A stretch of 64,000 bases of DNA, taken from positions 62,001 to 126,000 of IMG/VR virus record IMGVR_UViG_3300023199_000204. The stretch is one strand, 5' to 3'. Below are positions 1 through 64,000 of the stretch, piece by piece. A program made the translations under genes and the position numbers. The notes under the pieces are model-generated. The model saw only the letters and a program-made list of their open reading frames with translations, had not been told where the DNA came from and did no database searches. How positions within the stretch are numbered: the first letter of the stretch is position 1; every line of letters begins with the position of its first letter.

Positions 1-2
1 CT

Positions 3-1745
3 CCTGTAGATTATAAAGTAGACCAAACTGGCTTAAGTGCTTCTGGATTGGTAAGAAGAGATGTGCGAATAGAATCTTCGGAGAGAGACTTTGTTGATTT
101 TCTTACTGAGATTAGTTCCGAACAAAGCCTCGAAGAAATTGGATGGGATCCAAGCAAAAAAGTAAGTTTTATAACAAGGTCCTCGTCTGCTGAGGTAAAG
201 GGCAAGGCGCAAAATAGAAAGTTTAGAAATCCTGGTTTAATTGAAAAAAGAAATATTATACTTGAATATGGCAGAGATTGGGATTTTGGAACTTATCAGG
301 AAGAACTTGATAGGCTTACAACTTCTCAAGTTACTCTAAACGAACTTGATGATAGAAGGGAAAGAAGAAGCAATTCGTTAAGTTTATCTTTGGCATTTCC
401 TAATGAATTAATGGAAGTAATTAGTGGAACGGTAGTTGATATTTTTGGAAACCCAATTGATATTAATAGAGTTGCTATCGAAGCTCCAAGAGGCAAAGAT
501 AGGGAATTTCTTAATGATATTTTGGAAAAAATGCGTCATACAATGGCATATCATATGGAAATTAATGCTAGAAAGGGGTGGGATTATAGGGCGAGAAATA
601 CATTTGCTGACCGACCAGACCCTCCTATATTTACTGTTCCTGATATATTTAGCTCTGCGAACAATGCTAGAGACAGAAGTAAATTTTCTTTAGATATTGA
701 TAAAGAAGGGCAGCTTAAAATAAATGTTCCGGCATCGTCAGAAACTGGAAATATATCATTTTTAACCAGAAATGAAAACTCTAGTACTATTGAAGTTGAT
801 GATAATGGAAATCCTAAAAAGAATGTTAGAGATGATTTTAGAGGATTGCATAGAAATATAAAAAATCAAGATATATTTTTGGACCAAGTTGGTCCTGGTG
901 GAATTAAAGTTTTAGGGACCTCTGTCAAAAATAGATTAAGTGGGAATAAATCAAGTTGGATAGATCCAGATCCAACAGACAGTTCCTCTTCTACGGGAGA
1001 AAGGAAAGAGTTGCCCGAGTTTATTGAAGCCGGAACTGCTTTTCACAACATAACTCAAACAGCTGCTCTTTTATTAAGAAGCAATTTAAATCAAACAGCA
1101 ACTGGTGAGTTAAATGAGGACGATGCTGCTCCTTCTGAAGGGGCAGTTTTGAAAGAGATTAACTCTAGAACCCCAAGTAACGAAAATCCTTCTCCTAATG
1201 CGGGAGGAAGAAGTTTACAATTAAATTTGGATGGAAGTATAGAAACATCTATAGGTGCGAACACATCAGATAGAATTTCTTGGATGTTAGATACGGCAGG
1301 AGCGCTTATTGCTAGAATAGGAAGGGATAAATCTGGGCGAAGTGCTATAATTCAAACAGATGGCGAAATTGCTTTAGAGATTGGGGGATTTGATTATATA
1401 GGGGAGGATGGAACAGATGAAGTTGATACGAGATTTGTGGGAAGAGGTAAAGATAGGACTATTTCTTTACCTTCTGACCCTAATAGATTTAAAAGTGGAA
1501 AGTTTGTCATAAGGGTTAGAAGATCCAATGGTGAGCAAACTGGACCTGATGTAGATAAAGAAGATCATTTAATTATAATTGAACAAACAGGAATAACTAT
1601 TCACTCTGCCGGAAGGATGAATTTCATAAGTGAAATGGACACTGTAATAAAAAGTGGCAGCAGGGTGGTAATAGATGCTCCAAAAGTTCAAATTTATGAG
1701 CAAAATCCAAGATACTTCTCAAGATCAGGCAGAAGAATATCGTAA
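3..1745 (+). CDS. Baseplate hub/spike-type structural protein, 5'-truncated by window edge
   Basis: Frame is open from nt 3, so the track's TTG at 48 is not the true start. C-terminus (GITIHSAGRMNFISEMDTVIKSGSRVVIDAPKVQI) has the ~8-residue periodicity of gp5/VgrG-type beta-helical spikes. Lies upstream of gp25 and baseplate J genes. Confidence 0.45.
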   Translation, partial: PVDYKVDQTGLSASGLVRRDVRIESSERDFVDFLTEISSEQSLEEIGWDPSKKVSFITRSSSAEVKGKAQNRKFRNPGLIEKRNIILEYGRDWDFGTYQEELDRLTTSQVTLNELDDRRERRSNSLSLSLAFPNELMEVISGTVVDIFGNPIDINRVAIEAPRGKDREFLNDILEKMRHTMAYHMEINARKGWDYRARNTFADRPDPPIFTVPDIFSSANNARDRSKFSLDIDKEGQLKINVPASSETGNISFLTRNENSSTIEVDDNGNPKKNVRDDFRGLHRNIKNQDIFLDQVGPGGIKVLGTSVKNRLSGNKSSWIDPDPTDSSSSTGERKELPEFIEAGTAFHNITQTAALLLRSNLNQTATGELNEDDAAPSEGAVLKEINSRTPSNENPSPNAGGRSLQLNLDGSIETSIGANTSDRISWMLDTAGALIARIGRDKSGRSAIIQTDGEIALEIGGFDYIGEDGTDEVDTRFVGRGKDRTISLPSDPNRFKSGKFVIRVRRSNGEQTGPDVDKEDHLIIIEQTGITIHSAGRMNFISEMDTVIKSGSRVVIDAPKVQIYEQNPRYFSRSGRRIS

Positions 1746-1765
1746 GAATATCGAAAGAATATCGT
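1733..1765. repeat. 11-bp tandem repeat x3 (AAGAATATCG[T/A])
   Basis: aagaatatcgt-aagaatatcga-aagaatatcgt, spanning the stop of the first gene and running into the AAGGAG RBS of the next. Confidence 0.95.
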
Positions 1766-1776
1766 AAGGAGATATA

Positions 1777-3795
1777 ATGGCACAAGATACACTTCCGGTT
1801 CAAATACCATTTCCGGAGGAAGGCGAACAGCCAAAAACATATTCTGAACAATTATCGCAACTTAACTGTGTTTGTTCAGGAGGGGCAATAATTAGTCCAA
1901 TAACACTTCCTAGTGCTACAGTTAATTTAGGAGATATTATTGCTGATCATTCTAGAGTATTATCTAATTTTGCCTCAGCCTACAGTGTAATTACAATAAT
2001 TCTAAGAATGATTGCCTGTATTATAGATGTCTTATGTGCTATTCCCAACCCCTTTGCTATGATTTCGGCAATGATTAAGCTTTTTGGCACTTGTTTGCCG
2101 GAATTAATCCTTATATTTCCCCAATTTGCGATAATTGCCATTATTTTATGTTATATTAAAATAGTTATATCAATTATTGAATATATTCTTGAGGTCATAC
2201 TTCCATTAATTATTGATATTATTGCTAATGTTCAAACTTTAATTGATGCTTTTGAGAGTGGAAATGGAGATGCTCAGGCGGCAGTGGCATTTAAAATAGT
2301 TGCTTTGATAAAAGAAATGTTTAATGTTGTTGGAATTACATCGGCACTGGCAGCTCTTTTTATTATGATTAAAGCGATTATAAATCTTGGCGTAGGAATT
2401 CCTTGTGGAGGCTCTGGCGGCTCTTGTTCAGGTTGTGGTGATGATCAGTGCCCATCAGTAATCCAAGAGGATGATTTATCTGGAATAGATGGATCATTAA
2501 TAGTTTTATATGGAGAAGATATTTTTGATTATGAAATAAGATTTTTTTCGTCTTCCGCACAAAGCAGTTTTCTTCAAATAAGAGAATTTTTTCCAAAAGG
2601 TCTCAATTATAATGAAATGTCCGCTGAAGATATTCCTTATATCTTAACAGTAGATGGTCAAGACTATGCCATAACTTCTGTAGATAGTGGGGGAACGGCT
2701 CAGTTGTTTCAAATACCTAATGAAGAAAGATCTGATGGATATTTATCATCTTTTGTTTTCCCTCCAACAGCTTTGGCATCTGATCAGGTAAGGTTTGGAA
2801 CAGATACGGAATTTTTTGATTCGTCTTTTTCAGGTAGATATTTAGATATTTCAGATAGAAATGAAAGCACTTCTGACGATAATAGTGGAACCTGGTATAT
2901 ATCTTCAGTTATAGATGCTTATAACGTGGTGTTAGATAGCGATCCAAATGCCATTGGTAGTAGTACATTTAGTGGATTTAGTTCATTAAATCCAGAGCGA
3001 CACATTACTTGGAAATTAACTTCGTCAGCCCCATCACCAGGCGGAAGCAAAACTTTTTTAATGGATATTAACCATAACGAACTTATAAGGCACCAGTTAA
3101 TAGGACTAGGCTGTCACCCTTCGGTAAAGGCAACAAGAGATGCCACAGAAAATAGGTTCCCCGACGCAGCTAATGTAGATTTTCCAGAATTTCCTGATTT
3201 AAATGCCGTTGTTTCAGATCTTAATAATTGTGTTACAGCAATAGCTCCAATAACTGTAGATAGCTCTTATGTTTTAGATAATTATCAATCTATAGCTTCT
3301 GGAGCGGCGGAGCTTGAAGATTGTATTCAAGGAGTTTTGGGGCCATTTCAGGCGAATATGTTAAGTTATGCTAATCAGATATATCCTAGGGTTCTTGATA
3401 GAGAAAATAGTTTATTTGTAGCTAAACCCACAACTCAAATTATTGGAAATAATATATTGATTAGTGTTACTCCTTTAGATATTTATGGAGGACTATTATC
3501 GGCAGGGTTGCCTCCGGGAACAATTGTTGTTTCCATAAGTGCCACAGCAGGTAGCCTTTCAGAAGTTACTGAAGAGCTAGATGATGATGGAAATGTTACA
3601 GGAGTTTTTACAGCAGTATTGAGTAGCACTAAGGTATTAAGTTCAACACTAACTGCTCAGGTTGGAGGCCAATCTTTAAGTGATTTTGATGGCTCAACCC
3701 TTGTTGATAAAACTATTGAAGTAGAATTTATTGAGAAGTTTAGAACAGGAGATATAGATGATGGTCCCGAACCTCTTGGCGTTGGAGAGCAATAA
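1777..3795 (+). CDS. Putative virion protein: long hydrophobic helical N-terminus, Cys/Gly hinge, C-terminal Ig-like domain
   Basis: AAGGAG RBS; 672 aa; aa ~65-205 strongly hydrophobic; GGSGGSCSGCGDDQC; C-terminal Big-1-like beta pattern (GVFTAVLSSTKV..STLTAQV); baseplate context. Confidence 0.5.
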   Translation: MAQDTLPVQIPFPEEGEQPKTYSEQLSQLNCVCSGGAIISPITLPSATVNLGDIIADHSRVLSNFASAYSVITIILRMIACIIDVLCAIPNPFAMISAMIKLFGTCLPELILIFPQFAIIAIILCYIKIVISIIEYILEVILPLIIDIIANVQTLIDAFESGNGDAQAAVAFKIVALIKEMFNVVGITSALAALFIMIKAIINLGVGIPCGGSGGSCSGCGDDQCPSVIQEDDLSGIDGSLIVLYGEDIFDYEIRFFSSSAQSSFLQIREFFPKGLNYNEMSAEDIPYILTVDGQDYAITSVDSGGTAQLFQIPNEERSDGYLSSFVFPPTALASDQVRFGTDTEFFDSSFSGRYLDISDRNESTSDDNSGTWYISSVIDAYNVVLDSDPNAIGSSTFSGFSSLNPERHITWKLTSSAPSPGGSKTFLMDINHNELIRHQLIGLGCHPSVKATRDATENRFPDAANVDFPEFPDLNAVVSDLNNCVTAIAPITVDSSYVLDNYQSIASGAAELEDCIQGVLGPFQANMLSYANQIYPRVLDRENSLFVAKPTTQIIGNNILISVTPLDIYGGLLSAGLPPGTIVVSISATAGSLSEVTEELDDDGNVTGVFTAVLSSTKVLSSTLTAQVGGQSLSDFDGSTLVDKTIEVEFIEKFRTGDIDDGPEPLGVGEQ

Positions 3796-5462
3796 TGGTT
3801 GAAAATTCAGCAGTAAATTCTGCTTTTAAATTTGATTTAATTACTTTCGCAAAGAATATAATAAAGGAAATTGAAGGGGCTCGCTCTTATCAAAAAGTTA
3901 CGGACGAGAAAACTAGTCAAGGATTTACATTACCAACAGAGAGTAGAGTTAATGCTTTATTTAGACTAATAGGTTTGCCCTATTTTGTAGTTTTTGAAAA
4001 CAAAGGGGAAGAGGAAAATAATCAAAATGAACCATTATCTTCAGGAAATAGAGTTTTAACTCCAGGATATGATAGTGAGTTTAGCGGCAAGCTTTCAGCA
4101 TATAAGATTAAAAATTTAGATGCTATTGGAGATGTTAAAATTGATGAAACAGTTTCTAGAAGAGAGCTAGAATTATCAAAAATAGAAAACTCTATTGGTA
4201 CAAATGAAACCAATGCCGCTATGTCAAGTTCTTTATTATTTTCTATGGGATTGGAACCTAATATTCCAGAAAAGGGGTTAGGTTCAGGGGAAATTGGTCC
4301 GACAAACAACAGAAGAACTGTTTATAAAAAACTTAAGCCGTTAGTGCCAAATTACAACACTAGTGGAATATTTCCTAAATCTAATTCTCTAGCAAGGCCG
4401 TTTTTGCCTGATTTGAGAAGACAAATTTTAGACAATCAGACTGTTTTGGCAAAGCCATTTATTGAGACGGTTATTAGAATTAGATTAGTGGGTCTGGAAT
4501 CTTCAAAATCGTTTGATCAGACAATAAAGCAAATTGATTATCTTGATTCTGTTCAAAATGATTTAGGAGATGACTTATTTTTTGAACTATTTCCAGATGG
4601 AGTGGGTGTTCTAGCACAAACAAATGCTTTAGAAAGATTTATTTTAGATAAAATGCTGACTTCAATTAACCAGCTAGCAATAAAGTGGGTTGAATTAGAA
4701 AAGAATCAAGAACAGGTTCGTAAAAAAAGAGCATTTAAGATCGTAGTCAGAACAACTTCTGCGAAAACCAATCCTCTCGGTAGAAGGGCACAGGTTGAGA
4801 CAAATTTAACTACACTGTCTAATTATAATGATGGAAAGAAGATTAAAAAGCTTAAAAAACAAATAGCTGTTGATGAGGCACTTTTAAGTCTTTTGCCCAC
4901 AGATGATACTGTTACTGGTAATAAGAAAAATCCTAAATTATCATCAACAAAAAATGTGGTTTCCTCAGGATTAATAAATTCTTTTACTAATATACTTAAT
5001 CAAGATTTAAGTAGATTTCAGAAAGAATTAAAAAAGTTACAAGCGGACATATCACGGTCAGCCAAAAATATTGAAAATTTAAGAGTTGAGCTTGATTTAA
5101 TGACAGGAGAGTTTACTGGCGTATCAATCCCAGACATTGTTGCTATAATAATAGGTTTGTTTCTAATATCAAAAAAAGATTTGCTAAACCTGCTAGATCA
5201 AGAAACAAGAGATAATCTTTCAGCGGACCCAGTATTGAAAACAGCCATAGAGAGTTTGAATTTATCTAGCACTTCAGCGACCCCTTCTTCAGTTATAGAA
5301 TCAGTTAAAAAATTGGAGACACAGGTGGATAGTGTATTTAGTGCTTTAAATGCTCAAATAGAGATAGTTAGGGATAGAATTAAGCCTTCCAAGCTAAATA
5401 AACAGCAAGGTAGAAAGAAAAAAGAAAATATTAACAGAAACTATGATTTAGAGGGAGAATAG
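3795..5462 (+). CDS. Hypothetical helical/coiled-coil protein in baseplate module
   Basis: 555-aa ORF coupled (TAATG) to the upstream gene; no recognisable motif. Confidence 0.6.
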   Translation: MVENSAVNSAFKFDLITFAKNIIKEIEGARSYQKVTDEKTSQGFTLPTESRVNALFRLIGLPYFVVFENKGEEENNQNEPLSSGNRVLTPGYDSEFSGKLSAYKIKNLDAIGDVKIDETVSRRELELSKIENSIGTNETNAAMSSSLLFSMGLEPNIPEKGLGSGEIGPTNNRRTVYKKLKPLVPNYNTSGIFPKSNSLARPFLPDLRRQILDNQTVLAKPFIETVIRIRLVGLESSKSFDQTIKQIDYLDSVQNDLGDDLFFELFPDGVGVLAQTNALERFILDKMLTSINQLAIKWVELEKNQEQVRKKRAFKIVVRTTSAKTNPLGRRAQVETNLTTLSNYNDGKKIKKLKKQIAVDEALLSLLPTDDTVTGNKKNPKLSSTKNVVSSGLINSFTNILNQDLSRFQKELKKLQADISRSAKNIENLRVELDLMTGEFTGVSIPDIVAIIIGLFLISKKDLLNLLDQETRDNLSADPVLKTAIESLNLSSTSATPSSVIESVKKLETQVDSVFSALNAQIEIVRDRIKPSKLNKQQGRKKKENINRNYDLEGE

Positions 5463-5891
5463 ATGTCTTTTGATCTTAAAATAGAAAATAACAATTTGAC
5501 ATTAAATCCTGACGGAACTTTACAAACTGTTAGGGATAATGAAAAATTGGCACAAGACGTTATTAAGATTATTTTAACCCCTGTTGGTTCAAACAGGTTT
5601 CATAAATGGTATGGTAGCACCGTTGGTGCCAGGACAATAGGAGAGATTCTTCCTGCTGCTTTAACACAAGCTGATAGTGAAAGAGCAATACAAAACAGTC
5701 TCAATAATTTAATTGCCTTGCAAAGGGCTCAATCAAGAGCCCAGTATGTTTCTCCAGGAGAAACAATTGATAGTATTAAAGATATATTTGCTTCAAGAAA
5801 TAATTCAGACCCAAGGCAATATCAAATTGTTGTTTCAGTTATAACAAGACAATTAACGATAGTAGAGGAAACATTTACATTAAATGTATGA
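5463..5891 (+). CDS. Baseplate wedge protein, gp25/GPW family
   Basis: 142 aa; DLKI..L..V...EKLAQ...IILTP.GS..FH.WYGS pattern typical of gp25-like proteins; directly before baseplate J. Confidence 0.8.
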   Translation: MSFDLKIENNNLTLNPDGTLQTVRDNEKLAQDVIKIILTPVGSNRFHKWYGSTVGARTIGEILPAALTQADSERAIQNSLNNLIALQRAQSRAQYVSPGETIDSIKDIFASRNNSDPRQYQIVVSVITRQLTIVEETFTLNV

Positions 5892-5901
5892 GGGATTTTA
5901 A

Positions 5902-8900
5902 ATGGTTGATTTTAAAAGTTTTAATAATATAGTGCTTGATATGATACAATCTTTGCGTCTTACGCAACCAGCACTTGACACAAAACCAAATACGGTAGCA
6001 AGAGATTTATTTGTTGACACCCAGGCTCTTCAGCTTGCCAACATATATGAAGCTATGAGAGAAGTTGCGGCTTTACAATCTATCGCCAATCTAACTGGAC
6101 AGGATTTGGTTAACTATGGTGCTAACTTTGGAGTAGAAAAAAGAAGTGGGACTAAATCTATCGGCACAGTTGTTTTTACATTTAGATCTCTTGATAGTGA
6201 TATTACTATAGAAGAAGGAACCGTTGTTAGATCTAGGGGAGGAATTCCATTTTTAACTGTATCTTCGGCAAATGCTTTAGTTTCTCAAAGCAATGCCTTA
6301 AGAGCAACAGCTACAAGACTTAGAAATCAATTAGACACTGCTGGAATTACTGATGAATTTGCTTTAGAAGTTTCTGTAGAGTCACAGAGTTCAGGGTCCT
6401 CAGGGAATATTTCCCAATATTCAATTGTAAGTCATTCTGCGGCAGGGGTAAATTCTGTAACAAATGTTACATCATTTAGCGGAGGAACAGATTCTGAAAC
6501 GGACGCTGCCTTTAGGTCCAGAATACTTTCAGTTTTTGCTGGCGCAAACACAGGAACGGCCTTAGGGTACAGGAGTATTGTTTTGGGCCTGGCAGATGCC
6601 ATTGACGCCCTTGTAATTGAACCAGGAAGCACTTTAATGACCAGAGATGGAACAATAGTTGTCACTGATGACGATGGCAACACAGTTGTTTCTGAGCCCG
6701 GCACGGGCGGAAGGGTTGATATTTATGTTTTAGGAGAAAACCCTCAGTCTGGAACAGATAGTTTTGTATATAATGATCAAAGCGGAGAGACAGATCCTAC
6801 TGATGATTCCAACAACTATATACTTGGACAAAGTTCATTAACTGCCGATGCCAGTTTAACTTTAAATTTAAGACGCGTGACCACCTTGTCTGGAACTTCT
6901 GACATTCCTCTTCAGCCAGTAACGTCAATTGTTTCTGTAAGTGGCAGCTCTTCTGGGCCTAACTTTATTGAAGAGTTTTTAGATACAGACGGAAATCTAA
7001 AAGGAAACTATAGGTTGGAAAAAGATTCCGGCTCTGCCTCTGGGAGCCCATTTGGTCTTGACAAGATGGTCTGGATTTCTGACAGAATAGATTTAGAAAG
7101 TGAATCAAGGACAAAAGGCAGTTTAAACTCAGTTGATGAGTTGGCATTTACGGATGTTTTAGAAATTTATGCTTCATCTCAGGATATTCAAGTAACAAAT
7201 GAAAATTCAACAGTTTCTTCTTCAAGAAACTCCATAACAACTTTACACTCTCCAGTAAGAACTGTATCAAGAGTTTTTAACCTGACAACTGGAGAAAGAT
7301 ATACTATTACAGACCAAAATCCAGATGGAGATGGAAATATAAATGGCACTGGTAGAGTTCTAATAAGTGGCAGAACTTTACCAACAGTAAGTGATATTTT
7401 ACAGGTTGATTATACCTGGGTTTATGATTTTGATTCAGGTATAGATTTTGATCATTTAAATCCACAGGATTCTTTAAATTCTTCACAGGATTCTATAGAC
7501 TGGGGCTATTCAAATTATATCAGAGACGAGCCCTCAACTGCTGTTTTAGATGCTTATAGTAATTTACACGTTCAAACAAATTATTTTATAAGCAAGGTAA
7601 TTTCCGTAAATACTTTCGTTTCTGAAACATCAGTTATTACTGGAACTACCACAGGTAAAACAATTGTAACAAATAACCCTGTATCTAATATACATAGTAT
7701 AATTGACACATCTATATCTGGTTCGCCAGAAATATATAACACAAAAGAATCAGATGGAGTATTTTCAAATCTTTTAATATCACTTCCTTCCGATACAGTG
7801 GCACAGGTAGGAGATACAGTAACTATTACATATAACCTTAATGATATTTTTAACATAGATGGTTATGATTCTGGAACTTACGCAAATAAATTAATTACTT
7901 TAAATCCAAACACAGCAACATCAACTGGCACAAGTGTATTAGTTAATTATGTTACTGAGTTAGAAAATTTAATTCCACAAACAGATATTTCATCATTATC
8001 TATTTCATCAAACGGTCTTAACGGTTTTGTTGAAGTTGACGGTTATCAGCCAGTATTGAATAGATTTTCAGGGCCCAGTAACACTATAATAGATAATCAA
8101 AGGCGCTCTCCATCAAAACTTAGGGTTAATGTATCTAATATTCCAAACAATGGTGTTATTAGAGTGGTAGGAACTACTATAAATAAAATTGATTCAACAT
8201 ACATTTCTACTTCATCCTCTTCTATAAATTTTGCTTCTCTTATACGTGAAGCGGAGGGTTTAAGTGAAATAGCAACAGTTCCTAATACAATATACATAGC
8301 TAAAGTTGTTAAATTACAACAGGTAACTTTATCCGACAACGGAGAAATTCAGTCAGTTGATTTAGAATATGATTTAACAAATTATAAAATCGGCGACTCT
8401 TCCTGGGATATTGCTAATTCCTTAGAAGACATTAGTATTAATAACACCTCTATGGTGTTAAGTGGTGTTTCAGCAAACACTTCATCTCTAATTTTAACAG
8501 GAACTGTAGTTAGGGTCATATTTTACTACGCAAAACTCAATGATTATGAAGATTTGTTTTTCTCTAGAAATGGAATAATGACAACAAATAAAACATTTGG
8601 GCACATTGATTCTTTAAATAGATTTTCTGGGTTCCAAGATTCTGGCGGAACAATTTCTGGAAAAGTTTTGGTAGATTCTTTTAATCAGCCGGCAGAAAAT
8701 TCATCTTATTTTGTAGATTATTCATATACTGCTCCAAAAGAAAATGAAAGAATTACGGTTAATTTTGAATATAATAAACTTATAGTTGATGCGACAGAGG
8801 CCATAGAGGATAATCGCCCAATAACAGCTGATGTTCTGGTGAAATCTGCGGTAGAAGTAGAATTAGATGTTGATGCCTATATAGTTGTTGAAGAAGAGTT

Positions 8901-9153
8901 CGCAGACAGAGAGGCTACAGTAAAACAAGATGTTGCTGATAATATTACCGCCACCCTTAACTCTTCAGCACTTGGAACAACATTAGATCAGTCAGATATT
9001 GTGGCTAATGTATATAATGTTGAAGGTTTAGATAGAATAAGAATAACAAGGTTTAATTTAGCAAATATTTCCGGAACAAAAACTAGTATAACGGCAGAGG
9101 ATAATGAGTATCTGAGCCCAGGATCAGTCACTGTAGAGGTGGAGAGTAGGTAA
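5902..9153 (+). CDS. Baseplate J/gp47 (T4 gp6-like) wedge protein with large insertion
   Basis: LTGQDLVNYGANFGVEKR, GTVVFT, GGTDSETDAAFRSRI and GRVDIYV motifs, plus C-terminal LGTTLDQSDIVANVYNVEGLD, all typical of baseplate J. Confidence 0.85.
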   Translation: MVDFKSFNNIVLDMIQSLRLTQPALDTKPNTVARDLFVDTQALQLANIYEAMREVAALQSIANLTGQDLVNYGANFGVEKRSGTKSIGTVVFTFRSLDSDITIEEGTVVRSRGGIPFLTVSSANALVSQSNALRATATRLRNQLDTAGITDEFALEVSVESQSSGSSGNISQYSIVSHSAAGVNSVTNVTSFSGGTDSETDAAFRSRILSVFAGANTGTALGYRSIVLGLADAIDALVIEPGSTLMTRDGTIVVTDDDGNTVVSEPGTGGRVDIYVLGENPQSGTDSFVYNDQSGETDPTDDSNNYILGQSSLTADASLTLNLRRVTTLSGTSDIPLQPVTSIVSVSGSSSGPNFIEEFLDTDGNLKGNYRLEKDSGSASGSPFGLDKMVWISDRIDLESESRTKGSLNSVDELAFTDVLEIYASSQDIQVTNENSTVSSSRNSITTLHSPVRTVSRVFNLTTGERYTITDQNPDGDGNINGTGRVLISGRTLPTVSDILQVDYTWVYDFDSGIDFDHLNPQDSLNSSQDSIDWGYSNYIRDEPSTAVLDAYSNLHVQTNYFISKVISVNTFVSETSVITGTTTGKTIVTNNPVSNIHSIIDTSISGSPEIYNTKESDGVFSNLLISLPSDTVAQVGDTVTITYNLNDIFNIDGYDSGTYANKLITLNPNTATSTGTSVLVNYVTELENLIPQTDISSLSISSNGLNGFVEVDGYQPVLNRFSGPSNTIIDNQRRSPSKLRVNVSNIPNNGVIRVVGTTINKIDSTYISTSSSSINFASLIREAEGLSEIATVPNTIYIAKVVKLQQVTLSDNGEIQSVDLEYDLTNYKIGDSSWDIANSLEDISINNTSMVLSGVSANTSSLILTGTVVRVIFYYAKLNDYEDLFFSRNGIMTTNKTFGHIDSLNRFSGFQDSGGTISGKVLVDSFNQPAENSSYFVDYSYTAPKENERITVNFEYNKLIVDATEAIEDNRPITADVLVKSAVEVELDVDAYIVVEEEFADREATVKQDVADNITATLNSSALGTTLDQSDIVANVYNVEGLDRIRITRFNLANISGTKTSITAEDNEYLSPGSVTVEVESR

Positions 9154-12100
9154 TGGCAAATAATATTAGAATCAATGGTGTAAATGTAAAAAGTTCTGTA
9201 AAAATAGAGGTTACTTTTACACACGGAATTGGTTCAATTTCAATTGAAAATATTTCAATAGAAGGCATAGGCGGCGATCCTAACGCCACCATTTTGTCTA
9301 TAGAAATTAATAGTAACGCATTAACTATAAATACTAGACCAATATTGCCAAGAGGTTATTATAAATTAACATTAAGCTCAACTTCCTCTTCAATGATTGA
9401 AGGTGCTAGGGGCGAGTCATTTTTGGTTGATGGGGCGACAAATGTATATTATTTTACTGGTCCGGAAGATGACAATCCGATCAGAGATAATATACTAAGT
9501 GATGTTCCTGGGGTTTATGATACGGACCCAGGGGGATTGCTTTTTGATTCTATAGATGCTAGTGCTAGTGAGATACAAACTTCAAATAATAGAACTGGTG
9601 AAGTTCGCTCCGCTAATTATGTTTCTGTTACTGTTGAGGATGAATTAAAAACAAGAGGAGCAGGTCCTTTTGATAGATTCGCTAATGAAGGAGTTTATGA
9701 AATAATACGAGTTGGTTCAGTGGAAACTGGAACAACTGATTCCGCAGAAATTTCATTTTTAGAGTTTCCTTCAGATCCGGTAAGCTTACAGCAAGCTTCT
9801 ATCACTGATGAAGAGGTTTCAAATGTTTCTAATGATTCCAATAGTTTTGTAGGTTTGTTAATTACATTGGCAAATAAACCAATAATAAAAGTTTCTTCTA
9901 TAGTATTAACAAGGGGAAACACTGACTATGAATATAATATTTCTCAATATAAATATGGAATTCTTGAAAATAAATATGATTCAAATAACTCATATCCTGC
10001 CCTAGATATTGAAGAAAATCAAATTAGATTAAGCACTTCCGCAGTGGGTTCGTCTTTTCCATTGCCACAAGGGAGTGATGTTATAACTGTTAGCTATTTA
10101 TATAAAAAGGTAGGTAGAGATGTTGGAGATGACTCAGTTTCTGTAACAACTCTAACTAATATTGTAAGAGAATCTGTTCCAGCCGTATCTACTTCCTTCT
10201 TTTTACAAAACGCACCAATAGTTGATGAAAGCAATTCAATTCCTACAACTGGAGGGGTGTTATTTTTAGACCCACTTGTTAATTTTGACCCAGATGAAAA
10301 TCACCCTTCATTTGTAAATGAGATTCCTTTTAGCATATCTAGTTTCCCCAGTAGTGTTGGCGAATATACTGTAAATTATAAAACTGGACAAGTTATTGTG
10401 TTTGGCTCAAATGGCAGTGGCTTTGATGGAACAACAACAATTCCACCTGTAGCAACATATACCTATAGACAAACTTATCAGTCGGGCCTTGATTATACTT
10501 TTTCTGCCAGTCTAAATGAAGTTGCTTCTCTTCCGGGCAGAGATTTAAGAGGAGGCCCGGGAACAATATCTTTTGAATATGAAGATGCTTTTACCGAGGG
10601 AACAGATTTTAGCTTCCTGTCTCACGTAGAAGTAATAGATGAAAGAGTAGAAAATAGATTAATTGAAACAATCGGAGTAAAAACTGAAAACAACTTTGTA
10701 AACGAAGTTTTCAGAATTTATAATGAAACTACTGGAGAGATATATTTTCCTAGTAGGGTTAGTGGAAACGAAGTTTACTTCTCTGCTTCAAATCCTCCTA
10801 GATTGAATAATATAACTATGGAGGCGGCAGTTTTTACAACATCAATTCAATCTCAAATTATTGTTACAGACACCTTATCCGTTACTGGGAAATCATTTGT
10901 TGTTTTTAGAATTGAGTTAGAGAATACTAAGATAGCATCAGCAACTAGTGATTTTATAGGTGCTAGTTTTAATAGCTCATTAATTCTTTCAGATGCTGAT
11001 ACTTTTGTATCTGAAAGATATTATGATTCAGGTGATTCACTAGATGATAATTTAATTCGGCTACAGTCTGTCGGAGATTATATGGTTGATTACTCATCTG
11101 GCCTAGTATATGTAGCAGTCAATTCTGGATCGGGGACAGATATTGGCGATGCCACATATAAATATGGAGAAGTATCTACTAGAAATAACCATATAGTTAG
11201 AGTCAATGACCTATATAGAAGTGCTGGAGTTAATACAGACCATAGTAAAATATTTACCATTGGAGCGATTTCTGATTCATCTATAGGAATATCTAATTTA
11301 AACGAAATTGGAGAAAGAACTTATGATGGCTCTGTTTTAATTGTAGATAATAATGGAACAAATGATACTATCACCGTAGATAATGATATATTTAAACTTC
11401 GTTCAATATTCCAAGTAACAGATTTACAAACAGAGTTAATACCTATAAACTTTGCTACTAGGGCAGTAGTATCTTCTTCAAACCCAAATGTAATTACATT
11501 AAGTTCCTTAGGAGTTCCTGTAGAGGATACTTATTTAACAGTTGCCTTGTCTGGTACTAGAAAATATATCACCTGCGATAGAATACAGAGCCTGTTTGAT
11601 TCTGGTTTAGCCCAGGTAGTTTCGGCAACTTCAGTTATAGATTCATACAGTATGGTAAATTATTTTTCTCAAGGAAGCGATGGATATATATCTGCTGTAG
11701 AGAATAGGGTTTATCTTCCCTCTTCTACTGGGGCATTACCAGGGGATATTGTTAATGTAATTTATAATGCTAAGCTAAATGCTGGAGCGGCAGTTTTGGT
11801 TGATTATAGTATAGGTGATATATTTGTAGATTACACGTATACTCCTGATGAGATACTTATAAGCTATGAATATGGAGATAATGTTCTTGACTGGAGTATT
11901 TCAAATTCTGTTGCGGAAGGAGAAGAATATTTTGTTAGTTACAAATATGGAGCTTTGAGAAATTCTTTAAGAGATAATTTTGGTATATTAAGCAGTGTTT
12001 CTGAGATATTAACTATTCCAGAAGAACTTGACAGAGAAACATATAGAAATGCCATTACTGGAACTCTTCAATCTTTTCCTAAAGGTCCTACGATCCCTTC

Positions 12101-15100
12101 TATTGAGCAATTAGCAGAAGCTTTTACTCAAATAATTCCTAACATTACTGAAGAATTTTATCAAGAGCTGATATTAGGAAGAGATAAGCTATATCTGTCT
12201 GAAATGAAGTTAGAGGCAAATAGTGATGATGAGCTACCTACATTCTCTCCAGGGAAATTTGGTAATGGATTATTGCTTGACAAATCTGGACAAACAGCTT
12301 CACTTCCAGCCAACTCGAATATAAGCTTAAGAGAAGGTACTTGGGAGGCATTTGTAACAAATAATTGGGATGGTATTGAAAATGATGCTACATTGACATT
12401 TAATCCACTATTTGAAGGTTATGGAGATACTAGCAAAGTATTTATTGGATCTAATAGTTTAAACCCTACCGAAATACCTTTTACATTAAATAAAGACGAC
12501 GTAAGTTCTTTAGGTAGGCCAAATCTTCTACATCAAGAAATAGGCCATTTTATTTGGTATGATACTAGTTCAAAAAAATGGAGAGTTAGGGTAAGGGCTC
12601 CAATTTCAGAGGAGAGATTATTTTCTGGAACAATTGGGACTAGTGGTGAGTTTAACAATGTTAAGATAGCAACAACTGCTGATGGATATGATGGGTATGA
12701 GGGATATGAGGTAAATGAAATAAATGATGTAATTAGATCAACAGATGCGTCAGTCAAATATGCTTTTATTGTTGATTCATATGATTCCATAAATATGGCA
12801 TTTGACAGCTATGATTCATATTCTGGCGGTGGCCTTGCTGGATTTGATGGCATCGATTTTACGTCAGATAATTTACATTACTTGCTTGATGTTGCTGACA
12901 ATCCAACTAAAAATAGATTGAGCTTGTATAAGGATGGAAGGGGATTTTTAAGATTTAGAGTATATGATAACAATAGCAGAATAAAACAAGTAAGTTATAA
13001 TGTAAATTCTTGGGAAAAATCAGATACTCATCACGTTGGAATTTCTTGGAAAATGAACACTTCGGAAATGCAGGATGAAATTCATCTTTTTGTTGATGGA
13101 GAAGAGGCTCCAAATACATATAAGTATGGAGGATATTTAACTCCAGACGACGGCACAAATTTTATGGACCCTGCTTCTGAAATTTTAGCTTCTTCTACTA
13201 CTGTCCCTACAATAGGTGGATTTGATTTACAAACAACTCTGGGCTCAAGTGTTGTTTCATCTAATAGTTCAATATTTACTTCTGAATTAATAGGAGCTAG
13301 ATTCTTAATTTTAGATGATACGGATGATGGAGACGCTACCCAGGAATCTCCTTATGTATTCATTAAAAATGTTTTATCTCCAACTGAATTATCATTAGAG
13401 ATTGGACCAGTGGGGTCTGCTATTGACTATAATGCTCAAGCAACTCTATCTAATGTTAAATTTTCAGCAAATCCTCTTGATGTTGAAATGAGATTAGACC
13501 CATCAGTTGAGTTAATAAAACTTTTTTCAATAGATTCGTATGGGGAAGAGACAGAGCTATATTCACAAAACACAAATACTCCAGATTATGAATTTTATGA
13601 AGACGGGTATAAAGAAAAAGTTAATGTTTATGATGGCGTGGGAATTAATGACCAATTAATATTGAGATCTTACGGTTTATCTTCAGCTAGAGTTAGGCAG
13701 CAAGCATATATATGGGCAGACAAAACAACAAATATTTTAAGAACTATAGTTCCTAGCCCTACTTCAGTTGATAAGGTTTTCATAACTTCTATAATTTCAC
13801 AACCTACTCAAATTAGTGTAGGAGATTTTGCCCTAGTGGCAATGGTTGTTGGTGTAGATATAGTTCCAGTTTTAGTGGGCAGTGTAGATTTTTGCCAACC
13901 ATCTAACGAAACAACTGGAAGAACTTTAAAGGCAATGATATCAGGAAGTAATTTTGATTTTAATGGAGTAAATCAGGTTTCGATTATTGGAAATACAACT
14001 GATGGGTATGGGTCAGAGACTTTAGTTTTTAATGAAGTTGGTTCTTTAGTTACTTCTAGATTCTTTACAACAATAACTGATATAATTGTAAGCCTGACCC
14101 CTTCAGACCCAACTGAATCTGTTGGTTCTGTAGAGATAAGGGAGGCTCTTCCATTAACAATTTCTGAAAATGGGGGCGATGCCGCAGAAGTTCATTTGTC
14201 AGTACAACAGCAATACGGATTAGATGGATATACTACAATAGGAACAGGAAGATTAACTGACGGATATTCTAGATTTGGAGAAGAAGATATTGGGAAAACA
14301 ATTAATATTGTTTCTCCGGCGAGCATTGCTGGTCCATACTATATAGATGATGTTTTATTAGATCCATCTGGTGTTGTCAAAGATTCAAATACAGTTGTCT
14401 TAGACACTACTTGGTCAGACGCTTATACTAGTGTTGAATGGAATATGATTTCAACAAGCTATGGAGACAGTGGCTTTGCTAATGGATTAATAACTTTGGA
14501 AACAGCTGACAGTGGAGGAGATCCATTTTTGTTACGAAGTTGCTGGTATGAAGTTGATTTCCCTACATATTTAACTATTCCGTGGAATACTACACCAGAC
14601 AGGTTGTATGTTGGTTCAGATTATTTAGGAGAAAATCAAGCTAAAGCTGTTATTGATGAAATGAGAATTTTAAATGAGCTATCTTTAAGTACTGGTAGAG
14701 GAGAATCTGCTCCAAGCTCTGGAAGGTCTATTACAACTGATGCTCAAGTTGTTCAAGAATATACAGAGTCTATTAACACTCTAGGCTTATTTCACTTCAA
14801 TGATTCTGTTGAAAATTCTGCTAATTTTTATTCCAAATATGATCGCTCATTTAGACAAAGTGAAAATAGTGTTAATTTAAACTTTGGGCAGTCAATTGTA
14901 TTTAATATTAATAAACCACTAATAGTTGATAATGCTTCAATTTTTCAAAATAACGAGGGCACTATTGAATTTTGGATTAGCCCAATATTAGATACATATA
15001 ATGATCCAACTAGAAGATATTATATAGATTTAAGTCCAGAAGTTACGGCGACAGCCACTGTTATATCAAATCTTACAATTTCTTTACCAGTTAGGGCAAG

Positions 15101-15989
15101 AAGTATTAGTTCTGTAACAATTCCAAACAGTAATACTAATTATTTTATAGGAGGTGGCCTGTCAAATAATGGTCAAGCAATAACTTTAGGTCAGGCTTTG
15201 CCCTCTACATTAGTAACTGCTACAGTAACATATGTTCCTATTGCTAATCAAGGAGATAGATTTAGTATATATAAAGATGAAGTTGGTAATTTAGTATTAT
15301 ATGTTAGTGCTTCTGGAACAGATTATCAAATTAGAACTCCGATCCATTGGAAGAAAAATACTTGGCACAGAGTTTTTGCTGGTTGGAACTTAAACAATTC
15401 TGATAATCAAGACACTCTTCATTTTCTCGTTGATGGTGATGAAGGTGGAATTATTAGATATGGAACTGGACTTTTATATGGAGCGGGAAATCTATATGGT
15501 CAGCCAACTGTATGGGGTTCCGCTACTTTAGGAACAATAGCTTCGAGAAACATCCTATCTGATATTAATTTAACTGATACTTTTAACAAAATTAATATAG
15601 GGGCAGATTTTTCTGGGGACCTAACTGCTTTGGCACGAATGGATAATTTAAGAATATCGAGTGCCTTAAGAGATATAACATATCTTGGAGGGACTGGTCC
15701 TGGACAATTAATAGGTAAAGATTTACTTTATACTAGCAATGTAAATGCTGCTCTTCCAGTAGTTGAGGATGCTTTTACTAGATTATTATTAAACTTTGAT
15801 ACTACAGAGGAAGAAGTTGAATATTTAGCAAAAATTAGAAATTCTTCTAGTGGGATTTTTGATTTTTATGTAGAGGTAATAGATACTTTTGACTTAGCAG
15901 ATACTGATTTAATCCATAGCATAATAACTGCTTTATATAATAGAATAAAACCAGCTCATACAAGGGCATTTGTGAGCTTTACTGAATAG
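9153..15989 (+). CDS. Giant (2278 aa) baseplate wedge protein, P2 gpI/T4 gp7-like, with LamG/ConA-like domains
   Basis: Internal LRDNFG...LDRETYR...GPTIPSIEQL segment and C-terminal IKPAHT are typical of gpI-like wedge proteins. LamG-like motifs: EGTIEFWISP, WKKNTWHRVFAGW, HHVGISW, IDEMRI. Confidence 0.7.
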   Translation: MANNIRINGVNVKSSVKIEVTFTHGIGSISIENISIEGIGGDPNATILSIEINSNALTINTRPILPRGYYKLTLSSTSSSMIEGARGESFLVDGATNVYYFTGPEDDNPIRDNILSDVPGVYDTDPGGLLFDSIDASASEIQTSNNRTGEVRSANYVSVTVEDELKTRGAGPFDRFANEGVYEIIRVGSVETGTTDSAEISFLEFPSDPVSLQQASITDEEVSNVSNDSNSFVGLLITLANKPIIKVSSIVLTRGNTDYEYNISQYKYGILENKYDSNNSYPALDIEENQIRLSTSAVGSSFPLPQGSDVITVSYLYKKVGRDVGDDSVSVTTLTNIVRESVPAVSTSFFLQNAPIVDESNSIPTTGGVLFLDPLVNFDPDENHPSFVNEIPFSISSFPSSVGEYTVNYKTGQVIVFGSNGSGFDGTTTIPPVATYTYRQTYQSGLDYTFSASLNEVASLPGRDLRGGPGTISFEYEDAFTEGTDFSFLSHVEVIDERVENRLIETIGVKTENNFVNEVFRIYNETTGEIYFPSRVSGNEVYFSASNPPRLNNITMEAAVFTTSIQSQIIVTDTLSVTGKSFVVFRIELENTKIASATSDFIGASFNSSLILSDADTFVSERYYDSGDSLDDNLIRLQSVGDYMVDYSSGLVYVAVNSGSGTDIGDATYKYGEVSTRNNHIVRVNDLYRSAGVNTDHSKIFTIGAISDSSIGISNLNEIGERTYDGSVLIVDNNGTNDTITVDNDIFKLRSIFQVTDLQTELIPINFATRAVVSSSNPNVITLSSLGVPVEDTYLTVALSGTRKYITCDRIQSLFDSGLAQVVSATSVIDSYSMVNYFSQGSDGYISAVENRVYLPSSTGALPGDIVNVIYNAKLNAGAAVLVDYSIGDIFVDYTYTPDEILISYEYGDNVLDWSISNSVAEGEEYFVSYKYGALRNSLRDNFGILSSVSEILTIPEELDRETYRNAITGTLQSFPKGPTIPSIEQLAEAFTQIIPNITEEFYQELILGRDKLYLSEMKLEANSDDELPTFSPGKFGNGLLLDKSGQTASLPANSNISLREGTWEAFVTNNWDGIENDATLTFNPLFEGYGDTSKVFIGSNSLNPTEIPFTLNKDDVSSLGRPNLLHQEIGHFIWYDTSSKKWRVRVRAPISEERLFSGTIGTSGEFNNVKIATTADGYDGYEGYEVNEINDVIRSTDASVKYAFIVDSYDSINMAFDSYDSYSGGGLAGFDGIDFTSDNLHYLLDVADNPTKNRLSLYKDGRGFLRFRVYDNNSRIKQVSYNVNSWEKSDTHHVGISWKMNTSEMQDEIHLFVDGEEAPNTYKYGGYLTPDDGTNFMDPASEILASSTTVPTIGGFDLQTTLGSSVVSSNSSIFTSELIGARFLILDDTDDGDATQESPYVFIKNVLSPTELSLEIGPVGSAIDYNAQATLSNVKFSANPLDVEMRLDPSVELIKLFSIDSYGEETELYSQNTNTPDYEFYEDGYKEKVNVYDGVGINDQLILRSYGLSSARVRQQAYIWADKTTNILRTIVPSPTSVDKVFITSIISQPTQISVGDFALVAMVVGVDIVPVLVGSVDFCQPSNETTGRTLKAMISGSNFDFNGVNQVSIIGNTTDGYGSETLVFNEVGSLVTSRFFTTITDIIVSLTPSDPTESVGSVEIREALPLTISENGGDAAEVHLSVQQQYGLDGYTTIGTGRLTDGYSRFGEEDIGKTINIVSPASIAGPYYIDDVLLDPSGVVKDSNTVVLDTTWSDAYTSVEWNMISTSYGDSGFANGLITLETADSGGDPFLLRSCWYEVDFPTYLTIPWNTTPDRLYVGSDYLGENQAKAVIDEMRILNELSLSTGRGESAPSSGRSITTDAQVVQEYTESINTLGLFHFNDSVENSANFYSKYDRSFRQSENSVNLNFGQSIVFNINKPLIVDNASIFQNNEGTIEFWISPILDTYNDPTRRYYIDLSPEVTATATVISNLTISLPVRARSISSVTIPNSNTNYFIGGGLSNNGQAITLGQALPSTLVTATVTYVPIANQGDRFSIYKDEVGNLVLYVSASGTDYQIRTPIHWKKNTWHRVFAGWNLNNSDNQDTLHFLVDGDEGGIIRYGTGLLYGAGNLYGQPTVWGSATLGTIASRNILSDINLTDTFNKINIGADFSGDLTALARMDNLRISSALRDITYLGGTGPGQLIGKDLLYTSNVNAALPVVEDAFTRLLLNFDTTEEEVEYLAKIRNSSSGIFDFYVEVIDTFDLADTDLIHSIITALYNRIKPAHTRAFVSFTE

Positions 15990-16002
15990 GAGGAGATAGA
16001 TT

Positions 16003-18816
16003 ATGGCTACTACTAAAAGGTTGCCGGTAGGAATAGGATTCGTTAATTGGCACGATGGGCAGCGTATAATAGAAGAAGATGTTGAAGCTGATCAAAATAG
16101 AAACACCAGCATAGACGCCGCCAATGTTGCCAATTTTATGGGAAGTGGAATTTTACGTTCTGATAGTGAACCTATCGTCATATTAGATACAAATTCTTTA
16201 AACGACACTCAAGAAGCACTATTTGATAGCTATGCTTTTGATGGACAAGATGTATATATAGGCAGTGTTAATGATGTTAGTGATTCTATCAAAGGAGTTC
16301 AACTTTCTGTAACACTATCTGATGTTGATTTATCTGGTTCTGAAACCACTAGAGTTTGTATAATAGGTGATACATTTGGGGATAGTTTGATATTTGATGC
16401 TCTTACATTTGAAGAAAATGGAACTCAGGTAACTAGGGGTAGGTACAAATCTATTCGTGGAATATTGTTTCAAGACTTTTTTGGAAATTTAAGAGGAAGT
16501 AGAAGTCCTGCGGCAGACGACGGGTATAATAAAACTGGCAGGTGTATAATAAGGGAGGTTGAAGCATTAGAGTGCTCAATTGATCCAATTATTGCTTCTC
16601 AAACCAATCAACCAAATAAGTTTTTTGAAGATTTTAATCCTGCTTTAAATTCTGATACAATTACCACTATGCTAGAAACAGCTATAGGCGCAGATAAATC
16701 TATTTCTGATATGGAAATAGGAATAGAAACATTTGCTCAAAGAGAGTTGGCAGTAAATGATGTTACTAAAAAAATTGGTCAGAAATTTTTAGCTAACGGA
16801 ACAAATATTCAGAAAATTTCTGTTCTCTTATCTGTTCAGCAAGATACTGCCGCCCTGCCGGCTGATGCTTATAATTGGTCTGGAAGTATTGCTTTGACTT
16901 TACATGCCCTTCAGACAGATGTTGATTGCCCAACAGACCCTATCCCAGACAACACTGTAGCTTTTGATCCAGAGCCCGCAATAATTGGTCAAATAACACT
17001 AGATTCAGATGATATGGAAAAGCAAGGAATTGTTCTAGACGGCTACTCAAGAAAAGTAGATTTTGTATTTACTGGAACAAATCTTTCTGACCCATCTCGC
17101 ACTCCTATTGAACTAAACAGATATTATGTACTAACAATAAGTAGAACTGGAGACGCAAGTGTGGGAACTTTGCTAGTTGAAGAAGCACCACATCGTGCTG
17201 ATAATGGATATATGACTATATTTGACGGCACTAGCTGGATTAATGTAAAAACTAGTGACCTGTGGTTTAGTGTAGAGGGCGACTATATTAAAATTTCTGA
17301 TGGTGTTGCTTACGAAGATGGAGTAGGAGTTGAGGTGTTAAAAATTGCTCCTGATGCTACAAACACAGAAGCACCGTATATAGAAGGTCTTATTGAATTC
17401 TCAACTGTAACAAAAGATGCTTATAATTATACTCTATTAGAGTCTAGCACAGCATTTTCAGATCAGGTTGAAGATGAGAGAACTGGCGTTCCTGTTTATA
17501 CAAGAGCAACACCTTCTCCAGAATTTTCAATATTAACTCAATCAAATCTTAATACATTGCTTGAAACAGATTTAACTCCAGTTTTATTATGTAGGGTAAA
17601 AGACCAAAATCCTAGAGGAAATCCATTGTCATTGACTGGGACAACAAACTCCATAGGTTTGGCTTTGGACAATGAATTTAATATTCTAGAGCCCAATGCC
17701 GATTTACAACAGCATAATTTAGTTGGCTCTTTACTTTACCCTAATTCGTCTCTTTCAGCCAACTATAGAATAATAAAAACAACCTTGATAAGCGATGCTT
17801 ATGGAGACGTTAATGGAGATGGAGAAATTGATAGTGATGATTTAGCATTAGCTCTAGCTCTTGACGGATATGATATTACAGCTACGGCAACTCAACAGTT
17901 AATTGCTGGAGGATATATTGATTTATTAGAATTTTTGCGTGCCGATGTTAATGGAGATGGGGCTGTAAATAGCACGGATGTTGGACTAATTTCTGGATAT
18001 ATTGATGGAAGTGTGGCTTCGTTTCCAGCAGGCTCCACATTCTCTAGGTTAAAAATTGATATAGAAAATACTACGGACCCGTTAGTTTCAGGAGCAGATA
18101 TTGATGGATCAGATGCGTCCTTTATAACTGCTCCATTTTCTCCGGTAGACTGGTCAATTCAATATTGTGCTTCTTGGTTGCCTGATAGAGTAGTATTTGA
18201 AGATTTAAGGAGATTTTTACCAACAACGTTTACTGAAACTTTATCTACAGAGCATCCAGGAGGACAAAATAATTTCTATGTTCCAGGAGATTTAATTATA
18301 GATGGTTATCAATTAAATAGAGATGGAACATATTATTCTGTTGATTTGGAAGTTAATCACTTATCATTAGATGTTCCTGTAATGGACTCATATGGAAATC
18401 CAACTTTCATAGATGGTTATACCGGAATACTTCTTTTTGATACCTTTGTGGCTGAATCTTCAGGGGGGAAAACAGCCTCTGGATTTAATGCTATGAAATA
18501 TGCTGATGGAACTTATGTTCAAATTGCGGACTATACTTCAGAAAAAGTAAAAATAGCACCAGCTATTCAATCTACTGCTCATACATTTCCAGTAACTGCT
18601 GGTGGAAATATCGAAGACATTGTAGGTATGCATTATGATGTTTCCTCTTCACTAGTAACTCTTTATTTGAACAATTTATATGACGACGGATATGGAAATA
18701 TACTTCCTCCAGTAAATACAAAACTTTTAGTTACTGTATATTTGAAAAAGGCAGGATTTAGAAATGAGACGCAATTTATTACAAAAGATCAAATGAAAAC
18801 ACTTTTGAACATTTAA
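16003..18816 (+). CDS. Tail/baseplate-associated protein with internal dockerin-like (double EF-hand-type) domain
   Basis: AGGAGGAG RBS; 937 aa; YGDVNGDGEIDSDDL...RADVNGDGAVNSTDVGLISGYI at ~17800-18009. Confidence 0.65.
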   Translation: MATTKRLPVGIGFVNWHDGQRIIEEDVEADQNRNTSIDAANVANFMGSGILRSDSEPIVILDTNSLNDTQEALFDSYAFDGQDVYIGSVNDVSDSIKGVQLSVTLSDVDLSGSETTRVCIIGDTFGDSLIFDALTFEENGTQVTRGRYKSIRGILFQDFFGNLRGSRSPAADDGYNKTGRCIIREVEALECSIDPIIASQTNQPNKFFEDFNPALNSDTITTMLETAIGADKSISDMEIGIETFAQRELAVNDVTKKIGQKFLANGTNIQKISVLLSVQQDTAALPADAYNWSGSIALTLHALQTDVDCPTDPIPDNTVAFDPEPAIIGQITLDSDDMEKQGIVLDGYSRKVDFVFTGTNLSDPSRTPIELNRYYVLTISRTGDASVGTLLVEEAPHRADNGYMTIFDGTSWINVKTSDLWFSVEGDYIKISDGVAYEDGVGVEVLKIAPDATNTEAPYIEGLIEFSTVTKDAYNYTLLESSTAFSDQVEDERTGVPVYTRATPSPEFSILTQSNLNTLLETDLTPVLLCRVKDQNPRGNPLSLTGTTNSIGLALDNEFNILEPNADLQQHNLVGSLLYPNSSLSANYRIIKTTLISDAYGDVNGDGEIDSDDLALALALDGYDITATATQQLIAGGYIDLLEFLRADVNGDGAVNSTDVGLISGYIDGSVASFPAGSTFSRLKIDIENTTDPLVSGADIDGSDASFITAPFSPVDWSIQYCASWLPDRVVFEDLRRFLPTTFTETLSTEHPGGQNNFYVPGDLIIDGYQLNRDGTYYSVDLEVNHLSLDVPVMDSYGNPTFIDGYTGILLFDTFVAESSGGKTASGFNAMKYADGTYVQIADYTSEKVKIAPAIQSTAHTFPVTAGGNIEDIVGMHYDVSSSLVTLYLNNLYDDGYGNILPPVNTKLLVTVYLKKAGFRNETQFITKDQMKTLLNI

Positions 18817-18828
18817 TGGAGTTTAACA

Positions 18829-20184
18829 ATGCCTAACGCACAAATTAAAATTAACGGAGGGTCAGCTGGTGTTAGTGTTGATACCATTGCTCTTGGAGCA
18901 ACTGTTAATTTATCAAATGATGATAATGATGGAGCGACATCTTGGAGATGGGAATTTATTTACAAACCTCCAACATCTTCTACAACGCTAACCACACCCA
19001 CTTCATCTACTTCAACATTTGTTGCTGACGTGGAAGGTTCTTATTTAATTCAACTTAAAGTAAATACTGTGATAAGAAGCAGAGTAATTGCGGCAGTTAA
19101 AACCATTGATAATTTAAGATTTATTGCCTCAAGTGAATCAAATGAACTGGGAGGCTGGGAAGAAACAATAAATGATAATTTTAAAAATCTTGTCTTAAAA
19201 GTAGAGGCAGGAGGAATTGGTGACGCTTATGGAAAAATTCAAGTAAGCTCAAATGATACAACTTTAGGATATTTAGAAGAAAAAGTTTTAGCAGGGCTAA
19301 ATACTTCATTTGTTGAAAATAATAACGGAAGCAATGAGAACTTAACAGTATCTACTACTGAAACTATAGGATTGCCAGAACAAGTTTCTACACCAGATAA
19401 TCTAGATAACTATGGTAATCTATATAGTTTTGATGTTGATGGATATACTGAATTATATTACTTAGACAATTATGGTAATTCTATTCAATTAACAAGTAAA
19501 GGACTAGATGCTTCTTCACAAGGCTATACTTTTATCGATGATTTTTCTGATTTTTCTATTGATTCTATGTGGAATCAAGACCCCCAATCAGGAACTATAA
19601 CTGAATATGATGGATATATTAGAATAACACACCCTGCCGCTTCATCTGAATGGACAGATGTTATACAAGAGGCTCCGAATATAAATTTCGCCATCCCTTT
19701 TCCTTCAGATTACAGTACAGTTGTTTATGTTACAGTAAATAATGCTGTAAATAACCAAGGTGCTCAGATTACAAGTTATTTAGGAGGGCAAAAAGACACT
19801 TTTACTCATCTCCAGCTTAAATATGAGTCAAGTTCTTGGCAAGTTCATGCATTAGATACTCCTGCCCATGTATTTCAAACTGTTCCAGTTGGAACTGGTG
19901 GAGCCGCAACCAACCCGATTGTTGTTGGACAAAGTTCGTGTTGGCTTCTTTTTGAAAGATACGGCAATGCCTCTATGTACGCTTATTCTTTAAATAGTTT
20001 AAATAATCCTCCTGATGTAAATAGCTGGATACAATTGGCAGCGAGAGGGAGTTTTCCTTTCCAACATTATAATAACTATATATCATTAAATGTTTTTAAC
20101 TTTAGCACTCATCCTGCCTGTAGTGCTGATTTTAGAGTTTTTAGATTTCATAATATTCGTGGACAAATTCATAAGTTTAGTTAA
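18829..20184 (+). CDS. Tail fibre/receptor-binding-like protein (N-terminal PKD/Ig-like, C-terminal ConA-like beta-sandwich)
   Basis: N-terminal PKD-like pattern (WRWEFIYKPP..S......TFVADVEGSYLIQLKV); lectin-like C-terminus; paralogous to the next gene. Confidence 0.55.
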   Translation: MPNAQIKINGGSAGVSVDTIALGATVNLSNDDNDGATSWRWEFIYKPPTSSTTLTTPTSSTSTFVADVEGSYLIQLKVNTVIRSRVIAAVKTIDNLRFIASSESNELGGWEETINDNFKNLVLKVEAGGIGDAYGKIQVSSNDTTLGYLEEKVLAGLNTSFVENNNGSNENLTVSTTETIGLPEQVSTPDNLDNYGNLYSFDVDGYTELYYLDNYGNSIQLTSKGLDASSQGYTFIDDFSDFSIDSMWNQDPQSGTITEYDGYIRITHPAASSEWTDVIQEAPNINFAIPFPSDYSTVVYVTVNNAVNNQGAQITSYLGGQKDTFTHLQLKYESSSWQVHALDTPAHVFQTVPVGTGGAATNPIVVGQSSCWLLFERYGNASMYAYSLNSLNNPPDVNSWIQLAARGSFPFQHYNNYISLNVFNFSTHPACSADFRVFRFHNIRGQIHKFS

Positions 20185-20208
20185 AAATAAATATCATAGG
20201 AGAATTAA

Positions 20209-20754
20209 ATGCCATTTTCAGTAATTAAAATTAATGGAGGTGCTGATGGACAAAGTGATGACACCATTACTTTAGGCTCAACAGTTACTTTAACAAGTGG
20301 AAATGATAGTGGTGCCACTTCTTGGAAATGGGAGCTTATTTATAAGCCACCCACATCATCTGCTGTTTTAAGTGGAGCCTCTACAAATACTGCTACATTT
20401 ACAGCCGATGCAGAAGGTTCATATTTAATTCAATTAACTATAAATTCATATATAAGAAGCAGAGCAATTACTGCCGTTAAAACTATTGATGGGATAAGAT
20501 ATATTGCTTCTCAAGAAGCAGCAGAACTTGGTGGCTGGGAAGAAACAATAAATGATAATATTGATCTTTTAATTAATAAAATAGATGATGGGTATTTGGA
20601 TAATATAAAGCTAGCTGAACAGGTAAGTGCGCCAGATGCTATAGATGATTATGGGATATTATATAGTTTTGATATTGATGGTTATTCTGAACTACATTAT
20701 GTTGATAATTTTGGAAATTTAATCCAGTTGACAAGTAAAGGCTCAGCGGCTTAA
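20209..20754 (+). CDS. Short paralogue of the preceding fibre protein lacking the C-terminal domain
   Basis: Shares the N-terminal ~120 aa and the EQVS.PD..D.YG.LYSFD.DGY.EL.Y.DN.GN.IQLTSKG block with 18829..20184, then stops. Confidence 0.7.
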   Translation: MPFSVIKINGGADGQSDDTITLGSTVTLTSGNDSGATSWKWELIYKPPTSSAVLSGASTNTATFTADAEGSYLIQLTINSYIRSRAITAVKTIDGIRYIASQEAAELGGWEETINDNIDLLINKIDDGYLDNIKLAEQVSAPDAIDDYGILYSFDIDGYSELHYVDNFGNLIQLTSKGSAA

Positions 20755-20774
20755 AATAATAGATTTTATTTTAT

Positions 20775-20810
20775 AAAGGGAAGTATAGAAATATGCTTCC
20801 CTTTTTCTTT
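20775..20810 (+). terminator. Intrinsic terminator closing the structural operon
   Basis: AAAGGGAAGTATA-GAAA-TATGCTTCCCTTT: 13-bp stem with one G-U pair and a GNRA loop, followed by TTCTTT. Confidence 0.85.
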
Positions 20811-20854
20811 CGAAAATCTATCAATATTAAATTAGTCTCTGAATTTTTATATCA

Positions 20855-20877
20855 TTTTCTATCAATATTCGTATATT
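20855..20877 (+). promoter_or_regulatory. Putative phage-specific promoter motif, copy 1 (TTTTCTATCAATATTCGTATATT)
   Basis: 19/23 identical to intergenic 41252..41274; partial copy TCTATCAATATT at 20817..20828. Confidence 0.5.
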
Positions 20878-20908
20878 TATACGTATATGTATATACATGT
20901 ACATACAT
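20878..20908. repeat. 31-nt strictly alternating pyrimidine/purine tract made of nested palindromes
   Basis: TATACGTATATGTATATACATGTACATACAT contains TATACGTATA, TGTATATACA and ATGTACAT. Confidence 0.8.
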
Positions 20909-20961
20909 CTTGCCGATATAATTCAAGTATTGAAGTCGGTTAAAAACTGAAAGGAGTAATA

Positions 20962-21742
20962 CTGAAATATATAACCACACCAGTTGACGAAATTATATAT
21001 TTATATAAAGATGGATTATCTTTAAGAGATATTCAAGCTAAATTGGGAATACATCATCTATTTGTTCGTAAAATTTTAATAAAAAATAATATTCCGCGTA
21101 GAACTAAATCACAATCTATTCATTTAAGTAAAAAAAACAATTTTAAAATAAATAAATATCTAAATTCAGTTATAGAGGGAGACATTAGGAGATGGTCATT
21201 TAAAACGCGGTAATCATCAATCTTGTTTTGTATACGGAACAAGTAAAGAAGAGTATGCTAATTGGCTAGGAAATATATTTTTAAAAAATGGCATTCCATT
21301 AAGTGGAGGAAGTGTTTATTCCTCAAATAGCATGGATAACCGATATAATAAAAGATATTTAAAATTCCACTTTTCTACTTTACATTCTATTGAAATGAAA
21401 GTTATTAGAGATAAGTGGTATAAAAATAATATTAAAATTATTCCAAATGATTTTGCTATCAATAAAACTAATCTTTTACATTTGTGGATTGGGGATGGGT
21501 CATGAAATAAAAGAAACAAATATGGTTGGATTGCTACAGATTGTTTTTCTCATAATGAAGTAGTATTATTATCAAATAGTATAAACAATCTAGTTGGTAT
21601 AAAAACTAAAGTTAATTTATGTAAAACAAATAATAAAATTGTTCCCAGAATTTATATACCCAGGATTTCATTAAATAAAATGCTTTTATTTATTGGACCT
21701 TCGCCAGTTAAATGTTATAAATACAAATGGGGAAATTTTTAA
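20962..21742 (+). pseudogene. Degraded LAGLIDADG homing endonuclease with N-terminal HTH
   Basis: AAGGAG RBS then CTG. Frameshift at ~21185 within motif 1 (IEG..LGDGHL). In-frame TGA at 21503 just after motif 2 (LWIGDGS*). RDKWYKNNIKIIPNDF nearly matches RSKWYKNNIKIIPDDF in 21912..22814. Not in the ORF track. Confidence 0.85.
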
Positions 21743-21756
21743 AAAGGAGAAAAAAA

Positions 21757-21912
21757 ATGAGCAATAACAATTCTAATCGTCGTCAAATAAACATACGCCT
21801 GGAGCGGGAACTATATGATTTTCTTGTAAAATATTCTAAAAAAGAATATAAAACAATCACAGCAGTTGTAAGAGAAATGATAGCTAATTTGTATAAAAAT
21901 TCTCAAAGATAA
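21757..21912 (+). CDS. Ribbon-helix-helix (Arc/CopG-like) DNA-binding protein, 51 aa
   Basis: AAAGGAG RBS before ATG 21757; RQINIRLERELYDFLVKYSKKEYKTITAVVREMI fits the beta-alpha-alpha RHH pattern. Confidence 0.75.
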   Translation: MSNNNSNRRQINIRLERELYDFLVKYSKKEYKTITAVVREMIANLYKNSQR

Positions 21913-22814
21913 TGGATGTTAAGGAAATCATAAGATTATATAAAGGTGGTAAGTCTATTAGACAGATTGCTAAGATAAAACTCTGCTCTGCGACAAAAAT
22001 AAGAAATTTTATGATTAAAAATGAAATTGCTTTGAGAACAAAGGGAGAGGGGCTATCAAAATATTATGAAAACAATATTAAAATGAGTAAGTACTCTAAT
22101 GAAGTTATAACTGGCGAACTTATTGGAGATGCTTATATAAAACCAAACGTTAGACAGTCTTGTTTATCATTTTGTAGTAAACATAAATCATACTGCGATT
22201 ATCTATTTAATATATTTGATAAAGAAAATTTATGCAAATCTTATGTTAAAAAAGTAATTTATTATCATAAATATCATAATAAATATTACACAATATTTAA
22301 GTTAAGAACTGTTTCTACTATACAAATACATCATCTTAGATCCAAATGGTATAAAAATAATATTAAAATTATACCTGATGATTTCAAACTAACTCCAACT
22401 GTAATGCTACACTGGTATATGGGAGATGGAACCTTGCCGAAAGGACAATATGGAGTTTTATGTGTTGATTGTTTTACGAATCAAGAAAATAAATTTTTAT
22501 CTAACCTTATTAACAAAGAAATAGGAATTAAAAGCTCGATAATAAAGTCATTAAATAGAATATTTATTCCAAAAACGTCTATGTCTACATTATTAGATTA
22601 TATGGGAGCCTGCCCAATAAAAGAATTTAATTATAAATGGGATTTAAAACCTATAGGTAGAATTATAGACCCTATCCATATAGATAAAAATAAATTAGAA
22701 AGTTTATATATTAAACAAGATATGACGCAAACACAATTAGCAAAATATTTTAACTGTTCAAAATCTTTAATTAATAAGAAATTACGAAAATATAATATAA
22801 GGAAAAGAAAATGA
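21912..22814 (+). CDS. Free-standing LAGLIDADG homing endonuclease flanked by HTH domains
   Basis: Motifs ITGELIGDAYI and HWYMGDGTL; HTH-like termini (LYKGGKSIRQIAK; MTQTQLAKYFNCSKSLI). Confidence 0.85.
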   Translation: MDVKEIIRLYKGGKSIRQIAKIKLCSATKIRNFMIKNEIALRTKGEGLSKYYENNIKMSKYSNEVITGELIGDAYIKPNVRQSCLSFCSKHKSYCDYLFNIFDKENLCKSYVKKVIYYHKYHNKYYTIFKLRTVSTIQIHHLRSKWYKNNIKIIPDDFKLTPTVMLHWYMGDGTLPKGQYGVLCVDCFTNQENKFLSNLINKEIGIKSSIIKSLNRIFIPKTSMSTLLDYMGACPIKEFNYKWDLKPIGRIIDPIHIDKNKLESLYIKQDMTQTQLAKYFNCSKSLINKKLRKYNIRKRK

Positions 22815-25072
22815 AAATACGATGGAGAGGATTAATTTCAACTCAACATAGTTGGGCGTTTGTTAGTCAATCATTAATAAGAGCCATCAATAACATTGGT
22901 GGGCACGAATTATATATTAAATCAACAAATGGTCTTAAGCATTTTCCAGAAGATTTAAAGCCACAATTGCTTCCTGGCTATCACAATAATTTATTAAAGG
23001 GAGATGCTGAATATTTAAATGAAAAAGGTGAGTTTATCACTGTTAATAAAAATAATCCCTTACCAGAGATTGCTTATAATAATAGACCTTACGATTTAGA
23101 GCTAAGCTATACAATTTTTTATCAAAGCCCTCGTAGATTTTTTGCCGATTCCAAGGCAAGAGCAATTATTTGGAATTTTGAAAGCTCAATTATGCCGCCT
23201 GGATGGCATTTGTATCATAAAGCAATAGATTACTATTTACCTTCTAGTCAATATTCTTTTGATATATTTGCTGATAATGGAGTTCCAAAAGATAAAATGT
23301 TGGTAGTTCCTCACGGAGTAGATACAAATATATTTAATCCTAACATTCCCCCATTTGAATTAAAAACTCAAAAGAAAATAAAGTTTCTTCATAACGCTAT
23401 ACCTCATCATAGAAAACTTCACGAAAAAGTAATTAAAGGGTATTTTAATACTTTTACTGATAAAGATGATGTTTGTTTAATTTTAAAAACTAAATTTCTT
23501 GATCCAAAAAAGCTTAACGAGCACGAAGTTGATGTTCAAGCAATATTAAAAAAGTGTGCCGGAAGAAGAAAAGATTTGCCTGAAATTGAAATTATTCAGT
23601 CTTTTATTCCAGATATTGGCTCTTTATATACGGCCTGCGATGCTGTAATTAGTATGAGTTCCTGTGAGGGGTTCTGGCTGCCTGGGCTAGAGGCTTTGGC
23701 CTGTGGGAGTTTAGTTATAGCCCCAAGGCACGGAGGACAACTTGAGTTTTTAAATGATGATAATTCTATTTTAATAGATACGAAAGAAATGAAGGCTCCA
23801 AGTTCAATGCAGTATTGGACAAATCACCCTGATGCTGTTGTTGGAGATCCGGACATAAAGCATTTTTCTAAGATGCTTTGGAAAGTTTATAAAAATCTAG
23901 AAAAAGAGAAACAAAGAATAAAGGAACCAGCTAAAAAAACTGTTGAAAAATTCACTTGGGAAGCAGCAGCCCAAATGATTTTGGATCTTCCAATTCCCAA
24001 GAAAAGCAAAAGAATTTTTGATAAGGACAGGGTGTTGTTTATAGTTCCATACCTAATGGCAGGTGGTGCTGAAGTTTGGGTCCGTGATGCCATTAACTCT
24101 TTGGATAAAAATATCTATGAAATAGATATTGCTTTTGTAAATGGATTAAATGATGAACTTGTTTCTACCTTTAAAGATGTTGATGCCGAGATTATAGATT
24201 TATCAAATCAAGGCAGGGGGGCAGCCCTAAAGTGTTTAATGGAGTCAGGAAGCTACTCTGTAGTTCATTTTTACAACAGTTTTGCCATATATAATATTAT
24301 TGGAGGAACACATAAACAAGGTTTAAGAGCAAAAATTGTTGAAACCGTTCATAGTGAGCTTAAATGGAGAGACTCTATGAGTAGGGTAGCAACAAGATTA
24401 CCATTTGTTTCTGAAATAATTGGTGTATCAAAGACTATTTGTGAAAAACTTAAAAATATGGGCAATAAAAATGTTTCTTTTGTTCCACAACCAATAAATT
24501 GGGAGCGATTTAAAAAAGAAAAAAATAAAGAAGTTTTAAAAGCAGATAATATACCAAGTGATTTTGTGGTAGGTTTTGTTGGTAGATTATCCACTGAAAA
24601 GAATTTGCCAGTTTTACTTCAAGTTGCGGCGGAACTTCCAGAAGTATCATTTGTAATTATTGGTTCCGGAGCCCAGCGTAAAATATTGGAGAACTTGGCA
24701 AAAAATATAAATAATATATTCTTTTTAGGAAGAAAAGAAAATGTTGAAGACTATTATTGTGCCTTTGACGCCTTAATTCTTCCATCAACTATGGAAGGAA
24801 TGCCCTTAGTTATTCTTGAGGCTATGGCAAGTGGAACTCCTATATTAGCTTCAAGAGTTGGTGCTATTCCAGAAGTGGTTATGGATAATATAAATGGAAA
24901 TCTAATTTCTAATTCTGATTATAAAGGATATATTGAAGCTATCAAGAACTTATTAAATAAAGATTTATGGAACAGGTATTCTCAAGGTAGTTTAACTATA
25001 GCAAGCTCAATAGAAGAGGAAAGTAAAGAAAAGCAAGTAGAAAAAATATACAATAAACTTTTAGGAAAATAA
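22811..25072 (+). CDS. Double GT-B (GT4-like x2) glycosyltransferase
   Basis: Two GT4-type signatures: SSCEGFWLPGLEALACG and STMEGMPLVILEAMASG; VGRLSTEKN. Confidence 0.9.
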   Translation: MKIRWRGLISTQHSWAFVSQSLIRAINNIGGHELYIKSTNGLKHFPEDLKPQLLPGYHNNLLKGDAEYLNEKGEFITVNKNNPLPEIAYNNRPYDLELSYTIFYQSPRRFFADSKARAIIWNFESSIMPPGWHLYHKAIDYYLPSSQYSFDIFADNGVPKDKMLVVPHGVDTNIFNPNIPPFELKTQKKIKFLHNAIPHHRKLHEKVIKGYFNTFTDKDDVCLILKTKFLDPKKLNEHEVDVQAILKKCAGRRKDLPEIEIIQSFIPDIGSLYTACDAVISMSSCEGFWLPGLEALACGSLVIAPRHGGQLEFLNDDNSILIDTKEMKAPSSMQYWTNHPDAVVGDPDIKHFSKMLWKVYKNLEKEKQRIKEPAKKTVEKFTWEAAAQMILDLPIPKKSKRIFDKDRVLFIVPYLMAGGAEVWVRDAINSLDKNIYEIDIAFVNGLNDELVSTFKDVDAEIIDLSNQGRGAALKCLMESGSYSVVHFYNSFAIYNIIGGTHKQGLRAKIVETVHSELKWRDSMSRVATRLPFVSEIIGVSKTICEKLKNMGNKNVSFVPQPINWERFKKEKNKEVLKADNIPSDFVVGFVGRLSTEKNLPVLLQVAAELPEVSFVIIGSGAQRKILENLAKNINNIFFLGRKENVEDYYCAFDALILPSTMEGMPLVILEAMASGTPILASRVGAIPEVVMDNINGNLISNSDYKGYIEAIKNLLNKDLWNRYSQGSLTIASSIEEESKEKQVEKIYNKLLGK

Positions 25073-25073
25073 T

Positions 25074-26615
25074 ATGCCCGAACTTCCAATTTCCTCTTGG
25101 AGAGGTAAATTAATAAGCACGAGAAAGGATTCTAGTGGTAAAAAATATATGGTAATGTCTGGAACAAAGTCTATCCTATATATATCTCTTAAATCAGTGG
25201 AGCCGAATAAAACATATCGTGTAACAATAGATTTAAAATCTGACGGGGGAAATGGGGAAGGCTATTGTAATATTTATGGAAACAGAAAATTTGACTTTCC
25301 TCACGTTAGATTTAAGTGCGAAAAGGGTGGTTGGCAAACCTATGATATAAATATAAAAACTGGTAATTTCCCTAATACAGTGCCACTAGTTTTTCGTATA
25401 TGGAGGCCAGAAAATTCAAGTGGAAAGTTACTGGTAAGAAGAATAATATTTACTTCTATTGGAGATCCTAAAAAAGAACAAAAGGGTCCAGAACTAATAT
25501 CACAACAAACTAGAAATAATGCTTTAAATATAAATGATTCGTCTCAAAATAACCCTATTCCTCCAAAAGTTTTACCGGGAAGGGTGCCAAATGTTTTTAA
25601 ATCAAAACCTATAAAGCCTATTTCTACAGAGGAAAGGCGGTCTCGTAGAAGAAGAATGGCAATTGAAAGAGCGCAAAGAAGAGGGGATTTTTCCGTTGAA
25701 TCAACTCATAAGTTATTCCCCCAGCCCCCTCCAAGAATTTTGCCACAAATTATAGAGCCTCACGGAATAAAAGTTTCAGTAATAATATCTATATTTAATA
25801 GAATAGAGTTTTTTGAAAGGGCTTTATATACCTATGCTAAGCAAACAATAGGAGTGGATAATTTTGAAATAGTTGTAGTTGATGATAAAAGTTCTGATGA
25901 CATAAATGGGTTATGTAAAAGATTTGCCAAAGAGTATGGAGTAAAATTTCAATATATCCTTATAAACAAATATAAAGGGGCCATTGAGCCACGAGGTTTC
26001 ACTCCAGCTTTAAGCAACAATATTGGGTTAAAACACGCAAGGGGCTCTGTTATAGTCATCACTGGTCCCGAAACATTACAAAAAGAAACCAATTTAGAAC
26101 GATCCTGGGAGACTGCTAATAATGGTGCTTGCGTATATGGTAATGTTTATCGCTCCAATTTAAAGTTTGTAAATGTAATTAAAAAAACTGGTGTGGCTGA
26201 GAAATCTTTTTCTGAAATTATAAAAATACGAGGGTCCAAGGCTGATGTTTCAGTGACAAAGGGATTTTGGTGGTATTATATAGCTGTAAGAAAAGAGCAT
26301 TTAATGAGCATAAATGGAGTTGATGAAAGGTTTATGAGAGGAATAAGTGGGGAAGATGATGATCTTGCTAGAAGGATGAAGCGTTCTGGTGTTCCACTGG
26401 TTAGAGAACCAAGTATAGAGGGAATTCATCAAGATCACTCCGCAGAAGATAAAAAAGACCTCCACGCTTTTAGATTTAACTCAAAACAATGGAATAAATT
26501 AAGAAGAATTAATGAGAAGTTATTAAATAGCTGGAATAGAACAAAAAATACTGTTGCGAACACGAATATCGATTGGGGAAGCTCAGAAGCAATAATTAAA
26601 AAGGAGAATTTTTAA
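25074..26615 (+). CDS. GT2 glycosyltransferase with N-terminal jelly-roll/CBM-like domain
   Basis: C-terminal VSVIISIFNR, EIVVVDDKS, GVDERF, GEDDD; N-terminal ~130 aa beta-rich domain and Pro/Arg-rich linker. Confidence 0.85.
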   Translation: MPELPISSWRGKLISTRKDSSGKKYMVMSGTKSILYISLKSVEPNKTYRVTIDLKSDGGNGEGYCNIYGNRKFDFPHVRFKCEKGGWQTYDINIKTGNFPNTVPLVFRIWRPENSSGKLLVRRIIFTSIGDPKKEQKGPELISQQTRNNALNINDSSQNNPIPPKVLPGRVPNVFKSKPIKPISTEERRSRRRRMAIERAQRRGDFSVESTHKLFPQPPPRILPQIIEPHGIKVSVIISIFNRIEFFERALYTYAKQTIGVDNFEIVVVDDKSSDDINGLCKRFAKEYGVKFQYILINKYKGAIEPRGFTPALSNNIGLKHARGSVIVITGPETLQKETNLERSWETANNGACVYGNVYRSNLKFVNVIKKTGVAEKSFSEIIKIRGSKADVSVTKGFWWYYIAVRKEHLMSINGVDERFMRGISGEDDDLARRMKRSGVPLVREPSIEGIHQDHSAEDKKDLHAFRFNSKQWNKLRRINEKLLNSWNRTKNTVANTNIDWGSSEAIIKKENF

Positions 26616-27445
26616 TGAATTTTATGACATATTTTGATGTTAATTATGCTGATAAGGGGTGGGCTTGTCATCACACCTTATATAAATTCCTTGGAGAAGA
26701 ATTAAAGTTATATGTGTTTGCTTTAGATGAAAAAGTATATGAACAGGCAAAAGAAAAGAAGGGAGTGGTTCCTATTAGATTGAGAGAGGTTGAGGAAAAA
26801 TATCCAGAGCTAAAAGATATTAAAAACACGAGATTAGCGAAAGAATATTATGCCACAATGACTCCAATATTTCCTCTATACTTATTTGAAAAATATAATG
26901 ATGATTTATTATTTTATACTGATGCGGACATAGCGTTTTATAGTAATCCAAAAGAGATGCTTGGTGTTTTAGGCAATAAGTCTTTAATGGTTGTGGATCA
27001 CGGAATTGAACCTCCAAGAGCAAAGGTAAGATTTAATGTTGGAATTTTGGCTTACAGGAATGATGAAAATTGTAAAGAGTTTTTGAATTGGTGGAAAGAA
27101 AAATGTATAGAATGGTGTGAATGGAAAACTATGCCTGACGGAAGATGTGCGGACCAGGGATACTTAAACATTATTCATAACGAGCCTGAGAGATTTAAAA
27201 ATACCTTAGCAATACAGCCTCTAAATACTGGTATTAATGTAAGTCCTTGGTGTGCCGAAAATTGTAATGTTATTAAAACAGGAGACGATATTATTATTAA
27301 TAATAAAACGCCTCTTATTTGCTATCATTTTCACGAATTTAAATTAACTCAAAATGGATATTATCCTACTGGATGGAAATTAGGAAATGGTTTAATTCAA
27401 AATGTTTATGAGCCATATTATAAACTTATCAAGAGTGTTAAATGA
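26615..27445 (+). CDS. GT-A fold glycosyltransferase (GT8/GT77-like)
   Basis: YTDADIAF (DxD), FNVGILAY, DQGYLN, CYHFH. Confidence 0.7.
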   Translation: MNFMTYFDVNYADKGWACHHTLYKFLGEELKLYVFALDEKVYEQAKEKKGVVPIRLREVEEKYPELKDIKNTRLAKEYYATMTPIFPLYLFEKYNDDLLFYTDADIAFYSNPKEMLGVLGNKSLMVVDHGIEPPRAKVRFNVGILAYRNDENCKEFLNWWKEKCIEWCEWKTMPDGRCADQGYLNIIHNEPERFKNTLAIQPLNTGINVSPWCAENCNVIKTGDDIIINNKTPLICYHFHEFKLTQNGYYPTGWKLGNGLIQNVYEPYYKLIKSVK

Positions 27446-28389
27446 GCAAAAGAGTTATACCAAAGGGAAAATGTAGTATGTGTGACTCTTTTGCCAAACT
27501 TCCTAAAAATCCAAAAGAAATAGGTAGAATTTGTGAAAAATGTTATAGGCTAAATATTCAGCCAAAAATAAAATGTTCCATTTGTGGTAAATTGAAAATA
27601 ATTCACAAGGACACTTTTTGTCTAAAATGTTATAAAATTACATATGAACCTCCAAAGCACATCTGCTTTATATGTAAAAATAAATGTATATCTAATAAAA
27701 AAACTAGTTCAGGTCCAGTTTGTTTAAAATGCTATGATAAGAACTTTAAACCCAAAAAAAATTGTGAAAATTGTAAAAGAATAAAAGTAGTTAAAAAATA
27801 CATTAATTTTAAGCCGTTATGTGGGGGATGTGCCTCTAATTTTATAAAAAAACAAAAATGTGTAGAATGTAATAATATTAGGAAGATAAATAAAATAACA
27901 GTTAAGGGGACAGTTTGCGGAAAGTGTTATAATAAAAATCATAAACCAAAGCATAGATGTACTAGGTGTAAAAATATAAAATATTTAGCATCTGCCTCGC
28001 CCAATCTTTGTTTTAATTGTTATTACATTAAAAAAAGGAAAGAAGATTATAAATTTTATATTTTAACCAATTTAAGAAATAGTGTGAGAAGTGCTTTTAA
28101 CAAATATTCAAAGACGGGCAAGATAATAAATAGTTCATCTTATGGAATAAATTATAAAAAAATAATAGAACATCTTGGTAATTGTCCAGGGGAAAGTAAA
28201 GAATATCATATTGATCATATAATACCTTTGTCTGCTTTTGATTTAAATGATCAAATACATATTAAAGCAGCATTTTCTCCTGAAAACCATCAGTGGCTTA
28301 AAATAGAGGATAATTTAAAAAAGAGCAATAAATATGATAAAAATAAATTTGATAAACTAATTATGAAATATAAGGAAGGAAAGTTATGA
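27442..28389 (+). CDS. HNH homing-type endonuclease with six N-terminal CxxC..CxxC units
   Basis: YHIDHIIPLSAFDL...ENHQWLKIEDNLKKSNKY; 12 CxxC motifs; ATGA overlaps at both ends. Confidence 0.85.
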   Translation: MSKRVIPKGKCSMCDSFAKLPKNPKEIGRICEKCYRLNIQPKIKCSICGKLKIIHKDTFCLKCYKITYEPPKHICFICKNKCISNKKTSSGPVCLKCYDKNFKPKKNCENCKRIKVVKKYINFKPLCGGCASNFIKKQKCVECNNIRKINKITVKGTVCGKCYNKNHKPKHRCTRCKNIKYLASASPNLCFNCYYIKKRKEDYKFYILTNLRNSVRSAFNKYSKTGKIINSSSYGINYKKIIEHLGNCPGESKEYHIDHIIPLSAFDLNDQIHIKAAFSPENHQWLKIEDNLKKSNKYDKNKFDKLIMKYKEGKL

Positions 28390-29051
28390 GCAAGCTGATT
28401 AACGCTGACTGGACAGATGAAAGGTTAGCACAAGAAAATAATAAGATAAATGAAGAATATTTTAAAAAAGGAATTCATAAAGACTATCCTGCCTATTTTA
28501 AATTAAAAGAGGCGGTTGAGTGGATTTTACAGAGGGATAATAAGAGGCCTCTTAAGTTTCTTGATTATGGTTGCGGAACTGCTTGGTATGGAGTATATTT
28601 AAAAGATGAAGGTTTATTTGAACATATAGAGTATAATGGGGCAGATTTGTCAAAATCAATGTGCGACAAAGCAAAAACAAACCTACCACAATCAAACTTT
28701 ATTGTTGCTGACGCCAGTGAAGAGCATTTTGATAAAGAATATGATGTTGTTACTGAAATGGCTGTTTTGGAATTGGTTCCAAAATGGGAAGAAGCAATGA
28801 AAAATATATTAAAATCTAGTGGGAAATGGTGTGTTTTTCATAGGATGTATTTCAAAAGTCACGGCGAAGAAACGGTAAAGGAACAGGTTAATACTTATTT
28901 AAAAATTCCAGATATTAGAATACATATAAGTTTGGATGATTTTGATTATATATTATCAAAAAACAACTTCGATTTGGTTAGAGCAGACCGCTGGGAGAAA
29001 AATAATTTGTATAAGCAAGGAACTTTTATAGCAAGGAGAAAAGATGCCTAA
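28386..29051 (+). CDS. Class I SAM-dependent methyltransferase
   Basis: FLDYGCGTA, YNGADLSKSM, FIVADA. Confidence 0.85.
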   Translation: MSKLINADWTDERLAQENNKINEEYFKKGIHKDYPAYFKLKEAVEWILQRDNKRPLKFLDYGCGTAWYGVYLKDEGLFEHIEYNGADLSKSMCDKAKTNLPQSNFIVADASEEHFDKEYDVVTEMAVLELVPKWEEAMKNILKSSGKWCVFHRMYFKSHGEETVKEQVNTYLKIPDIRIHISLDDFDYILSKNNFDLVRADRWEKNNLYKQGTFIARRKDA

Positions 29052-29931
29052 GTTTACTTTTTCCATGATAGTATTTAATGGGGCTTATTTATTAAAAGAA
29101 AATTTAGAGAATATTTATCCTTATGCTAAAAAGATAGTGATTACAGAGGGTCCGGTAAGACATTATCAAAACAAAGGTTATACTCAATCAACTGACGGCA
29201 CTCTTGAAATTATAAAGAATTTTCCTGACCCAGACAATAAGATTGTATTGCTTTCAGGAACTTGGCTTGATAAGGATACGATGGTCAGGGTTCAGGAGAA
29301 ACATTATGAAACTGGTTATATTTGGTGTGTCGATTCTGACGAATTTTATAAAAAAGAAGACATAGAAAAGGTTTCAAGTTATTTGGATAAAAACCCTAAT
29401 TGTCATTCTATGTCATTTAGATTAATGTCTTTTTATGGAGGATTTGATCATTATATAACTGGATATGAACAAATTTTTGAAACTCAAAGAATAAAAAAGT
29501 TTATGAAAGGTAAAAGCCGATGGAAGACGCATCGCCCTCCAACAATGTTATATGGCAATAAAACTTGTAAAGAGCTGGGACATATTAATCACGACACCAC
29601 AACTAGTTGGGGTATATATATTTATCATTATTCTCACGTTTTCCCAAAATTGGTTAAAGCAAAGATGGATTATTATAAATCACGAGACAAAAATGGAATT
29701 ATTGGAGATTATTTTAACAAGTTATATGTTCCTTGGATGAGAGCAGTAAATCATATTGATAAATTAAAAGTTGAGGCGGCAACAAGAGGCGTTCAGGAAA
29801 ATGTTCCAGGAGTAAGAGGAGATGCTTATACCGCAGAGTTTAAAGGAGAGCATCCAGAAGTCATAAAAAAGTCTATGCCTGAATTAAAAAAGGTTATAGA
29901 GCAAGAATTAAAGGAGCTTGGTGTTAAATGA
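29044..29931 (+). CDS. GT2-like glycosyltransferase
   Basis: MIVFNG...LENIYP..KIVITEG; WCVDSDEF (DxD); IYHYSH. Confidence 0.75.
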   Translation: MPKFTFSMIVFNGAYLLKENLENIYPYAKKIVITEGPVRHYQNKGYTQSTDGTLEIIKNFPDPDNKIVLLSGTWLDKDTMVRVQEKHYETGYIWCVDSDEFYKKEDIEKVSSYLDKNPNCHSMSFRLMSFYGGFDHYITGYEQIFETQRIKKFMKGKSRWKTHRPPTMLYGNKTCKELGHINHDTTTSWGIYIYHYSHVFPKLVKAKMDYYKSRDKNGIIGDYFNKLYVPWMRAVNHIDKLKVEAATRGVQENVPGVRGDAYTAEFKGEHPEVIKKSMPELKKVIEQELKELGVK

Positions 29932-30845
29932 AAATATATACATACAAAGATAATGAAATAAATCAATTTCCTCCTTTTACTGAGCGTCCTTGGATGCCAA
30001 AAGGAGAAAATGTTATTGAGGTAGATAATCCCGCTGACGCTGATTATATTATTTGTCCAGCAGCTTTACATAGAATTAAATCAAAGGACCAGACATTAAG
30101 GGTGGATAAAAAACTAAAAGCAGGGGTTGAAACTTTAAAGTATTGGAAAGACTATGAAAGCAAACACGTTTTTTTTGATTGTTCGGATTTCACTGTATAT
30201 CTTGGAGGAACGTCAGCCACTCTAATTCGCTGTAATGTTAGAGATTTTATGTTAAAAGATCCCAATACAATTCCTTGGTTTTGGCCAGTTGATGATTTGA
30301 AAGATTATACTGCCGTTCCAGAAGGTGGATTTAAATATGATGCTGCTTTTCAAGGATGGCTTTCCACAGAGACTAGAAAGCAGGCAGGGAACTCTTGTAA
30401 GGCTGTAATGGGAAATAGATTTCATCACAAAACCTTCAAAGACTTTTATGGTTTGATGAGCAATAAAGAAGAGCAGGAGAGAAGGAGAAAGAGTTTCCTT
30501 GAAACGCAAAGAGACTCAAAAATATTGCTTGCCCCTCAAAGCATTTCCGGCGTATTTCCTTATAGGTTTTTTGAGTCTATGTCTTCAGCCCGAATACCCG
30601 CTTTATTCTGTACGGGCTATCATTTGCCTTTTGAGGATAAAATTGATTGGGATAAATGTACTTTAAGATTTGATGCGGAACAAGCACCACAAGCAGGCAA
30701 ACTTATTCAGGATTTCTTAGATAAGACATCAATAGAAGAAATTATAGAACGTGGAAAATATGGTAGACAAATGTGGGACAAATGGCTTAACCGCGATAAG
30801 CAGCCTGAATTAGTTGCTTACGCATTAAAGGAAAGATTAAAGTAA
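29928..30845 (+). CDS. Exostosin-like (GT47) glycosyltransferase
   Basis: SKILLAP......YRFFESMSSARIPALF....LPFEDKIDW matches the exostosin C-terminal pattern. Confidence 0.75.
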   Translation: MKIYTYKDNEINQFPPFTERPWMPKGENVIEVDNPADADYIICPAALHRIKSKDQTLRVDKKLKAGVETLKYWKDYESKHVFFDCSDFTVYLGGTSATLIRCNVRDFMLKDPNTIPWFWPVDDLKDYTAVPEGGFKYDAAFQGWLSTETRKQAGNSCKAVMGNRFHHKTFKDFYGLMSNKEEQERRRKSFLETQRDSKILLAPQSISGVFPYRFFESMSSARIPALFCTGYHLPFEDKIDWDKCTLRFDAEQAPQAGKLIQDFLDKTSIEEIIERGKYGRQMWDKWLNRDKQPELVAYALKERLK

Positions 30846-30847
30846 AT

Positions 30848-32182
30848 ATGAAATTATTAGATCACAGCCCTCATTTAATTAAAGAATGGAATTTTAAAAA
30901 AAATATTAACATTAATATTGAAAATATATCTTATGGAAGTGGTAAAAAAGTTTGGTGGAAATGTAAATATGAGCACGAATGGCTTGCTGTTATAGGTCAT
31001 AGGACCTCTAGAAAGCAAGGTTGCCCTTACTGCTCTAATAAAAAAGTGTGTAAAGGCAACTGTTTGGAAACAAAATTTCCAGAAATAGCAGTAGAGTGGA
31101 ACAGTAAAAATAATTTTGGACCAAGTGATATAGTTTTTGGTAGTACAAAAAAAGTATGGTGGAAATGTAAAAAAGGGCATGAATGGAAAGCCATAATATG
31201 TAGTAGGGTTAAAGGGAATGGATGCCCATATTGCTCTGGATTAAAAACATGTAAAGCCAACTGTCTTGCTATTAAAAACCCCAAATTAGCAAAAGAATGG
31301 AACTATAGTAAAAATAAAAATTTAACTCCATATAAAATAGCCCCAAATAGTCATAAAAAAGTTTGGTGGAAGTGTGAAAATTCCCACGAATGGAAATATA
31401 TGGTAAAAGATAGGCACCGAGCAAAACATGGTTGCCCATATTGTTCTGGAAAAAAAGCAACTATTCAAACCTGCTTAGCTACATTGCGTCCAGATTTATT
31501 AGAAGAGTGGGATTATAATGAAAATACATTATCTCCATACGAAATTACTCTTGGTAGTGATAAAAAAGTTTGGTGGAAATGTAAAAAAAATCATAAATGG
31601 GCCGCCACGGTGAGTAATAAAGTTAATGGAAGCGGATGCCCATATTGTTCTGGGGCAAAAGTGTGTATAGATAATTGTTTGGCTACTAAAAACCCTACAC
31701 TTTCAAAAGAATGGAATTATGATAAAAATACCTCAACTCCTTTTGATTTTACATTTTGTAGTGGAGAAAAAGTTTGGTGGAAATGTAGAAATTGTAGTTA
31801 TGAATGGAATGCTCAAATAAGCAACAGAACTAATGGCTCTTCTTGTCCCATTTGCTCAAAAGGAAATGTTTCAAAAATATCTCAAGTTTGGCTTGATAGT
31901 TTAATCATTCCTAAAAAATATAGGGAGAAAAGGATATGTATTTTAGATAAGTATTTTACTGTTGATGCCTATAATCCAAGGACAAAAACAATATACGAGT
32001 TTTATGGTGATTTTTGGCACGGGAATCCAAAAATATTTAGGCATAATGATATAAATCCCGTAACCAAAACAACTTATAAAGAACTATATAATAATACAAT
32101 TGAAAAAGAAAATATTTTTATAAAATTTGGTTATAAAGTAATTTCAATTTGGGAAAATGATTTTAAGGAGATGTCTAAGTGA
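30848..32182 (+). CDS. Zinc-ribbon-repeat (x5) protein with C-terminal Vsr-like PD-(D/E)XK nuclease; putative homing endonuclease
   Basis: 5 x [P.L.KEW...KN...GS.KKVWWKC..HEW......R....CPYC]; then VDAY...IYEFYGDFWHG. Confidence 0.8.
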   Translation: MKLLDHSPHLIKEWNFKKNININIENISYGSGKKVWWKCKYEHEWLAVIGHRTSRKQGCPYCSNKKVCKGNCLETKFPEIAVEWNSKNNFGPSDIVFGSTKKVWWKCKKGHEWKAIICSRVKGNGCPYCSGLKTCKANCLAIKNPKLAKEWNYSKNKNLTPYKIAPNSHKKVWWKCENSHEWKYMVKDRHRAKHGCPYCSGKKATIQTCLATLRPDLLEEWDYNENTLSPYEITLGSDKKVWWKCKKNHKWAATVSNKVNGSGCPYCSGAKVCIDNCLATKNPTLSKEWNYDKNTSTPFDFTFCSGEKVWWKCRNCSYEWNAQISNRTNGSSCPICSKGNVSKISQVWLDSLIIPKKYREKRICILDKYFTVDAYNPRTKTIYEFYGDFWHGNPKIFRHNDINPVTKTTYKELYNNTIEKENIFIKFGYKVISIWENDFKEMSK

Positions 32183-33279
32183 AAATACCTTTTTTAAATT
32201 TAAAACCAGAGTCAGAAAGATTGAAGGATATGGGTTTAATGAAAGATATAGAAGAAATAATAGACTCTAATAGATTTTTATTTGGTCCAAAACTTGATCA
32301 ATTAGAAGATAAGTTAGGACATTATTTTCAAGCAAACGTCGCAGTAGTTGGAAGTGGAACTGACGCTATAGTTTTATCTTTAATGTCCCTTGGCATAAAC
32401 CGAGGAGACAGGGTTGGTTTGCCAGCTTTTAGTGCCATTCCTACGGCAACAGCAATTAAAATGGTTGGAGCAGAGCCAGTATATTTTGACGTTGATGCTG
32501 ACACTGGAGTTGTGGGAGATGCTGTTTATAAAAAAATAAAAGACTGCTATCTCAATGCTTTTATTCCAGTTCATCTTTTTGGAAAAACTGTTAATATTGA
32601 GGTAATAAATTTACTTAAAAAGTGTGGAATTCCAGTTGTTGAAGATTGTGCTCAAAGCTTTGGGTCTAAAATTATGACTTCTAATAATCAATTAATACAT
32701 ACTGGTTTGGCGGGAGACATAGGTGCTTTTAGTTTCTATATTACTAAAAACTTGGGTACATTTGGAGATGGGGGTCTTGTAGTATCTAAAAACAAAAGTT
32801 TAATAGAAGAAATAAAAGAATTGCGATTTTATGGACAAAAATCTAAATATGTTATGGGAAACTTGTGCGGCATAAATAGCAGGTTAGATGAAATACAGTG
32901 TAGTATAGTATTAAAAAAACTACAATATTTTCCTGAACAAATTACTTTAAGAAAAAACTTGAGACAACTTTATGTTTCGAAATTTAAAAATTACGGCTCA
33001 ACTTGCTATCTGAAATGGGATAGGGGTGATGCTCCCCACTTATTTCCAATAAAAATTACTCGTAGGAAAGATTTTATAAAAACATTAAAATATTATGGAA
33101 TTGAAACTGCTATACATTATCCTTTTACTCTTCCAGAAGTAATAGATAAAAATTTTAGAGACTTCCCTAATGCTCAATTTTTTAGAGATCATATTGTTTC
33201 TCTTCCATTTCATCCATATTTATCTAACGAGGAAGTTGAGTATATTGTTGAAAAGGCTGTTAATTTAGGAGCACGGTAA
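32179..33279 (+). CDS. DegT/DnrJ/EryC1/StrS PLP sugar aminotransferase
   Basis: SGTDAI, PVHLFG, EDCAQSFG, FSFYITKNLGTFGDGG (PLP lysine), NSRLDEIQ. Confidence 0.93.
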   Translation: MKIPFLNLKPESERLKDMGLMKDIEEIIDSNRFLFGPKLDQLEDKLGHYFQANVAVVGSGTDAIVLSLMSLGINRGDRVGLPAFSAIPTATAIKMVGAEPVYFDVDADTGVVGDAVYKKIKDCYLNAFIPVHLFGKTVNIEVINLLKKCGIPVVEDCAQSFGSKIMTSNNQLIHTGLAGDIGAFSFYITKNLGTFGDGGLVVSKNKSLIEEIKELRFYGQKSKYVMGNLCGINSRLDEIQCSIVLKKLQYFPEQITLRKNLRQLYVSKFKNYGSTCYLKWDRGDAPHLFPIKITRRKDFIKTLKYYGIETAIHYPFTLPEVIDKNFRDFPNAQFFRDHIVSLPFHPYLSNEEVEYIVEKAVNLGAR

Positions 33280-33281
33280 TA

Positions 33282-34223
33282 ATGAAAATATTAGTGACGG
33301 GACACTGCGGATTTATAGGACAAAATTTTGTTAGATTGTTTAAAGACAAATATGAAATAATTGGCTTTGATAAACTAGGGTATGCTTCAGATCCAAACGC
33401 ATTTGATTTATGCGAAGGGATGGTTGGTGATTTAGCGAAAGCAGATTGTGTTGATGATTTCTTTAAAAAATATGGACCGTTTTCATATATTTATCATTTT
33501 GCTGCCGAGTCGCACGTTGATAATTCAATTAACTCGCCTGAACCTTTTATTCAAAGTAATATAATTGGAACATTTAATTTATTAGAGGCGGTAAGAAAAT
33601 ATAACAAAGATGCTACTGTTGTTATTATTGGAACAGATGAAGAGTATGGAAGTTTAAACTATACCGAACCTCCCTTTACAACAGTTTCGCCTTTATTTCC
33701 AAGCTCTCCATATTCCGCAAGCAAAGCTTCTGCATCTTTATTAGGAAAATCTTACAATACAACATACGGTTTATGGGTAGTCTTTACAAAATCTGTAAAT
33801 AATTACGGACCGTATCAGTATTATGAAAAACTTATTCCTGTAGTAATTAACTGTGCTCTTAACGATAAACCAATTCCTGTTTATGGAAACGGTAAAAATG
33901 TTAGAGAGTGGATATTCGTTGAAGATAATTGCAAAGGAATATTAGAAGCAGGAACCAAAAGTATGCCTGGAATGATTAGTTTTATAGGTACTGGTAATGA
34001 ATTTTCTAATATAGATTTAATTAAGATGATTTTAAAATTAATGAATAAGCCAGAATCATTAATCTCATTTATTGAGGATAGAAAAGGGCACGACAAAAGA
34101 TATGCTCTTGATTCAAAACATTATCCTACTCCTTGGGAGCCTAAAATAGATATATATACAGGTCTTGAAAAAACCATTGAATGGTATATGAATAATAAAA
34201 ACTATTGGAGAACTAATGACTAA
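33282..34223 (+). CDS. rfbB: dTDP-glucose 4,6-dehydratase
   Basis: GHCGFIG, FAAESHVDNSI, TDEEYG, YSASK, NNYGPYQ..EKLIP, DRKGHDKRY. Confidence 0.93.
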   Translation: MKILVTGHCGFIGQNFVRLFKDKYEIIGFDKLGYASDPNAFDLCEGMVGDLAKADCVDDFFKKYGPFSYIYHFAAESHVDNSINSPEPFIQSNIIGTFNLLEAVRKYNKDATVVIIGTDEEYGSLNYTEPPFTTVSPLFPSSPYSASKASASLLGKSYNTTYGLWVVFTKSVNNYGPYQYYEKLIPVVINCALNDKPIPVYGNGKNVREWIFVEDNCKGILEAGTKSMPGMISFIGTGNEFSNIDLIKMILKLMNKPESLISFIEDRKGHDKRYALDSKHYPTPWEPKIDIYTGLEKTIEWYMNNKNYWRTND

Positions 34224-34818
34224 ACCAACAGATATGTGGGAAGGATTTTTAGAAGAAATTAGAAAAAATCTTCAAGAGGGTAAGATAAATACTTGGGCAA
34301 ATTGGGGAGTGGTAAGGAATACTATGGCGACTGATACAAAGGTTCTTGTAAAATATGCCGAGGCATTTGAGAAAAACATCAAGCCTTTAAAAGATTTTGA
34401 TTGTATCTTTGAATTCGGTGCTGGAAGCGGACAATTTTGTAAGCTTATTTATCAAAGAGGTTTTAAAGGACATTATACTATATTTGACTTTCCTGAATTA
34501 AATGAGATTTAAAAATATGTATTATCTCATTTAAATACTGTAAGATTTATTTCAGATCGAAAGGATGTAAAAGATCCTAAAAAAGAAAATAATTTATTTA
34601 TAACTATGAGTGCTTTGGAAGAAGCTCCAAAAGAAATTATTGAATTCTTTTTAACCCACGGGAAAAAGTTTAATCACTTTCTATTAAAATTTAGTGGTGG
34701 TAAAGGAGAATTTGAGAAGTTTATGAATTCTATTGAAGGAAAATGGGTTTATGAAGATGACTATGACAGAAAAGGAGTCTATGTGGCTTATGGAAGGAGA
34801 GTGAAATGCGTGGAATAA
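34216..34818 (+). pseudogene. Putative sugar O-methyltransferase interrupted by one in-frame TAA (34510-34512)
   Basis: The track's ORFs 34216..34512 and 34606..34818 share a frame; it reads FEFGAGSG...IFDFPELNEI*KYVLS...FITMSALEEAP. Confidence 0.8.
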
Positions 34819-35546
34819 TCTTAGCAGGAGGTACAGGCTCAAGACTTGGTCCCCTTTCCAAAGTAACAAATAAGCACTTACTTCCTGTTGGACCGGCCCC
34901 AATGATTTATTATCCTATATCTCAGATGCTTTTAAATGACATTGAGGACATTTGTATTGTTTCTGGACTAAGTCATCTTGGCTCTGTTGTTGAGCTTCTT
35001 GGCAGCGGAAGTAGATTTGGGTGTAGATTTACATATAAACTTCAAGACGAGCCAGGTGGAATATGTGAAGCATTAGCGTTATGTAGGGATTTTTCTAGAA
35101 CTGATTATATTGCTGTAATTCTTGGTGATAATATATTTGGCGATGTAATAGATTTAAATTATAAAGGCGAAGCAAGATTATTTTTAAAACAAGTTGAACA
35201 TCCCGAAAGGTTTGGAATTGCTGATGTTGATCATATGAAAAGATTGGTAGATATTAAGGAAAAACCAAGTGATCCGAAAAGTAATTTGGCTGTGATTGGA
35301 GCCTATTGCTATGGTCCAGTTATATGGCAACATATTGAATCTCTTACAAGATCTGAAAGAGGCGAGCTTGAAATTACTGATTTAAATAAAAAATTAATTG
35401 ATAATTACTATGTAGATTTAAAAGAACTTGATTTTTATTGGCACGATGCGGGAGAAATAAAATCATATAAAGAAGTTAATTATGAGATATGGGACAATAT
35501 GTCTAAAGAAGTGAAAGATAAAATAGACTGGATGATTAAAAGATGA
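34806..35546 (+). CDS. rfbA: Glucose-1-phosphate thymidylyltransferase (short form)
   Basis: GIILAGGTGSRLGPL..VTNKHLLPV, QDEPGG, ILGDNIF, EKP..PKSN, RGELEITD, WHDAG. Confidence 0.92.
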   Translation: MRGIILAGGTGSRLGPLSKVTNKHLLPVGPAPMIYYPISQMLLNDIEDICIVSGLSHLGSVVELLGSGSRFGCRFTYKLQDEPGGICEALALCRDFSRTDYIAVILGDNIFGDVIDLNYKGEARLFLKQVEHPERFGIADVDHMKRLVDIKEKPSDPKSNLAVIGAYCYGPVIWQHIESLTRSERGELEITDLNKKLIDNYYVDLKELDFYWHDAGEIKSYKEVNYEIWDNMSKEVKDKIDWMIKR

Positions 35547-36214
35547 ATAACAAAACAGCTATAGTAGTAATCTCTTGCCAAAAATTCAATCAAGCCTGGG
35601 CTCCGTTTTTCATTTTAATGAAAAAATATTGGAATGATTGCCCATTCAAATCATATCTGGTTACAGATTATGGAAACTATAAAGAAACCAATACAATTTG
35701 TTTAAATGAAGATTTAGGATTTTCATCCAATCTTAAAAAAGCATTGGAGATGATAAAAGAAGATTATGTGATCTATTTCCAAGAAGATTATTTCATTTAT
35801 TCAAAAGTTGATACAACAAGAATTGAAAACTATATTGAACATATGAAGGAACATAATATTGCTTGTTTGAGGCTTGCTCCGTGTCCTGGACCAACTGCCC
35901 CTTGGAGGCACGAAAAATCACTTGGAGTTTTAGAACCTGGGGAGCCATATAGAATTTCTACTCAAACAGCAATATGGAGAAAAGATTTTCTTATATCTTT
36001 GCTTCACGACGGTGAAACTGGAAGAGATTTTGAAATTAAGGGCAGTCAAAGAGTTAATGGTATGAAAGAAACTCTTTTGAGTGTATGGAGAGATGAAACT
36101 CCTATTCCTTATATAATTACGGGAATTGTTAGGGGAAAGTGGCTTGATGAAAGTATAGAGTTATTAGAAAGAGAAGGCATTCCTACTGAACATATAAATA
36201 AGGTGATAGAATGA
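35543..36214 (+). CDS. GT-A-like hypothetical glycosyltransferase
   Basis: YVIYFQEDYF, SKALEMIKEDY, QTAIWRKDFL; island context. Confidence 0.55.
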   Translation: MNNKTAIVVISCQKFNQAWAPFFILMKKYWNDCPFKSYLVTDYGNYKETNTICLNEDLGFSSNLKKALEMIKEDYVIYFQEDYFIYSKVDTTRIENYIEHMKEHNIACLRLAPCPGPTAPWRHEKSLGVLEPGEPYRISTQTAIWRKDFLISLLHDGETGRDFEIKGSQRVNGMKETLLSVWRDETPIPYIITGIVRGKWLDESIELLEREGIPTEHINKVIE

Positions 36215-37569
36215 TTAAATTAATAATATTCGATTTAGACGGAGTTCTTGTTGATGCTAGACCTCTCCACGAAAAAGCATTAAATATGGCTCTTTCCAAA
36301 GTTGATCCAAAATTTGTAATAGAAAAAGAAGAACATTTATCTACATACGATGGACTGCCCACAAGAGAAAAACTTAAAACTTTAAGTAAATTAAAAGGGC
36401 TTTCTGTTGAATTACATAATCAGGTGTGGAGAGATAAACAGTCAGCTACATTAGAGATTATAAAAACTATGACACCTGATGAAAAAATGATTTCTATTCT
36501 TTCAGAATTAAGAAAAAATTATACAGTTGTTGTTGCTTCAAATTCTATTAGAGAGACGTTAAAAATGATGCTTGTAAGAAAAGGCTTAATAGAACATATT
36601 GATTATTATTACAGTAATCAAGATGTAATAATGCCTAAACCAAATAGTGAAATGTATTTAAGGTGTATGTTAAAAGCGAATGTTAATCCAAAAGAAACTT
36701 TAATAGTTGAAGATTCACATATAGGAAGGCAAGCAGCAATTAACTCTGGTGCTCATTTATGTGCGGTGAGAGATCCAGATGATTTAACATTGGAGAAAAT
36801 CAAATCTCATCTTGATGGTGTTAATGAGGTTAAAAGACCTAAATGGCAGGGTGGTAAAATGAATGTATTAATTCCTATGGCTGGAGCGGGCAGTCGCTTT
36901 CAACAAGCAGGCTACACATTTCCCAAACCTTTAATTGAGGTGGAAGGAAAGCCTATGATACAATTAGTTATTGAAAATCTTAATATAGAAGGAAGGCATA
37001 TATTTGTTGTTCAAAAGGAACATTATGAGAAATTTAACTTAAAATATATGTTAAACTTAATTGCTCCTAATTGTGAAATTGTTCAAGTAGATGGGATAAC
37101 TGAAGGAGCTTGTTGTACGACGCTTTTGGCGAAGGAATTTATTAATAATGATGAGCCTTTATTAATCGCGAACAGCGACCAGTTTATTGAGTGGGATAGC
37201 AATGAGTTTATGTATTCTATGATTGGCGATACAGTAGATGGTGGCATCTTAACATTTAAAAATACACATAGTAAATGGAGTTATGCTAAACTAGGAGAGG
37301 ATGGATTTGTATGTGAAGTGGCGGAAAAAAAACCTATAAGTAGGAATGCGACCTGTGGCGTTTATTTTTATAATAAAGGTAGTGATTATGTTAAATACGC
37401 GGAACAGATGATTGAGGCAAATGATAGAGTAAATAATGAATTTTATGTTGCTCCTGTTTTTGAATATTTTATAAAAGATAATAAAAAAATCAAACTATAT
37501 GAGATTAAAAAGATGTGGGGTTTAGGAACTCCTGAAGATTTAGAGACCTACTTAAGGAGAAATAAATGA
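36211..37569 (+). CDS. HAD phosphatase fused to sugar-phosphate nucleotidyltransferase
   Basis: N-terminal FDLDGVLVD, ASNS, KPN, IVEDSHIG; C-terminal IPMAGAGSRF..AGY..PKPLI, ANSDQ, EVAEKK, GLGTPEDL. Confidence 0.9.
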   Translation: MIKLIIFDLDGVLVDARPLHEKALNMALSKVDPKFVIEKEEHLSTYDGLPTREKLKTLSKLKGLSVELHNQVWRDKQSATLEIIKTMTPDEKMISILSELRKNYTVVVASNSIRETLKMMLVRKGLIEHIDYYYSNQDVIMPKPNSEMYLRCMLKANVNPKETLIVEDSHIGRQAAINSGAHLCAVRDPDDLTLEKIKSHLDGVNEVKRPKWQGGKMNVLIPMAGAGSRFQQAGYTFPKPLIEVEGKPMIQLVIENLNIEGRHIFVVQKEHYEKFNLKYMLNLIAPNCEIVQVDGITEGACCTTLLAKEFINNDEPLLIANSDQFIEWDSNEFMYSMIGDTVDGGILTFKNTHSKWSYAKLGEDGFVCEVAEKKPISRNATCGVYFYNKGSDYVKYAEQMIEANDRVNNEFYVAPVFEYFIKDNKKIKLYEIKKMWGLGTPEDLETYLRRNK

Positions 37570-37949
37570 AAAATAAAATAGATGAAATGGAAAAGATTGT
37601 CGGTTTTTTAAAGTTAGATTTAAAGAACGGCAAAATAAATATAGTTTCGGATCCATATTTTGAAACGGAAGATTTTAAATCTTTTAAATCTTTTAATCTT
37701 AGTGAAAATAATATTGAATTTTCCAGAATTATTGGTAATGGTTATAAATTAAATTCTTACCCTATACCTTTATTAATGATTGTGAATAATAAAATTATTG
37801 GAACTGTTATTTGTAGTCGTTCTACGTGGAGGTGGCTTTTTTACTTAGATAATATTAAATTAAAACCAAATATTAAGCCTACCCCAGATATATATTCTAC
37901 ATTAGATAAATTTTTTAATTTACCAATAAAAGATATTATTAACATTTAA
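37566..37949 (+). CDS. Hypothetical protein
   Basis: 127-aa ORF, ATGA-coupled to the upstream gene. Confidence 0.55.
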   Translation: MKNKIDEMEKIVGFLKLDLKNGKINIVSDPYFETEDFKSFKSFNLSENNIEFSRIIGNGYKLNSYPIPLLMIVNNKIIGTVICSRSTWRWLFYLDNIKLKPNIKPTPDIYSTLDKFFNLPIKDIINI

Positions 37950-37966
37950 TTAGAGGGATAAATAAA

Positions 37967-38059
37967 ATGAATTTTACATTTGGAATTATAACTGGCGGAA
38001 ATGCTGAGGACAAAATAAAGGAAATAATAAAATCTATATATGAGGAAGTTGTTAGATGA
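37967..38059 (+). pseudogene. 30-aa stub duplicating the N-terminus of the glycosyltransferase at 39178
   Basis: MNFTFGIITGGNAEDKIKEIIKSIYEEVVR* vs MNFTFGVITAGNKTYIENIIKSIENE; own AGAGGGA RBS; its TGA overlaps the ATG of the nuclease. Confidence 0.85.
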
Positions 38060-39177
38060 CTTACATATCTGAAACAATTTTATTGTATGAGTGGGACTAT
38101 AATAAAAACATAGGATTAAATCCTAATAAAATAAAACAAGGTAGCAATAAAAAAGTATGGTGGAAATGTAATATTTGTAGTCAAAATTGGAAAGCAATTG
38201 TTAAAAACAGGTCAAAAGGGTCAAAATGCCCATACTGTATTGGAAGAAAAATTTATGAAAAAAATTGTTTATCAACAACTCATCCAGAACTAATTAAAGA
38301 ATGGGATTTTTCTAAAAACATTATATCTCCTAATGATATAAGTTTTGGAAGCCATAAAAGAGTATGGTGGAAATGTAAAAGCAAACATGAGTGGAGAGTA
38401 TCTATAAATAATAGAACAAGTCATAACTATGGATGCCCATATTGCACAAATAGAAAAGTTTGCGAAGATAATTGTTTAGAGACAAATTTTCCTAAAATAG
38501 CAAAAGAATGGAATTATAACAAAAATGGTGATCTAACTCCAAAAAATGTAATTTTCGGAAGTGGAAAAAAAGTATGGTGGAAATGTAAAAGCGGTCATGA
38601 ATGGAAGACTACTATAGTTAATAGGACAAGACTTAAAAATAATTGTCCTTATTGTTGTAATCAAAAAGTTTGTAATGATAATTGCCTATCAACAACTCAT
38701 CCAGAGTTTTTAAAAGAATGGAATTATATTAAAAATAAATTATCCCCCTATGATGTAGTTGCCGGTAGCAGTAAAAAAATTTGGTGGATATGTAAATGCG
38801 GACATGAATGGCGAGCTACTTTAAAAAATAGGACCAATAAAAATAGAAGCTGTATTAAGTGTTATAATAATAGGGTTTCTAATATTTCTCAAAAATGGTT
38901 AGATTTATTATCTGTCCCAAACAAGTTTAGAGAAATTAAAATTAATGTTAATAATAATAAATATATATTTGCTGATGCTTTTTATAACAACACTATATAT
39001 GAGTTTTACGGATGCTTTTGGCATGGATGTCCAATTTGTTTTCCAGAAGGAATTAATAAAGTTAATAAAAAGCCTTTTAAAACTTTATATTATGAAGTAG
39101 GAGAAAGAAATAATCTAATACTTTCATCTAATTATGAGTTAAAAAGCATTTGGGAATGTGATTTTAAGGAGAGATAA
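38056..39177 (+). CDS. Zinc-ribbon-repeat (x4) Vsr-like nuclease; putative homing endonuclease
   Basis: 4 KEW..KN..GS.KKVWWKC..HEW..R..CPYC units; ADAF...IYEFYGCFWHGCP. Confidence 0.8.
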   Translation: MTYISETILLYEWDYNKNIGLNPNKIKQGSNKKVWWKCNICSQNWKAIVKNRSKGSKCPYCIGRKIYEKNCLSTTHPELIKEWDFSKNIISPNDISFGSHKRVWWKCKSKHEWRVSINNRTSHNYGCPYCTNRKVCEDNCLETNFPKIAKEWNYNKNGDLTPKNVIFGSGKKVWWKCKSGHEWKTTIVNRTRLKNNCPYCCNQKVCNDNCLSTTHPEFLKEWNYIKNKLSPYDVVAGSSKKIWWICKCGHEWRATLKNRTNKNRSCIKCYNNRVSNISQKWLDLLSVPNKFREIKINVNNNKYIFADAFYNNTIYEFYGCFWHGCPICFPEGINKVNKKPFKTLYYEVGERNNLILSSNYELKSIWECDFKER

Positions 39178-39903
39178 ATGAATTTTACCTTTGGAGTTAT
39201 AACGGCGGGAAATAAAACATATATTGAAAATATTATTAAATCTATTGAAAACGAAAATATTCCTAATTATGAAATTATAGTAGTTGGCGGAAATCCAATA
39301 AAAAATATTTGTCATATACCATTTAATGAAAGTAAAAAGAAAATGTGGATTACTAAAAAGAAAAACCTAATAACTGAAAATGCTAAATATGAAAATATAG
39401 TTTATCTTCACGATTATATTAAACTAATGCCTGGTTGGTATAATGGTTTTAAAATATTTGGTAATGATTTTGATGTTTGTATGACCAAAATGGAGACATC
39501 AAGTGGAAAAAGGTATCGAGATTGGAGTTTATGTGCTTGGGCGCCTATTTTAGATTTAATAGGAGAGGAGAATAGATATGAAAGGCTTCTTCCGTATAAT
39601 GAAACCAGATTGACAAAAATACAATACATTTCTGGTGCTTACTGGGTTGCCAAAAGAGATTTTATGGTTAAGTATCCTTTAGATGAAGAGTTGGTTTGGG
39701 GGAGATCAGAAGATATTGAATGGTCTTATAGGGCACGAAAAGCCTGTAATTTTAAAATGAATGCTCACTCCTCTGTAAAGTTGTTAAAAGAAAAGGATCC
39801 GAGTTTTATCCTCGCGTCACAAAGAACAATAGATTTGTGCGTGGAGAATTTGGATTTAATTATGGAAAGAAATGAAAAGAAATATGAGGAAACTTGGAAA
39901 TGA
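39178..39903 (+). CDS. GT2-like glycosyltransferase
   Basis: NYEIIVVG, WITKKKN, VYLHDY, YPLDE.L.WG.SEDIEW. Confidence 0.7.
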   Translation: MNFTFGVITAGNKTYIENIIKSIENENIPNYEIIVVGGNPIKNICHIPFNESKKKMWITKKKNLITENAKYENIVYLHDYIKLMPGWYNGFKIFGNDFDVCMTKMETSSGKRYRDWSLCAWAPILDLIGEENRYERLLPYNETRLTKIQYISGAYWVAKRDFMVKYPLDEELVWGRSEDIEWSYRARKACNFKMNAHSSVKLLKEKDPSFILASQRTIDLCVENLDLIMERNEKKYEETWK

Positions 39904-40376
39904 AATTTATTTCGCATAGAGGAAACATAGATGGTCCAAATCCCGAAAGAGAAAATGATCCAGAATACATACAAGAAGCTCTTGATAAAGGGTTTGAAGT
40001 AGAAGTTGATGTTTGGTTTATTAATGGAGATTTTTATTTGGGACACGATTATGGTCAATATAAAATAACCAATCCAGATTTGCTATATGATAAAAGGGTA
40101 TGGTGCCACGCCAAACATATAAAAGCTTTGAAAGAAATGATTGAAGAAAATATACATTGTTTCTGGCATCAAAATGATAATTATACTTTAACATCTAATA
40201 AATATATTTGGGCATATCCTTTAAAGATATATAATCCACATACAATAGCTGTTTTGCCAGAGAACAATAATGTAATTCCAGAACATCTTGTTAAATGTGT
40301 AGGAATATGTAGTGATAATATAGCTTATTATAAAAAAGAATTTGAGTTGATAAGATTAACCAAGGAGATAAAATGA
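39900..40376 (+). CDS. Small glycerophosphodiester-phosphodiesterase-like (PLC-like) protein
   Basis: ISHRG...EN...IQEAL..GFEVEVDVW..LGHD; ATG at 39900 overlaps the upstream TGA. Confidence 0.75.
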   Translation: MKFISHRGNIDGPNPERENDPEYIQEALDKGFEVEVDVWFINGDFYLGHDYGQYKITNPDLLYDKRVWCHAKHIKALKEMIEENIHCFWHQNDNYTLTSNKYIWAYPLKIYNPHTIAVLPENNNVIPEHLVKCVGICSDNIAYYKKEFELIRLTKEIK

Positions 40377-41239
40377 AAGTATCGGTAGTTATTTCAGTAT
40401 GTGATAATAGGAAAGATATGTTTAAAAGGTCTTTGGACACCTGGTCCAAACAAACTATGGACAAAAAAGATTTTGAATTAGTTGTGGTTGATGATGCGGA
40501 AAGAAGTGATTTAAAGAAACTATGTAAAACTTACAGTAAAGAGCACAGGCTTCAAATACAATATTTAAACATCGACAATTCAAAAGCAGATGTGCCAGTA
40601 ACAACATTTTTACCTATTGTGAGCAATAATGTTGGAATGAGAATCGCAAAAGGAGATGTTGTTGTAATTACTGGTCCTGAGACACTACAGGCAGAAGATA
40701 ATTTAAAAATAGCTCACACAATGGTCGCAAGAAAAGAATGTGCCTATGGGCTTGTATATCGTTCAAATATACAGTTTGTTGATTATATTGATTCGAAATG
40801 GGATGAGCTTAAAGACAAACCTTTTGAAAATTTATTTAACATTGCTGGAGCTAAAGCTGACTGTAGAACAAGACCACCACATCCTCCAAGTTATTGGTAT
40901 TTAATGGCTGTAAAAAAAGAGTATGTAGAGAAAATTGGAGGAGTTGATGAGGCTTTTGCTAAAGGTTTCTGCGCCGAAGACGATGACTTCTCAAACAGGA
41001 TGGAAAGATCAGGAGTTATGCCTGTATTTGAACATAAAATGATTGGCATTCATCAGGATCATAGCAGAGAGGATAGGTTAGATGCTAAACATTCAATACG
41101 AAAAACACCAGAAGGGCAGAGGTTAAGAAGAAAAAACACTATGTTGTGGAAATCAAACACTGTAAAAGGCGTGGTTGAGGTTAATAAAGACCATACTTGG
41201 GGTGATACAAAAGTTATTGTAAAACACGAAACTTGGTAA
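40373..41239 (+). CDS. GT2 glycosyltransferase, paralogue of the 25074 C-terminal domain
   Basis: VSVVISV, ELVVVDD, VVVITGPETLQ, GGVDEAF, AEDDDF, IHQDH shared with 25074..26615. Confidence 0.88.
   Translation: MKVSVVISVCDNRKDMFKRSLDTWSKQTMDKKDFELVVVDDAERSDLKKLCKTYSKEHRLQIQYLNIDNSKADVPVTTFLPIVSNNVGMRIAKGDVVVITGPETLQAEDNLKIAHTMVARKECAYGLVYRSNIQFVDYIDSKWDELKDKPFENLFNIAGAKADCRTRPPHPPSYWYLMAVKKEYVEKIGGVDEAFAKGFCAEDDDFSNRMERSGVMPVFEHKMIGIHQDHSREDRLDAKHSIRKTPEGQRLRRKNTMLWKSNTVKGVVEVNKDHTWGDTKVIVKHETW
41180..41236. repeat. Direct repeat copy 1 (3' end of GT2 gene)
   Basis: 48/57 identical to 48380..48436, exactly 7200 bp downstream. Confidence 0.9.
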
Positions 41240-41251
41240 GAAATGCTAAAA

Positions 41252-41274
41252 TTTTCTACTAATATTGCTATATT
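41252..41274 (+). promoter_or_regulatory. Putative phage-specific promoter motif, copy 2 (TTTTCTACTAATATTGCTATATT)
   Basis: 19/23 identical to 20855..20877; lies in a 72-bp gap 38 nt upstream of ATG 41312. Confidence 0.5.
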
Positions 41275-41311
41275 ATTTTGATATATAAAATATTAGTAAA
41301 AGGTGGATTAA

Positions 41312-41908
41312 ATGGGAAAATTTAGTATAGAATATATGATAAATCAAGCGGTTAGTGGAACAAGTGATATTCATTCTCACTTGTTAACTTTATTTGCATT
41401 GGCCTTAAATATCAAAGCAAAAGTTATAATTGAGTTAGGCGTTAGGGGAGGCGAAAGCACTATTCCATTGTTGTTAGCAGCACAAAAAAATGGTGGAAAA
41501 TTACACTCTGTTGATATAAAAGACCACGGTATAAGTTCAGTCCCTGAAAATTTAAAAAAGTTATGGAAGTTTTATAAAAGTGACGCCATAGAGTTTTTAA
41601 AAAACTGGAAAGTAAAGGCAGATTTGGTTTTTGTTGATGATTGGCACACTTATGATCACGTTAAAAAAGAATTAGAAATAATTGAAACTTTCATAACACC
41701 TTCTAGTTTAGTAATATTACACGATTCAATGTATTACAATTATGAGCCATATTATCATATGGATTTAAACGCAACTGGGCAATGGGCAGATGGAGGCCCT
41801 TATAGGGCTCTATCTGAGCTTGATAAAAATTCTTGGGAATTCTCTACTATACCTTCTTGTCACGGCTTAACCATTTTAAGAAAAAAGCCTAATAAGAAGT
41901 TTAAATAA
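41312..41908 (+). CDS. Class I SAM methyltransferase (Methyltransf_24-like)
   Basis: IELGVRGGEST, LHSVDI, LVFVDDWHTYDHV, ILHD. Confidence 0.85.
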   Translation: MGKFSIEYMINQAVSGTSDIHSHLLTLFALALNIKAKVIIELGVRGGESTIPLLLAAQKNGGKLHSVDIKDHGISSVPENLKKLWKFYKSDAIEFLKNWKVKADLVFVDDWHTYDHVKKELEIIETFITPSSLVILHDSMYYNYEPYYHMDLNATGQWADGGPYRALSELDKNSWEFSTIPSCHGLTILRKKPNKKFK

Positions 41909-42958
41909 ATGTCTTTTAAAAATATTTTAAAAAAACATAATGATTTGCCACAGGCTCAAAAAGTATTGTTTGTTCCTGTTAATACGCGACATAACGGAAT
42001 GCCGCAGGGCTTTGTAAATAATGGATTTCAGACATATTCTATAAACATTGATAATCCTAGGTTAGATAGAAACAAATATAAAGTTGAAGGTGGCATAAAA
42101 GAAATTGGAGAACTTCTTATAGAAACTTGTAAAAATTTACAACCTAATTGGGTACATATTCCTACCTCTAAACCAGGATTAATAGAGTTAAAAGATGTAA
42201 AAGAGGCAAAAAAAGTGTGTGGCGCAATTTTTACAAGCTGGGCAGGAGATGTTAGAGAAGAACCTTTACCATTTTTTATAGAACTTAGCGAAATAATTGA
42301 TTTTACATTTATCTCTAATGTTGGCCAACTTGATTTATATAGGAAAAATGGATGTAAAAACGTAGATTATTGGCAATACGGAGTGGATGTTAATAAGGCT
42401 AAGCCACTATCTACAAAAGAAAAAGATGTTCTTAAATCTAAATATAATCACGATATAGTATTTTGTGCTAACAGCTATGATGGGTTTCCTGGTTACTATA
42501 TAAGAAAAAGTATAGTTTCAGAAGTTTATAAAAAATATGGATCTAGATTTGCTATTTATGGCAACGGGTGGGATACAATAGCGAAAAATTCTTCAAAACC
42601 TAACATAAAATATTTTGAACAAAATAATGTTTATAATTCATCTAAAATTGTTTTAAGTATTAATAATTTCAATGATATTGAAATGTATTTTTCTGGAAGA
42701 CAGTTATTGGCAATGGCCTCAGGTACATTAACATTATCTCACTATATTCCTGGTTTAGAAAGATATTTTGAAAATGGCAAAGATCTTGTTTGGTTTAAAA
42801 CCGAAGATGAATGTATGAAGTTAATAGATTATTATTTAAATAATGAAGGCGAAGCTAAAAGAATAGGATTAAATGGAAGTGCTAAGGTTCTAAAAGAACA
42901 TTCATATGAAGCTAGAATAAAAGAGTTAGGTATAAAACTAGGATTTATAAATGAGTAG
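41909..42958 (+). CDS. CgeB-like GT-B glycosyltransferase
   Basis: SKIVLSIN....YFSGR.LLAMASG...PGLERYFENGKDLVWF...HSYEARI. Confidence 0.85.
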   Translation: MSFKNILKKHNDLPQAQKVLFVPVNTRHNGMPQGFVNNGFQTYSINIDNPRLDRNKYKVEGGIKEIGELLIETCKNLQPNWVHIPTSKPGLIELKDVKEAKKVCGAIFTSWAGDVREEPLPFFIELSEIIDFTFISNVGQLDLYRKNGCKNVDYWQYGVDVNKAKPLSTKEKDVLKSKYNHDIVFCANSYDGFPGYYIRKSIVSEVYKKYGSRFAIYGNGWDTIAKNSSKPNIKYFEQNNVYNSSKIVLSINNFNDIEMYFSGRQLLAMASGTLTLSHYIPGLERYFENGKDLVWFKTEDECMKLIDYYLNNEGEAKRIGLNGSAKVLKEHSYEARIKELGIKLGFINE

Positions 42959-43712
42959 TAAATATAAACTAAATCCAAAAATTGAAGAAATTTTAACTGA
43001 TAAAAGAGTGGCTTTGGTGGGGCCATCCCCATATCTTATTGGAAGTGGAATGTCTAAAATAATAGATAGCTTTGATGTTGTATGTAGGATTAGAGATATA
43101 CTTCCAAAAAAAGATTTTAGAAATGATCTAGGAACACGAACAGATGTAATTTTTTATAACTGTGCGACTATAAGTGTGCCTCATTATAAAAAGCGTCTTA
43201 AAGAAGCCGAATCTGTTCTCAAAGATATTAAGATGATGATATGCCCTGTGGCTAAGGGGCTTGGTTCTGATGATTGGAAATCTTGGCCTGATGATTTTAT
43301 AGCACCAGTGGTTAAAAACTTTGCTAATGTTAATAAATATAACATTCCGTTTCATTGGATAGGTATTCCAAACTATAGAATATTATATAATGAGGTTGGT
43401 GTGGAGCCAAACACTGGAACTTTAGCTATTAAGGTGCTTTTGAAATATAAAGTAAAAGAGCTTTTTATAACAGGATTTAGTTTCTATGCTGAAGGATCTA
43501 CAGTTTCAAAAGTATACTATCCAGGATATTTGTTAAATGGGTTTGAGCCAAATCCAAAGACCTGGAGCCCTCATAAAGGTCATAATCAAGATATACAAAA
43601 AAAGCATTTTATAAACAATATTTTACCAAGCACTTCAACAAAAGTGATAGTTGATTCTTATTTAAACAACCTATTAAGTCTAAATCACAAAGAAGTAATA
43701 AAAATAAAATGA
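42951..43712 (+). CDS. GT29 (eukaryote-type) sialyltransferase-like protein
   Basis: L-motif-like RVALVGPSPYLIGSGMSKIIDSFDVVCRI...DLGTRTD; S-motif-like PNTGTLAIKVLL....ELFITGFSFY; VS-like GHNQ; next to NeuA/NeuB. Confidence 0.7.
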   Translation: MSSKYKLNPKIEEILTDKRVALVGPSPYLIGSGMSKIIDSFDVVCRIRDILPKKDFRNDLGTRTDVIFYNCATISVPHYKKRLKEAESVLKDIKMMICPVAKGLGSDDWKSWPDDFIAPVVKNFANVNKYNIPFHWIGIPNYRILYNEVGVEPNTGTLAIKVLLKYKVKELFITGFSFYAEGSTVSKVYYPGYLLNGFEPNPKTWSPHKGHNQDIQKKHFINNILPSTSTKVIVDSYLNNLLSLNHKEVIKIK

Positions 43713-44398
43713 AGTTATTAGCTATAATCCCTGCTCGTGGGGCAAGTAAAAGTATAAAGAAAAAAAATATAATAGATTTAAATGGAAACCCATTATTATC
43801 ATATACAATACGTTTTTGTCAAAAGTCCAAAGTAATTAAAAATTGTTATGTATCTACAGAAGATGAAGAAATTAAGGCGGTAGCTCAAAAATATAAAGCA
43901 GCCGTAATAGATAGACCACATAAATATTCTATGGATAATTCTACAGATTATGGCTTTTTAAGCCATTTTTTTAGTATAATTCAATGTGATGAAGTTGCTC
44001 TTATGAGACCAACGACTCCAATTAGAAATTTGGAGTTTGTAGAAAAGGCAGTTAAAAAATATTTTGATATTAAAGACGATATAACTGGGTTTAGAAGTGT
44101 TAATGAAATTAATGAAACTCCTTATAAAGTATTTAAAATAAATAAAAGTGGTATATGCGAAGGATTTTTTGATAATTTTAATAACATAAGTGATTATTCA
44201 AATTTACCCAGACAAAGTTTTCCAAAAACATATAAGCCCAACGGACATATAGATATAGTTAAAAAATTAACTCTAGAGTCTGGTAGTATTTTTGGTAATA
44301 GAATTTATGGTTTCATAGGTAGCAGAATTACAGATATAGATAGTATTGAAGACTTAGAATTCGCAAAATATGAAATAAGTCTAAAGGAGAATAAATGA
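43709..44398 (+). CDS. neuA: CMP-nonulosonate (acylneuraminate) cytidylyltransferase
   Basis: IIPARGASKSIKKKNI..LNGNPLLSY, VSTEDEEI, RPTTP, DIDSIEDL. Confidence 0.93.
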   Translation: MKLLAIIPARGASKSIKKKNIIDLNGNPLLSYTIRFCQKSKVIKNCYVSTEDEEIKAVAQKYKAAVIDRPHKYSMDNSTDYGFLSHFFSIIQCDEVALMRPTTPIRNLEFVEKAVKKYFDIKDDITGFRSVNEINETPYKVFKINKSGICEGFFDNFNNISDYSNLPRQSFPKTYKPNGHIDIVKKLTLESGSIFGNRIYGFIGSRITDIDSIEDLEFAKYEISLKENK

Positions 44399-45231
44399 GT
44401 GTTTTTATTATAGGAGAGATAGGTATTAATCATAATGGATGTATAGATACAGCTTTAGATTTAATAAAAAAGGCTTCAGTCGCTGGATGCGATGCGGTTA
44501 AGTTTCAAAAAAGAACGGTAGATGTAGTGTACTCTAAAGAAGATCTGGATCGGCCTAGAGAGTCGCCTTGGGGAACAACAAATCGGGAACAAAAATACGG
44601 GTTAGAGTTCGGAGAGGAAGAGTATAATAAAATTGATAGTTTTTGTAAAAAGATGAAAATAGAATGGTTTGCTTCCTCTTGGGATGTAAAATCTCAATTA
44701 TTTTTACAAAAATATTCTTTAAACTATAATAAAATTGCTTCTGCTATGTTGACAAATAGAGAGTTGTTGAAAATCGTAGCAGCAGAGAAGAAACATACAT
44801 TTATTTCTACTGGAATGTCTAGTATGGAGCAAATAGATAAGGCTCAGCAAATATTTTTGAAAAATGGATGCCCATATGAATTAATGCATACCACTAGTGT
44901 TTATCCAATGGATCCAGAGGACGCAAATCTAAAAATGATAGAGACTTTACAAAAGAAATTTAATGTGCCAGTAGGTTATTCTGGACACGAGGTTGGTATT
45001 GCTATTAGTTGTGCTGCTGCTGCTCTTGGAGCAACCTCTATTGAGAGGCACATAACATTAGATAGATCTATGTATGGTTCTGATCAGAGTGCATCTTTAG
45101 AAATAGCAGGTCTAGAAAAGCTAGTTAAGTACATAAGAGCAATTGAAAAAGCTATGGGTGACGGAGTTAAAAAAACTACAGATAAAGAGCTTGAAGTTGC
45201 TAAAAAGTTACGGCGGGTAAATACTTTATAA
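44395..45231 (+). CDS. neuB: N-acetylneuraminate synthase family (PEP-dependent), lacking the C-terminal SAF domain
   Basis: IIGEIGINHNG, DAVKFQ, KIASA, ISTGMS, MHTTSVYP, VGYSGHE, IERHITLD, DQSASL; ends at 278 aa. Confidence 0.92.
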   Translation: MSVFIIGEIGINHNGCIDTALDLIKKASVAGCDAVKFQKRTVDVVYSKEDLDRPRESPWGTTNREQKYGLEFGEEEYNKIDSFCKKMKIEWFASSWDVKSQLFLQKYSLNYNKIASAMLTNRELLKIVAAEKKHTFISTGMSSMEQIDKAQQIFLKNGCPYELMHTTSVYPMDPEDANLKMIETLQKKFNVPVGYSGHEVGIAISCAAAALGATSIERHITLDRSMYGSDQSASLEIAGLEKLVKYIRAIEKAMGDGVKKTTDKELEVAKKLRRVNTL

Positions 45232-45668
45232 TGGCATCTATAAGACATATAGGAATTACCGTTAGTAATTTATCAAAATCTTTAAATTTTTATGAAAGCT
45301 ACTTTGGTTTTAAAATTCAAAGAAAAATGGAAGAATCTGGTGAAGTTCTTGATAATTTTTCCGCATTAAAAAATGTAGAAGTAATAACAGTAAAGCTTAG
45401 TGATAATAAGGAGCAGCTTTTAGAACTTCTTTGTTATAAATCTCACCCTAATAATAAAGTTGAGTTAAATTTGAAAAGACAAATTTGTTATGTAGGTTGC
45501 TCACATTTTGCTTTAACTGTAGATGATTTAGATGAGATATATAATAAAATGTGCGAAAACGGGATTATATTTAATTACCCTCCTCAAATTTCATCAGATA
45601 ATAAGGTAAAGATTGCTTTTTGTAAGGATCCAGATGGAGTTTTAATAGAATTGGTTGAGGAACTATGA
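45231..45668 (+). CDS. VOC/glyoxalase-fold protein
   Basis: IRHIGITVSNLSKSLNFY, SHFALTVDDL, DPDGVLIELVE. Confidence 0.9.
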   Translation: MASIRHIGITVSNLSKSLNFYESYFGFKIQRKMEESGEVLDNFSALKNVEVITVKLSDNKEQLLELLCYKSHPNNKVELNLKRQICYVGCSHFALTVDDLDEIYNKMCENGIIFNYPPQISSDNKVKIAFCKDPDGVLIELVEEL

Positions 45669-46351
45669 GTATATTAAAAAATAAAAGGGTATTAATAACT
45701 GGAGCATCTAGTGGCCTGGGATATGAATTAGCAAAGGAATTATGTCATAAAAACTGTGATTTGTTTTTAACTGGAAGGAGTTGTTTAAAAAATATTCCAA
45801 AAGACATATATAGTTTATATTTCCCTTGCGATTTAACAGATTCTACTAAACTAGCTGAATTAATCAAAGAATGTAAAAAGAAGCTAGGTGGAATAGATAT
45901 CCTAATTAATTCTGCCGGAACATTCTCTATTTCAGAAAATGAAAATCTAGAAGATTTAGAATATAATCTAGAGCTAAATGTTATTGTTCCATTTAAACTA
46001 TACAAGGCGTTTATAGATGATATGATTGAAAATAAATGGGGAAGAATAGTTAATATAGGGTCATCTTCTTGCTATAAAGGATCAAAAGATACTTTAACAT
46101 ATTGTACATCGAAACACGCCTTGTTAGGTTTTACTAGATCTTTATATGATAGACATAGAAATGATGATATTAAGGTTTTTTGTATTTCTCCAGGATCTAT
46201 GAAAACTAAAATGGCACAAATTGACCACAGGCAAGACTTTAGTACTTTTTTAGATCCTAAAGAAGTTGCTAAATACATATCTTTTGTTTTGGAGTTTAAT
46301 TCAAACTTAATTTCTGAAGAATTAAGATTAAATAGGATGGTAGTTAAATAA
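45665..46351 (+). CDS. SDR oxidoreductase
   Basis: TGASSGLG, DILINSAG, YCTSK. Confidence 0.9.
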   Translation: MSILKNKRVLITGASSGLGYELAKELCHKNCDLFLTGRSCLKNIPKDIYSLYFPCDLTDSTKLAELIKECKKKLGGIDILINSAGTFSISENENLEDLEYNLELNVIVPFKLYKAFIDDMIENKWGRIVNIGSSSCYKGSKDTLTYCTSKHALLGFTRSLYDRHRNDDIKVFCISPGSMKTKMAQIDHRQDFSTFLDPKEVAKYISFVLEFNSNLISEELRLNRMVVK

Positions 46352-46352
46352 T

Positions 46353-47042
46353 ATGACAAAATACACTGAAGTAATATATCCTGAAGACAAAGGTAATACT
46401 TATCCAGATAAATATTTTAAACATATATGTGAAAATTATTTACTTAAAGATTTATATAACAAAAAGATTTTAGATATAGGGTGTGGAAAAGGCACAGCTA
46501 TGAATTATTTTTCAAAATATGGTCTTAATTCATTTGGAATTGATTGCCGAGATGAGGGTTTAGATAATTTTAAACTATGTAATATAGAAAATGAATCAAT
46601 TCCTTACCCAGACAATACTTTTGATATAGTATATAGTAAATCAGTAATAGAGCACGTTATTAATTCTGATAATTTTATTGATCAATCAATAAGAGTTTTA
46701 AAGCCTGGTGGTCTTTTCATATGTTTAACCCCTGACTGGGGATCACAATATAAATATTTTTGGGACGATTACACTCACGTAAAACCATTTACCAGGAAAT
46801 CATTACAAAATTTACTTTTAATTAAGAATTGCGTTGATGTTGAATGTAACTATTTTTATCAACTTCCTTTTTTATGGAAATATCCTAGGCTGGTGTTTAT
46901 ATCAAAAGTCATATCATTTTTATTTCCAGATGATTTGAAATGGAAAACAAAAGCACAAAGAAATACCGAAGATAGAAAGTTAATTAGATTTTCCAAAGAA
47001 AAAATGCTATTGGCTAGGGGATTTAAAGCAAATTATGAATAA
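46353..47042 (+). CDS. Class I SAM methyltransferase
   Basis: ILDIGCGKG, PYPDNTFD, VIEHV, RVLKPGG. Confidence 0.9.
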   Translation: MTKYTEVIYPEDKGNTYPDKYFKHICENYLLKDLYNKKILDIGCGKGTAMNYFSKYGLNSFGIDCRDEGLDNFKLCNIENESIPYPDNTFDIVYSKSVIEHVINSDNFIDQSIRVLKPGGLFICLTPDWGSQYKYFWDDYTHVKPFTRKSLQNLLLIKNCVDVECNYFYQLPFLWKYPRLVFISKVISFLFPDDLKWKTKAQRNTEDRKLIRFSKEKMLLARGFKANYE

Positions 47043-47757
47043 CTTATTTTCTGTAAAAGACAAGGTCGTAATTATTACTGGCGGTGCGAGAGGAAACGGT
47101 TTAGCATTAACAGAAGGTTTTAGGGCTCACGGAGCTATAGTTTACTCCTGTGATATTTTAAATAAAAATAAAAAAGATCCTAATCATTTTATTTTTAATA
47201 TAAAAGACGTATATAGTCTAGCAAAATTTGTTGATCAAGTATATGAAAATGAAAAACACATAGATGTATTAATTAATAATGCTGGCGTTACAAATAGCGG
47301 ATATACCGATAGTGCTTGGGATGAAACTTATCAAATAAACTTAAAATCACTTTTTAATATTACTAGATTGTGCTTAAAATATATGGTTCAAAAAACCCGA
47401 GGCTCTATAATAAATATTACTAGTTTAAACGCAGAGGTTTCTTTTCCAAATAATCCTTCCTATATAGCTACAAAGGGAGCTATTAAGCAGCTTACCAAAG
47501 CAATTGCCAGAGATTATGGCAAATATAATATACGGGCAAATAATTTAGGTCCAGGCTATATCATTACAGATATGACGGCAACCAGTTATAAAAACGAGGA
47601 AATTAGGACTAATAGGGCTAATAGAACAATGCTTGGAAGATGGGGTTGTTCAGAAGATTTGGTTGGTCCGGCAATATTCTTAGCTTCTAGGGCCTCTTCT
47701 TATATTACTGGAGAAGACATATATGTAGATGGCGGATGGCTAGCGAAGGGAGAATAA
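47035..47757 (+). CDS. SDR oxidoreductase
   Basis: TGGARGNG, DVLINNAG, YIATK, NNLGPG, VDGGW. Confidence 0.9.
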   Translation: MNNLFSVKDKVVIITGGARGNGLALTEGFRAHGAIVYSCDILNKNKKDPNHFIFNIKDVYSLAKFVDQVYENEKHIDVLINNAGVTNSGYTDSAWDETYQINLKSLFNITRLCLKYMVQKTRGSIINITSLNAEVSFPNNPSYIATKGAIKQLTKAIARDYGKYNIRANNLGPGYIITDMTATSYKNEEIRTNRANRTMLGRWGCSEDLVGPAIFLASRASSYITGEDIYVDGGWLAKGE

Positions 47758-48374
47758 ATTTGAAAGATTTTAAAAAATATATAAAAGCTCATATTAAAAA
47801 TAGTTTGTCAATACTAAATAAGGTTAAAAAAGAATGTAATAAAGATATATGTAAAGCTATAGATATAATCCTTAATTCATTATTAGCGGGGAACAAATTA
47901 ATGTTATGTGGAAATGGTGGAAGTGCCGCTGATTGTCAACATATGGCTGCTGAATTCATAAGCTCATTCTCTAAAAATATAAATAGAAAGGGTATTCCTG
48001 CAATAGCATTAACAACAGATACTTCAATTTTAACGGCATATTCTAATGATTTTGGATATGATGGTGTTTTTAAAAGACAAGTTGAAACTTTAGGAAAACC
48101 AGGTGATGTTTTGTTAGGAATAAGTACCAGTGGAAACTCAAAAAATATCATTCTAGCTTTGGAGGCTGCGTCTAACATTGGGATTAAAAGAATATCACTT
48201 ACTGGAAAAGATGGAGGCTTGGTTAAAAATGTTTCAGAAGTATGTATAAAAGTCCCTAGTTCGGACACTATGTATATACAAGAATGTCATTTAACAATAG
48301 AACATATAATATGTGCTATGGTTGAAGAGAAAATAGTAAATAATAAAAATTTTCTTATCAAGGGAGTTATATAA
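47736..48374 (+). CDS. gmhA: GmhA-like SIS-domain sugar-phosphate isomerase
   Basis: CGNGGSAADCQHMAAE, TAYSND, STSGNSKN, IQECH; alternative TTG start at 47760. Confidence 0.88.
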   Translation: MASEGRINLKDFKKYIKAHIKNSLSILNKVKKECNKDICKAIDIILNSLLAGNKLMLCGNGGSAADCQHMAAEFISSFSKNINRKGIPAIALTTDTSILTAYSNDFGYDGVFKRQVETLGKPGDVLLGISTSGNSKNIILALEAASNIGIKRISLTGKDGGLVKNVSEVCIKVPSSDTMYIQECHLTIEHIICAMVEEKIVNNKNFLIKGVI

Positions 48375-48442
48375 TGAAAGTTAATAAAGACTATACTTGG
48401 AGAGATCTTAAGGTTATTGTAAAACACGAAATATGGAGTTAA
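48374..48442 (+). pseudogene. 22-aa stub repeating the C-terminus of GT2 40373..41239 (direct repeat copy 2)
   Basis: MKVNKDYTWRDLKVIVKHEIWS* vs ...VNKDHTWGDTKVIVKHETW*; TAATG-coupled to the upstream gene. Confidence 0.88.
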
Positions 48443-48445
48443 ATA

Positions 48446-49675
48446 ATGCACGAGAAAAAATGTTCTAAATGTAAAAATATATTAGATTTTTCTAATTTTA
48501 GTAAAAGTACATCTCGTGGGGGTGATAAATTTAGTCTTAGCTATTATTGTAAATCTTGTGTAAGTGAATATAATAAAGAAAAAAATGTTTATAAAAACTA
48601 TTATATAAAAAATAAAAAGGCATGCTTAGAAAAGTGTAAAAGATGGAGAGAAAAAAATATAGAGTATAGGAGAGAATACGATAGAGAATATAGTAAAAAA
48701 AATATAAAGAAAAAGCTAGCATATAAAAAAAAAAAGTATAGAGAAGATGAAACATATCGGCTCAAAGAAAATCTACGCTCTTCCCTGCAGCGTGCTTTTA
48801 AAACTCAAAATACACAAAAAATGTTTTTATCTAAAACTTATGGAATAAATTATGATGAAATAATTAATTATCTTGGACCAAAACCAGAGAGTAATTATGA
48901 AATAGACCATATATTACCTTGTTCATCTTTTAATCATAATAACCCTATGGAAATATGGATGTGTTGGAATAAAGACAATTTTCAATGGCTTCCATTAACA
49001 GAAAATCGTAGGAAAAATAACTACTATAATGATGAATATTATTTAAAATATTATAAAGAAAAAGCAAATATATATGTAAAAAATAATTTTGAGAACTTAA
49101 CTTCTAAATTACATTTAGGATGCAGCAATGTATATTTAGAAAATTATCTAAATATAGACATCAATCCAACATATTATTCTGGTTTTGTAGAGCAAAATTT
49201 TATTGAAAATGTTAAAACTAATTTTAATAATTATTATAGATATGATTTTTGTAAAGGTCCAGAATATTCAGTGGTAGATGTTGGGGCAGACATTAGCAAA
49301 CATATTCCCATTGATAGTAATACTTGTGATGAAGTTGTGATGCTTCACGTTTTGGAACATTTTCCTAAATATGTTGTAGGAAATGTTTTAGATGAAATAA
49401 ACAGAGTTTTAAAATATGGTGGGGTATTTGTTGTAGGAGTTCCAGATATTATTGAAACTTCAAAATTACTTTTAAAAGCGTCTACTCCCGAGGAAGAAAA
49501 CTGGGCATTAAGGCTAATTGATGGTTCCCAACGTAATGAATGGAGTCATCATTTTATGAGTTTCAGTAAAAAGAGTTTAATTAGATTATTAGAAGAACAC
49601 GGGTTTGGAGAGTTTGAAGATTTACCTAATATAAACTTTTATCCTGCTGTTCATTTGAAAGCAAGGAAGTTATAA
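48446..49675 (+). CDS. In-frame fusion of HNH homing endonuclease and class I methyltransferase
   Basis: N-terminal CSKC..CKSC and YEIDHILP..NFQWL..EN; C-terminal KLHLGCS..NIDI, HVLEH, RVLKYGG; no stop between the domains. Confidence 0.85.
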   Translation: MHEKKCSKCKNILDFSNFSKSTSRGGDKFSLSYYCKSCVSEYNKEKNVYKNYYIKNKKACLEKCKRWREKNIEYRREYDREYSKKNIKKKLAYKKKKYREDETYRLKENLRSSLQRAFKTQNTQKMFLSKTYGINYDEIINYLGPKPESNYEIDHILPCSSFNHNNPMEIWMCWNKDNFQWLPLTENRRKNNYYNDEYYLKYYKEKANIYVKNNFENLTSKLHLGCSNVYLENYLNIDINPTYYSGFVEQNFIENVKTNFNNYYRYDFCKGPEYSVVDVGADISKHIPIDSNTCDEVVMLHVLEHFPKYVVGNVLDEINRVLKYGGVFVVGVPDIIETSKLLLKASTPEEENWALRLIDGSQRNEWSHHFMSFSKKSLIRLLEEHGFGEFEDLPNINFYPAVHLKARKL

Positions 49676-50673
49676 TGAAAATAAATAATACTGATAAAAT
49701 TTTGGTGACTGGCGGACGAGGCTTTCTTGGAAAGCACGTTGTTCAAGAATTGAAAAATAGGGGCTATGAAGATATAACTATTGCGCCTCCAAGTTCTCAA
49801 TTAGATTTAAGAAACAAAGATTTAGTTGAAGGATATTTTCAGGCATTAAAGCCTGATGGAGTAATTCATTTGGCAGCTTTCTGCGGTGGAATTGGAAAAA
49901 ATCAAGAAAACCCGAACAAAATGTTGAGAGATAATATAAGTATTAATATGAATGTTCTTGATTCATTTAGAAATACTGGTGGAAAACTTGTTGCCGTTGG
50001 CTCTGTTTGTTCTTACCCTAAAAACTGTCCTGTGCCTTTTAAAGAAGAAGATTTGTTTTCAGGATTTCCAGAGGAAACTAATTCTCCTTACGGCATAGCG
50101 AAAAGAGTTATGCTTATGGATATGTTGTCTTATGGTAATAAATGGTATAAAGGTAGAGAGGTGTTTTTGATGCCTGCTAATCTTTATGGACCAGGAGATG
50201 GATTTTTTAAGGATGGGGCTCACGTAATTCCTGATATTATATCAAAAATACATACGACTATCGAAGCAAAAAAAGCATATCAGGCAACTCATCCTGGCGA
50301 TAAGTATAAATATAATTATCTTGAATGTTGGGGTGATGGAAGTCCAACTAGAGAATTCCTATATGTCCAGGACGCAAGCAGAGCCATTGTGGCGGCTTTG
50401 GAGAAGGCAGATGATGTTGGACCATATAATATTGGAAACGGCGTTGAGACGAGTATTAAAGAGCTTGTGGAGAAAATTGCTGAAATTATGAAGTTTGATG
50501 GAGAAATAAGGTGGGACGCAAATAAGCCAAATGGTCAGCCAAAAAGATGTTTGAATGTTAATAAAGCAAAAGAAGCATTTGGTTTTAAAGCAGAAGTTGA
50601 TTTAGATTTAGGATTAAATGAAACAATTTTATGGTTCAAAGAATTAGTAAAAGGAAAAATTAAAAAGGATTAA
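49675..50673 (+). CDS. fcl: GDP-L-fucose synthase family
   Basis: GGRGFLG, HLAAFCGGI..N, CSYPK, YGIAKR, NLYGP, WGDGSPTREFLY, KPNGQPKR. Confidence 0.92.
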   Translation: MKINNTDKILVTGGRGFLGKHVVQELKNRGYEDITIAPPSSQLDLRNKDLVEGYFQALKPDGVIHLAAFCGGIGKNQENPNKMLRDNISINMNVLDSFRNTGGKLVAVGSVCSYPKNCPVPFKEEDLFSGFPEETNSPYGIAKRVMLMDMLSYGNKWYKGREVFLMPANLYGPGDGFFKDGAHVIPDIISKIHTTIEAKKAYQATHPGDKYKYNYLECWGDGSPTREFLYVQDASRAIVAALEKADDVGPYNIGNGVETSIKELVEKIAEIMKFDGEIRWDANKPNGQPKRCLNVNKAKEAFGFKAEVDLDLGLNETILWFKELVKGKIKKD

Positions 50674-50676
50674 TTA

Positions 50677-51654
50677 ATGAAAAAAACAGCGTTAATAATT
50701 GGCGTATGCGGTCAAGCGGGTTCATATTTAGCAGAGTTTTTACTAGAAAAAGACTATCGTGTTGTGGGAGTAATGAGACGAAATGCGACCGCTGATCTTG
50801 GAAACGCCACACATTTAGAGAATGATATTGAAATTGTTGAAGGAGACATTACTGATTTTAGCAGTATATTGAAAATTATTCAACTAACCCGTCCTCAAGA
50901 ACTATATTCATTGGCAGCACAGTCTCACGTTAAAACAAGTTTTGATCAGCCAATTGCTTCTGTAAATATTAATTTACTTGGTGTGGTTAACATACTTGAA
51001 TCTGTTAAAACTTTGGGGTATTCTACAAGAATTGCCCAAGCATCGACTTCTGAATTATGGGGAGCAACTGCTCCACCACATAATGAAGATAGTTATATGG
51101 CTCCAAGGAGCCCTTATGCTATTGCCAAACTTGGTGCCCATTGGTTTGTTAAAATGTATCGGGAAGCATATGGGATGTATGCTTGTAATGCTATTATTCA
51201 TAACTATGAAAGCCCTAGGCGTGGTCCGAAGTTTGTAACTCGTAAAATTACATTAGGAGTTGCCGAATGTTTAAAAGACCCAGACTTTAGGCTTAAGCTT
51301 GGTAATATAAAAGCAAAAAGGGATTGGTCACACGCAAAAGATATGGTCCGTGGTTGGTGGACGATGCTTCAACAGCCAGAGCCAGATGATTTTGTATTTG
51401 GTTCTGGTCAAATGAGGAGCGTGGAAGAATTTTTAGAAAAAGCATTTTCAATTGTCGAATTAGATTGGCAAGACAAAGTAGATATAGATAGGTTCCATAT
51501 GCGACCACTTGAAGTGGATGCCCTATGTGCCGATACATCGAAAGCAAAGGAAATATTGAACTGGGAGCCAGAGATAAGTTTTGATGAGCTGGTGGAAGAA
51601 ATGGTTAAATCAGATTGTAAATTATTGGGAGTAGGTAGTGAAAATTATAAATAG
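50677..51654 (+). CDS. gmd: GDP-mannose 4,6-dehydratase
   Basis: GQAGSYLAEFLL, LAAQSHV..SF, QASTSE, SPYAIAK, ESPRRG..FVTRKI, RDWSHAKD. Confidence 0.95.
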   Translation: MKKTALIIGVCGQAGSYLAEFLLEKDYRVVGVMRRNATADLGNATHLENDIEIVEGDITDFSSILKIIQLTRPQELYSLAAQSHVKTSFDQPIASVNINLLGVVNILESVKTLGYSTRIAQASTSELWGATAPPHNEDSYMAPRSPYAIAKLGAHWFVKMYREAYGMYACNAIIHNYESPRRGPKFVTRKITLGVAECLKDPDFRLKLGNIKAKRDWSHAKDMVRGWWTMLQQPEPDDFVFGSGQMRSVEEFLEKAFSIVELDWQDKVDIDRFHMRPLEVDALCADTSKAKEILNWEPEISFDELVEEMVKSDCKLLGVGSENYK

Positions 51655-51919
51655 TGGATTTGAAATTGGAGACAAAATAAAACATACTAAAGAATACATA
51701 GAGTGTTGTACTAATAAAAACTATAATGCTTCAGACATATTTATAGTTTACGATGTCCTTTTTTCCAGAGGTTATGAAAAATTAACAATTTGTTTTCAAG
51801 ATTCGTGGGCAATAAAAAATAATAAACACTATTCAGTTGATATTTCCTATGATAGAAAATTTTATCAGAAAGTAAATTATAAATATTTTCAAGAAAAAGT
51901 ATTTGAAAAGGTGAATTAA
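51638..51919 (+). CDS. Small tandem paralogue 1 (FxIGD-type family)
   Basis: MKIINSGFEIGDKIKH...KVFEKVN. Confidence 0.7.
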   Translation: MKIINSGFEIGDKIKHTKEYIECCTNKNYNASDIFIVYDVLFSRGYEKLTICFQDSWAIKNNKHYSVDISYDRKFYQKVNYKYFQEKVFEKVN

Positions 51920-52255
51920 ATGAAAATACTTAATACTTTTGCTTTTAAAATAGGTGATAGAATTAAATTTACAAAAGAATTTATGGAGTTTTTCTATCCA
52001 GGAATTCACGGACCTGGTAGAGCCATATATTTAATAAATGAGATAAAACAAATGAGGAAGTCTGTAAAAAAGGTTAATCCTAATTGTAAAAAGGGTCATA
52101 TATATTTATATATATATGATATAACTCACGGTAATAACAATAACAGCAAAATAAATGAAATAACATTTTATTTATATCCAAACAACACCCTTGCCTATGG
52201 ATCTGAATTTAAAGGGAAAGTATTTAAAGGGAAAGTATTTGAGAGGGTAAAATGA
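51920..52255 (+). CDS. Small tandem paralogue 2
   Basis: MKILNTFAFKIGDRIKF...KVFERVK; in-frame 15-bp tandem duplication at 52208..52237. Confidence 0.7.
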   Translation: MKILNTFAFKIGDRIKFTKEFMEFFYPGIHGPGRAIYLINEIKQMRKSVKKVNPNCKKGHIYLYIYDITHGNNNNSKINEITFYLYPNNTLAYGSEFKGKVFKGKVFERVK

Positions 52256-52572
52256 AAATATTAAACACAAATTCAAATTTACCATTTAAAATTGGTGATA
52301 AAATTATATATAATCCAAAATTAAAACATTGGGTTAAACATTCTGGAATTGTTAAGTGGAAAGATTTAATTGATAGAATAGACAAATTTAATAAAAACCC
52401 AAGAATTGTGGATGATATTCAAAGAGGCGGCGACTGCTACTATGTTTGTTTAAGAATTAATACCAAATTAGTAATTGGTCATACTATGTATCAGTTGGAT
52501 TTAAATGGAAGATCTTTAGAAACTATATGGAGAGCATTCCCTAATCCATTATTTGTGAGGCTTGAAAAATGA
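52252..52572 (+). CDS. Small tandem paralogue 3
   Basis: MKILNTNSNLPFKIGDKIIY...LFVRLEK. Confidence 0.7.
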   Translation: MKILNTNSNLPFKIGDKIIYNPKLKHWVKHSGIVKWKDLIDRIDKFNKNPRIVDDIQRGGDCYYVCLRINTKLVIGHTMYQLDLNGRSLETIWRAFPNPLFVRLEK

Positions 52573-52865
52573 AAGTATTAAATAGTGATTTTGATGTTGG
52601 TAATATTGTTGTTTATACCAAAGAATATAAAAAATATCTTGTTGAAAATAAATCAACAATACTAAAGCCTTTGGAATTTTATGAACAGGAATTTACTGTT
52701 TATGATGTAATAAAATTTCGCAGAATGAAAATAACTAGATTGTGTTTAAAAGACGAAGATTTTCTTAAAAAAGATTTAGTATATACTGTGGATTTAAATC
52801 CAGCTGGGACTTCAGTTGTAGAAAGGAAAAAATTTTCTGGGCAGGTTTTTGAGAGGTTAAAATGA
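52569..52865 (+). CDS. Small tandem paralogue 4
   Basis: MKVLNSDFDVGNIVVY...QVFERLK. Confidence 0.7.
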   Translation: MKVLNSDFDVGNIVVYTKEYKKYLVENKSTILKPLEFYEQEFTVYDVIKFRRMKITRLCLKDEDFLKKDLVYTVDLNPAGTSVVERKKFSGQVFERLK

Positions 52866-53647
52866 GCAAGGTTGGAATATATTCTCCAAGTTATAATGTC
52901 GATAAATATTTACCAGACCTAATTAGAAGCTTACAGGAACAGACATTTAAAGATTGGAAAGTTGCGATATTAGATGATGGTTCCACTGATAAGTCATATG
53001 AGGTTGTCAAGTCTTTATCTAAAACTGATGATAGGATTATTGTTGAAAAAAGACCAAATCACAATGGAAGAATAGGTTTTATAAAAAATGAAACAATAAA
53101 GCTTTTAGGAGATGTAGAATACTTATGTAGTGTTGATGCTGATGATATGATCACACCAAGAGCTTTAGAAACATTCGTTAATTTCCTTGATAAAAATAAA
53201 AATTATGGAGCAGCTTGCGGCAGCTTTGAATGTTTTAATGATGAAGGAAAAAAGTGGCAATTTAGTCACGTGGCAAATTCAAATGAGTTTAGTTCTGAAG
53301 TTTTATTAAAGTATATGTGTTTCTTTCCTATGAGATTTTATAGAAAAGAATGTTATGATGAAATTGGCGGCTATGATAATAATTTAACTTCAGCAATTGA
53401 TTATGATTTTGCTTTAAAACTAGATGAAAAATTTTTAATTAAAAGAATAAAATCTCCTATAAGTTATTTATATAGGCAACACAGTATTCAAATTTCTCAA
53501 AGAGAAAGGCCAGAGCAAAATAATAATGCTAAATTAGCTCTACAAAATGCTTTAAAGAGAAGGGGTTTAAAAGGAAAAGTTTTAAATGACACCCCTCCTT
53601 TTCAGATAAAATATGAGCAAAATAAGCATTTTATTTGGAGACCATAA
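52862..53647 (+). CDS. GT2 glycosyltransferase
   Basis: PSYNV.KYL, LDDGSTD, VDADD, GGYD...AIDYDF. Confidence 0.92.
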   Translation: MSKVGIYSPSYNVDKYLPDLIRSLQEQTFKDWKVAILDDGSTDKSYEVVKSLSKTDDRIIVEKRPNHNGRIGFIKNETIKLLGDVEYLCSVDADDMITPRALETFVNFLDKNKNYGAACGSFECFNDEGKKWQFSHVANSNEFSSEVLLKYMCFFPMRFYRKECYDEIGGYDNNLTSAIDYDFALKLDEKFLIKRIKSPISYLYRQHSIQISQRERPEQNNNAKLALQNALKRRGLKGKVLNDTPPFQIKYEQNKHFIWRP

Positions 53648-54493
53648 ATGGAAAGAAAAAAAATATTTATTATTGGGTCGGCAGGATTTTTAATGTCGAA
53701 TTTTACAAGATATTTGTTATATAGAACAAAAGATTATGAAATAATAAGCGTTGATGATATAGGAACAATAGGGAAGAAAAAGCGGATATATTTTAATACT
53801 TTACACAAGTATTATCCTTCAGGGTTAAATAGAGAGTCATTAATTAATATTATTAAATTTGAAAATCCTGATATGATCATAAACGGATTATACAGTCCAA
53901 AACAATTGTTTAGCGAAATAATGTCATTTGATGTTAATAAAGTTTTATATTCCTTAGGCTATGGCGAAAAAACAATTCATATTGAAGGGAGAGACCATTA
54001 TGATGAAGCCTCAAATGTACTTGAGAAATCTGCGTCAAAGTTTATACTTAAATCTGGGGGAACTGTAATAAAAATACCAAATATTATAGGAATGCGAGAA
54101 GATAATGTTAGAGGATCAATAAGATTCACTATGTTTGATTTATTAAATAGCAAGCAAGATAGTAAAGCTATTATTAATGATACATATCCCACTGCTTATG
54201 CTGAAGATTTAGCATCATTAATTTGGTATGTAATGGAGAAAGAGATTAAGGGAAGCGTATTAATGCCAAAGTTAGGTGATATTAACACAATTGATATAGC
54301 ACACACTGTTAATGAGGTTTCTTTCAATAATGAAAAAGAAATACTAATGGTTGATGAAGGAGAAATTTTTCATACTGACTATGATGATCTTAAAAGTATA
54401 GATGGCTGGATTCCTGACTCAACTTCTATAGAGGATGTTATTAAAAACACAGTGGCGTGGTATAATAGTAATCCGTGGGCCTTATGGATGTAG
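53648..54493 (+). CDS. Degenerate NAD-dependent epimerase/dehydratase (RmlB-like)
   Basis: IIGSAGFLMSNFTRYLL..YEIISVD resembles the RmlB N-terminus, but TDExYG and YxxSK are not found. Confidence 0.6.
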   Translation: MERKKIFIIGSAGFLMSNFTRYLLYRTKDYEIISVDDIGTIGKKKRIYFNTLHKYYPSGLNRESLINIIKFENPDMIINGLYSPKQLFSEIMSFDVNKVLYSLGYGEKTIHIEGRDHYDEASNVLEKSASKFILKSGGTVIKIPNIIGMREDNVRGSIRFTMFDLLNSKQDSKAIINDTYPTAYAEDLASLIWYVMEKEIKGSVLMPKLGDINTIDIAHTVNEVSFNNEKEILMVDEGEIFHTDYDDLKSIDGWIPDSTSIEDVIKNTVAWYNSNPWALWM

Positions 54494-54570
54494 ATTTTTT
54501 CTTTTTCGATGTCATTAATAACTTAACAAATCGAGAAAAATTTTCAAGAAAAAAAAATAATGGAGAAAAA

Positions 54571-55455
54571 GTGAAAATTTGTTCAAAATGTAATAATAAA
54601 AAAGATTTAGATGAATTTTCAAAAGGAAAGGGAAAATTAGGGCGAGCTTCGTGGTGTAAAGATTGCCACCATAATTATAAATTACTGAGGAAAAAAGAAA
54701 AATGTAGTTTTTGCGGAAATTTTAAAAAAGTAGATAAAAGAATTGATGATAAAATTTTATGTTCCAATTGTAATTCAAAAATAAATATGAAATTATGTGT
54801 TAGGTGTAAAAAAATAAAAATACCATCGAAAAGAGTAGGTGGCGGGCATATCTGTAAAAGCTGTAATAGAAAAAAAGATTTCTGTTAAAAATGTAATAAT
54901 TATGAAAGAATTGAAATAAAAGATCCTAAAATTTGTCATAAATGTTATAATAATAAAGAAGAATGTTATAAATGTAATAAAATTAAAAAAGTTAATAAAA
55001 GGGCTAGTAATAAACCGTATTGCGAATATTGCTCACCTAATGTTGAAAAATGTTATGTATGTTTTAGAGATAAAAGAGTTCATACTAAAATTGATAATAA
55101 GCCTATTTGTAGTAATTGCTATAACAAAATAAGATATAAAAATGATGAGAATTACAATATAAGGCGTAGAATTAGTAGTAATATTAGGTCTCGTATAAAA
55201 AATAAAGGAAAAGTTAAATATAAAGAAATAATAGAACACCTAGGATCGTGTCCAGGTAAAAGATGTTATTATCATATAGATCATATTTTTCCTTTATCGG
55301 CATTTGACCTAACAAAAAGTGAAGAAAGAAAAATTGCTTTTGCCCCAGAAAATCACCAGTGGCTCAAGAAAGAAGAAAATATAAAAAAGGGAAATAAATA
55401 TAATAAAAAAGAATTAATTAAATTTAAAGAAAAAATAAGGAGTGAGAGTAAATGA
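54571..55455 (+). pseudogene. Zn-repeat HNH endonuclease with one in-frame TAA (54886-54888)
   Basis: GGAG + GTG start; six CxxC..CxxC units, one reading FC*KC; downstream YHIDHIFPLSAFDL..ENHQWL in the same frame; TGA overlaps the tubulin ATG. Confidence 0.88.
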
Positions 55456-56885
55456 GTGAAAGCAAACTAAAGAATAGAGTGGTCGTCACGGATGAACAAG
55501 GAAATGTTGAGAGAATTAAATCTGATGCTGAAATTGTAAAAGAAAATGAAACTCTAGAAAAAGAATTAAATAATCCTATTGAGACAAAAGAAGAACAAAA
55601 ACTTGATATGAATGTTTTGAAGAAACTCAAAGAAAAACAGCAAGATAAGGAGAATGATGTGAAGGCTGTAGGAACTAGAGATAGAAGTTTATACTTTGGA
55701 GCGGTTGGGCTTGGACAAGCCGGCAATCGCCTGATTCAAACGATGAATAGTTTTGGGTATGAAGCCTGTGCTTTTAATACAGCAAAACAAGATCTTGAGC
55801 ATATTAAGCTGCCGGAAAACAAAAAAGTTTATCTAGATTTTGCTCTAGGCGGAGCGGGTAAGGAATTGGATAATGGTCGGCAAGCAGTGGAAAATAATGC
55901 TGACAAGATATTAAAAACTTTAAATGATAATTTTAATGACTCTCACGAAATGTTGGTTTTAGCTGTCTCTGGCGGGGGTGGAACTGGCTCTGGTGGTGCT
56001 GAGGCGATGATAGGCTTAATGTCATCATTAGGAAAGCCAATATGTGTAGTTTATATTCTCCCTATGGCGTCAGAAGACGCTCTATCAAAACACAATGCTG
56101 TTACTACGTTAGGAAAGCTAGCTAAAATGGCAACATCTGATGTAATTACAACGCTAATAGTTATTGATAATGCTAAAATAGAATTGATATATCCCGGATT
56201 AAGTAAAGCAGAGTTTTGGCCCACAGCAAATGACGCAATTGTTAAACCATTACATTTGTTTAATCATTTGTCATCAATGCCTACTTCTTATGATGCTCTA
56301 GACCCAATGGATTTTGGTAGATTATTTACAACTGGTGATTGTACCATTTATGGTATGGTTGAGATTGAAGATTATATGGAAACAACAGCAATTGCTGAAG
56401 CTATTATTGAAAATCTTGAGGATAGTTTATTAGCATCAGATTTTGATCTTAAAGAGACAAGATTTGGTGGATTTATTGTTACATCAAGTGCGGAAGTATT
56501 AAGAAATCTTCCTGCTACAAATATTCACTATGCTTCTCATGTAATTAGCGAGGCCTGTGATTCTCCGCAACTTGTAAAGGGTGTCTATGAACTTGAAAAT
56601 CATCCTGATACTGTTAGAGTATATACAATGCTTAGTGGTTTAGGATTACCTGCTCCAAGAATAGATGCTCTTAAAAATGAGGCTACAGAGCAAATGGCTG
56701 TTTTAAGAGAGAAGGAAAAATCCAGAGCAAGTAAGATGACTGTTGATTATGGAAGTGGAAATGCTACACAAGACAAAGCACAAGAGGTTCATAGAATGAT
56801 ACAACATAAAAAATCAGGATTTGGGAAACTTACAGGAAACTCAAATAAGATTATTAATAAGAAAAAAGATAGAAGAAAAAGGTAA
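55452..56885 (+). CDS. Tubulin/FtsZ-family GTPase (PhuZ/TubZ-like)
   Basis: VGLGQAGN, NTAKQD, GAGK, signature SGGGGTGSGG, IDN, synergy-loop-like LDPMDF; charged N- and C-terminal extensions. Confidence 0.93.
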   Translation: MSESKLKNRVVVTDEQGNVERIKSDAEIVKENETLEKELNNPIETKEEQKLDMNVLKKLKEKQQDKENDVKAVGTRDRSLYFGAVGLGQAGNRLIQTMNSFGYEACAFNTAKQDLEHIKLPENKKVYLDFALGGAGKELDNGRQAVENNADKILKTLNDNFNDSHEMLVLAVSGGGGTGSGGAEAMIGLMSSLGKPICVVYILPMASEDALSKHNAVTTLGKLAKMATSDVITTLIVIDNAKIELIYPGLSKAEFWPTANDAIVKPLHLFNHLSSMPTSYDALDPMDFGRLFTTGDCTIYGMVEIEDYMETTAIAEAIIENLEDSLLASDFDLKETRFGGFIVTSSAEVLRNLPATNIHYASHVISEACDSPQLVKGVYELENHPDTVRVYTMLSGLGLPAPRIDALKNEATEQMAVLREKEKSRASKMTVDYGSGNATQDKAQEVHRMIQHKKSGFGKLTGNSNKIINKKKDRRKR

Positions 56886-57586
56886 TGAAAGTAATAGCTA
56901 ATACACATTTAATTAAAGAATGGAATTATTATAAAAATAAAGACTATGATCCAAATAAAATAACTATTGGAAGTGGTAGAAAATTTTGGTGGATTTGTAA
57001 AAAAAAACACGAGTGGAAAGTTAGAGTTCCTGATAGGCTTAAAAAAAATAGTGGTTGCCCATTTTGTGTTGGTCAGAGAGCAACGCCAGATAAAAGTATA
57101 AAAGTTTTATATCCTGAATTATTAGAAGAGTGGAATGATAAAAGAGAGCCAGTAGATTTTTTACCTATGTCTAATAAGAAAGTAAAATGGATTTGTAGAT
57201 ATGGTCATAAATGGAGTGCCGTAATAGCTGATAGAATAAGAAAAAATAGTGGATGTCCGAGATGTTTTAAAAGAATTTCTGACATATCTCAAAAATGGCT
57301 TGATAAAATTAAAATAGATAAGGATAAAAGAGAGATTTTAATTAAAACTGATAAAAATTCTTATGAAGTAGACGGAATAAATTTTAAAAATAAAATTATT
57401 TATGAGTTTTATGGGTGCTTTTGGCACGGATGCCCAAAGTGTTTCAAAGATGGTGTTAATTTAAAAAGCAAAATGACCTATAAAGAATTATATGATAATA
57501 CGAAAAAAAGAGAACAAAGAATTAAAAAAGCAGGATATAAAATAATTAGTATCTGGGAATGCGAATATAAGAAGAAGTATGAATGA
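56885..57586 (+). CDS. Zinc-ribbon-repeat (x2) Vsr-like nuclease; putative homing endonuclease
   Basis: 2 KEW..WWIC..HEW..R..GCP.C units; VDGI...IYEFYGCFWHGCP. Confidence 0.8.
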   Translation: MKVIANTHLIKEWNYYKNKDYDPNKITIGSGRKFWWICKKKHEWKVRVPDRLKKNSGCPFCVGQRATPDKSIKVLYPELLEEWNDKREPVDFLPMSNKKVKWICRYGHKWSAVIADRIRKNSGCPRCFKRISDISQKWLDKIKIDKDKREILIKTDKNSYEVDGINFKNKIIYEFYGCFWHGCPKCFKDGVNLKSKMTYKELYDNTKKREQRIKKAGYKIISIWECEYKKKYE

Positions 57587-57954
57587 AAACCAAGATAGAA
57601 AAATTAAATGATTTATATATATCTTCAAGACAAGTTGGTCATACAACAGCTATGTTAGAGGGTTTAAGAAAAGTTGGCAAAGGTATTGTAGTGTGTATTA
57701 ACGAACATAATAAAAAATATCTTCAAGATAATATCATATCAAATAATTATAGTCGTATAATTAATACAAATATACTAAAAAATATTAGAATATTTACACT
57801 TAATCAACTCGATTCGATGAAAGGTTTATCAGTTCCAATAGTTGTAGATAATGCTTCATTTATAGAATTAGCTCGGGAAGTAAAAGAATTAAGAAATAAA
57901 TTAAATATAGCACAAGAAAAGATACAAAAACTAAAACAAATATTAGAGGAGTAA
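57583..57954 (+). CDS. Hypothetical protein with RQxGxTT-like motif and C-terminal coiled coil
   Basis: SSRQVGHTTAML; IVVDNA. Confidence 0.55.
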   Translation: MKTKIEKLNDLYISSRQVGHTTAMLEGLRKVGKGIVVCINEHNKKYLQDNIISNNYSRIINTNILKNIRIFTLNQLDSMKGLSVPIVVDNASFIELAREVKELRNKLNIAQEKIQKLKQILEE

Positions 57955-59490
57955 ATGTTAATTAAAATTATAGTCAATAATATATCTTCAAAGCTTCAGG
58001 GCATTGACGACATTGATGTTGTTGATACCCTTGATCGTATTATGAGTTATTATGTTGAAGGATATAGATTTACTAAAGCTTTTAGAGAGGGCTGGTATGA
58101 TAAGAAAAAAGGCAAATGGATTACTTGGGACGGAAAAAAACATCTATTAACAAGAAAGCTAGAATTTCCAACGGGATTGCTACAAACTGTATTTGATTAT
58201 TTAGATAAACTAAAAGTTAAATATGAAATAATAGATAATCGCCCAGAAATTAAATTAGGAAAGCCTATAAAAACAAAAAAATATAAACCAAGAGAATATC
58301 AGCAAGAAGCGGTAGACACATTTTTTAAAAAGGGAAGGGGAATAATAAGAATTGGAACCGGAGGAGGCAAGAGCTTTGTATCGGCTATGATTGCCGCCAA
58401 GTATAATATTCCAACTATGATATATGTTATTGGTAAAGATCTGCTTTATCAATTTCATAGAGAGCTGTCTGAATGCTTACCAGTTAAAATAGGTATAATC
58501 GGCGATGGACAATGTGACGTGAGAAAGATTAATATATGTTCTGTTTGGACTGCTATTACTTCATTTAATATAAATAGTAAAGAAATATCAATTGGGGATG
58601 AAGATTGGGCTCCTGAAATATTACCTCCAACCAATGTTCAAAAAATTAAAATTAAAAAAGCAATAGAAAATACTAACTTGGCTATCTATGATGAAGCTCA
58701 GTATTTAGCTACTGAAACTATTCAATCTATATTTAAAGCCAGCAAAAATTGTAGATATATTGCTGGTTTGACCGGCACAGATTGGCGAGACGATGGTGCT
58801 GATTTATTATTAGAAAGTATTTGTGGTCAGCGTATATATAATATGCCTTCATCTGAACTAATTAAAAGAGGATATTTAGTTAAGCCTAAAATTACTATGT
58901 TAGAAGTTCCTCCTTATCCAGAGAATCTACCTCGGCATTATGGGTCCGTTTATAGCAAGTATATTTCAAACAACGATGATAGAAATAATTTAATAATTTC
59001 GGCAGCTTTTAAGTTAATAGAGAAAGGGAGAAAAGTATTAATTCTTGTTAGACACTTATCTCACGGAAAACTTTTAATGAAAAAACTTAAAGACCTTTCA
59101 ACTTATTTTATTAATGGTTTAGTTGAGGGTCAAGAGCGTGAGGAGATTAAGCAAGAATTTATTGATGGTCATATTGAGTGTATTGTTGCATCAAGTGTAT
59201 TTGATCAGGGAGTTGATTTACCTCCATTGGACGCTTTAATTTTGGCCTGCGCTGGCCGGTCATCTGTCCGAACTCTTCAAAGAATAGGACGAGTAATTAG
59301 ATCTTATCCAGGTAAGAAAGACGCAATTGTTGTTGATTTTATAGATAATGCTAGATATTTAGATAAGCATTCTGCTACGAGAGTATCTATCTATGAAACG
59401 GAACCAGAGTTTCACATCAAGTTTCCTAAAGGTTTTGATGATTCAACTTTAAAGAGAGATAAAAAAATCGCAAAAAAAATTAGTAAATAA
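57955..59490 (+). CDS. SF2 DExD/H helicase (UvsW/XPB-like)
   Basis: PREYQ, GTGGGKS, IYDEAQ, LTGT, FDQGVD, QRIGRVIR. Confidence 0.92.
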   Translation: MLIKIIVNNISSKLQGIDDIDVVDTLDRIMSYYVEGYRFTKAFREGWYDKKKGKWITWDGKKHLLTRKLEFPTGLLQTVFDYLDKLKVKYEIIDNRPEIKLGKPIKTKKYKPREYQQEAVDTFFKKGRGIIRIGTGGGKSFVSAMIAAKYNIPTMIYVIGKDLLYQFHRELSECLPVKIGIIGDGQCDVRKINICSVWTAITSFNINSKEISIGDEDWAPEILPPTNVQKIKIKKAIENTNLAIYDEAQYLATETIQSIFKASKNCRYIAGLTGTDWRDDGADLLLESICGQRIYNMPSSELIKRGYLVKPKITMLEVPPYPENLPRHYGSVYSKYISNNDDRNNLIISAAFKLIEKGRKVLILVRHLSHGKLLMKKLKDLSTYFINGLVEGQEREEIKQEFIDGHIECIVASSVFDQGVDLPPLDALILACAGRSSVRTLQRIGRVIRSYPGKKDAIVVDFIDNARYLDKHSATRVSIYETEPEFHIKFPKGFDDSTLKRDKKIAKKISK

Positions 59491-59665
59491 TCCACAAGAT
59501 TTGCGCAATTTCGATTTCCAACAATAAAAATTTTCTTGAAATTTCGGCAGGTTAGGGCGAACTGTCGAAGTGCTGAAAAAATCTGACTGAAATGAAGAAA
59601 ATCGAGTCGCTGCCGCCACCGATCCGCCATTTTAGGGGCAGAGGTGCGTCTATATGAGGTGATAG
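59491..59665. other. GC-richer non-coding gap with hairpin and palindromes (regulatory or origin candidate)
   Basis: TTGCGCAA at 59501; hairpin TTCGGCAG..CTGTCGAA at 59543-59569; CCGCCA twice; one near-DnaA box TAATCCACA at 59488. Confidence 0.35.
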
Positions 59666-59833
59666 ATGAAAAGAGTATATAAATGGGATAAGAAGATTAA
59701 CAAGCTCATAGAGGTTAAAAAAGAATGGAAGGGATGGGAGTGTTATGAAGTAATAGGATTTACTATACTTAATTATAGATTGGAAGAAAATGATGGTTAT
59801 GATAAAGAGGAGATATGGCTAGAAAGAAAGTGA
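59666..59833 (+). CDS. Small hypothetical protein (55 aa), below ORF-track cut-off
   Basis: GAGGTG RBS; MKRVYKWDKK...EIWLERK*. Confidence 0.6.
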   Translation: MKRVYKWDKKINKLIEVKKEWKGWECYEVIGFTILNYRLEENDGYDKEEIWLERK

Positions 59834-60516
59834 TTAAGTGTAAAGTATGTAACATAAACAAAGAAGTTGTTTTTAAAGGGGACGGGGTTCAATACCCCGT
59901 TTTTTCTTGTCCAAAGTGCGGTGATGAAAAAAATGATTGGCAAAAATGGTGGGAGGAATATAAGGATAGGTTTAAAGACCCCGAAAATTGGAAGAAGAAA
60001 AAAGAACTTTTGGCGTGTGTGGTAGGATATTTTTGTTACAAATATAAAGAGTTTTACGGGTTTAACTATACTTTTACATATACAAACCCAGTTCCTTATA
60101 CAAGTAAAGATTTTACTATGGGTAGAAGATTAATAACTATGTTTGAGAATGATGGACCTGCTATTAAAAATTATATTAAATGGATATTCGCAAAGAAAGT
60201 CCGACCTAGTTATAGCATAACAAGCTTGGGATTTTTTACTGTGGCTAATTTGGTGAATGAATATAAGGCGGCACGAGCAAGGGCTAAGATATTGAAAAGG
60301 TCCTCTCCTCTGCCGAAAGAGTTTTTAAATTGGTGCAAGGAAAATCACAATGAGGTGTTTGATTCACATCATTTGGAAAATTGGAATGATTTAAACAGAT
60401 TGGTTAAGTTCGTTAATCAATATGGGATTAACTGCTTGGAAGGAAATATTGTAATGGAGGCGGTTAATAGAAAAATGCTTCCAACAGGACCTAAAATGAG
60501 AGAGTTGGAGAATTAA
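59815..60516 (+). CDS. Hypothetical protein with N-terminal zinc ribbon, replication module
   Basis: GAGGAG RBS; CKVC-x16-CPKC. Confidence 0.65.
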   Translation: MARKKVIKCKVCNINKEVVFKGDGVQYPVFSCPKCGDEKNDWQKWWEEYKDRFKDPENWKKKKELLACVVGYFCYKYKEFYGFNYTFTYTNPVPYTSKDFTMGRRLITMFENDGPAIKNYIKWIFAKKVRPSYSITSLGFFTVANLVNEYKAARARAKILKRSSPLPKEFLNWCKENHNEVFDSHHLENWNDLNRLVKFVNQYGINCLEGNIVMEAVNRKMLPTGPKMRELEN

Positions 60517-60929
60517 TGGATTATAATAGAAAACAAGGTGCCGTAATAACAAAAAATGGTAATATTGCAGAAGGATTTATAGAAGTATCATCTGACGAAT
60601 ATATAACAGTTATAGATAAAAATAATGATTTATATGTTATTCCAATAGATAATATGGATATGATTAAAATTCCAAATGGTGCTATTATAAATAGAAAAGA
60701 AGAAGCTCCTGATTTAAGAGATATTATTGAAAGAAGATCGTATCAACCAGCTTATGATAATAGGTTCGAATATCGCAAAGGATATAAAATCCCCATAAAA
60801 AAAGAGCCTGAGCAACCTATAGAGGAGTTGGACGATAATGGATTTGCTATAAATATGGATGGGAAGGCAATTGATGAAGGAAATGTGGGATATGAGTATC
60901 CAGATTTTAGAAAAATGGGAGAAAAATAA
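60516..60929 (+). CDS. Hypothetical protein, possible Sm/LSm-like N-terminal fold
   Basis: VITKNG..EGFI...DEYITV......YVIPIDNMDMI. Confidence 0.5.
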   Translation: MDYNRKQGAVITKNGNIAEGFIEVSSDEYITVIDKNNDLYVIPIDNMDMIKIPNGAIINRKEEAPDLRDIIERRSYQPAYDNRFEYRKGYKIPIKKEPEQPIEELDDNGFAINMDGKAIDEGNVGYEYPDFRKMGEK

Positions 60930-61395
60930 TTGATAGGCCAACTTGTTATGAAGATTTAAACAATATACAAAAGGCTATTGCCGCATTGGAAAACTTCAAA
61001 TATAAAGTTATAAATTTTTGCGGATGCGGAAATGTTGATGAGGTAATATATGATTATTTAGTTCCAATTTTAAAACAGTTTAAAGGGGAGTCAATCATTC
61101 CCAAAATATGAAGAGTTGGATAAAATGTTTATCCTATATGTTTTAGATTCTTGGGAATTATTAGAGCACGGAACAACAGTTAGGTGTTCCTGGCTTTCTC
61201 CCGAGGGAAAGGCTTTACTTCATTTATTAGACAGATGTAAAGATTTAAATTTTGAAAAGGAAACTGGCTTTAGTGAAGGAAACTGGCTTTAGTGAAGAAA
61301 ACTGGAATTATAAAGGAGAAAGTATTGATATAATGATTGGATTATGTGGAGAATTTAAAAAATACGTTAAAGAGTATTGTAAGGCGAACAAATGA
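60929..61395 (+). pseudogene. Broken gene: ATT at the start position, +1 shift near 61095, 19-bp duplication at 61258-61295
   Basis: Pieces join into IDRPTCYEDL..FCGCGN..LLEHGTTVRCSWLSPEGK..ETGFSEENWNYK..KANK*, whose TGA overlaps ATG 61392. Confidence 0.7.
61258..61295. repeat. 19-bp perfect tandem duplication (AGGAAACTGGCTTTAGTGA x2)
   Basis: Directly visible; followed by a degenerate third start AGAAAACTGG. Confidence 0.95.
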
Positions 61396-62069
61396 TAAGT
61401 GCTAAAAAAACAATTCTTGAAAAAGATAAGATTATCAAAGAATGTAAAAGCTGTGGTGGGATAGGATGCGGCATATGTTATTCTCACTGTGCTTATATAG
61501 ATAAATTAGCAGAGGCGGACATTCCCGTTGATTATTGGTTTAGAAAAATGGATGATTTTTATGGAGACCAAAAGTTTAAAGAATTTGTGCGTTTATATAA
61601 TGAAAATATATTAGATAATTATATGGAAGGAAAGTCTTTAAGATTTGTTGGTCATAGGGGAGCTGGCAAAACAATGGGAGCTTGTGCCATATTAAAACAG
61701 GCAGTAATTTATGATTATACAATACACTATACAACATTGGTTGAAGCAGTTACTAAACTAATGTCTCCAGAATCTTATTATTTTAGAAAGAAGATTAAAC
61801 AGTGCGATTTTATGGTTATTGATGAAGTAGACCAAAGATTTTTTCCTTCACCAGGCTCACAAGAGTTGTATGGAAATCATTATGAAAACATAATTAGAAC
61901 TAGACTTCAGAATAAACTTCCTACTATAATGTGTTCAAACGAAGAAGACGTGGATAAAATATTTGCTGGTGAATTTAGAATATCATCTAAATCTTTAGAT
62001 GCGCAGTTTGTAAAAACTATCACGGTTTTTGGAAAAGATGCGAGAGAGGGGAAAGAGAAACTTAAATGA
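61392..62069 (+). CDS. DnaC/IstB-like AAA+ ATPase (helicase loader)
   Basis: N-terminal Cys cluster CKSCGGIGCGIC; Walker A GHRGAGKT; Walker B FMVIDE; IMCSN; directly upstream of DnaB. Confidence 0.88.
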   Translation: MISAKKTILEKDKIIKECKSCGGIGCGICYSHCAYIDKLAEADIPVDYWFRKMDDFYGDQKFKEFVRLYNENILDNYMEGKSLRFVGHRGAGKTMGACAILKQAVIYDYTIHYTTLVEAVTKLMSPESYYFRKKIKQCDFMVIDEVDQRFFPSPGSQELYGNHYENIIRTRLQNKLPTIMCSNEEDVDKIFAGEFRISSKSLDAQFVKTITVFGKDAREGKEKLK

Positions 62070-63445
62070 ATCTTGATACAAAAATTTTAGCATACTGTCT
62101 TTATGAAAAAAGACTATTGATAAGCGTAGAACAAGAAATTACAGCAGATTTCTTTCATCCGGATTATCAAGTGTTTTATAAGCTTTTAGTAAGTTGTTAT
62201 AAAAACTACCAAGAAATTCCAACACCTAGAGTTATGATGGAGCAGGCGGGAGCAGTGTGGATTCCTGAACATGATAAAATCTATTCAAGCTCCTTGGAAT
62301 TAGAAGTTGATCCAAAGGAACTTCCTCACGATTTAAAAGAATTTAAGAGGAGATTTAACAAAAATCTGCTTCTTAAAACTGGATCTAAAGTATTTAAAGA
62401 AAACTGGGACGGCAATGAATTTTCCTCTCTTGAAGAGGCAAACAAAATATTAAAAAATCTAATTGTTGAAATAGATAATATTTATAAAAGTAAAATATAT
62501 AAAGAAGGAACTTTATCAGAAACAGTAGATGATGCTTGGGATTCTTTTAGAAAAGTTAGAGATGATCCAGATTCAGCTAAAGGCTTACATGTTGGGTTTG
62601 AAACGTTTGATAGAATTTCTAATGGGATAAGACCAGCAGAGCTTGTATTGATTGGTGGAGAGTCTGGTTCGGGAAAGTCTGCGTTGTCAATGAATATGGC
62701 AGTTAATGCTTGGAAAGGAAATAATATAATTCCTCACGATCCAGAACTTGTGGGAGAGTTTATAGAGGGCGGCGCCAATATTATTTACTTTACAATTGAG
62801 ATGCCGTTTAAAGTTTTGAGAAGGCGGCTAGATGCTTGTATTTCTGGAGTCCCTTTATATGGAATAAGAGATGGAAGTCTAGATGAGAATGAAATTCAAA
62901 GATTCAAAGCAGGTCTTAAATTTCAGGAAGAGTATGGAAAACAATTTCACATTGTAGATGTTCCTAGGGGCTGTACTGTTCATCAAATAGAGAGCAAATA
63001 TCTAGAAAAATGTCATGAATTTCAGCCTGATCTTATTGTTGTTGATTATATAAGTCTTATGACTTCTGACAAGGATGAAGGGTCGGATTGGCTTAGTCTG
63101 GGAAGATTAGCGGAGCAAATGCACGAGTTTTGTAGAACTTATAATGTTCCAGTAATATCACCAGTTCAGCTTAATAGACCTCCTAGAAACGGTCACACAA
63201 AACCCGACCAGCACAGGGTTGGAAGAAGTAGTATGTTGCCTCAGAATGCCAATATGTTATTGGCAATAGAAACAAGGCCAGAGGAGGAAACAAGAAGAGA
63301 TATGCTTGTAAGATGGGTAAAGAACAGAGATGGAGAACAAACTTCTTTTATATTACACAAACAACTTAATGTAATGAGAATATTTGATAGTGTTCCTGGA
63401 TGGGAACCGAATATACACGATGGGTATGAAGAAATAAATGTATGA
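62066..63445 (+). CDS. dnaB: Replicative DNA helicase
   Basis: GFETFD..GI.P.ELVLIGGESGSGKS, FTIEM, IVVDYISLM, QLNR, KNRDG. Confidence 0.93.
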   Translation: MNLDTKILAYCLYEKRLLISVEQEITADFFHPDYQVFYKLLVSCYKNYQEIPTPRVMMEQAGAVWIPEHDKIYSSSLELEVDPKELPHDLKEFKRRFNKNLLLKTGSKVFKENWDGNEFSSLEEANKILKNLIVEIDNIYKSKIYKEGTLSETVDDAWDSFRKVRDDPDSAKGLHVGFETFDRISNGIRPAELVLIGGESGSGKSALSMNMAVNAWKGNNIIPHDPELVGEFIEGGANIIYFTIEMPFKVLRRRLDACISGVPLYGIRDGSLDENEIQRFKAGLKFQEEYGKQFHIVDVPRGCTVHQIESKYLEKCHEFQPDLIVVDYISLMTSDKDEGSDWLSLGRLAEQMHEFCRTYNVPVISPVQLNRPPRNGHTKPDQHRVGRSSMLPQNANMLLAIETRPEEETRRDMLVRWVKNRDGEQTSFILHKQLNVMRIFDSVPGWEPNIHDGYEEINV

Positions 63446-63617
63446 TATAGAAATAGCATATTTAAAGAATGTAATATATGATGATAAAACAGGGCAATTA
63501 TATTTGAAAATGGAAGTAACTGATCCCGTTTGGAAACAAAAAATACTACATAAATGGCAAGAGTTAGATATTAAAATTGTCATTGAGAATAAGGAGAAAA
63601 GTGATGCCGATATATGA
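63438..63617 (+). CDS. Small hypothetical protein (59 aa), below ORF-track cut-off
   Basis: MYDIEIAYLKNVIYDD...SDADI*; fills the gap between dnaB and the FmdB-like gene. Confidence 0.55.
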   Translation: MYDIEIAYLKNVIYDDKTGQLYLKMEVTDPVWKQKILHKWQELDIKIVIENKEKSDADI

Positions 63618-63894
63618 TTATATTTGCCTCAATTGTAAATATGAATTTTCAGTTATAAAAAAAGTTGATAAAGATGGAAATTCTATAAGTAGAACAAGTT
63701 GTAGCAAATGTGATGGGTTTGATTTAAAAAAAAAGCTTACCAGTTGCGGAGTTAGAGTAGATTATAAAGATTCTAAAGAAATGTATGAAAGGGTTATAAA
63801 GCCAGATGCTAAAAAAATAGCAGATAAAATTCGTGCTGGAGACGAGGACGCCGCTGCCGATGTTTTTGGAGAAGATAAAGTATTTGGAAGTTGA
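63604..63894 (+). CDS. FmdB-family zinc-ribbon protein
   Basis: AAGGAG RBS; MPIYDYICLNCKYEF...CSKC. Confidence 0.85.
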   Translation: MPIYDYICLNCKYEFSVIKKVDKDGNSISRTSCSKCDGFDLKKKLTSCGVRVDYKDSKEMYERVIKPDAKKIADKIRAGDEDAAADVFGEDKVFGS

Positions 63895-63924
63895 TTAGTA
63901 AGTAAAAATTAGGAGAAAGAAAGT

Positions 63925-64000
63925 ATGACTAAAATCAAAAATTCTGGGTCAAAAGGGGTGAATGAAGTGAAAGAAAGTGAAGTAGAAAAAAGCATTTTCG
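63925..64000 (+). CDS. Partial ORF running off the window
   Basis: AGGAG RBS; MTKIKNSGSKG... open to the window end. Confidence 0.5.
   Translation, partial: MTKIKNSGSKGVNEVKESEVEKSIF

What the first reader, a model, noticed from the sequence alone, without database searches (positions are those of the whole stretch)
1777..20754. D-G-Y tripeptide massively enriched in virion proteins: candidate Tyr-glycosylation sequon of a phage virion-modification system
Seen: by manual count DGY occurs 20 times in six structural proteins totalling ~5,600 aa (1, 2, 7, 6, 2 and 2 in the ORFs at 1777, 5902, 9153, 16003, 18829 and 20209). There are also ~8 DAY, ~7 DSY and ~3 DNY. About a third of all DG dipeptides in these proteins are followed by Y. 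Sites are stacked in places: TADGYDGYEGYE...DSYDS...FDSYDSY at 12681-12821. Rough composition (D~8%, G~7%, Y~4-5%, my estimates) predicts only 1-2. I found no DGY in the 22.8-54.5 kb enzymes, only two in the rest of the window (59666 ORF, DnaB tail), and none in the hub, gp25 or 3795 proteins. Established: Tyr O-glycosylation occurs on Firmicute S-layers, Bacteroidetes use an Asp-led sequon D-(S/T)-x, and some mycobacteriophages and giant viruses glycosylate their own virions. Inference: D-[G/A/S/N]-Y is the acceptor sequon for the adjacent phage glycosylation island, giving a glycan-coated baseplate and fibres. I know of no such sequon described for phages.
Basis: partly seen in the sequence, partly recalled or inferred. 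Interest (0 to 1): 0.88.

Follow-up and report, generated by a model that had tools for sequence, protein, structure and literature searches.

The report
DGY tyrosine motif on phage baseplates
The outer tail-tip proteins of a large group of giant phages carry the three-residue motif Asp-Gly-Tyr 13-21 times more often than chance, always next to a conserved sugar-transferase gene, so the motif is most likely a new attachment site for sugars on tyrosine, though no chemistry has been measured.

Summary
DGY occurs 20 times (1, 2, 7, 6, 2, 2) in the six ORFs, against 1.4 expected, and it is the most enriched tripeptide of the structural block. The signal is at protein level and depends on residue order. 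It is chemically strict (D>>N,E; G>A>S; Y>>F).

It is not peculiar to this genome. About 150 related jumbo-phage loci show 13-15-fold enrichment in baseplate and fibre proteins, and none in their enzymes. The flanks carry no information. Sites lie in loops and hairpin turns, are gained and lost at many positions, and pile up in variable-length tandem loops. These are the marks of a short linear motif selected for itself.

A conserved GT4 glycosyltransferase module (the first 393 aa of ORF 22811-25072) follows the DGY-rich module in every locus with enough flank. The rest of the 32-kb glycan island is variable and has no membrane or export genes. One subclade lacks this GT at the syntenic site, and its homologue has 0 DGY in about 8,700 aa. 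Phage G shows no excess; T4 shows a mild one (3.5x).

Tyrosine O-glycosylation is therefore the leading explanation (about 0.4) but is unproven. A binding motif or a turn motif remain open. DNY does not belong to the motif.

The parts
1777..3795 (+). 672-aa baseplate-region protein. DGY at nt 2734, DAY at 2914. The N-terminal third is hydrophobic.
   Evidence: Orthologues in L002 and L004 carry 5 DGY each, some in insertions.
5902..9153 (+). Baseplate J-like (T4 gp6-like) wedge protein, 1083 aa. DGY at 7858 and 8038; DAY at 7549 and 8872.
   Evidence: Pfam Baseplate_J 1e-23; sites; 28% identical to Bacillus phage G gp188.
9153..15989 (+). 2278-aa distal baseplate protein with a ConA-like/Laminin_G_3 domain. 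Seven DGY (11679, 12681, 12690, 13602, 14001, 14223, 14259), five DSY, one DAY.
   Evidence: AF2 model of aa 1130-1830 has pLDDT 87, with sites in hairpin loops and at strand edges.
12681..12821 (+). Stacked-motif loop (DGY-DGY-EGY ... DSY ... DSY-DSY). It is a variable-length insertion between two conserved strands.
   Evidence: Relatives rebuild this loop from different numbers of DGY/DAY units, and the most distant ones lack it. pLDDT here is 57-75.
16003..18816 (+). 937-aa peripheral baseplate protein (called p937 here) made of beta-sandwich domains plus a dockerin module. Six DGY, three DAY, two DSY.
   Evidence: AF2 pLDDT 85, with all 11 sites in coil or at strand edges. Fold search.
18829..20184 (+). 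451-aa fibre-like protein with a PKD-like domain. DGY at 19438 and 19609; DAY at 19222.
20209..20754 (+). 181-aa fibre-like protein: a PKD domain plus a C-terminal module shared with ORF 18829. DGY at 20587 and 20677.
20775..20804 (+). Terminator-like hairpin (13-bp stem followed by a T run) just after the last fibre gene.
22811..23989 (+). GT-N: the clade-conserved GT4 (GT-B) glycosyltransferase module with an E-x7-E motif. It is the candidate initiating transferase.
   Evidence: 36% identical to the stand-alone 364-aa GT of the distant relative L011 (E = 1e-76). HMM hits of 290-560 bits lie downstream of the p937 homologue in 64 of 80 loci and in L010, L011 and L015. Pfam. Conserved residues.
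23990..25072 (+). Second, canonical GT4 module fused to GT-N in this phage.
   Evidence: Pfam Glycos_transf_1, 2.7e-42 for the whole 753-aa ORF (best stretch aa 582-718); PDB and NCBIfam matches to generic GT4 enzymes.
25074..54493 (+). Variable glycan-biosynthesis island. It holds GT2 (four), GT47-like, GT77-like and GT29-like transferases, NeuB, a CMP-transferase, GmhA, GMD, DegT, epimerases, SDRs and methyltransferases. It has no multi-pass membrane protein.
   Evidence: hydropathy scan.
33282..34223 (+). NAD-dependent epimerase/dehydratase. Its homologue is the only other island gene kept in the minimal islands of distant relatives.

Best explanation
D-[G>A>S]-Y is a self-contained short linear motif kept at high density by selection. 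It sits in exposed loops and hairpin turns of the distal baseplate and fibre proteins of a large clade of tubulin-encoding jumbo phages. The most likely function is an acceptor site: the Tyr hydroxyl is O-glycosylated in the cytoplasm by the conserved GT4 module that always follows these genes (GT-N, window 22811-23989). Where present, the variable downstream island then extends the sugar, giving a glycan-decorated tail tip.

Shown: the enrichment; its residue and order specificity; its loop location; site turnover; tandem arrays; its spread across the clade; the two-way synteny with GT-N; the lack of lipid-carrier or export genes; and the joint absence of the syntenic GT-N and of DGY in the p937 homologue in one subclade.

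Inferred: that Tyr is modified at all; that GT-N is the enzyme; and what the glycan is.
For: 1. Strength and spread.
- Window: 20 against 1.4 expected.
- 78 homologues of p937: 435 against 20.7.
- 80 loci anchored on p937: 884 against 67.6 in 314,216 aa of structural ORFs.
- 80 loci anchored independently on GT-N: 791 against 52.9 upstream of the GT, and 69 of 69 loci with enough upstream sequence have at least 4 DGY.

2. Chemical strictness.
- In the structural set DGY:NGY:EGY = 884:63:12 although D and N are about equally common.
- DGY:DGF = 884:77 although F is commoner than Y.
- In the same phages' enzymes DGF (68) outnumbers DGY (33).
- Tyr columns of D-x-Y sites almost never show F. When the site is absent, polar residues take its place.

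3. Autonomy.
- 841 distinct contexts carry at most 0.17 bit per flanking position, against about 4 bits at each of D, G and Y.
- 130 of 689 neighbouring sites lie within 6 aa of each other.
- The stacked loop is rebuilt from different numbers of units in different lineages.

4. Turnover. DGY occupies 47 distinct sites in 72 p937 homologues. None is universal and half occur in 3 or fewer sequences.

5. Location. Sites lie in coil, in hairpin loops or at strand edges in two confident AF2 models. The hub, gp25-like, sheath-fragment, tube-like and tape-measure-like proteins have none.

6. Link to the GT.
- GT-N lies 1-7 kb downstream in 64 of 80 loci, and most of the misses are cut flanks. L023's contig has it about 2 kb beyond the fetched end. 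L052, with about 7 kb of downstream flank and no GT-N hit, remains unexplained.
- GT-N keeps the E-x7-E motif.
- The minimal islands are just GT-N plus an epimerase/dehydratase.
- No multi-pass membrane protein is encoded in the island, so there is no flippase, polymerase, ligase or priming transferase. This fits direct cytoplasmic transfer.

7. Joint absence. A monophyletic subclade has 0 DGY, DAY or DSY in the homologues scanned for all three (P0134, P0132, P0137 and the one on L109, about 7,580 aa), and 0 DGY in P0145 as well (about 8,700 aa in five homologues). Its gene order is homologue, epimerase, helicase, with no GT-N in 37 kb.

8. Outgroups. Phage G has 2 against 2.2 expected. T4 has 5 against 1.4.
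Against: - No mass, stain or structure shows a modified Tyr.
- I know of no GT4 enzyme with a Tyr acceptor or a D-x-Y sequon (own knowledge). A search for 'DGY motif' found no paper.
- Non-target proteins do not clearly avoid the motif (33 against 43.1, P = 0.07).
- D-G is a classical beta-turn pair, and many sites sit exactly in two- to five-residue hairpin turns. T4 tail proteins show a mild 3.5x excess without any such GT.
- In the window a strong terminator-like hairpin separates the fibre genes from the island.
- The joint absence is a single evolutionary event. Those genomes are only partly sampled (37 kb), they keep an unrelated GT4-like gene 10 kb away, and their other structural proteins still hold 5 DGY in about 5,200 aa.
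- Within the clade, synteny with GT-N is near-universal, so it cannot be separated from shared ancestry.
Confidence: 0.4

Rival explanations
1. Direct recognition motif. Asp and Tyr at hairpin tips form many weak binding spots, for example for host surface polysaccharide, on the parts of the tail that touch the cell. This would resemble the Tyr/Gly/Asp/Ser-rich loops of antibody paratopes. The neighbouring GT and island would then serve another purpose.
For: - The motif is confined to distal baseplate and fibre proteins and is absent from the hub, the gp25-like protein and the sheath and tube pieces.
- The carrier proteins are stacks of lectin/CBM-like beta-sandwiches with PKD and ConA-like domains.
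- Sites sit at loop tips and turn over quickly, as receptor-binding surfaces do.
- Non-target proteins do not avoid the motif.
Against: - A general sticky composition would also enrich other orders of D, G and Y, but these occur only 1-4 times each.
- The strict D-x-Y register with an information-free context looks like recognition by one reader, not many different binding pockets.
- It gives no reason for the near-universal synteny with one conserved GT, or for the joint absence.
Confidence: 0.25
2. Structural turn cap. Asp-Gly forms a tight beta-turn and the following Tyr packs on or hydrogen-bonds across the hairpin. The motif would simply be this lineage's preferred way to close hairpins in its beta-sandwich domains.
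For: - Most mapped sites lie in 2-5-residue hairpin loops or at the first residue of a strand.
- Positions -1 and -3 are somewhat hydrophobic in the window's 35 sites.
- T4 virion proteins show a mild excess, 5 against 1.4.
Against: - Asn-Gly, the commonest tight-turn pair (own knowledge), is 14 times rarer than DGY here, and Phe is 11 times rarer than Tyr, whereas enzymes of the same phages prefer DGF.
- Tandem arrays in low-confidence, variable-length loops are not hairpin caps.
- Sites are gained and lost at polar, variable columns rather than conserved with the fold.
- Phage G homologues have no excess.
- A whole subclade does without the motif in the same fold.
Confidence: 0.12
3. Some other chemistry on the same motif. 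The options are a different Tyr modification (sulfation, phosphorylation, nucleotidylation, oxidative cross-linking), metal binding by the carboxylate and phenolate (for example Fe3+), or Asp-Gly isomerisation. The responsible factor would be encoded outside the window or supplied by the host.
For: The need for both a carboxylate and a phenol hydroxyl fits several chemistries. Only 64 kb of a 316-kb genome was examined.
Against: No candidate enzyme for any of these lies in the window. The one gene consistently linked to the motif is a glycosyltransferase.
Confidence: 0.1
4. Artefact of composition, recent internal duplication, or a DNA-level signal.
For: None beyond the D-, G- and Y-rich composition of these proteins.
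Against: - Shuffles give a mean of 1.5 and a maximum of 7, against 20 observed. A first-order Markov model expects 3.95.
- The contexts are unrelated.
- Synonymous codons are mixed and the signal is in the coding frame only.
- The result was replicated in about 150 loci.
Confidence: 0.01

Closest known systems
Virion glycosylation by phage-encoded glycosyltransferases in mycobacteriophages (Freeman et al. 2023, cited as ref. 80 in PMC12582341; details from my own knowledge)
   Same: Phage GT genes lie beside structural genes and act in the cytoplasm on virion proteins. No lipid carrier or export step is needed.
   Different: In that system glycosylation has been demonstrated, on capsid and tail-tube proteins, and no Tyr sequon is described. 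Here nothing has been demonstrated, the carriers are distal baseplate and fibre proteins, the motif is D-[G/A/S]-Y, the GT is a distinct conserved GT4 module, and the island is far larger.
Virus-encoded glycosylation of chlorovirus and mimivirus capsids with atypical sequons (PMC9614988)
   Same: A large virus-encoded set of sugar-nucleotide enzymes and GTs, including methylated and rare sugars. Glycans are attached at sites that do not follow host rules, and probably in the cytoplasm.
   Different: Those are N-linked to Asn (NTXT, NIPG) on the major capsid protein of eukaryotic viruses. Here the candidate acceptor is Tyr on phage tail proteins.
Tyrosine O-glycosylation of Firmicute S-layer proteins (Paenibacillus alvei SpaA, Thermoanaerobacter; PMC2943079)
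   Same: An O-glycosidic link to Tyr on a surface-exposed protein. The glycans contain rare sugars.
   Different: The S-layer pathway builds the glycan on a lipid carrier and transfers it outside the membrane with a multi-pass oligosaccharyltransferase. The window island has no multi-pass membrane protein, and the review found here gives no D-x-Y sequon for S-layers.
Acidic-residue-led bacterial sequons: PglB D/E-x-N-x-S/T and Bacteroidetes D-S/T-[A/I/L/V/M/T]
   Same: A very short linear sequon in which an Asp one or two residues before the acceptor is required.
   Different: The acceptor is Asn or Ser/Thr, and the enzymes are periplasm-facing membrane transferases that use lipid-linked glycans. 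DGY and DAY contain no Ser, Thr or Asn.
Cytoplasmic GT4 glycosylation of repeat adhesins (SdgA/SdgB on Ser-Asp repeats; GtfA/GtfB on serine-rich repeat proteins)
   Same: Soluble GT4 enzymes decorate low-complexity, acidic, tandemly repeated motifs of surface adhesins before export or assembly.
   Different: The acceptor is Ser. The window GT matches these families only at generic GT4 level (46-62 bits against cut-offs of 575-800).

Membership tests
Phage/virus-encoded virion glycosylation system | Glycosyltransferase genes encoded by the virus and linked to structural genes | tested here: met
   GT-N follows the baseplate/fibre module in 64 of 80 loci anchored on p937. In the reverse sampling, 68 of 69 GT-N-anchored loci with enough upstream sequence have the p937 homologue upstream.
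Phage/virus-encoded virion glycosylation system | Glycan shown on virion proteins (mass spectrometry, staining or density) | not testable with these tools
   The genome comes from a metagenome and there is no isolate or proteome.
Sequon-directed protein glycosylation (general) | A short linear consensus around a hydroxyl or amide acceptor, independent of fold context | tested here: met
   About 4 bits at each of D, G and Y and at most 0.17 bit in the flanks across 841 contexts. 47 distinct sites in one protein family.
Sequon-directed protein glycosylation (general) | Non-target proteins that meet the enzyme avoid the sequon | tested here: inconclusive
   33 against 43.1 expected in 285,253 aa of non-structural ORFs (ratio 0.77, P = 0.07).
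Lipid-carrier / oligosaccharyltransferase pathways (PglB, PglL, S-layer WsfB type) | A multi-pass membrane oligosaccharyltransferase, a flippase and a priming phosphoglycosyltransferase | tested here: not met
   No island ORF has more than one marginal hydrophobic segment. No Pfam hit to Wzy_C, Wzx, Bac_transf or WecA-type families.
GT4 (GT-B, retaining) glycosyltransferases | A Glycos_transf_1 C-lobe with the E-x7-E motif | tested here: met
   Pfam hits at aa 256-388 of GT-N. A Glu eight residues before a second conserved Glu (E285 and E293) is kept in 30 clade members.
SdgA/SdgB and GtfA adhesin O-glycosyltransferases | Orthology (NCBIfam equivalog score) and a Ser acceptor in repeats | tested here: not met
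   46-62 bits against cut-offs of 575-800. The motif has no obligatory Ser.
Known repeat or domain families that could carry DGY (YD/Rhs repeats, cell-wall-binding YG repeats, dockerin/EF-hand loops, PKD) | DGY sites fall inside copies of a recognised repeat or domain profile | tested here: not met
   Pfam finds only Baseplate_J, Laminin_G_3, one dockerin, PKD and Invasin_D3. The DGY contexts are unrelated to one another. The dockerin calcium loops do not contain DGY.

The most novel reading that the evidence does not exclude
A large, environmentally widespread clade of jumbo phages (372 GT-N relatives in IMG/VR) runs its own cytoplasmic protein O-glycosylation system with a previously undescribed tyrosine sequon, D-[G/A/S]-Y. 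A conserved GT4 starts the glycan on tens of exposed loops of the distal baseplate and fibres, and a fast-evolving island (2 to more than 30 genes, here including nonulosonic-acid and heptose pathways) diversifies it. The host-contacting end of the virion would then be coated with a lineage-specific glycan.
Probability: 0.38. Interest if true: 0.9.

Novelty: new variant of a known kind. Interest (0 to 1): 0.8.

Why it matters
If the tyrosines are glycosylated, this would be the first sequon-defined Tyr O-glycosylation system. It would also be the first protein-glycosylation sequon described for phages, and it is carried by hundreds of uncultured jumbo phages. It would show that phages can coat their receptor-binding apparatus with self-made, rapidly diversifying glycans, which bears on host range, resistance to proteases and defences, and phage engineering. 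A three-residue tag with a single soluble transferase would also be a useful tool for glycoengineering.

Even if the motif proves to be a binding or turn element, a tripeptide held at 13-21 times its chance density by constant gain and loss is an unusual case of selection on a minimal motif. It also gives a simple sequence marker for the distal tail proteins of this clade.

Tried and rejected
- DNA-level motif: rejected. The signal is frame-specific, uses mixed codons and is absent from the - strand.
- Composition or dipeptide bias: rejected.
- Other orders of D, G and Y: not enriched.
- DNY as part of the motif: rejected.
- Known repeat families: none found.
- Whole-fold matches for the two AF2 models: uninformative. 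They show generic beta-sandwiches and one true dockerin.
- Sequon avoidance in enzymes: weak and not significant.
- Cultured relatives: megablast found nothing. tblastn found only phage G gp188 at 28%. GT homologues in cultured phages are distant Streptomyces-phage GTs and gave no usable test.
- Context of DGY-free homologues P0117 and P0145: their contigs are only 3.7 kb.
- The record CACVFB010000001 is not in the annotated collections.
- The exact-sequence look-up of the upstream 1170-aa protein failed.
- P0134 alone found nothing in IMG/VR. The metagenome scan added only one new contig of the GT-less subclade, so GT-N absence from those whole genomes could not be settled.
- Papers by Zarschler 2010 and Freeman 2023 are not held.
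Only secondary structure and pLDDT were used.

Full report
**1. What the window is**

The window is positions about 62,001-126,000 of IMGVR_UViG_3300023199_000204, a 316-kb uncultured jumbo phage. All large ORFs lie on the + strand. The layout is as follows.
- 48-20,754: a contractile-tail baseplate and fibre block. It holds a gp25-like sheath initiator at 5463, Baseplate_J at 5902, a 2278-aa protein with a ConA-like domain, a 937-aa protein with a dockerin, and two PKD-bearing fibre-like proteins.
- 20,775-20,804: a terminator-like hairpin.
- 21,912: a LAGLIDADG endonuclease.
- 22.8-54.5 kb: a glycan-biosynthesis island.
- 55,452: a tubulin-family gene.
- Beyond that: replication genes.

The only cultured relative found is Bacillus phage G, whose baseplate wedge protein is 28% identical.

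**2.

Direct translation reproduces every count: DGY = 1, 2, 7, 6, 2, 2; DAY = 8; DSY = 7; DNY = 3; and 20 of 62 DG dipeptides are followed by Y. There is no DGY in the hub-like, 3795 or gp25-like ORFs, and none in any island ORF. The two remaining in-frame sites sit in the 59666 open frame and at the end of the DnaB-like ORF.

The expected number is 1.4 from composition and 3.95 from a first-order Markov model. Two thousand per-protein shuffles gave a mean of 1.5 and never more than 7. DGY is the most enriched of 3,237 tripeptides (p = 7e-17) and DAY is second.

The effect depends on residue order, since the other five permutations occur 1-4 times. It acts on protein, not DNA: 20 of 21 GAYGGNTAY matches are in frame, with seven different codon combinations, and the other strand has none. 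DNY is not enriched.

**3. It is a property of a clade, not of this genome**

- Orthologues at about 62% identity carry 17-18 DGY in the same proteins. Many sites keep D and Y while G, A and S swap in the middle. Other sites are gained or lost, some in insertions.
- Seventy-eight homologues of the 937-aa protein (32-65% identical) hold 435 DGY against 20.7 expected, with DAY 152, DSY 49, NGY 37, DGF 6 and EGY 3.
- A profile search found about 120 representatives at E < 1e-30, with 229 DGY against 18.8 expected overall but uneven between lineages.
- Eighty IMG/VR loci anchored on this protein (30-58% identical, many from 200-460-kb contigs) give 884 DGY against 67.6 expected in 314,216 aa of structural ORFs. 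ORFs from the first GT onward give 18 against 18.9.
- Fourteen kb upstream of the window (a sheath fragment, tube-like proteins, a 1568-aa protein and others) has no DGY, DAY or DSY.
- Controls: phage G tail and baseplate proteins have 2 against 2.2 expected. T4 virion proteins have 5 against 1.4.

**4. Anatomy of the motif**

Across 841 distinct contexts the three motif positions carry about 4 bits each and no flanking position more than 0.17 bit. Nineteen per cent of neighbouring sites are within 6 residues of each other.

The residue requirements are strict. D and N are equally common in these proteins, yet DGY:NGY is 14:1. F is commoner than Y, yet DGY:DGF is 11.5:1. In the same phages' enzymes DGF outnumbers DGY 68 to 33. 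In alignments the Tyr of D-x-Y columns is rarely replaced by Phe (none at 8 of the 12 well-occupied D-x-Y columns, 3-9 of 78 sequences at the other four). When the motif is absent the column usually holds polar residues.

In 72 distinct homologues DGY occupies 47 different sites. None is universal and half are in three or fewer sequences.

Two AF2 models (pLDDT 85 and 87) put the sites in coil, in 2-5-residue hairpin loops, or at the first residue of a strand. Only one of the 22 mapped sites lies wholly inside a strand.

The stacked region at 12,681-12,821 is a low-confidence loop inserted between two conserved strands. Relatives fill it with different numbers of DGY or DAY units, and the most distant ones have a short loop or none.

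Together these are the features of a short linear motif selected for itself on exposed, evolvable surface.

**5. The linked glycosyltransferase**

ORF 22811-25072 is a fusion. Its first 393 aa (called GT-N here) are 36% identical (E = 1e-76) to a stand-alone 364-aa GT in a relative whose baseplate protein is only 34% identical. The second half is an ordinary GT4. GT-N is a divergent GT4 with the E-x7-E motif conserved.

An HMM of GT-N hits at 290-560 bits, 1-7 kb downstream of the baseplate protein, in 64 of 80 loci and in three further contigs. Most of the misses have cut flanks. For one apparent exception (L023) the GT lies about 2 kb beyond the fetched end; L052 remains unexplained.

Sampling the other way, from GT-N, found 372 relatives in IMG/VR. 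In the best 80, all 69 loci with at least 2,500 aa of upstream ORFs have 4-18 DGY upstream (791 against 52.9 expected), and 68 have the baseplate homologue.

In distant members the island is just GT-N, an epimerase/dehydratase and a few small ORFs before the tubulin gene. The window's 32-kb island is therefore a lineage-specific expansion. It encodes:
- four GT2, plus GT47-like, GT77-like and GT29-like transferases;
- NeuB with a CMP-transferase;
- GmhA with a HAD/nucleotidyl-transferase fusion;
- GMD, DegT, SDRs and five methyltransferases.

It has no multi-pass membrane protein. There is thus no flippase, polymerase, ligase or priming transferase, which points to assembly on a soluble cytoplasmic acceptor.

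**6. A natural experiment**

On a tree of the baseplate protein, four representatives form a clade nested among DGY-rich ones and have no DGY at all. Five contigs of this subclade show the homologue (1,707-1,960 aa; 0 DGY, DAY or DSY) followed directly by the epimerase and the UvsW-like helicase.

GT-N and the tubulin gene are missing there, and GT-N is missing from 37 kb of contiguous sequence. A GT4-like gene 10 kb away is unrelated to GT-N (E = 0.08).

The other structural proteins of that genome have 5 DGY in about 5,200 aa, roughly the T4 level.

This is the result the glycosylation hypothesis predicts. It is, however, one evolutionary event in incompletely sampled genomes.

**7. Interpretation**

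The leading explanation is that Tyr in D-[G>A>S]-Y is the acceptor of a cytoplasmic O-glycosylation started by GT-N.

Against it:
- there is no chemical evidence;
- I know of no Tyr-directed GT4;
- non-target proteins do not significantly avoid the motif (0.77x);
- the fibre genes and the island appear to be separate transcription units in this window;
- D-G is a classical turn-forming pair.

The main rival is a direct binding role for Asp/Tyr hairpin tips on the host-contacting parts. That fits the location and turnover, but not the strict register or the GT linkage.

A pure turn-cap role is disfavoured by the exclusion of N and F, by the tandem disordered arrays, by site turnover, and by the subclade that dispenses with the motif.

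Other Tyr chemistries cannot be excluded from 64 kb of a 316-kb genome.

**8. Comparison with known systems**

It works most like virus-encoded virion glycosylation (mycobacteriophages; chlorovirus and mimivirus capsids with atypical sequons, PMC9614988) and like cytoplasmic GT4 decoration of repeat adhesins (SdgA/B, GtfA/B).

It differs from S-layer Tyr O-glycosylation (PMC2943079) and from PglB or Bacteroidetes sequon systems in lacking any lipid-carrier or oligosaccharyltransferase machinery. It shares with them an Asp just before the acceptor.

It is not a member of the SdgA/B or GtfA families, nor of any known repeat family. No paper mentions a DGY motif.

**9. Verdict**

It is a new variant of a known kind (virus-encoded virion glycosylation), with a candidate new Tyr sequon. 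Interest is 0.8.

Noticed in passing
window 55452-56885: A tubulin/FtsZ-family gene (Pfam Tubulin 6e-14). It follows the glycan island in most clade members and is missing, together with GT-N, in the DGY-free subclade.
   Followed up: partly
window 30848-32182, 38056-39177, 56885-57586: Three proteins built from 5, 4 and 2 DUF4379 treble-clef zinc-finger repeats, two of them inside the glycan island. They account for the VWW, WWK, GCP, HEW and CPY tripeptide excess of the non-structural proteins. Similar genes sit in relatives' islands (L011, L015). Their function is unknown.
   Followed up: partly
window 21912-22814 and about 21332-21505; L096 1083-4231; L010 9237-10004 and 12837-13712: Many homing endonucleases. 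There is a LAGLIDADG gene and a decayed copy between the fibres and the island. Three endonuclease genes lie among the sheath and tube-like genes upstream of the window. LAGLIDADG genes flank the baseplate gene in a relative, and one relative's GT ORF has a faint LAGLIDADG_3 hit (a possible intein).
   Followed up: no
window 1777-3795 (aa 64-206): This tail protein has six strongly hydrophobic segments followed by a Cys/Gly-rich stretch in its N-terminal third. It may be a membrane-inserting tail-tip component.
   Followed up: no
window 17794-18010 (aa about 598-670 of ORF 16003): A genuine type I dockerin module with two calcium-loop repeats inside a baseplate protein (Pfam, and Foldseek probability 1.0 to cellulosomal dockerins). 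This suggests cohesin-dockerin-like assembly in a phage tail. No cohesin partner was sought.
   Followed up: no
window 42951-45231, 47736-48374, 36211-37569: The phage encodes a nonulosonic-acid route (NeuB, CMP-transferase, GT29-like transferase) and a heptose route (GmhA, HAD plus nucleotidyl-transferase fusion). Both are unusual cargo for a phage.
   Followed up: partly
window 20775-20804: A terminator-like hairpin with a 13-bp stem and a T run directly after the last fibre gene. It is followed by about 1.1 kb of 28% GC DNA with no long ORF.
   Followed up: no
window 19380-19500 and 20620-20745: ORFs 18829 and 20209 share a module of about 45 aa made of D-x-Y-G and DGY hairpins that ends in a conserved 'IQLTSKG'. 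It is C-terminal in ORF 20209 (about aa 137-179 of 181) but internal in ORF 18829 (about aa 185-225 of 451), and it may be a common attachment or binding module.
   Followed up: no
L103/L104 1849-5169 (- strand): In the DGY-free subclade the ribonucleotide reductase large subunit carries an intein with a LAGLIDADG domain. The baseplate-protein homologue sits among replication genes rather than after the baseplate module.
   Followed up: no

What the first reader, a model, noticed from the sequence alone, without database searches (positions are those of the whole stretch)
22811..54493. 32 kb phage glycan-synthesis island with nucleotide-sugar pathways but no export machinery
Seen: about 10 GT domains (GT4x2, several GT2, GT8/77-like, GT47-like, CgeB-like, GT29-like), 4-5 methyltransferases, RmlA+RmlB+DegT, Gmd+Fcl, NeuA+NeuB, GmhA-like and a HAD-nucleotidyltransferase. 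All are co-oriented directly after the tail genes. There is no Wzx/Wzy/Wzm/Wzt, no initiating phosphoglycosyl transferase and no obvious membrane protein. Established: RmlA/B plus DegT without RmlC/D points to a 4- or 3-amino-dideoxyhexose (as in the Mimivirus viosamine route), and Gmd/Fcl are also encoded by chloroviruses that self-glycosylate capsids. Inference: soluble, cytoplasmic glycosylation of virion proteins, convergent with giant eukaryotic viruses, rather than host O-antigen conversion or DNA hypermodification.
Basis: partly seen in the sequence, partly recalled or inferred. Interest (0 to 1): 0.72.

Follow-up and report, generated by a model that had tools for sequence, protein, structure and literature searches.

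The report
Jumbo-phage hypervariable glycan-synthesis island
A 316-kb uncultured jumbo phage carries a 32-kb block of soluble sugar-building enzymes with no export machinery. It most likely coats the phage's own particles with complex sugars, but that target is inferred and not shown.

Summary
Window 22811-54493 has 38 co-directional ORFs, of which 28-29 are glycan genes:
- 11 glycosyltransferase proteins (12 GT domains)
- 5 methyltransferases, one of them broken
- RmlA/RmlB/DegT, Gmd/Fcl, and NeuA/NeuB next to a sialyltransferase-fold enzyme
- GmhA and a HAD-nucleotidyltransferase fusion

The window lies in a 316,473-bp virus record, not a bacterial chromosome. The island has no membrane protein. 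The whole record has no Wzx, Wzy, Wzm or initiating transferase, no dNMP hydroxymethylase and no integrase.

- Four related phage contigs carry an island at the same place. In those whose flanks were read it lies between the tail fibres and a tubulin gene.
- A core set is shared (GT4-GT4, CgeB-like GT, two GT2, methyltransferase, Fcl, Gmd). The accessory modules differ, and the one fully bounded relative has about 12 kb against 32 kb here.
- Homing endonucleases are scattered through the island.
- A terminator-like hairpin and a conserved small RHH-like gene separate it from the tail genes.
- 93% of all genes are on the + strand, so co-orientation is not evidence.

Virion glycosylation in the cytoplasm is the best reading (about 0.45). 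Remodelling of host surface glycans through host export machinery remains a serious rival (about 0.3). Large glycan clusters are already known in cyanophages, so this is a new member of a known kind.

The parts
20775..20804 (+). Terminator-like hairpin (13-bp stem followed by a T run) right after the last fibre-like gene. It marks the upstream boundary.
21727..21912 (+). 61-aa ORF, 68-79% identical in two relatives and so better conserved than its neighbours. It looks like a ribbon-helix-helix regulator and is a candidate regulator of the island.
   Evidence: RHH_1 is only sub-threshold (E 0.08)
21912..22814 (+). LAGLIDADG homing endonuclease inserted in front of the first GT gene. It is not present at this spot in relatives L016/L017.
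22811..25072 (+). Fusion of two GT4 (GT-B) glycosyltransferase domains, 753 aa. It is the conserved first gene of the island (49% identical in relatives).
25074..26615 (+). GT2 with an N-terminal beta-sandwich domain that resembles carbohydrate-binding modules. The GT2 part is a paralog of 40373.
   Evidence: the model has pLDDT 65, so this is a lead only
26615..27445 (+). Nucleotid_trans (GT77-type) glycosyltransferase.
   Evidence: 28.5 bits, cut-off 22
27442..28389 (+). HNH homing-endonuclease paralog. It is not a glycan enzyme.
28386..29051 (+). SAM-dependent methyltransferase.
29044..29931 (+). GT2 glycosyltransferase.
29928..30845 (+). GT47 (exostosin-type) glycosyltransferase. It has no tblastn match in 50,697 GenBank phage records.
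30848..32182 (+). DUF4379 zinc-finger repeat protein. It belongs to a multicopy family in this genome and is a probable selfish element.
32179..33279 (+). DegT-family sugar aminotransferase. Its nearest solved relatives are WbpE and QdtB (3-aminotransferases) and a scyllo-inositol transaminase.
33282..34223 (+). dTDP-glucose 4,6-dehydratase (RmlB-like).
   Evidence: 344 bits, cut-off 365
34216..34806 (+). Methyltransferase split by an in-frame TAA at 34510-34512. Probably a pseudogene.
34806..35546 (+). Glucose-1-phosphate thymidylyltransferase (RmlA-like).
35543..36214 (+). GT-A-fold glycosyltransferase with no Pfam hit.
   Evidence: Atlas score 0.99, TM 0.93
36211..37569 (+). Fusion of a HAD domain (beta-phosphoglucomutase family) and a sugar-1-phosphate nucleotidylyltransferase. 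It is 69% identical over the 80 residues readable in relative L108.
37566..37949 (+). 127-aa ORF of unknown function.
38056..39177 (+). DUF4379 repeat protein. It is inserted between HAD-NTP and the next GT; these two genes are adjacent in L108.
39178..39903 (+). GT-A-fold glycosyltransferase of a family that is almost exclusively viral.
39894..40376 (+). 160-aa protein of unknown function (PHROG 34507). By eye it has a glycerophosphodiesterase-like HRG motif. It is conserved in L108.
40373..41239 (+). GT2 glycosyltransferase. Core gene, 50-56% identical in all relatives.
41312..41908 (+). Methyltransf_24 / CmcI-type sugar O-methyltransferase.
41909..42958 (+). CgeB-family (Glyco_trans_1_2) glycosyltransferase. 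Core gene.
42951..43712 (+). Soluble enzyme with the sialyltransferase fold (GT29-like). It is the probable nonulosonic-acid transferase.
43709..44398 (+). CMP-nonulosonate synthetase (NeuA/PseF-like).
44395..45231 (+). Nonulosonic-acid synthase (NeuB family). At 278 aa it is shorter than the 327-329-position NeuB/PseI models and matches only their first about 277 positions.
45231..47757 (+). Glyoxalase-fold protein, SDR, methyltransferase and a second SDR. These are probable tailoring enzymes for the nonulosonic acid or another sugar.
47736..48374 (+). Sedoheptulose-7-phosphate isomerase (GmhA-like).
48446..49675 (+). HNH endonuclease (residues 1-215) fused in frame to a core methyltransferase (residues 221-409). 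The relatives have only the methyltransferase.
49675..50673 (+). GDP-fucose-synthase-like epimerase/reductase (Fcl-like). Core gene.
50677..51654 (+). GDP-mannose 4,6-dehydratase (Gmd). Core gene, 61-66% identical in relatives.
51638..52865 (+). Four tandem paralogous ORFs of 93-111 aa. No homolog was found outside this phage population.
52862..53647 (+). GT2 glycosyltransferase. Core gene.
53648..54493 (+). Degenerate SDR/epimerase-like protein. It is the conserved last gene of the island in relatives L023, L024 and L108.
54475..55452 (+). HNH endonuclease paralog split by an in-frame TAA at 54886-54888. It marks the downstream boundary.
55452..56885 (+). Tubulin/PhuZ-like GTPase. It is the conserved downstream flank (64-68% identical in relatives).

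Best explanation
The island is a self-contained, cytoplasmic glycan-assembly locus of a jumbo myophage of roughly 315 kb.

What it makes (assigned from family matches):
- A dTDP-amino-6-deoxyhexose, from RmlA, RmlB and DegT.
- A GDP-6-deoxyhexose of the fucose type, from Gmd and Fcl acting on host GDP-mannose.
- A CMP-nonulosonic acid, from NeuB-like and NeuA-like enzymes. Tailoring by the two SDRs is inferred from their position only.
- Probably a further NDP-sugar, from GmhA and the HAD-nucleotidyltransferase fusion. This one is inferred.

How the glycan is built: eleven soluble glycosyltransferases assemble these sugars and host UDP-sugars into a heteroglycan. Four intact methyltransferases O-methylate it. 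The sialyltransferase-fold enzyme probably caps it with the nonulosonic acid.

Acceptor (inferred, not shown): the phage's own structural proteins. They would be glycosylated in the cytoplasm before lysis, so no lipid carrier, flippase or polymerase is needed. Mycobacteriophage capsids, giant-virus fibrils and Bacillus spore-crust proteins are glycosylated in this way.

Evolution: the locus sits at a fixed position in the lineage. A conserved core and swappable accessory modules give each phage a different glycan.
For: Gene content and solubility.

No Wzx, Wzy, WecA/MraY, ABC-2 permease or phosphoglycosyl transferase in 316 kb. No integrase. No dNMP hydroxymethylase.

A second contig of the lineage is 312,596 bp long, so the record is probably near complete.

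Lineage evidence:
- The island is at the same locus in four relatives, with a shared core and variable modules.
- The GT29-like, NeuA and NeuB genes recur together in other large phage contigs.
- Several of the GT families are almost exclusively viral.

The locus adjoins the tail-fibre genes.

Functional parallels:
- The CgeB family is a cytoplasmic protein O-glycosyltransferase family of spore crusts. The sps operon pairs it with a DegT/NeuB/NeuA nonulosonic-acid pathway, without export (PMC13577073, PMC7439481). That the sps operon also holds Rml genes is from memory.
- Virion glycosylation is established in mycobacteriophages (Freeman 2023, as cited in PMC12619734).
Against: - No acceptor has been identified. 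No structural protein shows an obvious Ser/Thr-rich glycosylation tract.
- Expression timing is unknown. A terminator-like hairpin and a possible regulator separate the island from the late tail genes, and early or middle replication genes follow it.
- Co-orientation is uninformative.
- Soluble glycosyltransferases also build lipid-linked glycans that the host flips.
- Comparable cyanophage clusters are usually read as host-surface modification (PMC12801897).
- Completeness of the record is unproven: there are no terminal repeats, no Terminase_6N hit, and CheckV gives 18%.
Confidence: 0.45

Rival explanations
1. Host-envelope remodelling. The phage enzymes build or modify a lipid-linked (undecaprenyl- or lipid A-core-linked) glycan at the inner face of the host membrane. 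The host's own initiating transferase, flippase and ligase then export it. This changes the LPS, capsule or glycoprotein of the infected cell, for example to block superinfection or to stop progeny sticking to debris.
For: - Glycosyltransferases that act on lipid-linked acceptors need no membrane spans, so one search does not exclude them.
- Prophage-encoded soluble EpaA/EpaB alter host capsule pseudaminic acid with no phage export genes (PMC12053666).
- Clusters in large cyanomyoviruses (up to 13 GTs, with Gmd) are usually read this way (PMC12801897).
- The double-GT4 enzyme and the methyltransferases recall ABC-dependent O-antigen polymerases and chain terminators. This point is from memory.
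- Hypervariability is typical of surface-antigen loci.
Against: - No integrase was found, so the phage is probably lytic and has little time to benefit.
- 32 kb, about 10% of the genome, is a large investment for a change that lasts minutes to hours.
- There is no initiating transferase to prime a new glycan.
- The nearest relatives of several GTs are almost exclusively viral, not from host loci.
- RmlB is at most 47% identical to any cellular homolog, so it was not recently taken from a host surface locus.
Confidence: 0.3
2. Another soluble or mixed target. The glycan could be attached to non-structural phage or host cytoplasmic proteins, to a small molecule or glycolipid, or released as a free polysaccharide at lysis. 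Different modules could also serve different targets.
For: - The island is modular, and its modules recur independently in other phages.
- A carbohydrate-binding-like domain on one GT2 suggests elongation of a polymer rather than recognition of a protein.
- Four ORFan paralogs and several unknown ORFs lie inside the island.
Against: - No precedent is known to me for a phage making free cytoplasmic polysaccharide on this scale.
- One tightly packed, overlapping gene array suggests one product.
Confidence: 0.15
3. DNA hypermodification. The glycosyltransferases would decorate hydroxymethylated bases of the phage DNA with sugars to evade restriction.
For: - Phage GT-B and GT-A enzymes glycosylate 5-hmC and 5-hmU DNA, sometimes with several sugars (Pyle 2024, cited in PMC12619734).
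- Part of the fused GT4 matches the 'GT4-conflict' family.
Against: - No thymidylate-synthase-family hydroxymethylase is found in 316 kb.
- Nonulosonic acid, aminosugar and 6-deoxyhexose pathways, a GmhA, five methyltransferases and eleven GTs go far beyond any described DNA glycan.
- The genome was assembled from ordinary shotgun data in two samples without trouble.
Confidence: 0.03
4. The stretch is bacterial chromosome or a chimeric assembly, not phage.
For: The enzymes belong to families common in bacterial polysaccharide loci.
Against: - On both sides, in one contig, lie a baseplate, sheath initiator and fibres upstream, and tubulin, UvsW and DnaB downstream.
- The same synteny is seen in four independent contigs from other samples.
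- GC content and strand bias match the rest of the genome.
- One contig of run X1 spans window 32001-37500 inside the island.
Confidence: 0.01

Closest known systems
Cell-wall / 'LPS' gene clusters of large cyanomyoviruses (P-SSM2, S-SCSM1, S-SCSM2R)
   Same: - Phages above 200 kb with many soluble glycosyltransferases (13 in S-SCSM2R), nucleotide-sugar epimerases and Gmd.
- No proven target (PMC12801897). Gmd is 46-48% identical to ours.
   Different: - A different phage lineage: there is no nucleotide or structural-gene similarity, and the nearest sheath and tubulin hits are actinophages and Bacillus phage G at 25-29%.
- Here all genes sit in one 32-kb array at a fixed locus.
- The array has a nonulosonic-acid triad, GT47-like and GT29-like enzymes, GmhA and Rml/DegT. 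The GT47-like and GT29-like enzymes have no tblastn match in 50,697 GenBank phage records.
Mycobacteriophage virion glycosylation (Che8, Corndog, Myrna; Freeman et al. 2023, as cited in PMC12619734 and PMC12801897)
   Same: Phage-encoded soluble glycosyltransferases modify the capsid and tail-tube proteins inside the cell, with no export machinery. That methyltransferases take part is from memory.
   Different: - Those systems have a few genes and, as far as I recall, no nucleotide-sugar pathways.
- No homology to them was tested directly, beyond a distant sheath hit to Myrna.
- The acceptor here is unknown.
Giant-virus autonomous glycosylation (Mimivirus fibril glycans, chlorovirus capsid glycans)
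   Same: - Virus-encoded nucleotide-sugar pathways (aminosugar, 6-deoxyhexose, Gmd/Fcl), soluble GTs and sugar methyltransferases.
- GT29-like proteins of Mimiviridae ChoanoV1 are among the best structural matches.
   Different: - The host is bacterial and the virus is a tailed phage.
- The aminotransferase is nearer to 3-aminotransferases than to viosamine-type 4-aminotransferases.
- No sequence-level kinship to the giant-virus genes was shown.
Bacillus subtilis spore-crust glycosylation (cgeAB/cgeCDE and spsA-L)
   Same: - A particle built inside a cell is glycosylated by soluble enzymes and freed by lysis.
- The enzyme set has a CgeB-family GT, GT2, DegT (SpsC), NeuB (SpsE) and NeuA (SpsF) (PMC7439481, PMC13577073, PMC11708026). 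Rml enzymes are part of the set as I recall it.
- SpsE is among the nearest solved NeuB relatives. Homologs of 41909 are auto-named CgeB.
   Different: - This is an analogy, not ancestry. The identities are low.
- No CgeA-like acceptor was sought or found, and the phage's host is unknown.
Wzx/Wzy- or ABC-transporter-dependent O-antigen and capsule loci
   Same: - Clustered nucleotide-sugar genes, GTs and methyltransferases.
- Hypervariable content at a fixed locus.
   Different: The initiating transferase, flippase, polymerase, chain-length regulator and ABC transporter are all absent from the record.

Membership tests
Wzx/Wzy or ABC-dependent surface-polysaccharide locus | Initiating phosphoglycosyl transferase (Bac_transf or WecA/MraY type) | tested here: not met
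   PF02397 and PF00953 give no hit in 316 kb; the control genomes score
Wzx/Wzy or ABC-dependent surface-polysaccharide locus | Flippase (Wzx), polymerase/ligase (Wzy_C) or ABC-2 permease (Wzm) | tested here: not met
   PF01943, PF04932 and PF01061 give no hit. The hydropathy scan finds only an M50 peptidase, a PiT-like permease and a tape-measure-like protein as multi-pass proteins.
Phage DNA glycosyl-hypermodification system | dCMP/dUMP hydroxymethylase (thymidylate-synthase family) that supplies the base to be glycosylated | tested here: not met
   PF00303 gives no hit. ThyX-type and other routes were not tested.
Virion (protein) glycosylation system of phages or giant viruses | Virus-encoded soluble glycosyltransferases, with or without methyltransferases | tested here: met
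Virion (protein) glycosylation system of phages or giant viruses | Glycan covalently attached to capsid, tail or fibre proteins | not testable with these tools
   This needs purified virions. No Ser/Thr-rich acceptor tract stands out.
Virion (protein) glycosylation system of phages or giant viruses | Late expression together with the structural genes | tested here: inconclusive
   No RNA run holds the sequence. A terminator-like hairpin and an RHH-like ORF lie between the tail genes and the island. No promoter motif was found.
Nonulosonic (sialic-acid-like) acid pathway | NeuB-family synthase and CMP-synthetase | tested here: met
   PF03102 234.6 bits; TIGR03569 243 bits and PseI 180 bits, both below the equivalog cut-offs; CTP_transf_3 with PseF as best hit
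Nonulosonic (sialic-acid-like) acid pathway | Upstream enzymes: a 4,6-dehydratase, aminotransferase, N-acetyltransferase and hydrolysing 2-epimerase (Pse/Leg), or NeuC (Neu5Ac) | tested here: inconclusive
   No Epimerase_2 and no acetyltransferase were seen in the island. The 291-aa epimerase at genome position 303276 sits next to the GT29-like gene in L021. DegT could serve this pathway or the dTDP pathway. Which nonulosonic acid is made is unresolved.
GT29 sialyltransferases | Match to PF00777 above the gathering score, and the GT-A variant sialyltransferase fold | tested here: met
   32.1 bits against a cut-off of 23. Model pLDDT 93. The 44 best PDB matches are GT29 or GT42 sialyltransferases, with TM 0.4-0.56.
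GT29 sialyltransferases | Full set of sialyl motifs (L, S, III, VS) and a type II membrane anchor | tested here: inconclusive
   Only the motif-L region aligns by sequence (Pfam positions 55-133; 5bo6 at E 0.04). The hydropathy scan lists no hydrophobic segment for this protein. A His (H211) is conserved in at least 90% of the family's 21 members, but it was not mapped to the catalytic base. I call it GT29-like, not a proven GT29.
dTDP-amino-6-deoxyhexose route (viosamine or Qui3N/Fuc3N type) | RmlA, RmlB and a DegT aminotransferase, without RmlC or RmlD | tested here: met
   No RmlC-type cupin came up in the Pfam scans of the island's named ORFs.
dTDP-amino-6-deoxyhexose route (viosamine or Qui3N/Fuc3N type) | 3,4-ketoisomerase (needed for 3-amino sugars) and an N-acyltransferase | tested here: not met
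   No FdtA or acyltransferase family hit. The 127-aa ORF at 37566 has no histidine. The aminotransferase nevertheless ranks nearest to 3-aminotransferases.
GDP-L-fucose (or other GDP-6-deoxyhexose) pathway | Gmd and an Fcl-type epimerase/reductase | tested here: met
   Gmd 341 bits (cut-off 415); Fcl 226 bits (cut-off 500), which is diverged. The exact product was not determined.
CgeB-family glycosyltransferase | Match to PF13524 above the cut-off | tested here: met
   99.2 bits against a cut-off of 25. Homologs are auto-named 'spore maturation protein CgeB'.

The most novel reading that the evidence does not exclude
This lineage of roughly 315-kb jumbo phages may coat its virions with complex, methylated heteroglycans capped by a nonulosonic acid. 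The glycans would be built entirely in the host cytoplasm by phage enzymes. The hypervariable locus would then amount to a set of 'virion serotypes'. That would be a bacterial-virus counterpart of giant-virus autonomous glycosylation, using a soluble enzyme with the sialyltransferase fold.
Probability: 0.4. Interest if true: 0.8.

Novelty: new member of a known kind. Interest (0 to 1): 0.55.

Why it matters
If the glycan is on the virion, protein glycosylation of phage particles would extend well beyond the few-gene systems of mycobacteriophages. The phage would supply its own donors for at least three sugars, and possibly a fourth.

The fixed position and swappable modules imply diversifying selection on the glycan. 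The cause could be adhesion, resistance to proteases or grazers, or recognition by hosts, but that is speculation.

The soluble GT29-like, NeuA and NeuB genes recur together in several large phage contigs. They are a concrete candidate for a new class of nonulosonic-acid transferase, which would be useful to glycobiology whatever the acceptor.

If the target is instead the host envelope, this would be one of the largest surface-remodelling modules known in an apparently lytic phage.

Tried and rejected
- Stop-codon recoding as the cause of the two in-frame stops: rejected. Both are TAA, the commonest stop (301 of 489 ORFs), and coding density under code 11 is 89%.
- Assembly error at the broken methyltransferase: unlikely. 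A contig from a second sample has the identical sequence.
- Promoter and timing inference: failed.
  - Sigma-70-like hits are at chance level.
  - A k-mer enrichment over 197 intergenic regions found only tRNA T-loops.
  - No RNA run holds the phage.
- Host inference: failed.
  - RmlB's best cellular matches are at most 47% identical and spread over many phyla.
  - The only hint is a PiT-like permease whose nearest clusters are mostly from Bacteroidota.
- Link to the published 'moraphages', which are large aquatic phages with four core GT families (PMC12619734): not established. The paper mentions neither tubulin nor any shared identifiers.
- First metagenome scan with the full tubulin alignment: no result, because the patterns fell in a low-complexity N-terminus. 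A second scan with the core domain worked.
- Sequence searches of the unknown ORFs 27442, 35543 and 39178 against PDB found nothing. PHROGs named none of ten unknown ORFs.
- The 127-aa ORF 37566 as an FdtA-type ketoisomerase: rejected by eye, because it has no histidine.
- The 6-TM protein at genome position 273854 as a Wzy or flippase: rejected. It is a PiT-like phosphate/sulfate permease.
- Ser/Thr-rich acceptor tracts in structural proteins: nothing convincing.

Full report
**Setting**

The window is bases 62001-126000 of a 316,473-bp IMG/VR virus record. GC content is 32%, and 456 of 489 predicted ORFs are on the + strand. Upstream of the finding lie:
- a sheath initiator, a Baseplate_J protein and a 2278-aa fibre with a LamG domain;
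- a 937-aa protein with dockerin and EF-hand motifs, and two PKD-domain proteins;
- a tail sheath at genome position 46.5 kb.

Downstream lie a tubulin/PhuZ-like GTPase, a UvsW-type helicase and a DnaB helicase. The record also has 32 tRNA genes. This is a highly divergent jumbo myophage. The nearest cultured matches are Bacillus phage G for tubulin (25% identity) and actinophages such as Myrna for the sheath (28%). No tyrosine integrase was found.

**Observation**

Between 22811 and 54493 there are 38 co-directional ORFs, mostly overlapping by a few bases.

Pfam assigns nine glycosyltransferase proteins:
- a GT4-GT4 fusion and four GT2;
- a GT77-type Nucleotid_trans and a GT47 exostosin-type enzyme;
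- a CgeB-family Glyco_trans_1_2 and a GT29-like enzyme.

Two further ORFs without Pfam hits (35543, 39178) are GT-A-fold transferases by ESM Atlas features and structure (scores 0.99, TM 0.87-0.93). That gives 11 GT proteins and 12 GT domains.

There are five methyltransferases. One of them (34216-34806) is cut by an in-frame TAA at 34510, and a contig from a second sample carries the same sequence.

The sugar-nucleotide enzymes are DegT, RmlB, RmlA, a HAD (beta-phosphoglucomutase family)-nucleotidyltransferase fusion, NeuA-like, NeuB-like, two SDRs, a glyoxalase-fold protein, GmhA, Fcl-like, Gmd and a degenerate SDR-like protein. All score clearly for their families but below NCBIfam equivalog cut-offs. 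I therefore name the sugar classes with confidence and the exact products without.

Outside the island I found only two GT2 genes and one epimerase, at genome positions 302.6-306 kb. The clustering is far beyond chance.

1. Three island ORFs and part of a fourth are homing-endonuclease-like.
   - 27442 is an HNH paralog.
   - 30848 and 38056 are DUF4379 zinc-finger repeat proteins, with further copies at genome positions 15838, 23090 and 118885.
   - The first 215 residues of 48446 are an HNH domain fused in frame to a methyltransferase. In relatives that methyltransferase stands alone.
   - A LAGLIDADG gene sits just before the first GT.
   - A further HNH gene, split by an in-frame TAA at 54886, follows the last island gene.
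2. The tail module ends with a strong terminator-like hairpin at 20775-20804.
   - About 900 bp further on is a 61-aa ORF (21727-21912). It is 68-79% identical in relatives, while the neighbouring genes are about 50% identical.
   - By eye it looks like a ribbon-helix-helix protein, but the Pfam RHH_1 hit is only sub-threshold.
   - The island thus appears to be its own unit, with a possible regulator, rather than a continuation of the tail operon.

**Relatives**

Four other contigs belong to the same lineage:
- L016/L023, a contig of 134-139 kb;
- L017, a 33-kb contig;
- L024, a 28-kb contig;
- L108, a 312,596-bp contig.

Where the flanks can be read they match ours: fibres at about 50% identity upstream (L016, L017) and tubulin at 64-68% downstream (L016/L023, L024, L108).

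All carry a glycan island there, but its content differs.
- The shared core is GT4-GT4, a CgeB-like GT, two GT2, one methyltransferase, Fcl-like, Gmd and the SDR-like last gene.
- In L016 the island is about 12 kb.
- L108 adds the HAD-nucleotidyltransferase, a GT-A and the 160-aa protein (the same trio as ours, without the DUF4379 insertion). It also has a SIS-domain protein, a TylF-type methyltransferase, radical-SAM/SPASM genes, a second CgeB-like GT and an intein inside Gmd.
- Among these relatives, the Rml/DegT module, the GT47-like and GT77-like enzymes and the nonulosonic-acid module were found only in our phage.

Two contigs of 312.6 kb and 316.5 kb suggest that the record is close to a full genome. 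No terminal repeat or Terminase_6N hit was found, and CheckV gives 18%.

**The nonulosonic-acid module**

The gene order is GT29-like (42951), NeuA-like (43709), NeuB-like (44395).

- The GT29-like protein belongs to a family with only 21 members in 5.8 billion proteins.
- Its AlphaFold model is confident (pLDDT 93).
- Its 44 best PDB matches are all sialyltransferases: ST8SiaIII, ST6Gal1, ST3Gal1 and ST6GalNAc2 of GT29, and CstI/CstII of GT42.
- The best viral matches include GT29-annotated proteins of Mimiviridae ChoanoV1 and of uncultured tailed phages.
- In an unrelated 203-kb phage-like contig the same three genes lie side by side inside another large island. In a 49.7-kb contig all three occur, within about 10 kb of one another.
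- In the 203-kb contig the island also holds homologs of two genes that in our phage sit at genome positions 303-304 kb.

I take the enzyme to be the nonulosonic-acid transferase. This is inferred from fold and gene context. Which nonulosonic acid is made cannot be told, because no NeuC, PseG or LegG-type enzyme and no N-acetyltransferase was found.

**Other pathways**

- DegT, RmlB and RmlA are contiguous, which fits a dTDP-amino-6-deoxyhexose. The aminotransferase ranks nearest to the 3-aminotransferases WbpE and QdtB, but no 3,4-ketoisomerase was detected. The 3- versus 4-amino question is open.
- Gmd and Fcl-like are core genes, and relatives have them without GmhA. A GDP-fucose-type product from host GDP-mannose is the default reading.
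- GmhA and the HAD-nucleotidyltransferase may give an NDP-heptose or another sugar. No kinase was found, so this is speculation.

**Export and alternative targets**

- The island has no multi-pass membrane protein.
- The whole record lacks Wzx, Wzy_C, WecA/MraY, ABC-2 permease and Bac_transf families, while the control genomes score for them.
- The only 6-TM protein of unknown type is a PiT-like phosphate/sulfate permease.
- No thymidylate-synthase-family hydroxymethylase is present. Together with the sugar repertoire, this makes DNA glycosylation very unlikely.

**Interpretation**

The anatomy shows a self-sufficient, soluble pathway from central metabolites to a methylated heteroglycan. The acceptor is not shown.

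I favour virion proteins (about 0.45) for these reasons:
- The phage appears lytic.
- It invests about 10% of its genome in the locus.
- It has no primer enzyme for a lipid-linked glycan.
- Several GT families are almost exclusively viral.
- The locus adjoins the fibre genes.
- There are good precedents for glycosylating a particle inside the cytoplasm. Examples are mycobacteriophage virions (cited in PMC12619734) and giant viruses. The Bacillus spore crust is another: it uses a CgeB-family transferase together with a DegT/NeuB/NeuA nonulosonic-acid pathway (PMC7439481, PMC13577073), and, as I recall, Rml genes.

The main rival (about 0.3) is remodelling of host surface glycans through the host's own carrier and flippase. 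That is how similar cyanophage clusters are usually read (PMC12801897), and it has a proven small-scale precedent in prophage EpaA/EpaB (PMC12053666).

**Novelty**

Large glycan gene clusters in big phages are known, with up to 13 GTs and Gmd in cyanomyoviruses, and their target is unresolved. This is a new member of that kind in a new lineage. It stands out for:
- its size;
- its three or four donor pathways;
- the soluble enzyme with the sialyltransferase fold;
- GT47-like and GT29-like genes with no tblastn match in 50,697 GenBank phage records;
- the clear picture of a fixed-position, core-plus-accessory hypervariable locus.

Noticed in passing
window 21912-22814, 27442-28389, 30848-32182, 38056-39177, 48446-49090, 54475-55452, 56885-57586; genome 15838-18351, 23090-24421: Homing-endonuclease-like genes (LAGLIDADG, HNH, DUF4379 zinc-finger repeats) are unusually dense in and around the island. 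One is fused in frame to a methyltransferase, and one is split by a TAA stop. In relative L108 the Gmd gene carries an intein, and L024 has a LAGLIDADG gene between Fcl and Gmd.
   Followed up: partly
window 34510-34512 and 54886-54888: Two in-frame TAA stops split a methyltransferase and an HNH endonuclease. The first is also present in a second sample. They are probably pseudogenes, and there is no sign of stop-codon recoding.
   Followed up: yes
window 51638-52865: Four tandem paralogous small ORFs (93-111 aa) lie between Gmd and the last GT2. They are absent from relatives, and no homolog was found in 5.8 billion proteins apart from this phage's own copies. Function unknown.
   Followed up: partly
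window 21727-21912: A 61-aa ORF is more conserved than its neighbours (68-79% identity in relatives). It looks like a ribbon-helix-helix regulator and sits just upstream of the island in relatives L016 and L017 as well.
   Followed up: partly
genome 302627-306050 (L014:16627-18441 and beyond): A second small glycan cluster holds a GT2, a 291-aa epimerase, a 98-aa ORF and another GT2. In other phages the epimerase lies beside the GT29-like gene and the 98-aa ORF close to NeuB, so this cluster probably serves the nonulosonic-acid pathway.
   Followed up: partly
window 55452-56885: A tubulin/PhuZ-like GTPase is conserved at 64-68% identity in relatives but only 25% identical to Bacillus phage G. 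Whether this phage builds a spindle or a nucleus-like compartment was not examined.
   Followed up: no
genome 250802-251467 and 273854-274942 (L012:4802-5464, L013:7854-8939): The phage encodes an M50 intramembrane peptidase and a PiT-like phosphate/sulfate permease. The permease's nearest clusters are mostly from Bacteroidota, which is a weak hint about the host.
   Followed up: partly
genome 163000-316000 (L007-L015): All 32 tRNA genes are on the + strand and lie in the second half of the record. They include several isoacceptor duplicates.
   Followed up: no
window 16003-18816 and 1777-3795: A 937-aa fibre-region protein carries dockerin-type and EF-hand calcium-binding motifs. A 672-aa protein has six hydrophobic segments at residues 71-208 and an invasin-like Ig domain, so it may be a tape-measure or membrane-insertion protein.
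   Followed up: no
genome 306711-309477 (L015:711-3474): An N6/N4 DNA methylase, an R2K-type ATP-grasp protein and a fatty-acid-hydroxylase-family protein lie close to the second glycan cluster.
   Followed up: no
window 25074-25523: The N-terminal domain of one GT2 models as a beta-sandwich that resembles carbohydrate-binding modules (CBM4, 6, 16, 35). The model confidence is only moderate (pLDDT 65), and the Pfam CBM_4_9 hit is sub-threshold.
   Followed up: partly

What the first reader, a model, noticed from the sequence alone, without database searches (positions are those of the whole stretch)
41180..48442. 7.2 kb nonulosonic-acid cassette bounded by a 57-bp direct repeat and carrying its own promoter motif
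Seen: the last codons of GT2 gene 40373..41239 (41180-41236) recur exactly 7200 bp downstream (48380-48436, 48/57 identical). The second copy is a translated 22-aa stub that keeps coupling to the next gene. The enclosed block starts with a copy of the putative promoter motif (41252). It holds a methyltransferase, CgeB-like GT, GT29-like, NeuA, NeuB, VOC, two SDRs, a second methyltransferase and a SIS isomerase. Inference: a self-contained 'capping-sugar' module inserted into the 3' end of a GT gene with duplication of the gene end, as integrative elements do. It could be excised or swapped by recombination between the repeats, changing the virion glycotype.
Basis: partly seen in the sequence, partly recalled or inferred. 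Interest (0 to 1): 0.68.

Follow-up and report, generated by a model that had tools for sequence, protein, structure and literature searches.

The report
Sugar-gene cassette with orphaned gene end
In a giant phage's sugar-coating gene cluster, a ten-gene block for a sialic-acid-like sugar sits just after a glycosyltransferase gene, and a 22-codon leftover of that gene's end marks its old junction with the next gene: a scar of module shuffling, not the repeat of a jumping element.

Summary
41180-41236 and 48380-48436 match at 48 of 57 bases and are the only two copies in the 316-kb virus record. Both junctions are also assembled from a second sample.

In 8 relatives the GT2 orthologue lies directly before a 190-aa methyltransferase, then an epimerase and GDP-mannose dehydratase. 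So the 22-codon stub (48374-48442) marks where GT2's end belongs.

Relatives show every state of this site:
- no cassette (L006, L008, L009, L018);
- the same ten-gene block elsewhere (L028: before a full-length GT2; L029: before the methyltransferase);
- a different ulosonic-acid cassette directly after GT2 (L110);
- two full-length GT2 genes flanking another sugar cassette (97.5-kb contig).

The block's proteins are far closer to L028 and L029 than the flanking genes are, so it is an exchanged module.

No recombinase lies in or beside it. The repeats are 84% alike, with a longest identical run of 19 nt. The stub carries the ribosome-binding site of the next gene, whose front half is an HNH homing endonuclease.

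Best reading: illegitimate recombination placed the module after GT2 and duplicated GT2's end or all of GT2. It is not an excisable element.

The parts
40373..41239 (+). Intact GT2-family glycosyltransferase (288 aa). Its ATG overlaps the stop of 39894..40376 (ATGA).
   Evidence: Pfam Glycos_transf_2. More than 120 homologues at 50-66% identity. It keeps every invariant column of the 32-sequence alignment.
41180..41236 (+). Left repeat: the last 19 codons of GT2 (VNKDHTWGDTKVIVKHETW).
   Evidence: The tail motif aNxdHxWGDxKVIxxHE is family-wide.
41240..41311 (+). 72-nt spacer, unusual in this tightly packed gene row. It holds the motif AAAATTTTCTACTAATATTGCTATATTAT (core CTACTAATAT at 41256-41265) and the ribosome-binding site of the first cassette gene.
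   Evidence: No sigma-70 match on the + strand.
41312..48374 (+). Ten-gene cassette: 41312 Methyltransf_24/CmcI; 41909 Glyco_trans_1_2; 42951 GT29-like; 43709 cytidylyltransferase (PseF-like); 44395 NeuB (short form, no SAF domain); 45231 VOC; 45665 SDR; 46353 methyltransferase; 47035 SDR; 47736 GmhA-like SIS isomerase.
   Evidence: Pfam and NCBIfam. Same block and order in L029, 3' half in L028. The NeuB/NeuA/VOC/SDR/MT core occurs in many of the 80 other IMG/VR contigs kept by the NeuB scan.
48374..48442 (+). 22-codon stub ORF: ATGAAA, then the GT2 tail, its own stop and one extra codon. The Shine-Dalgarno AAGGGAG lies 6 nt upstream. GGAG inside codons 20-21 serves the next gene.
   Evidence: R replaces the G of WGD, which is invariant in the 32-sequence alignment and present in every tail listed.
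48380..48436 (+). Right repeat, 48 of 57 bases identical to the left one.
48446..49675 (+). Fusion gene. Residues 1 to about 218 are an HNH homing-endonuclease module (to about 49099). From 'KLHLGC' onward it is the family's 190-aa methyltransferase.
   Evidence: phrog_1035 E = 6e-15. Paralogues at 28030-28371 and 55117-55425. Relatives' methyltransferases align to residues 221-409 only. No fused relative in 5.8 billion proteins. Fusion point read.
49675..51654 (+). Epimerase (49675..50673) and GDP-mannose 4,6-dehydratase (50677..51654): the conserved block that follows GT2 and the methyltransferase in relatives.
   Evidence: Pfam; synteny.
37956..38037 (+). Second gene-end stub in the same locus: ribosome-binding site plus about 27 codons copied from the 5' end of 39178..39903 (39168-39245). 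It lies just before the DUF4379/HNH-like gene 38056..39177.
   Evidence: L013 has the neighbours of this insertion directly adjacent.

Best explanation
The window lies in a roughly 33-kb glycan-synthesis island of a tubulin-encoding jumbo phage, directly after its baseplate genes. In this phage family a GT2 gene normally abuts a 190-aa methyltransferase gene. The last codons of GT2 hold that gene's Shine-Dalgarno sequence.

The ten-gene NeuB-type block is a horizontally exchanged sugar module. In this phage it came to lie between GT2 and the methyltransferase by illegitimate recombination with a related genome, not by site-specific recombination. That event duplicated GT2 sequence. Either only GT2's end was duplicated, or the whole gene was duplicated and one copy later lost 267 codons in frame. 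The data do not decide between these two.

What remains is a 22-codon ORF at the old junction. It probably persists because it passes ribosomes from the SIS gene to the next gene and carries that gene's GGAG.

Shown: the repeat, the synteny, the module's separate history, and the absence of a recombinase. Inferred: the recombination route, the coupling role, and that the motif is a promoter.
For: (1) GT2 directly precedes the 190-aa methyltransferase in L003, L006, L007, L008, L009, L018, L028 and the 97.5-kb contig. So the stub marks the canonical end of GT2.

(2) Four of five relatives examined have GGAG or GAGG in GT2's last codons. The stub keeps GGAG 7 nt before the next ATG. The intact copy has lost it.

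(3) The module has its own history. Window against L028 or L029, cassette proteins are 58-82% identical and the flanking GT2, methyltransferase, epimerase and dehydratase are 34-60%. The backbone relatives L003 and L007 have NeuB at only 44-46%. Unrelated IMG/VR phages reach 67% and carry no GT2 of this family.

(4) Every state of the slot exists in relatives: empty (L006, L008, L009, L018); another ulosonic-acid cassette right after GT2 (L110/L111, which fall in the window's GT2 clade); the same cassette before a full GT2 (L028); and GT2-cassette-GT2-methyltransferase.

(5) The right edge of the block shared by the window, L028 and L029 is the end of SIS, exactly where the stub starts.

(6) The stub starts ATGAAAGT, as GT2 genes do. 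In coordinates of the intact copy, the loss would be exactly 267 codons.

(7) No recombinase gene is present.
Against: - No close relative (above about 80% identity) was found, so the event itself is not seen and its route is not resolved.
- ATGAAA also starts the methyltransferase genes of relatives and 17% of ORFs here. It therefore does not prove that a whole second GT2 was ever at this site.
- The region upstream of the stub is no more GT2-like than other gene starts.
- The stub touches an HNH homing gene, and a second stub in this locus also sits right before a homing-type gene. That fits the rival model.
- The coupling role and the promoter role are untested.
Confidence: 0.6

Rival explanations
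1. The GT2 tail was carried in by the homing endonuclease. An ancestor already had the cassette joined directly to the methyltransferase (SIS-TAATGAAA...). An HNH homing gene then arrived from a close relative in which it sat between GT2 and the methyltransferase. One-sided repair copied the HNH gene plus about 66 nt of the donor's GT2 end, and joined this to the broken methyltransferase start. On this view the stub is donor flank, not a trace of the cassette's arrival.
For: The stub lies 3 nt before the HNH module, which no relative has at this site. Relatives' methyltransferase genes start ATGAAA, and the fusion keeps the methyltransferase from its codon 2 (AAA TTA CAT). The same locus holds another [gene stub]-[homing-type gene]-[intact gene] arrangement at 37956-39245. 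L029 shows the same cassette leading to the methyltransferase without a GT2 between them.
Against: It needs an earlier, very precise placement of the cassette between GT2's stop and the methyltransferase's start. The few bases after the two stop codons look alike (TAAGAAATGC and TAAATAATGC), which this model leaves to chance; that similarity is weak, about the 2-4% level. No donor with GT2-HNH-methyltransferase was found.
Confidence: 0.2
2. The block is an integrative element that entered GT2's 3' end by site-specific recombination. It carries att-like repeats and can excise or swap by recombination between them.
For: The layout resembles islands that duplicate the 3' end of their target gene. 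Empty sites and other cargo exist in relatives.
Against: There is no integrase, transposase or resolvase in or next to the block. The repeats are 84% alike, with a longest identical run of 19 nt. No joint or deleted form appears in three runs, though only contigs were laid. The same block sits at other positions, without such repeats, in L028 and L029.
Confidence: 0.05
3. Chance similarity or a misassembly.
For: The genome is AT-rich (32% G+C), so short repeats are common.
Against: E = 2.7e-12 in the genome, with about 3e-7 chance pairs expected. The match is in frame with the GT2 tail motif. Both junctions were assembled independently from a second sample.
Confidence: 0.01

Closest known systems
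Mosaic joints in phage genomes made by illegitimate recombination between co-infecting relatives (the Hendrix model of phage mosaicism; my own knowledge)
   Same: A functional gene module is placed at a gene boundary. There is a short duplicated scar and no dedicated recombinase. Relatives carry other modules at the same place.
   Different: Here the scar is kept as a small translated ORF that overlaps the signals of both neighbouring genes.
Bacterial O-antigen and capsule loci, where variable sugar cassettes lie between conserved flanking genes (my own knowledge)
   Same: Conserved anchor genes (GT2, methyltransferase, epimerase, GDP-mannose dehydratase) flank a slot that is empty or filled with different sugar pathways in relatives.
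   Different: This is a phage locus next to baseplate genes. The glycan's target is unknown. Exchange through homologous flanks was not shown.
Genomic islands and prophages that integrate into the 3' end of a gene and duplicate it as attL and attR (my own knowledge)
   Same: A direct repeat made of the target gene's 3' end brackets the inserted block, and the gene stays intact on one side.
   Different: There is no integrase. The repeats are diverged, and the target is a protein-coding gene. See the membership test.
Free-standing homing endonuclease genes of T4-like phages ('intronless homing'; my own knowledge)
   Same: HNH and DUF4379-type endonuclease genes sit between or fused to genes and are absent from the same sites in relatives. 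One is flanked by a duplicated gene end.
   Different: No cleavage or homing was tested. The HNH module here is fused in frame to a methyltransferase.
Virion glycosylation by mycobacteriophages (Freeman et al. 2023, PMC10527164, as cited in PMC12619734)
   Same: The phage encodes its own glycosyltransferases close to structural genes.
   Different: Those phages have one or two glycosyltransferases. This island holds roughly 30 sugar-pathway and transferase genes, including a NeuB-type branch. No glycan has been shown here.

Membership tests
Integrative element with att-type direct repeats | A site-specific recombinase (integrase, resolvase or transposase) encoded in or next to the element | tested here: not met
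   Pfam, NCBIfam and PHROGs scans of all genes from 38056 to 52572 find none. The only mobile-type genes are HNH and DUF4379 endonucleases.
Integrative element with att-type direct repeats | Identical or nearly identical core repeats at both ends | tested here: not met
   48 of 57 bases match (84%). The identical runs are 12, 8, 1, 3, 2, 19 and 3 nt long.
Integrative element with att-type direct repeats | An empty target site in relatives | tested here: met
   GT2 directly precedes the methyltransferase, with no NeuB cassette in the fetched flanks, in L006, L008, L009 and L018.
Integrative element with att-type direct repeats | Excised or deleted forms in the population | tested here: inconclusive
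   No joints were found in runs X1-X3. Only contigs were available, and contigs drop rare variants. The stretch laid could not span both repeats.
Nonulosonic-acid (NeuB/NeuA-type) biosynthesis cassette | A NeuB-family PEP-condensing synthase | tested here: met
   PF03102 scores 234.6 bits. NCBIfam NeuB_NnaB scores 243 bits, below its equivalog cut-off of 399.65. The protein has 278 aa and lacks the C-terminal SAF domain.
Nonulosonic-acid (NeuB/NeuA-type) biosynthesis cassette | A CMP-sugar synthetase (cytidylyltransferase) | tested here: met
   PF02348 E = 3.4e-17. PseF scores 99 bits, below its cut-off.
Nonulosonic-acid (NeuB/NeuA-type) biosynthesis cassette | Enzymes that make the hexosamine precursor (2-epimerase, or the dehydratase, aminotransferase and acetyltransferase of the Pse and Leg routes) | tested here: not met
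   None lies inside the block. It has instead a GmhA-like isomerase, two SDRs, a VOC protein and a methyltransferase. The sugar made is therefore unknown.
Nonulosonic-acid (NeuB/NeuA-type) biosynthesis cassette | A matching transferase (sialyltransferase-like) | tested here: met
   PF00777 Glyco_transf_29 scores 32.1 bits against a cut-off of 23.
Relic of an internally deleted paralogue | Homology to both ends of the parent gene, in frame | tested here: inconclusive
   The 3' end is clear. At the 5' end only ATGAAAGT matches, shared with 4 of 317 ORFs. ATGAAA is shared with 55 of 317 ORFs and with methyltransferase genes of relatives. The upstream region is not specifically similar.
Relic of an internally deleted paralogue | A full-length copy at the same place in relatives | tested here: met
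   L028 has SIS, a 128-aa gene, then a full GT2 and the methyltransferase. The 97.5-kb contig has GT2, a cassette, GT2 and the methyltransferase.
HNH homing endonuclease gene (residues 1 to about 218 of 48446..49675) | An HNH nuclease domain | tested here: met
   phrog_1035 E = 5.9e-15. Pfam HNH_4 E = 5e-4, below its gathering score. Two paralogues lie in the window.
HNH homing endonuclease gene (residues 1 to about 218 of 48446..49675) | Presence or absence polymorphism at the same site in relatives | tested here: met
   The methyltransferases of all relatives are about 190 aa with no N-terminal module. No fused homologue was found.
HNH homing endonuclease gene (residues 1 to about 218 of 48446..49675) | Site-specific cleavage of the allele that lacks the gene | not testable with these tools
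   This needs an enzyme assay or a co-infection cross.

The most novel reading that the evidence does not exclude
The junction after GT2 is a recurrent exchange slot for 'capping' ulosonic-acid cassettes in a family of tubulin-encoding jumbo phages. It would be a phage counterpart of bacterial O-antigen loci. Homing endonucleases that nest in the island would supply the double-strand breaks that drive module swaps and leave gene-end stubs. Virion or tail-fibre glycotype would then vary between close relatives.
Probability: 0.25. Interest if true: 0.65.

Novelty: new member of a known kind. Interest (0 to 1): 0.4.

Why it matters
The repeat itself is an ordinary recombination scar. It does pin down one joint of a module swap in a very large phage glycan island. 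It also shows why such a scar can persist: the gene's end carries the next gene's translation signals.

The comparative picture is the more useful result. At one conserved anchor in related jumbo phages, the slot is empty, holds a NeuB-type cassette, or holds a KdsA-type cassette. The NeuB core is shared with many unrelated phage contigs. This points to glycan diversification in phages by cassette exchange. It could be tested once an isolate or deeper metagenomes are at hand.

Tried and rejected
- Homology beyond the 57-nt core. After the stop codons (41248-41302 against 48457-48507), the score is reached by 13 of 300 shuffles and by 2% of all genome windows. I do not count it.
- Homology upstream of the two ATGs. 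64% of other gene starts score as well. Rejected.
- Sigma-70 promoter in the spacer. None on the + strand, and hits in the region equal the shuffle expectation.
- Near-identical relatives. Megablast against phage records found nothing. The single-protein scan of viral contigs with GT2 found no relative. The 19-mer shared by both copies found nothing in viral contigs. In metagenome contigs it found 8 stretches that match none of the window's proteins or DNA, so these are chance hits. The GT2 profile scan of genome contigs found nothing.
- A fused HNH-methyltransferase relative. None found.
- Extending L029 upstream to see whether GT2 precedes its cassette. Only the same 7.3-kb contig is on record.
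- Reads across the deletion junction. Only Logan contigs were available, and the 6,000-letter limit cannot span both repeats. No joints were seen. The one loose end, at 48431, is the left copy cross-mapping. This is no evidence against rare variants.
- A genome-wide census of short direct repeats next to homing genes. Apart from the pair at 37956/39168, which repeat finder found, nothing clear emerged.
- A G+C shift over the cassette. None: 28-32% throughout.
- The careful GT2 tree did not finish. The quick tree was used.


Full report
**Where the window lies.** The window is bases 62001-126000 of a 316,473-bp IMG/VR virus record with 32% G+C. Genes 5463-9153 match baseplate families. From about 21.9 to 54.5 kb, one strand carries a dense row of glycosyltransferase and sugar-nucleotide genes. 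A tubulin homologue and a helicase follow. Relatives are contigs of 300-460 kb, so this is a jumbo phage with a very large glycan island.

**The observation.** 41180-41236 and 48380-48436 match at 48 of 57 bases, ungapped, and start 7200 nt apart.
- They are the only two copies in the genome (E = 2.7e-12). About 3e-7 chance pairs are expected.
- The left copy is the last 19 codons of GT2 (40373..41239).
- The right copy lies in a 22-codon ORF, 48374..48442. Its ATG overlaps the stop of the SIS gene (TAATG). AAGGGAG lies 6 nt upstream of the ATG. Its stop lies 3 nt before the ATG of 48446..49675.
- A contig from a second sample spans the left junction with 1 mismatch in 1837 nt. A contig of run X2 spans 48272-49453 without a difference.

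**What the tail is.** GT2 belongs to a family with more than 120 members at 50-66% identity. Its C-terminal motif, aNxdHxWGDxKVIxxHE, runs through the whole family.
- The two copies differ at nine bases in five codons. Four of those codons change the residue.
- The stub has R where G is invariant in the family. So it is no longer under selection as an enzyme end.
- It also keeps features that the intact copy has lost: the usual I in HE[IV]W, an ending like L003's 'HDIWSI', and a GGAG.

**Synteny.** I fetched the surroundings of GT2 orthologues and compared their ORFs with the window's proteins.
- In L003, L006, L007, L008, L009, L018, L028 and a 97.5-kb JGI contig, GT2 is followed at once by a methyltransferase of about 190 aa. 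In all but L006 an epimerase and a GDP-mannose dehydratase come next; in L006 the next gene is the w52862 homologue. This methyltransferase matches residues 221-409 of the window's 48446..49675.
- The stub therefore marks the place where GT2's end normally lies.
- In four of five relatives read, GT2's last codons hold the GGAG or GAGG of the methyltransferase gene. The stub has GGAG 7 nt before the next ATG. The intact copy, now followed by a 72-nt spacer, has lost it.

**The cassette as a module.**
- L029 carries the same ten genes in the same order, from the end of the Methyltransf_24 gene to SIS, at 63-78% identity. A 101-aa gene follows, then the methyltransferase, with no GT2 between.
- L028 carries NeuB, VOC, SDR, methyltransferase, a SPASM protein and SIS at 58-82%. 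A 128-aa gene follows, then an intergenic motif, then a full-length GT2 and the methyltransferase.
- In both, the flanking genes are much less similar to the window's: GT2 56%, methyltransferase 43-51%, epimerase 34%, dehydratase 60%.
- L007 is among the closest by tubulin (72%). Its NeuB is only 46% identical.
- Eighty other IMG/VR contigs carry NeuB at up to 67%, many of them next to the same kinds of genes, without this GT2.
- The module therefore has a history of its own. Its shared right edge is the end of SIS, where the stub begins.

**States of the slot.**
- No NeuB cassette lies in the fetched flanks of L006, L008, L009 or L018.
- In L003, L007 and L028 a NeuB-type cassette lies before GT2.
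- L110/L111 have a GT2 in the window's clade on the quick tree and backbone proteins up to 71% identical. There a different eight-gene block follows GT2 directly and runs up to the dehydratase, with no tail stub. It holds DHDPS-like, GT29, DAHP_synth_1 (KdsA-like), a methyltransferase, two unknown genes, CTP_transf_3 and a PAPS-reductase-like gene.
- In the 97.5-kb contig two full-length GT2 genes, 65% identical, flank an FdtA/DegT/dehydratase/nucleotidyltransferase cassette. The second one abuts the methyltransferase.

**How the stub arose.** No recombinase is present, so I take the joint to be illegitimate. Three routes fit.
- (a) An insertion whose two joints lay about 60 nt apart in the recipient. 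GT2's end, which both GT2 and the next gene need, was therefore copied twice.
- (b) An unequal crossover that gave GT2-cassette-GT2-methyltransferase, as in the 97.5-kb contig. An in-frame loss of 267 codons followed. The stub starts ATGAAAGT like GT2 genes.
- (c) Arrival of the tail as flank of the HNH homing gene.

Routes (a) and (b) cannot be told apart. ATGAAA also starts methyltransferase genes and 17% of ORFs. The upstream region is not specifically GT2-like. I give (a) and (b) together 0.6.

**The HNH rival.** The first 218 or so residues of 48446..49675 are an HNH endonuclease (phrog_1035, E = 6e-15). It has two paralogues in the window and is fused to the methyltransferase at its second codon. 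No relative has it. A second stub lies at 37956-38037. It copies the ribosome-binding site and about 27 codons of 39178..39903, and sits right before the DUF4379/HNH-like gene 38056..39177, which L013 lacks. That precedent makes route (c) credible, at 0.2.

**Timing and excision.** The two tails are 84% identical in DNA, while orthologues in L028 and L029 are only about 70% identical in protein. The two copies therefore split much later than these phages did. With a longest identical run of 19 nt, recombination between them should be rare. No deleted form was seen, but only contigs could be laid.

**The motif.** AAAAYCTAYYAATAT occurs at 20818, 20859 and 41256 in the window. Seven of its 18 genome hits are in non-coding DNA (p = 0.003). 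It also lies in intergenic DNA of L010, L012 and L028. It is a family-conserved intergenic element. A promoter role is inferred, not shown.

**Limits.**
- No RNA data exist for this phage.
- The host, the glycan and its target are unknown.

Noticed in passing
window 37956-38037 and 39168-39245, flanking 38056..39177: A second gene-end duplication. A 30-codon ORF (MNFTFGIITGGN...) copies the ribosome-binding site and the first 27 or so codons of 39178..39903. It lies just before a gene with four DUF4379 zinc fingers and a nuclease-like C-terminal end. L013 has the neighbouring genes directly adjacent.
   Followed up: partly
window 48446-49105: An HNH endonuclease module is fused in frame to the methyltransferase at its second codon (..TCT AAA TTA CAT = SKLH). 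No fused relative exists among 5.8 billion proteins. Paralogues lie at 27442..28389 (C-terminal part) and 54889-55452.
   Followed up: partly
window 54472-55452: A cysteine-rich zinc-finger and HNH endonuclease gene is split by a single in-frame stop at 54886-54888. The 137-aa ORF and the next 188 codons are in one frame.
   Followed up: no
window 20944-21739: The 1.16-kb 'intergenic' gap holds a LAGLIDADG-type homing endonuclease broken over three frames (..LGDGHLKRG.. and ..LWIGDGS). A 49-nt stretch (21405-21453) recurs at 22336-22384, inside 21912..22814.
   Followed up: no
window 20780-20890; L028:3940-4030: A hairpin followed by TTTTTCTTTC[G/A]AAAA(T)CTATCAATAT is shared almost base for base by the window and L028. 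In L028 it lies before GT2. In the window it lies at the head of the glycan island. It looks like a terminator-promoter unit of this phage family.
   Followed up: partly
window 44395-45231: The NeuB protein is a short form of 278 aa that lacks the C-terminal SAF domain. The matches in the 80 IMG/VR contigs have the same length.
   Followed up: no
window 25074-26615: The C-terminal half of this 513-aa protein is a paralogue of the 40373 GT2 (43% identity, tail included). Relatives L017 and L110 have the same long form.
   Followed up: no
L027 (genome 158500-163000, outside the window): A stretch whose ORF list shows only short overlapping frames, and which looked G+C-rich by eye (G+C was not computed). 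It is bracketed by a 46-nt direct repeat, 93% identical (genome 159962-160007 and 161534-161579). No Rfam family matches.
   Followed up: partly
genome 134-212 kb (outside the window), e.g. 170830-171231: Many copies of a 69-nt (23-aa) repeat unit occur in several genes on the minus strand, 80-93% identical between genes.
   Followed up: no
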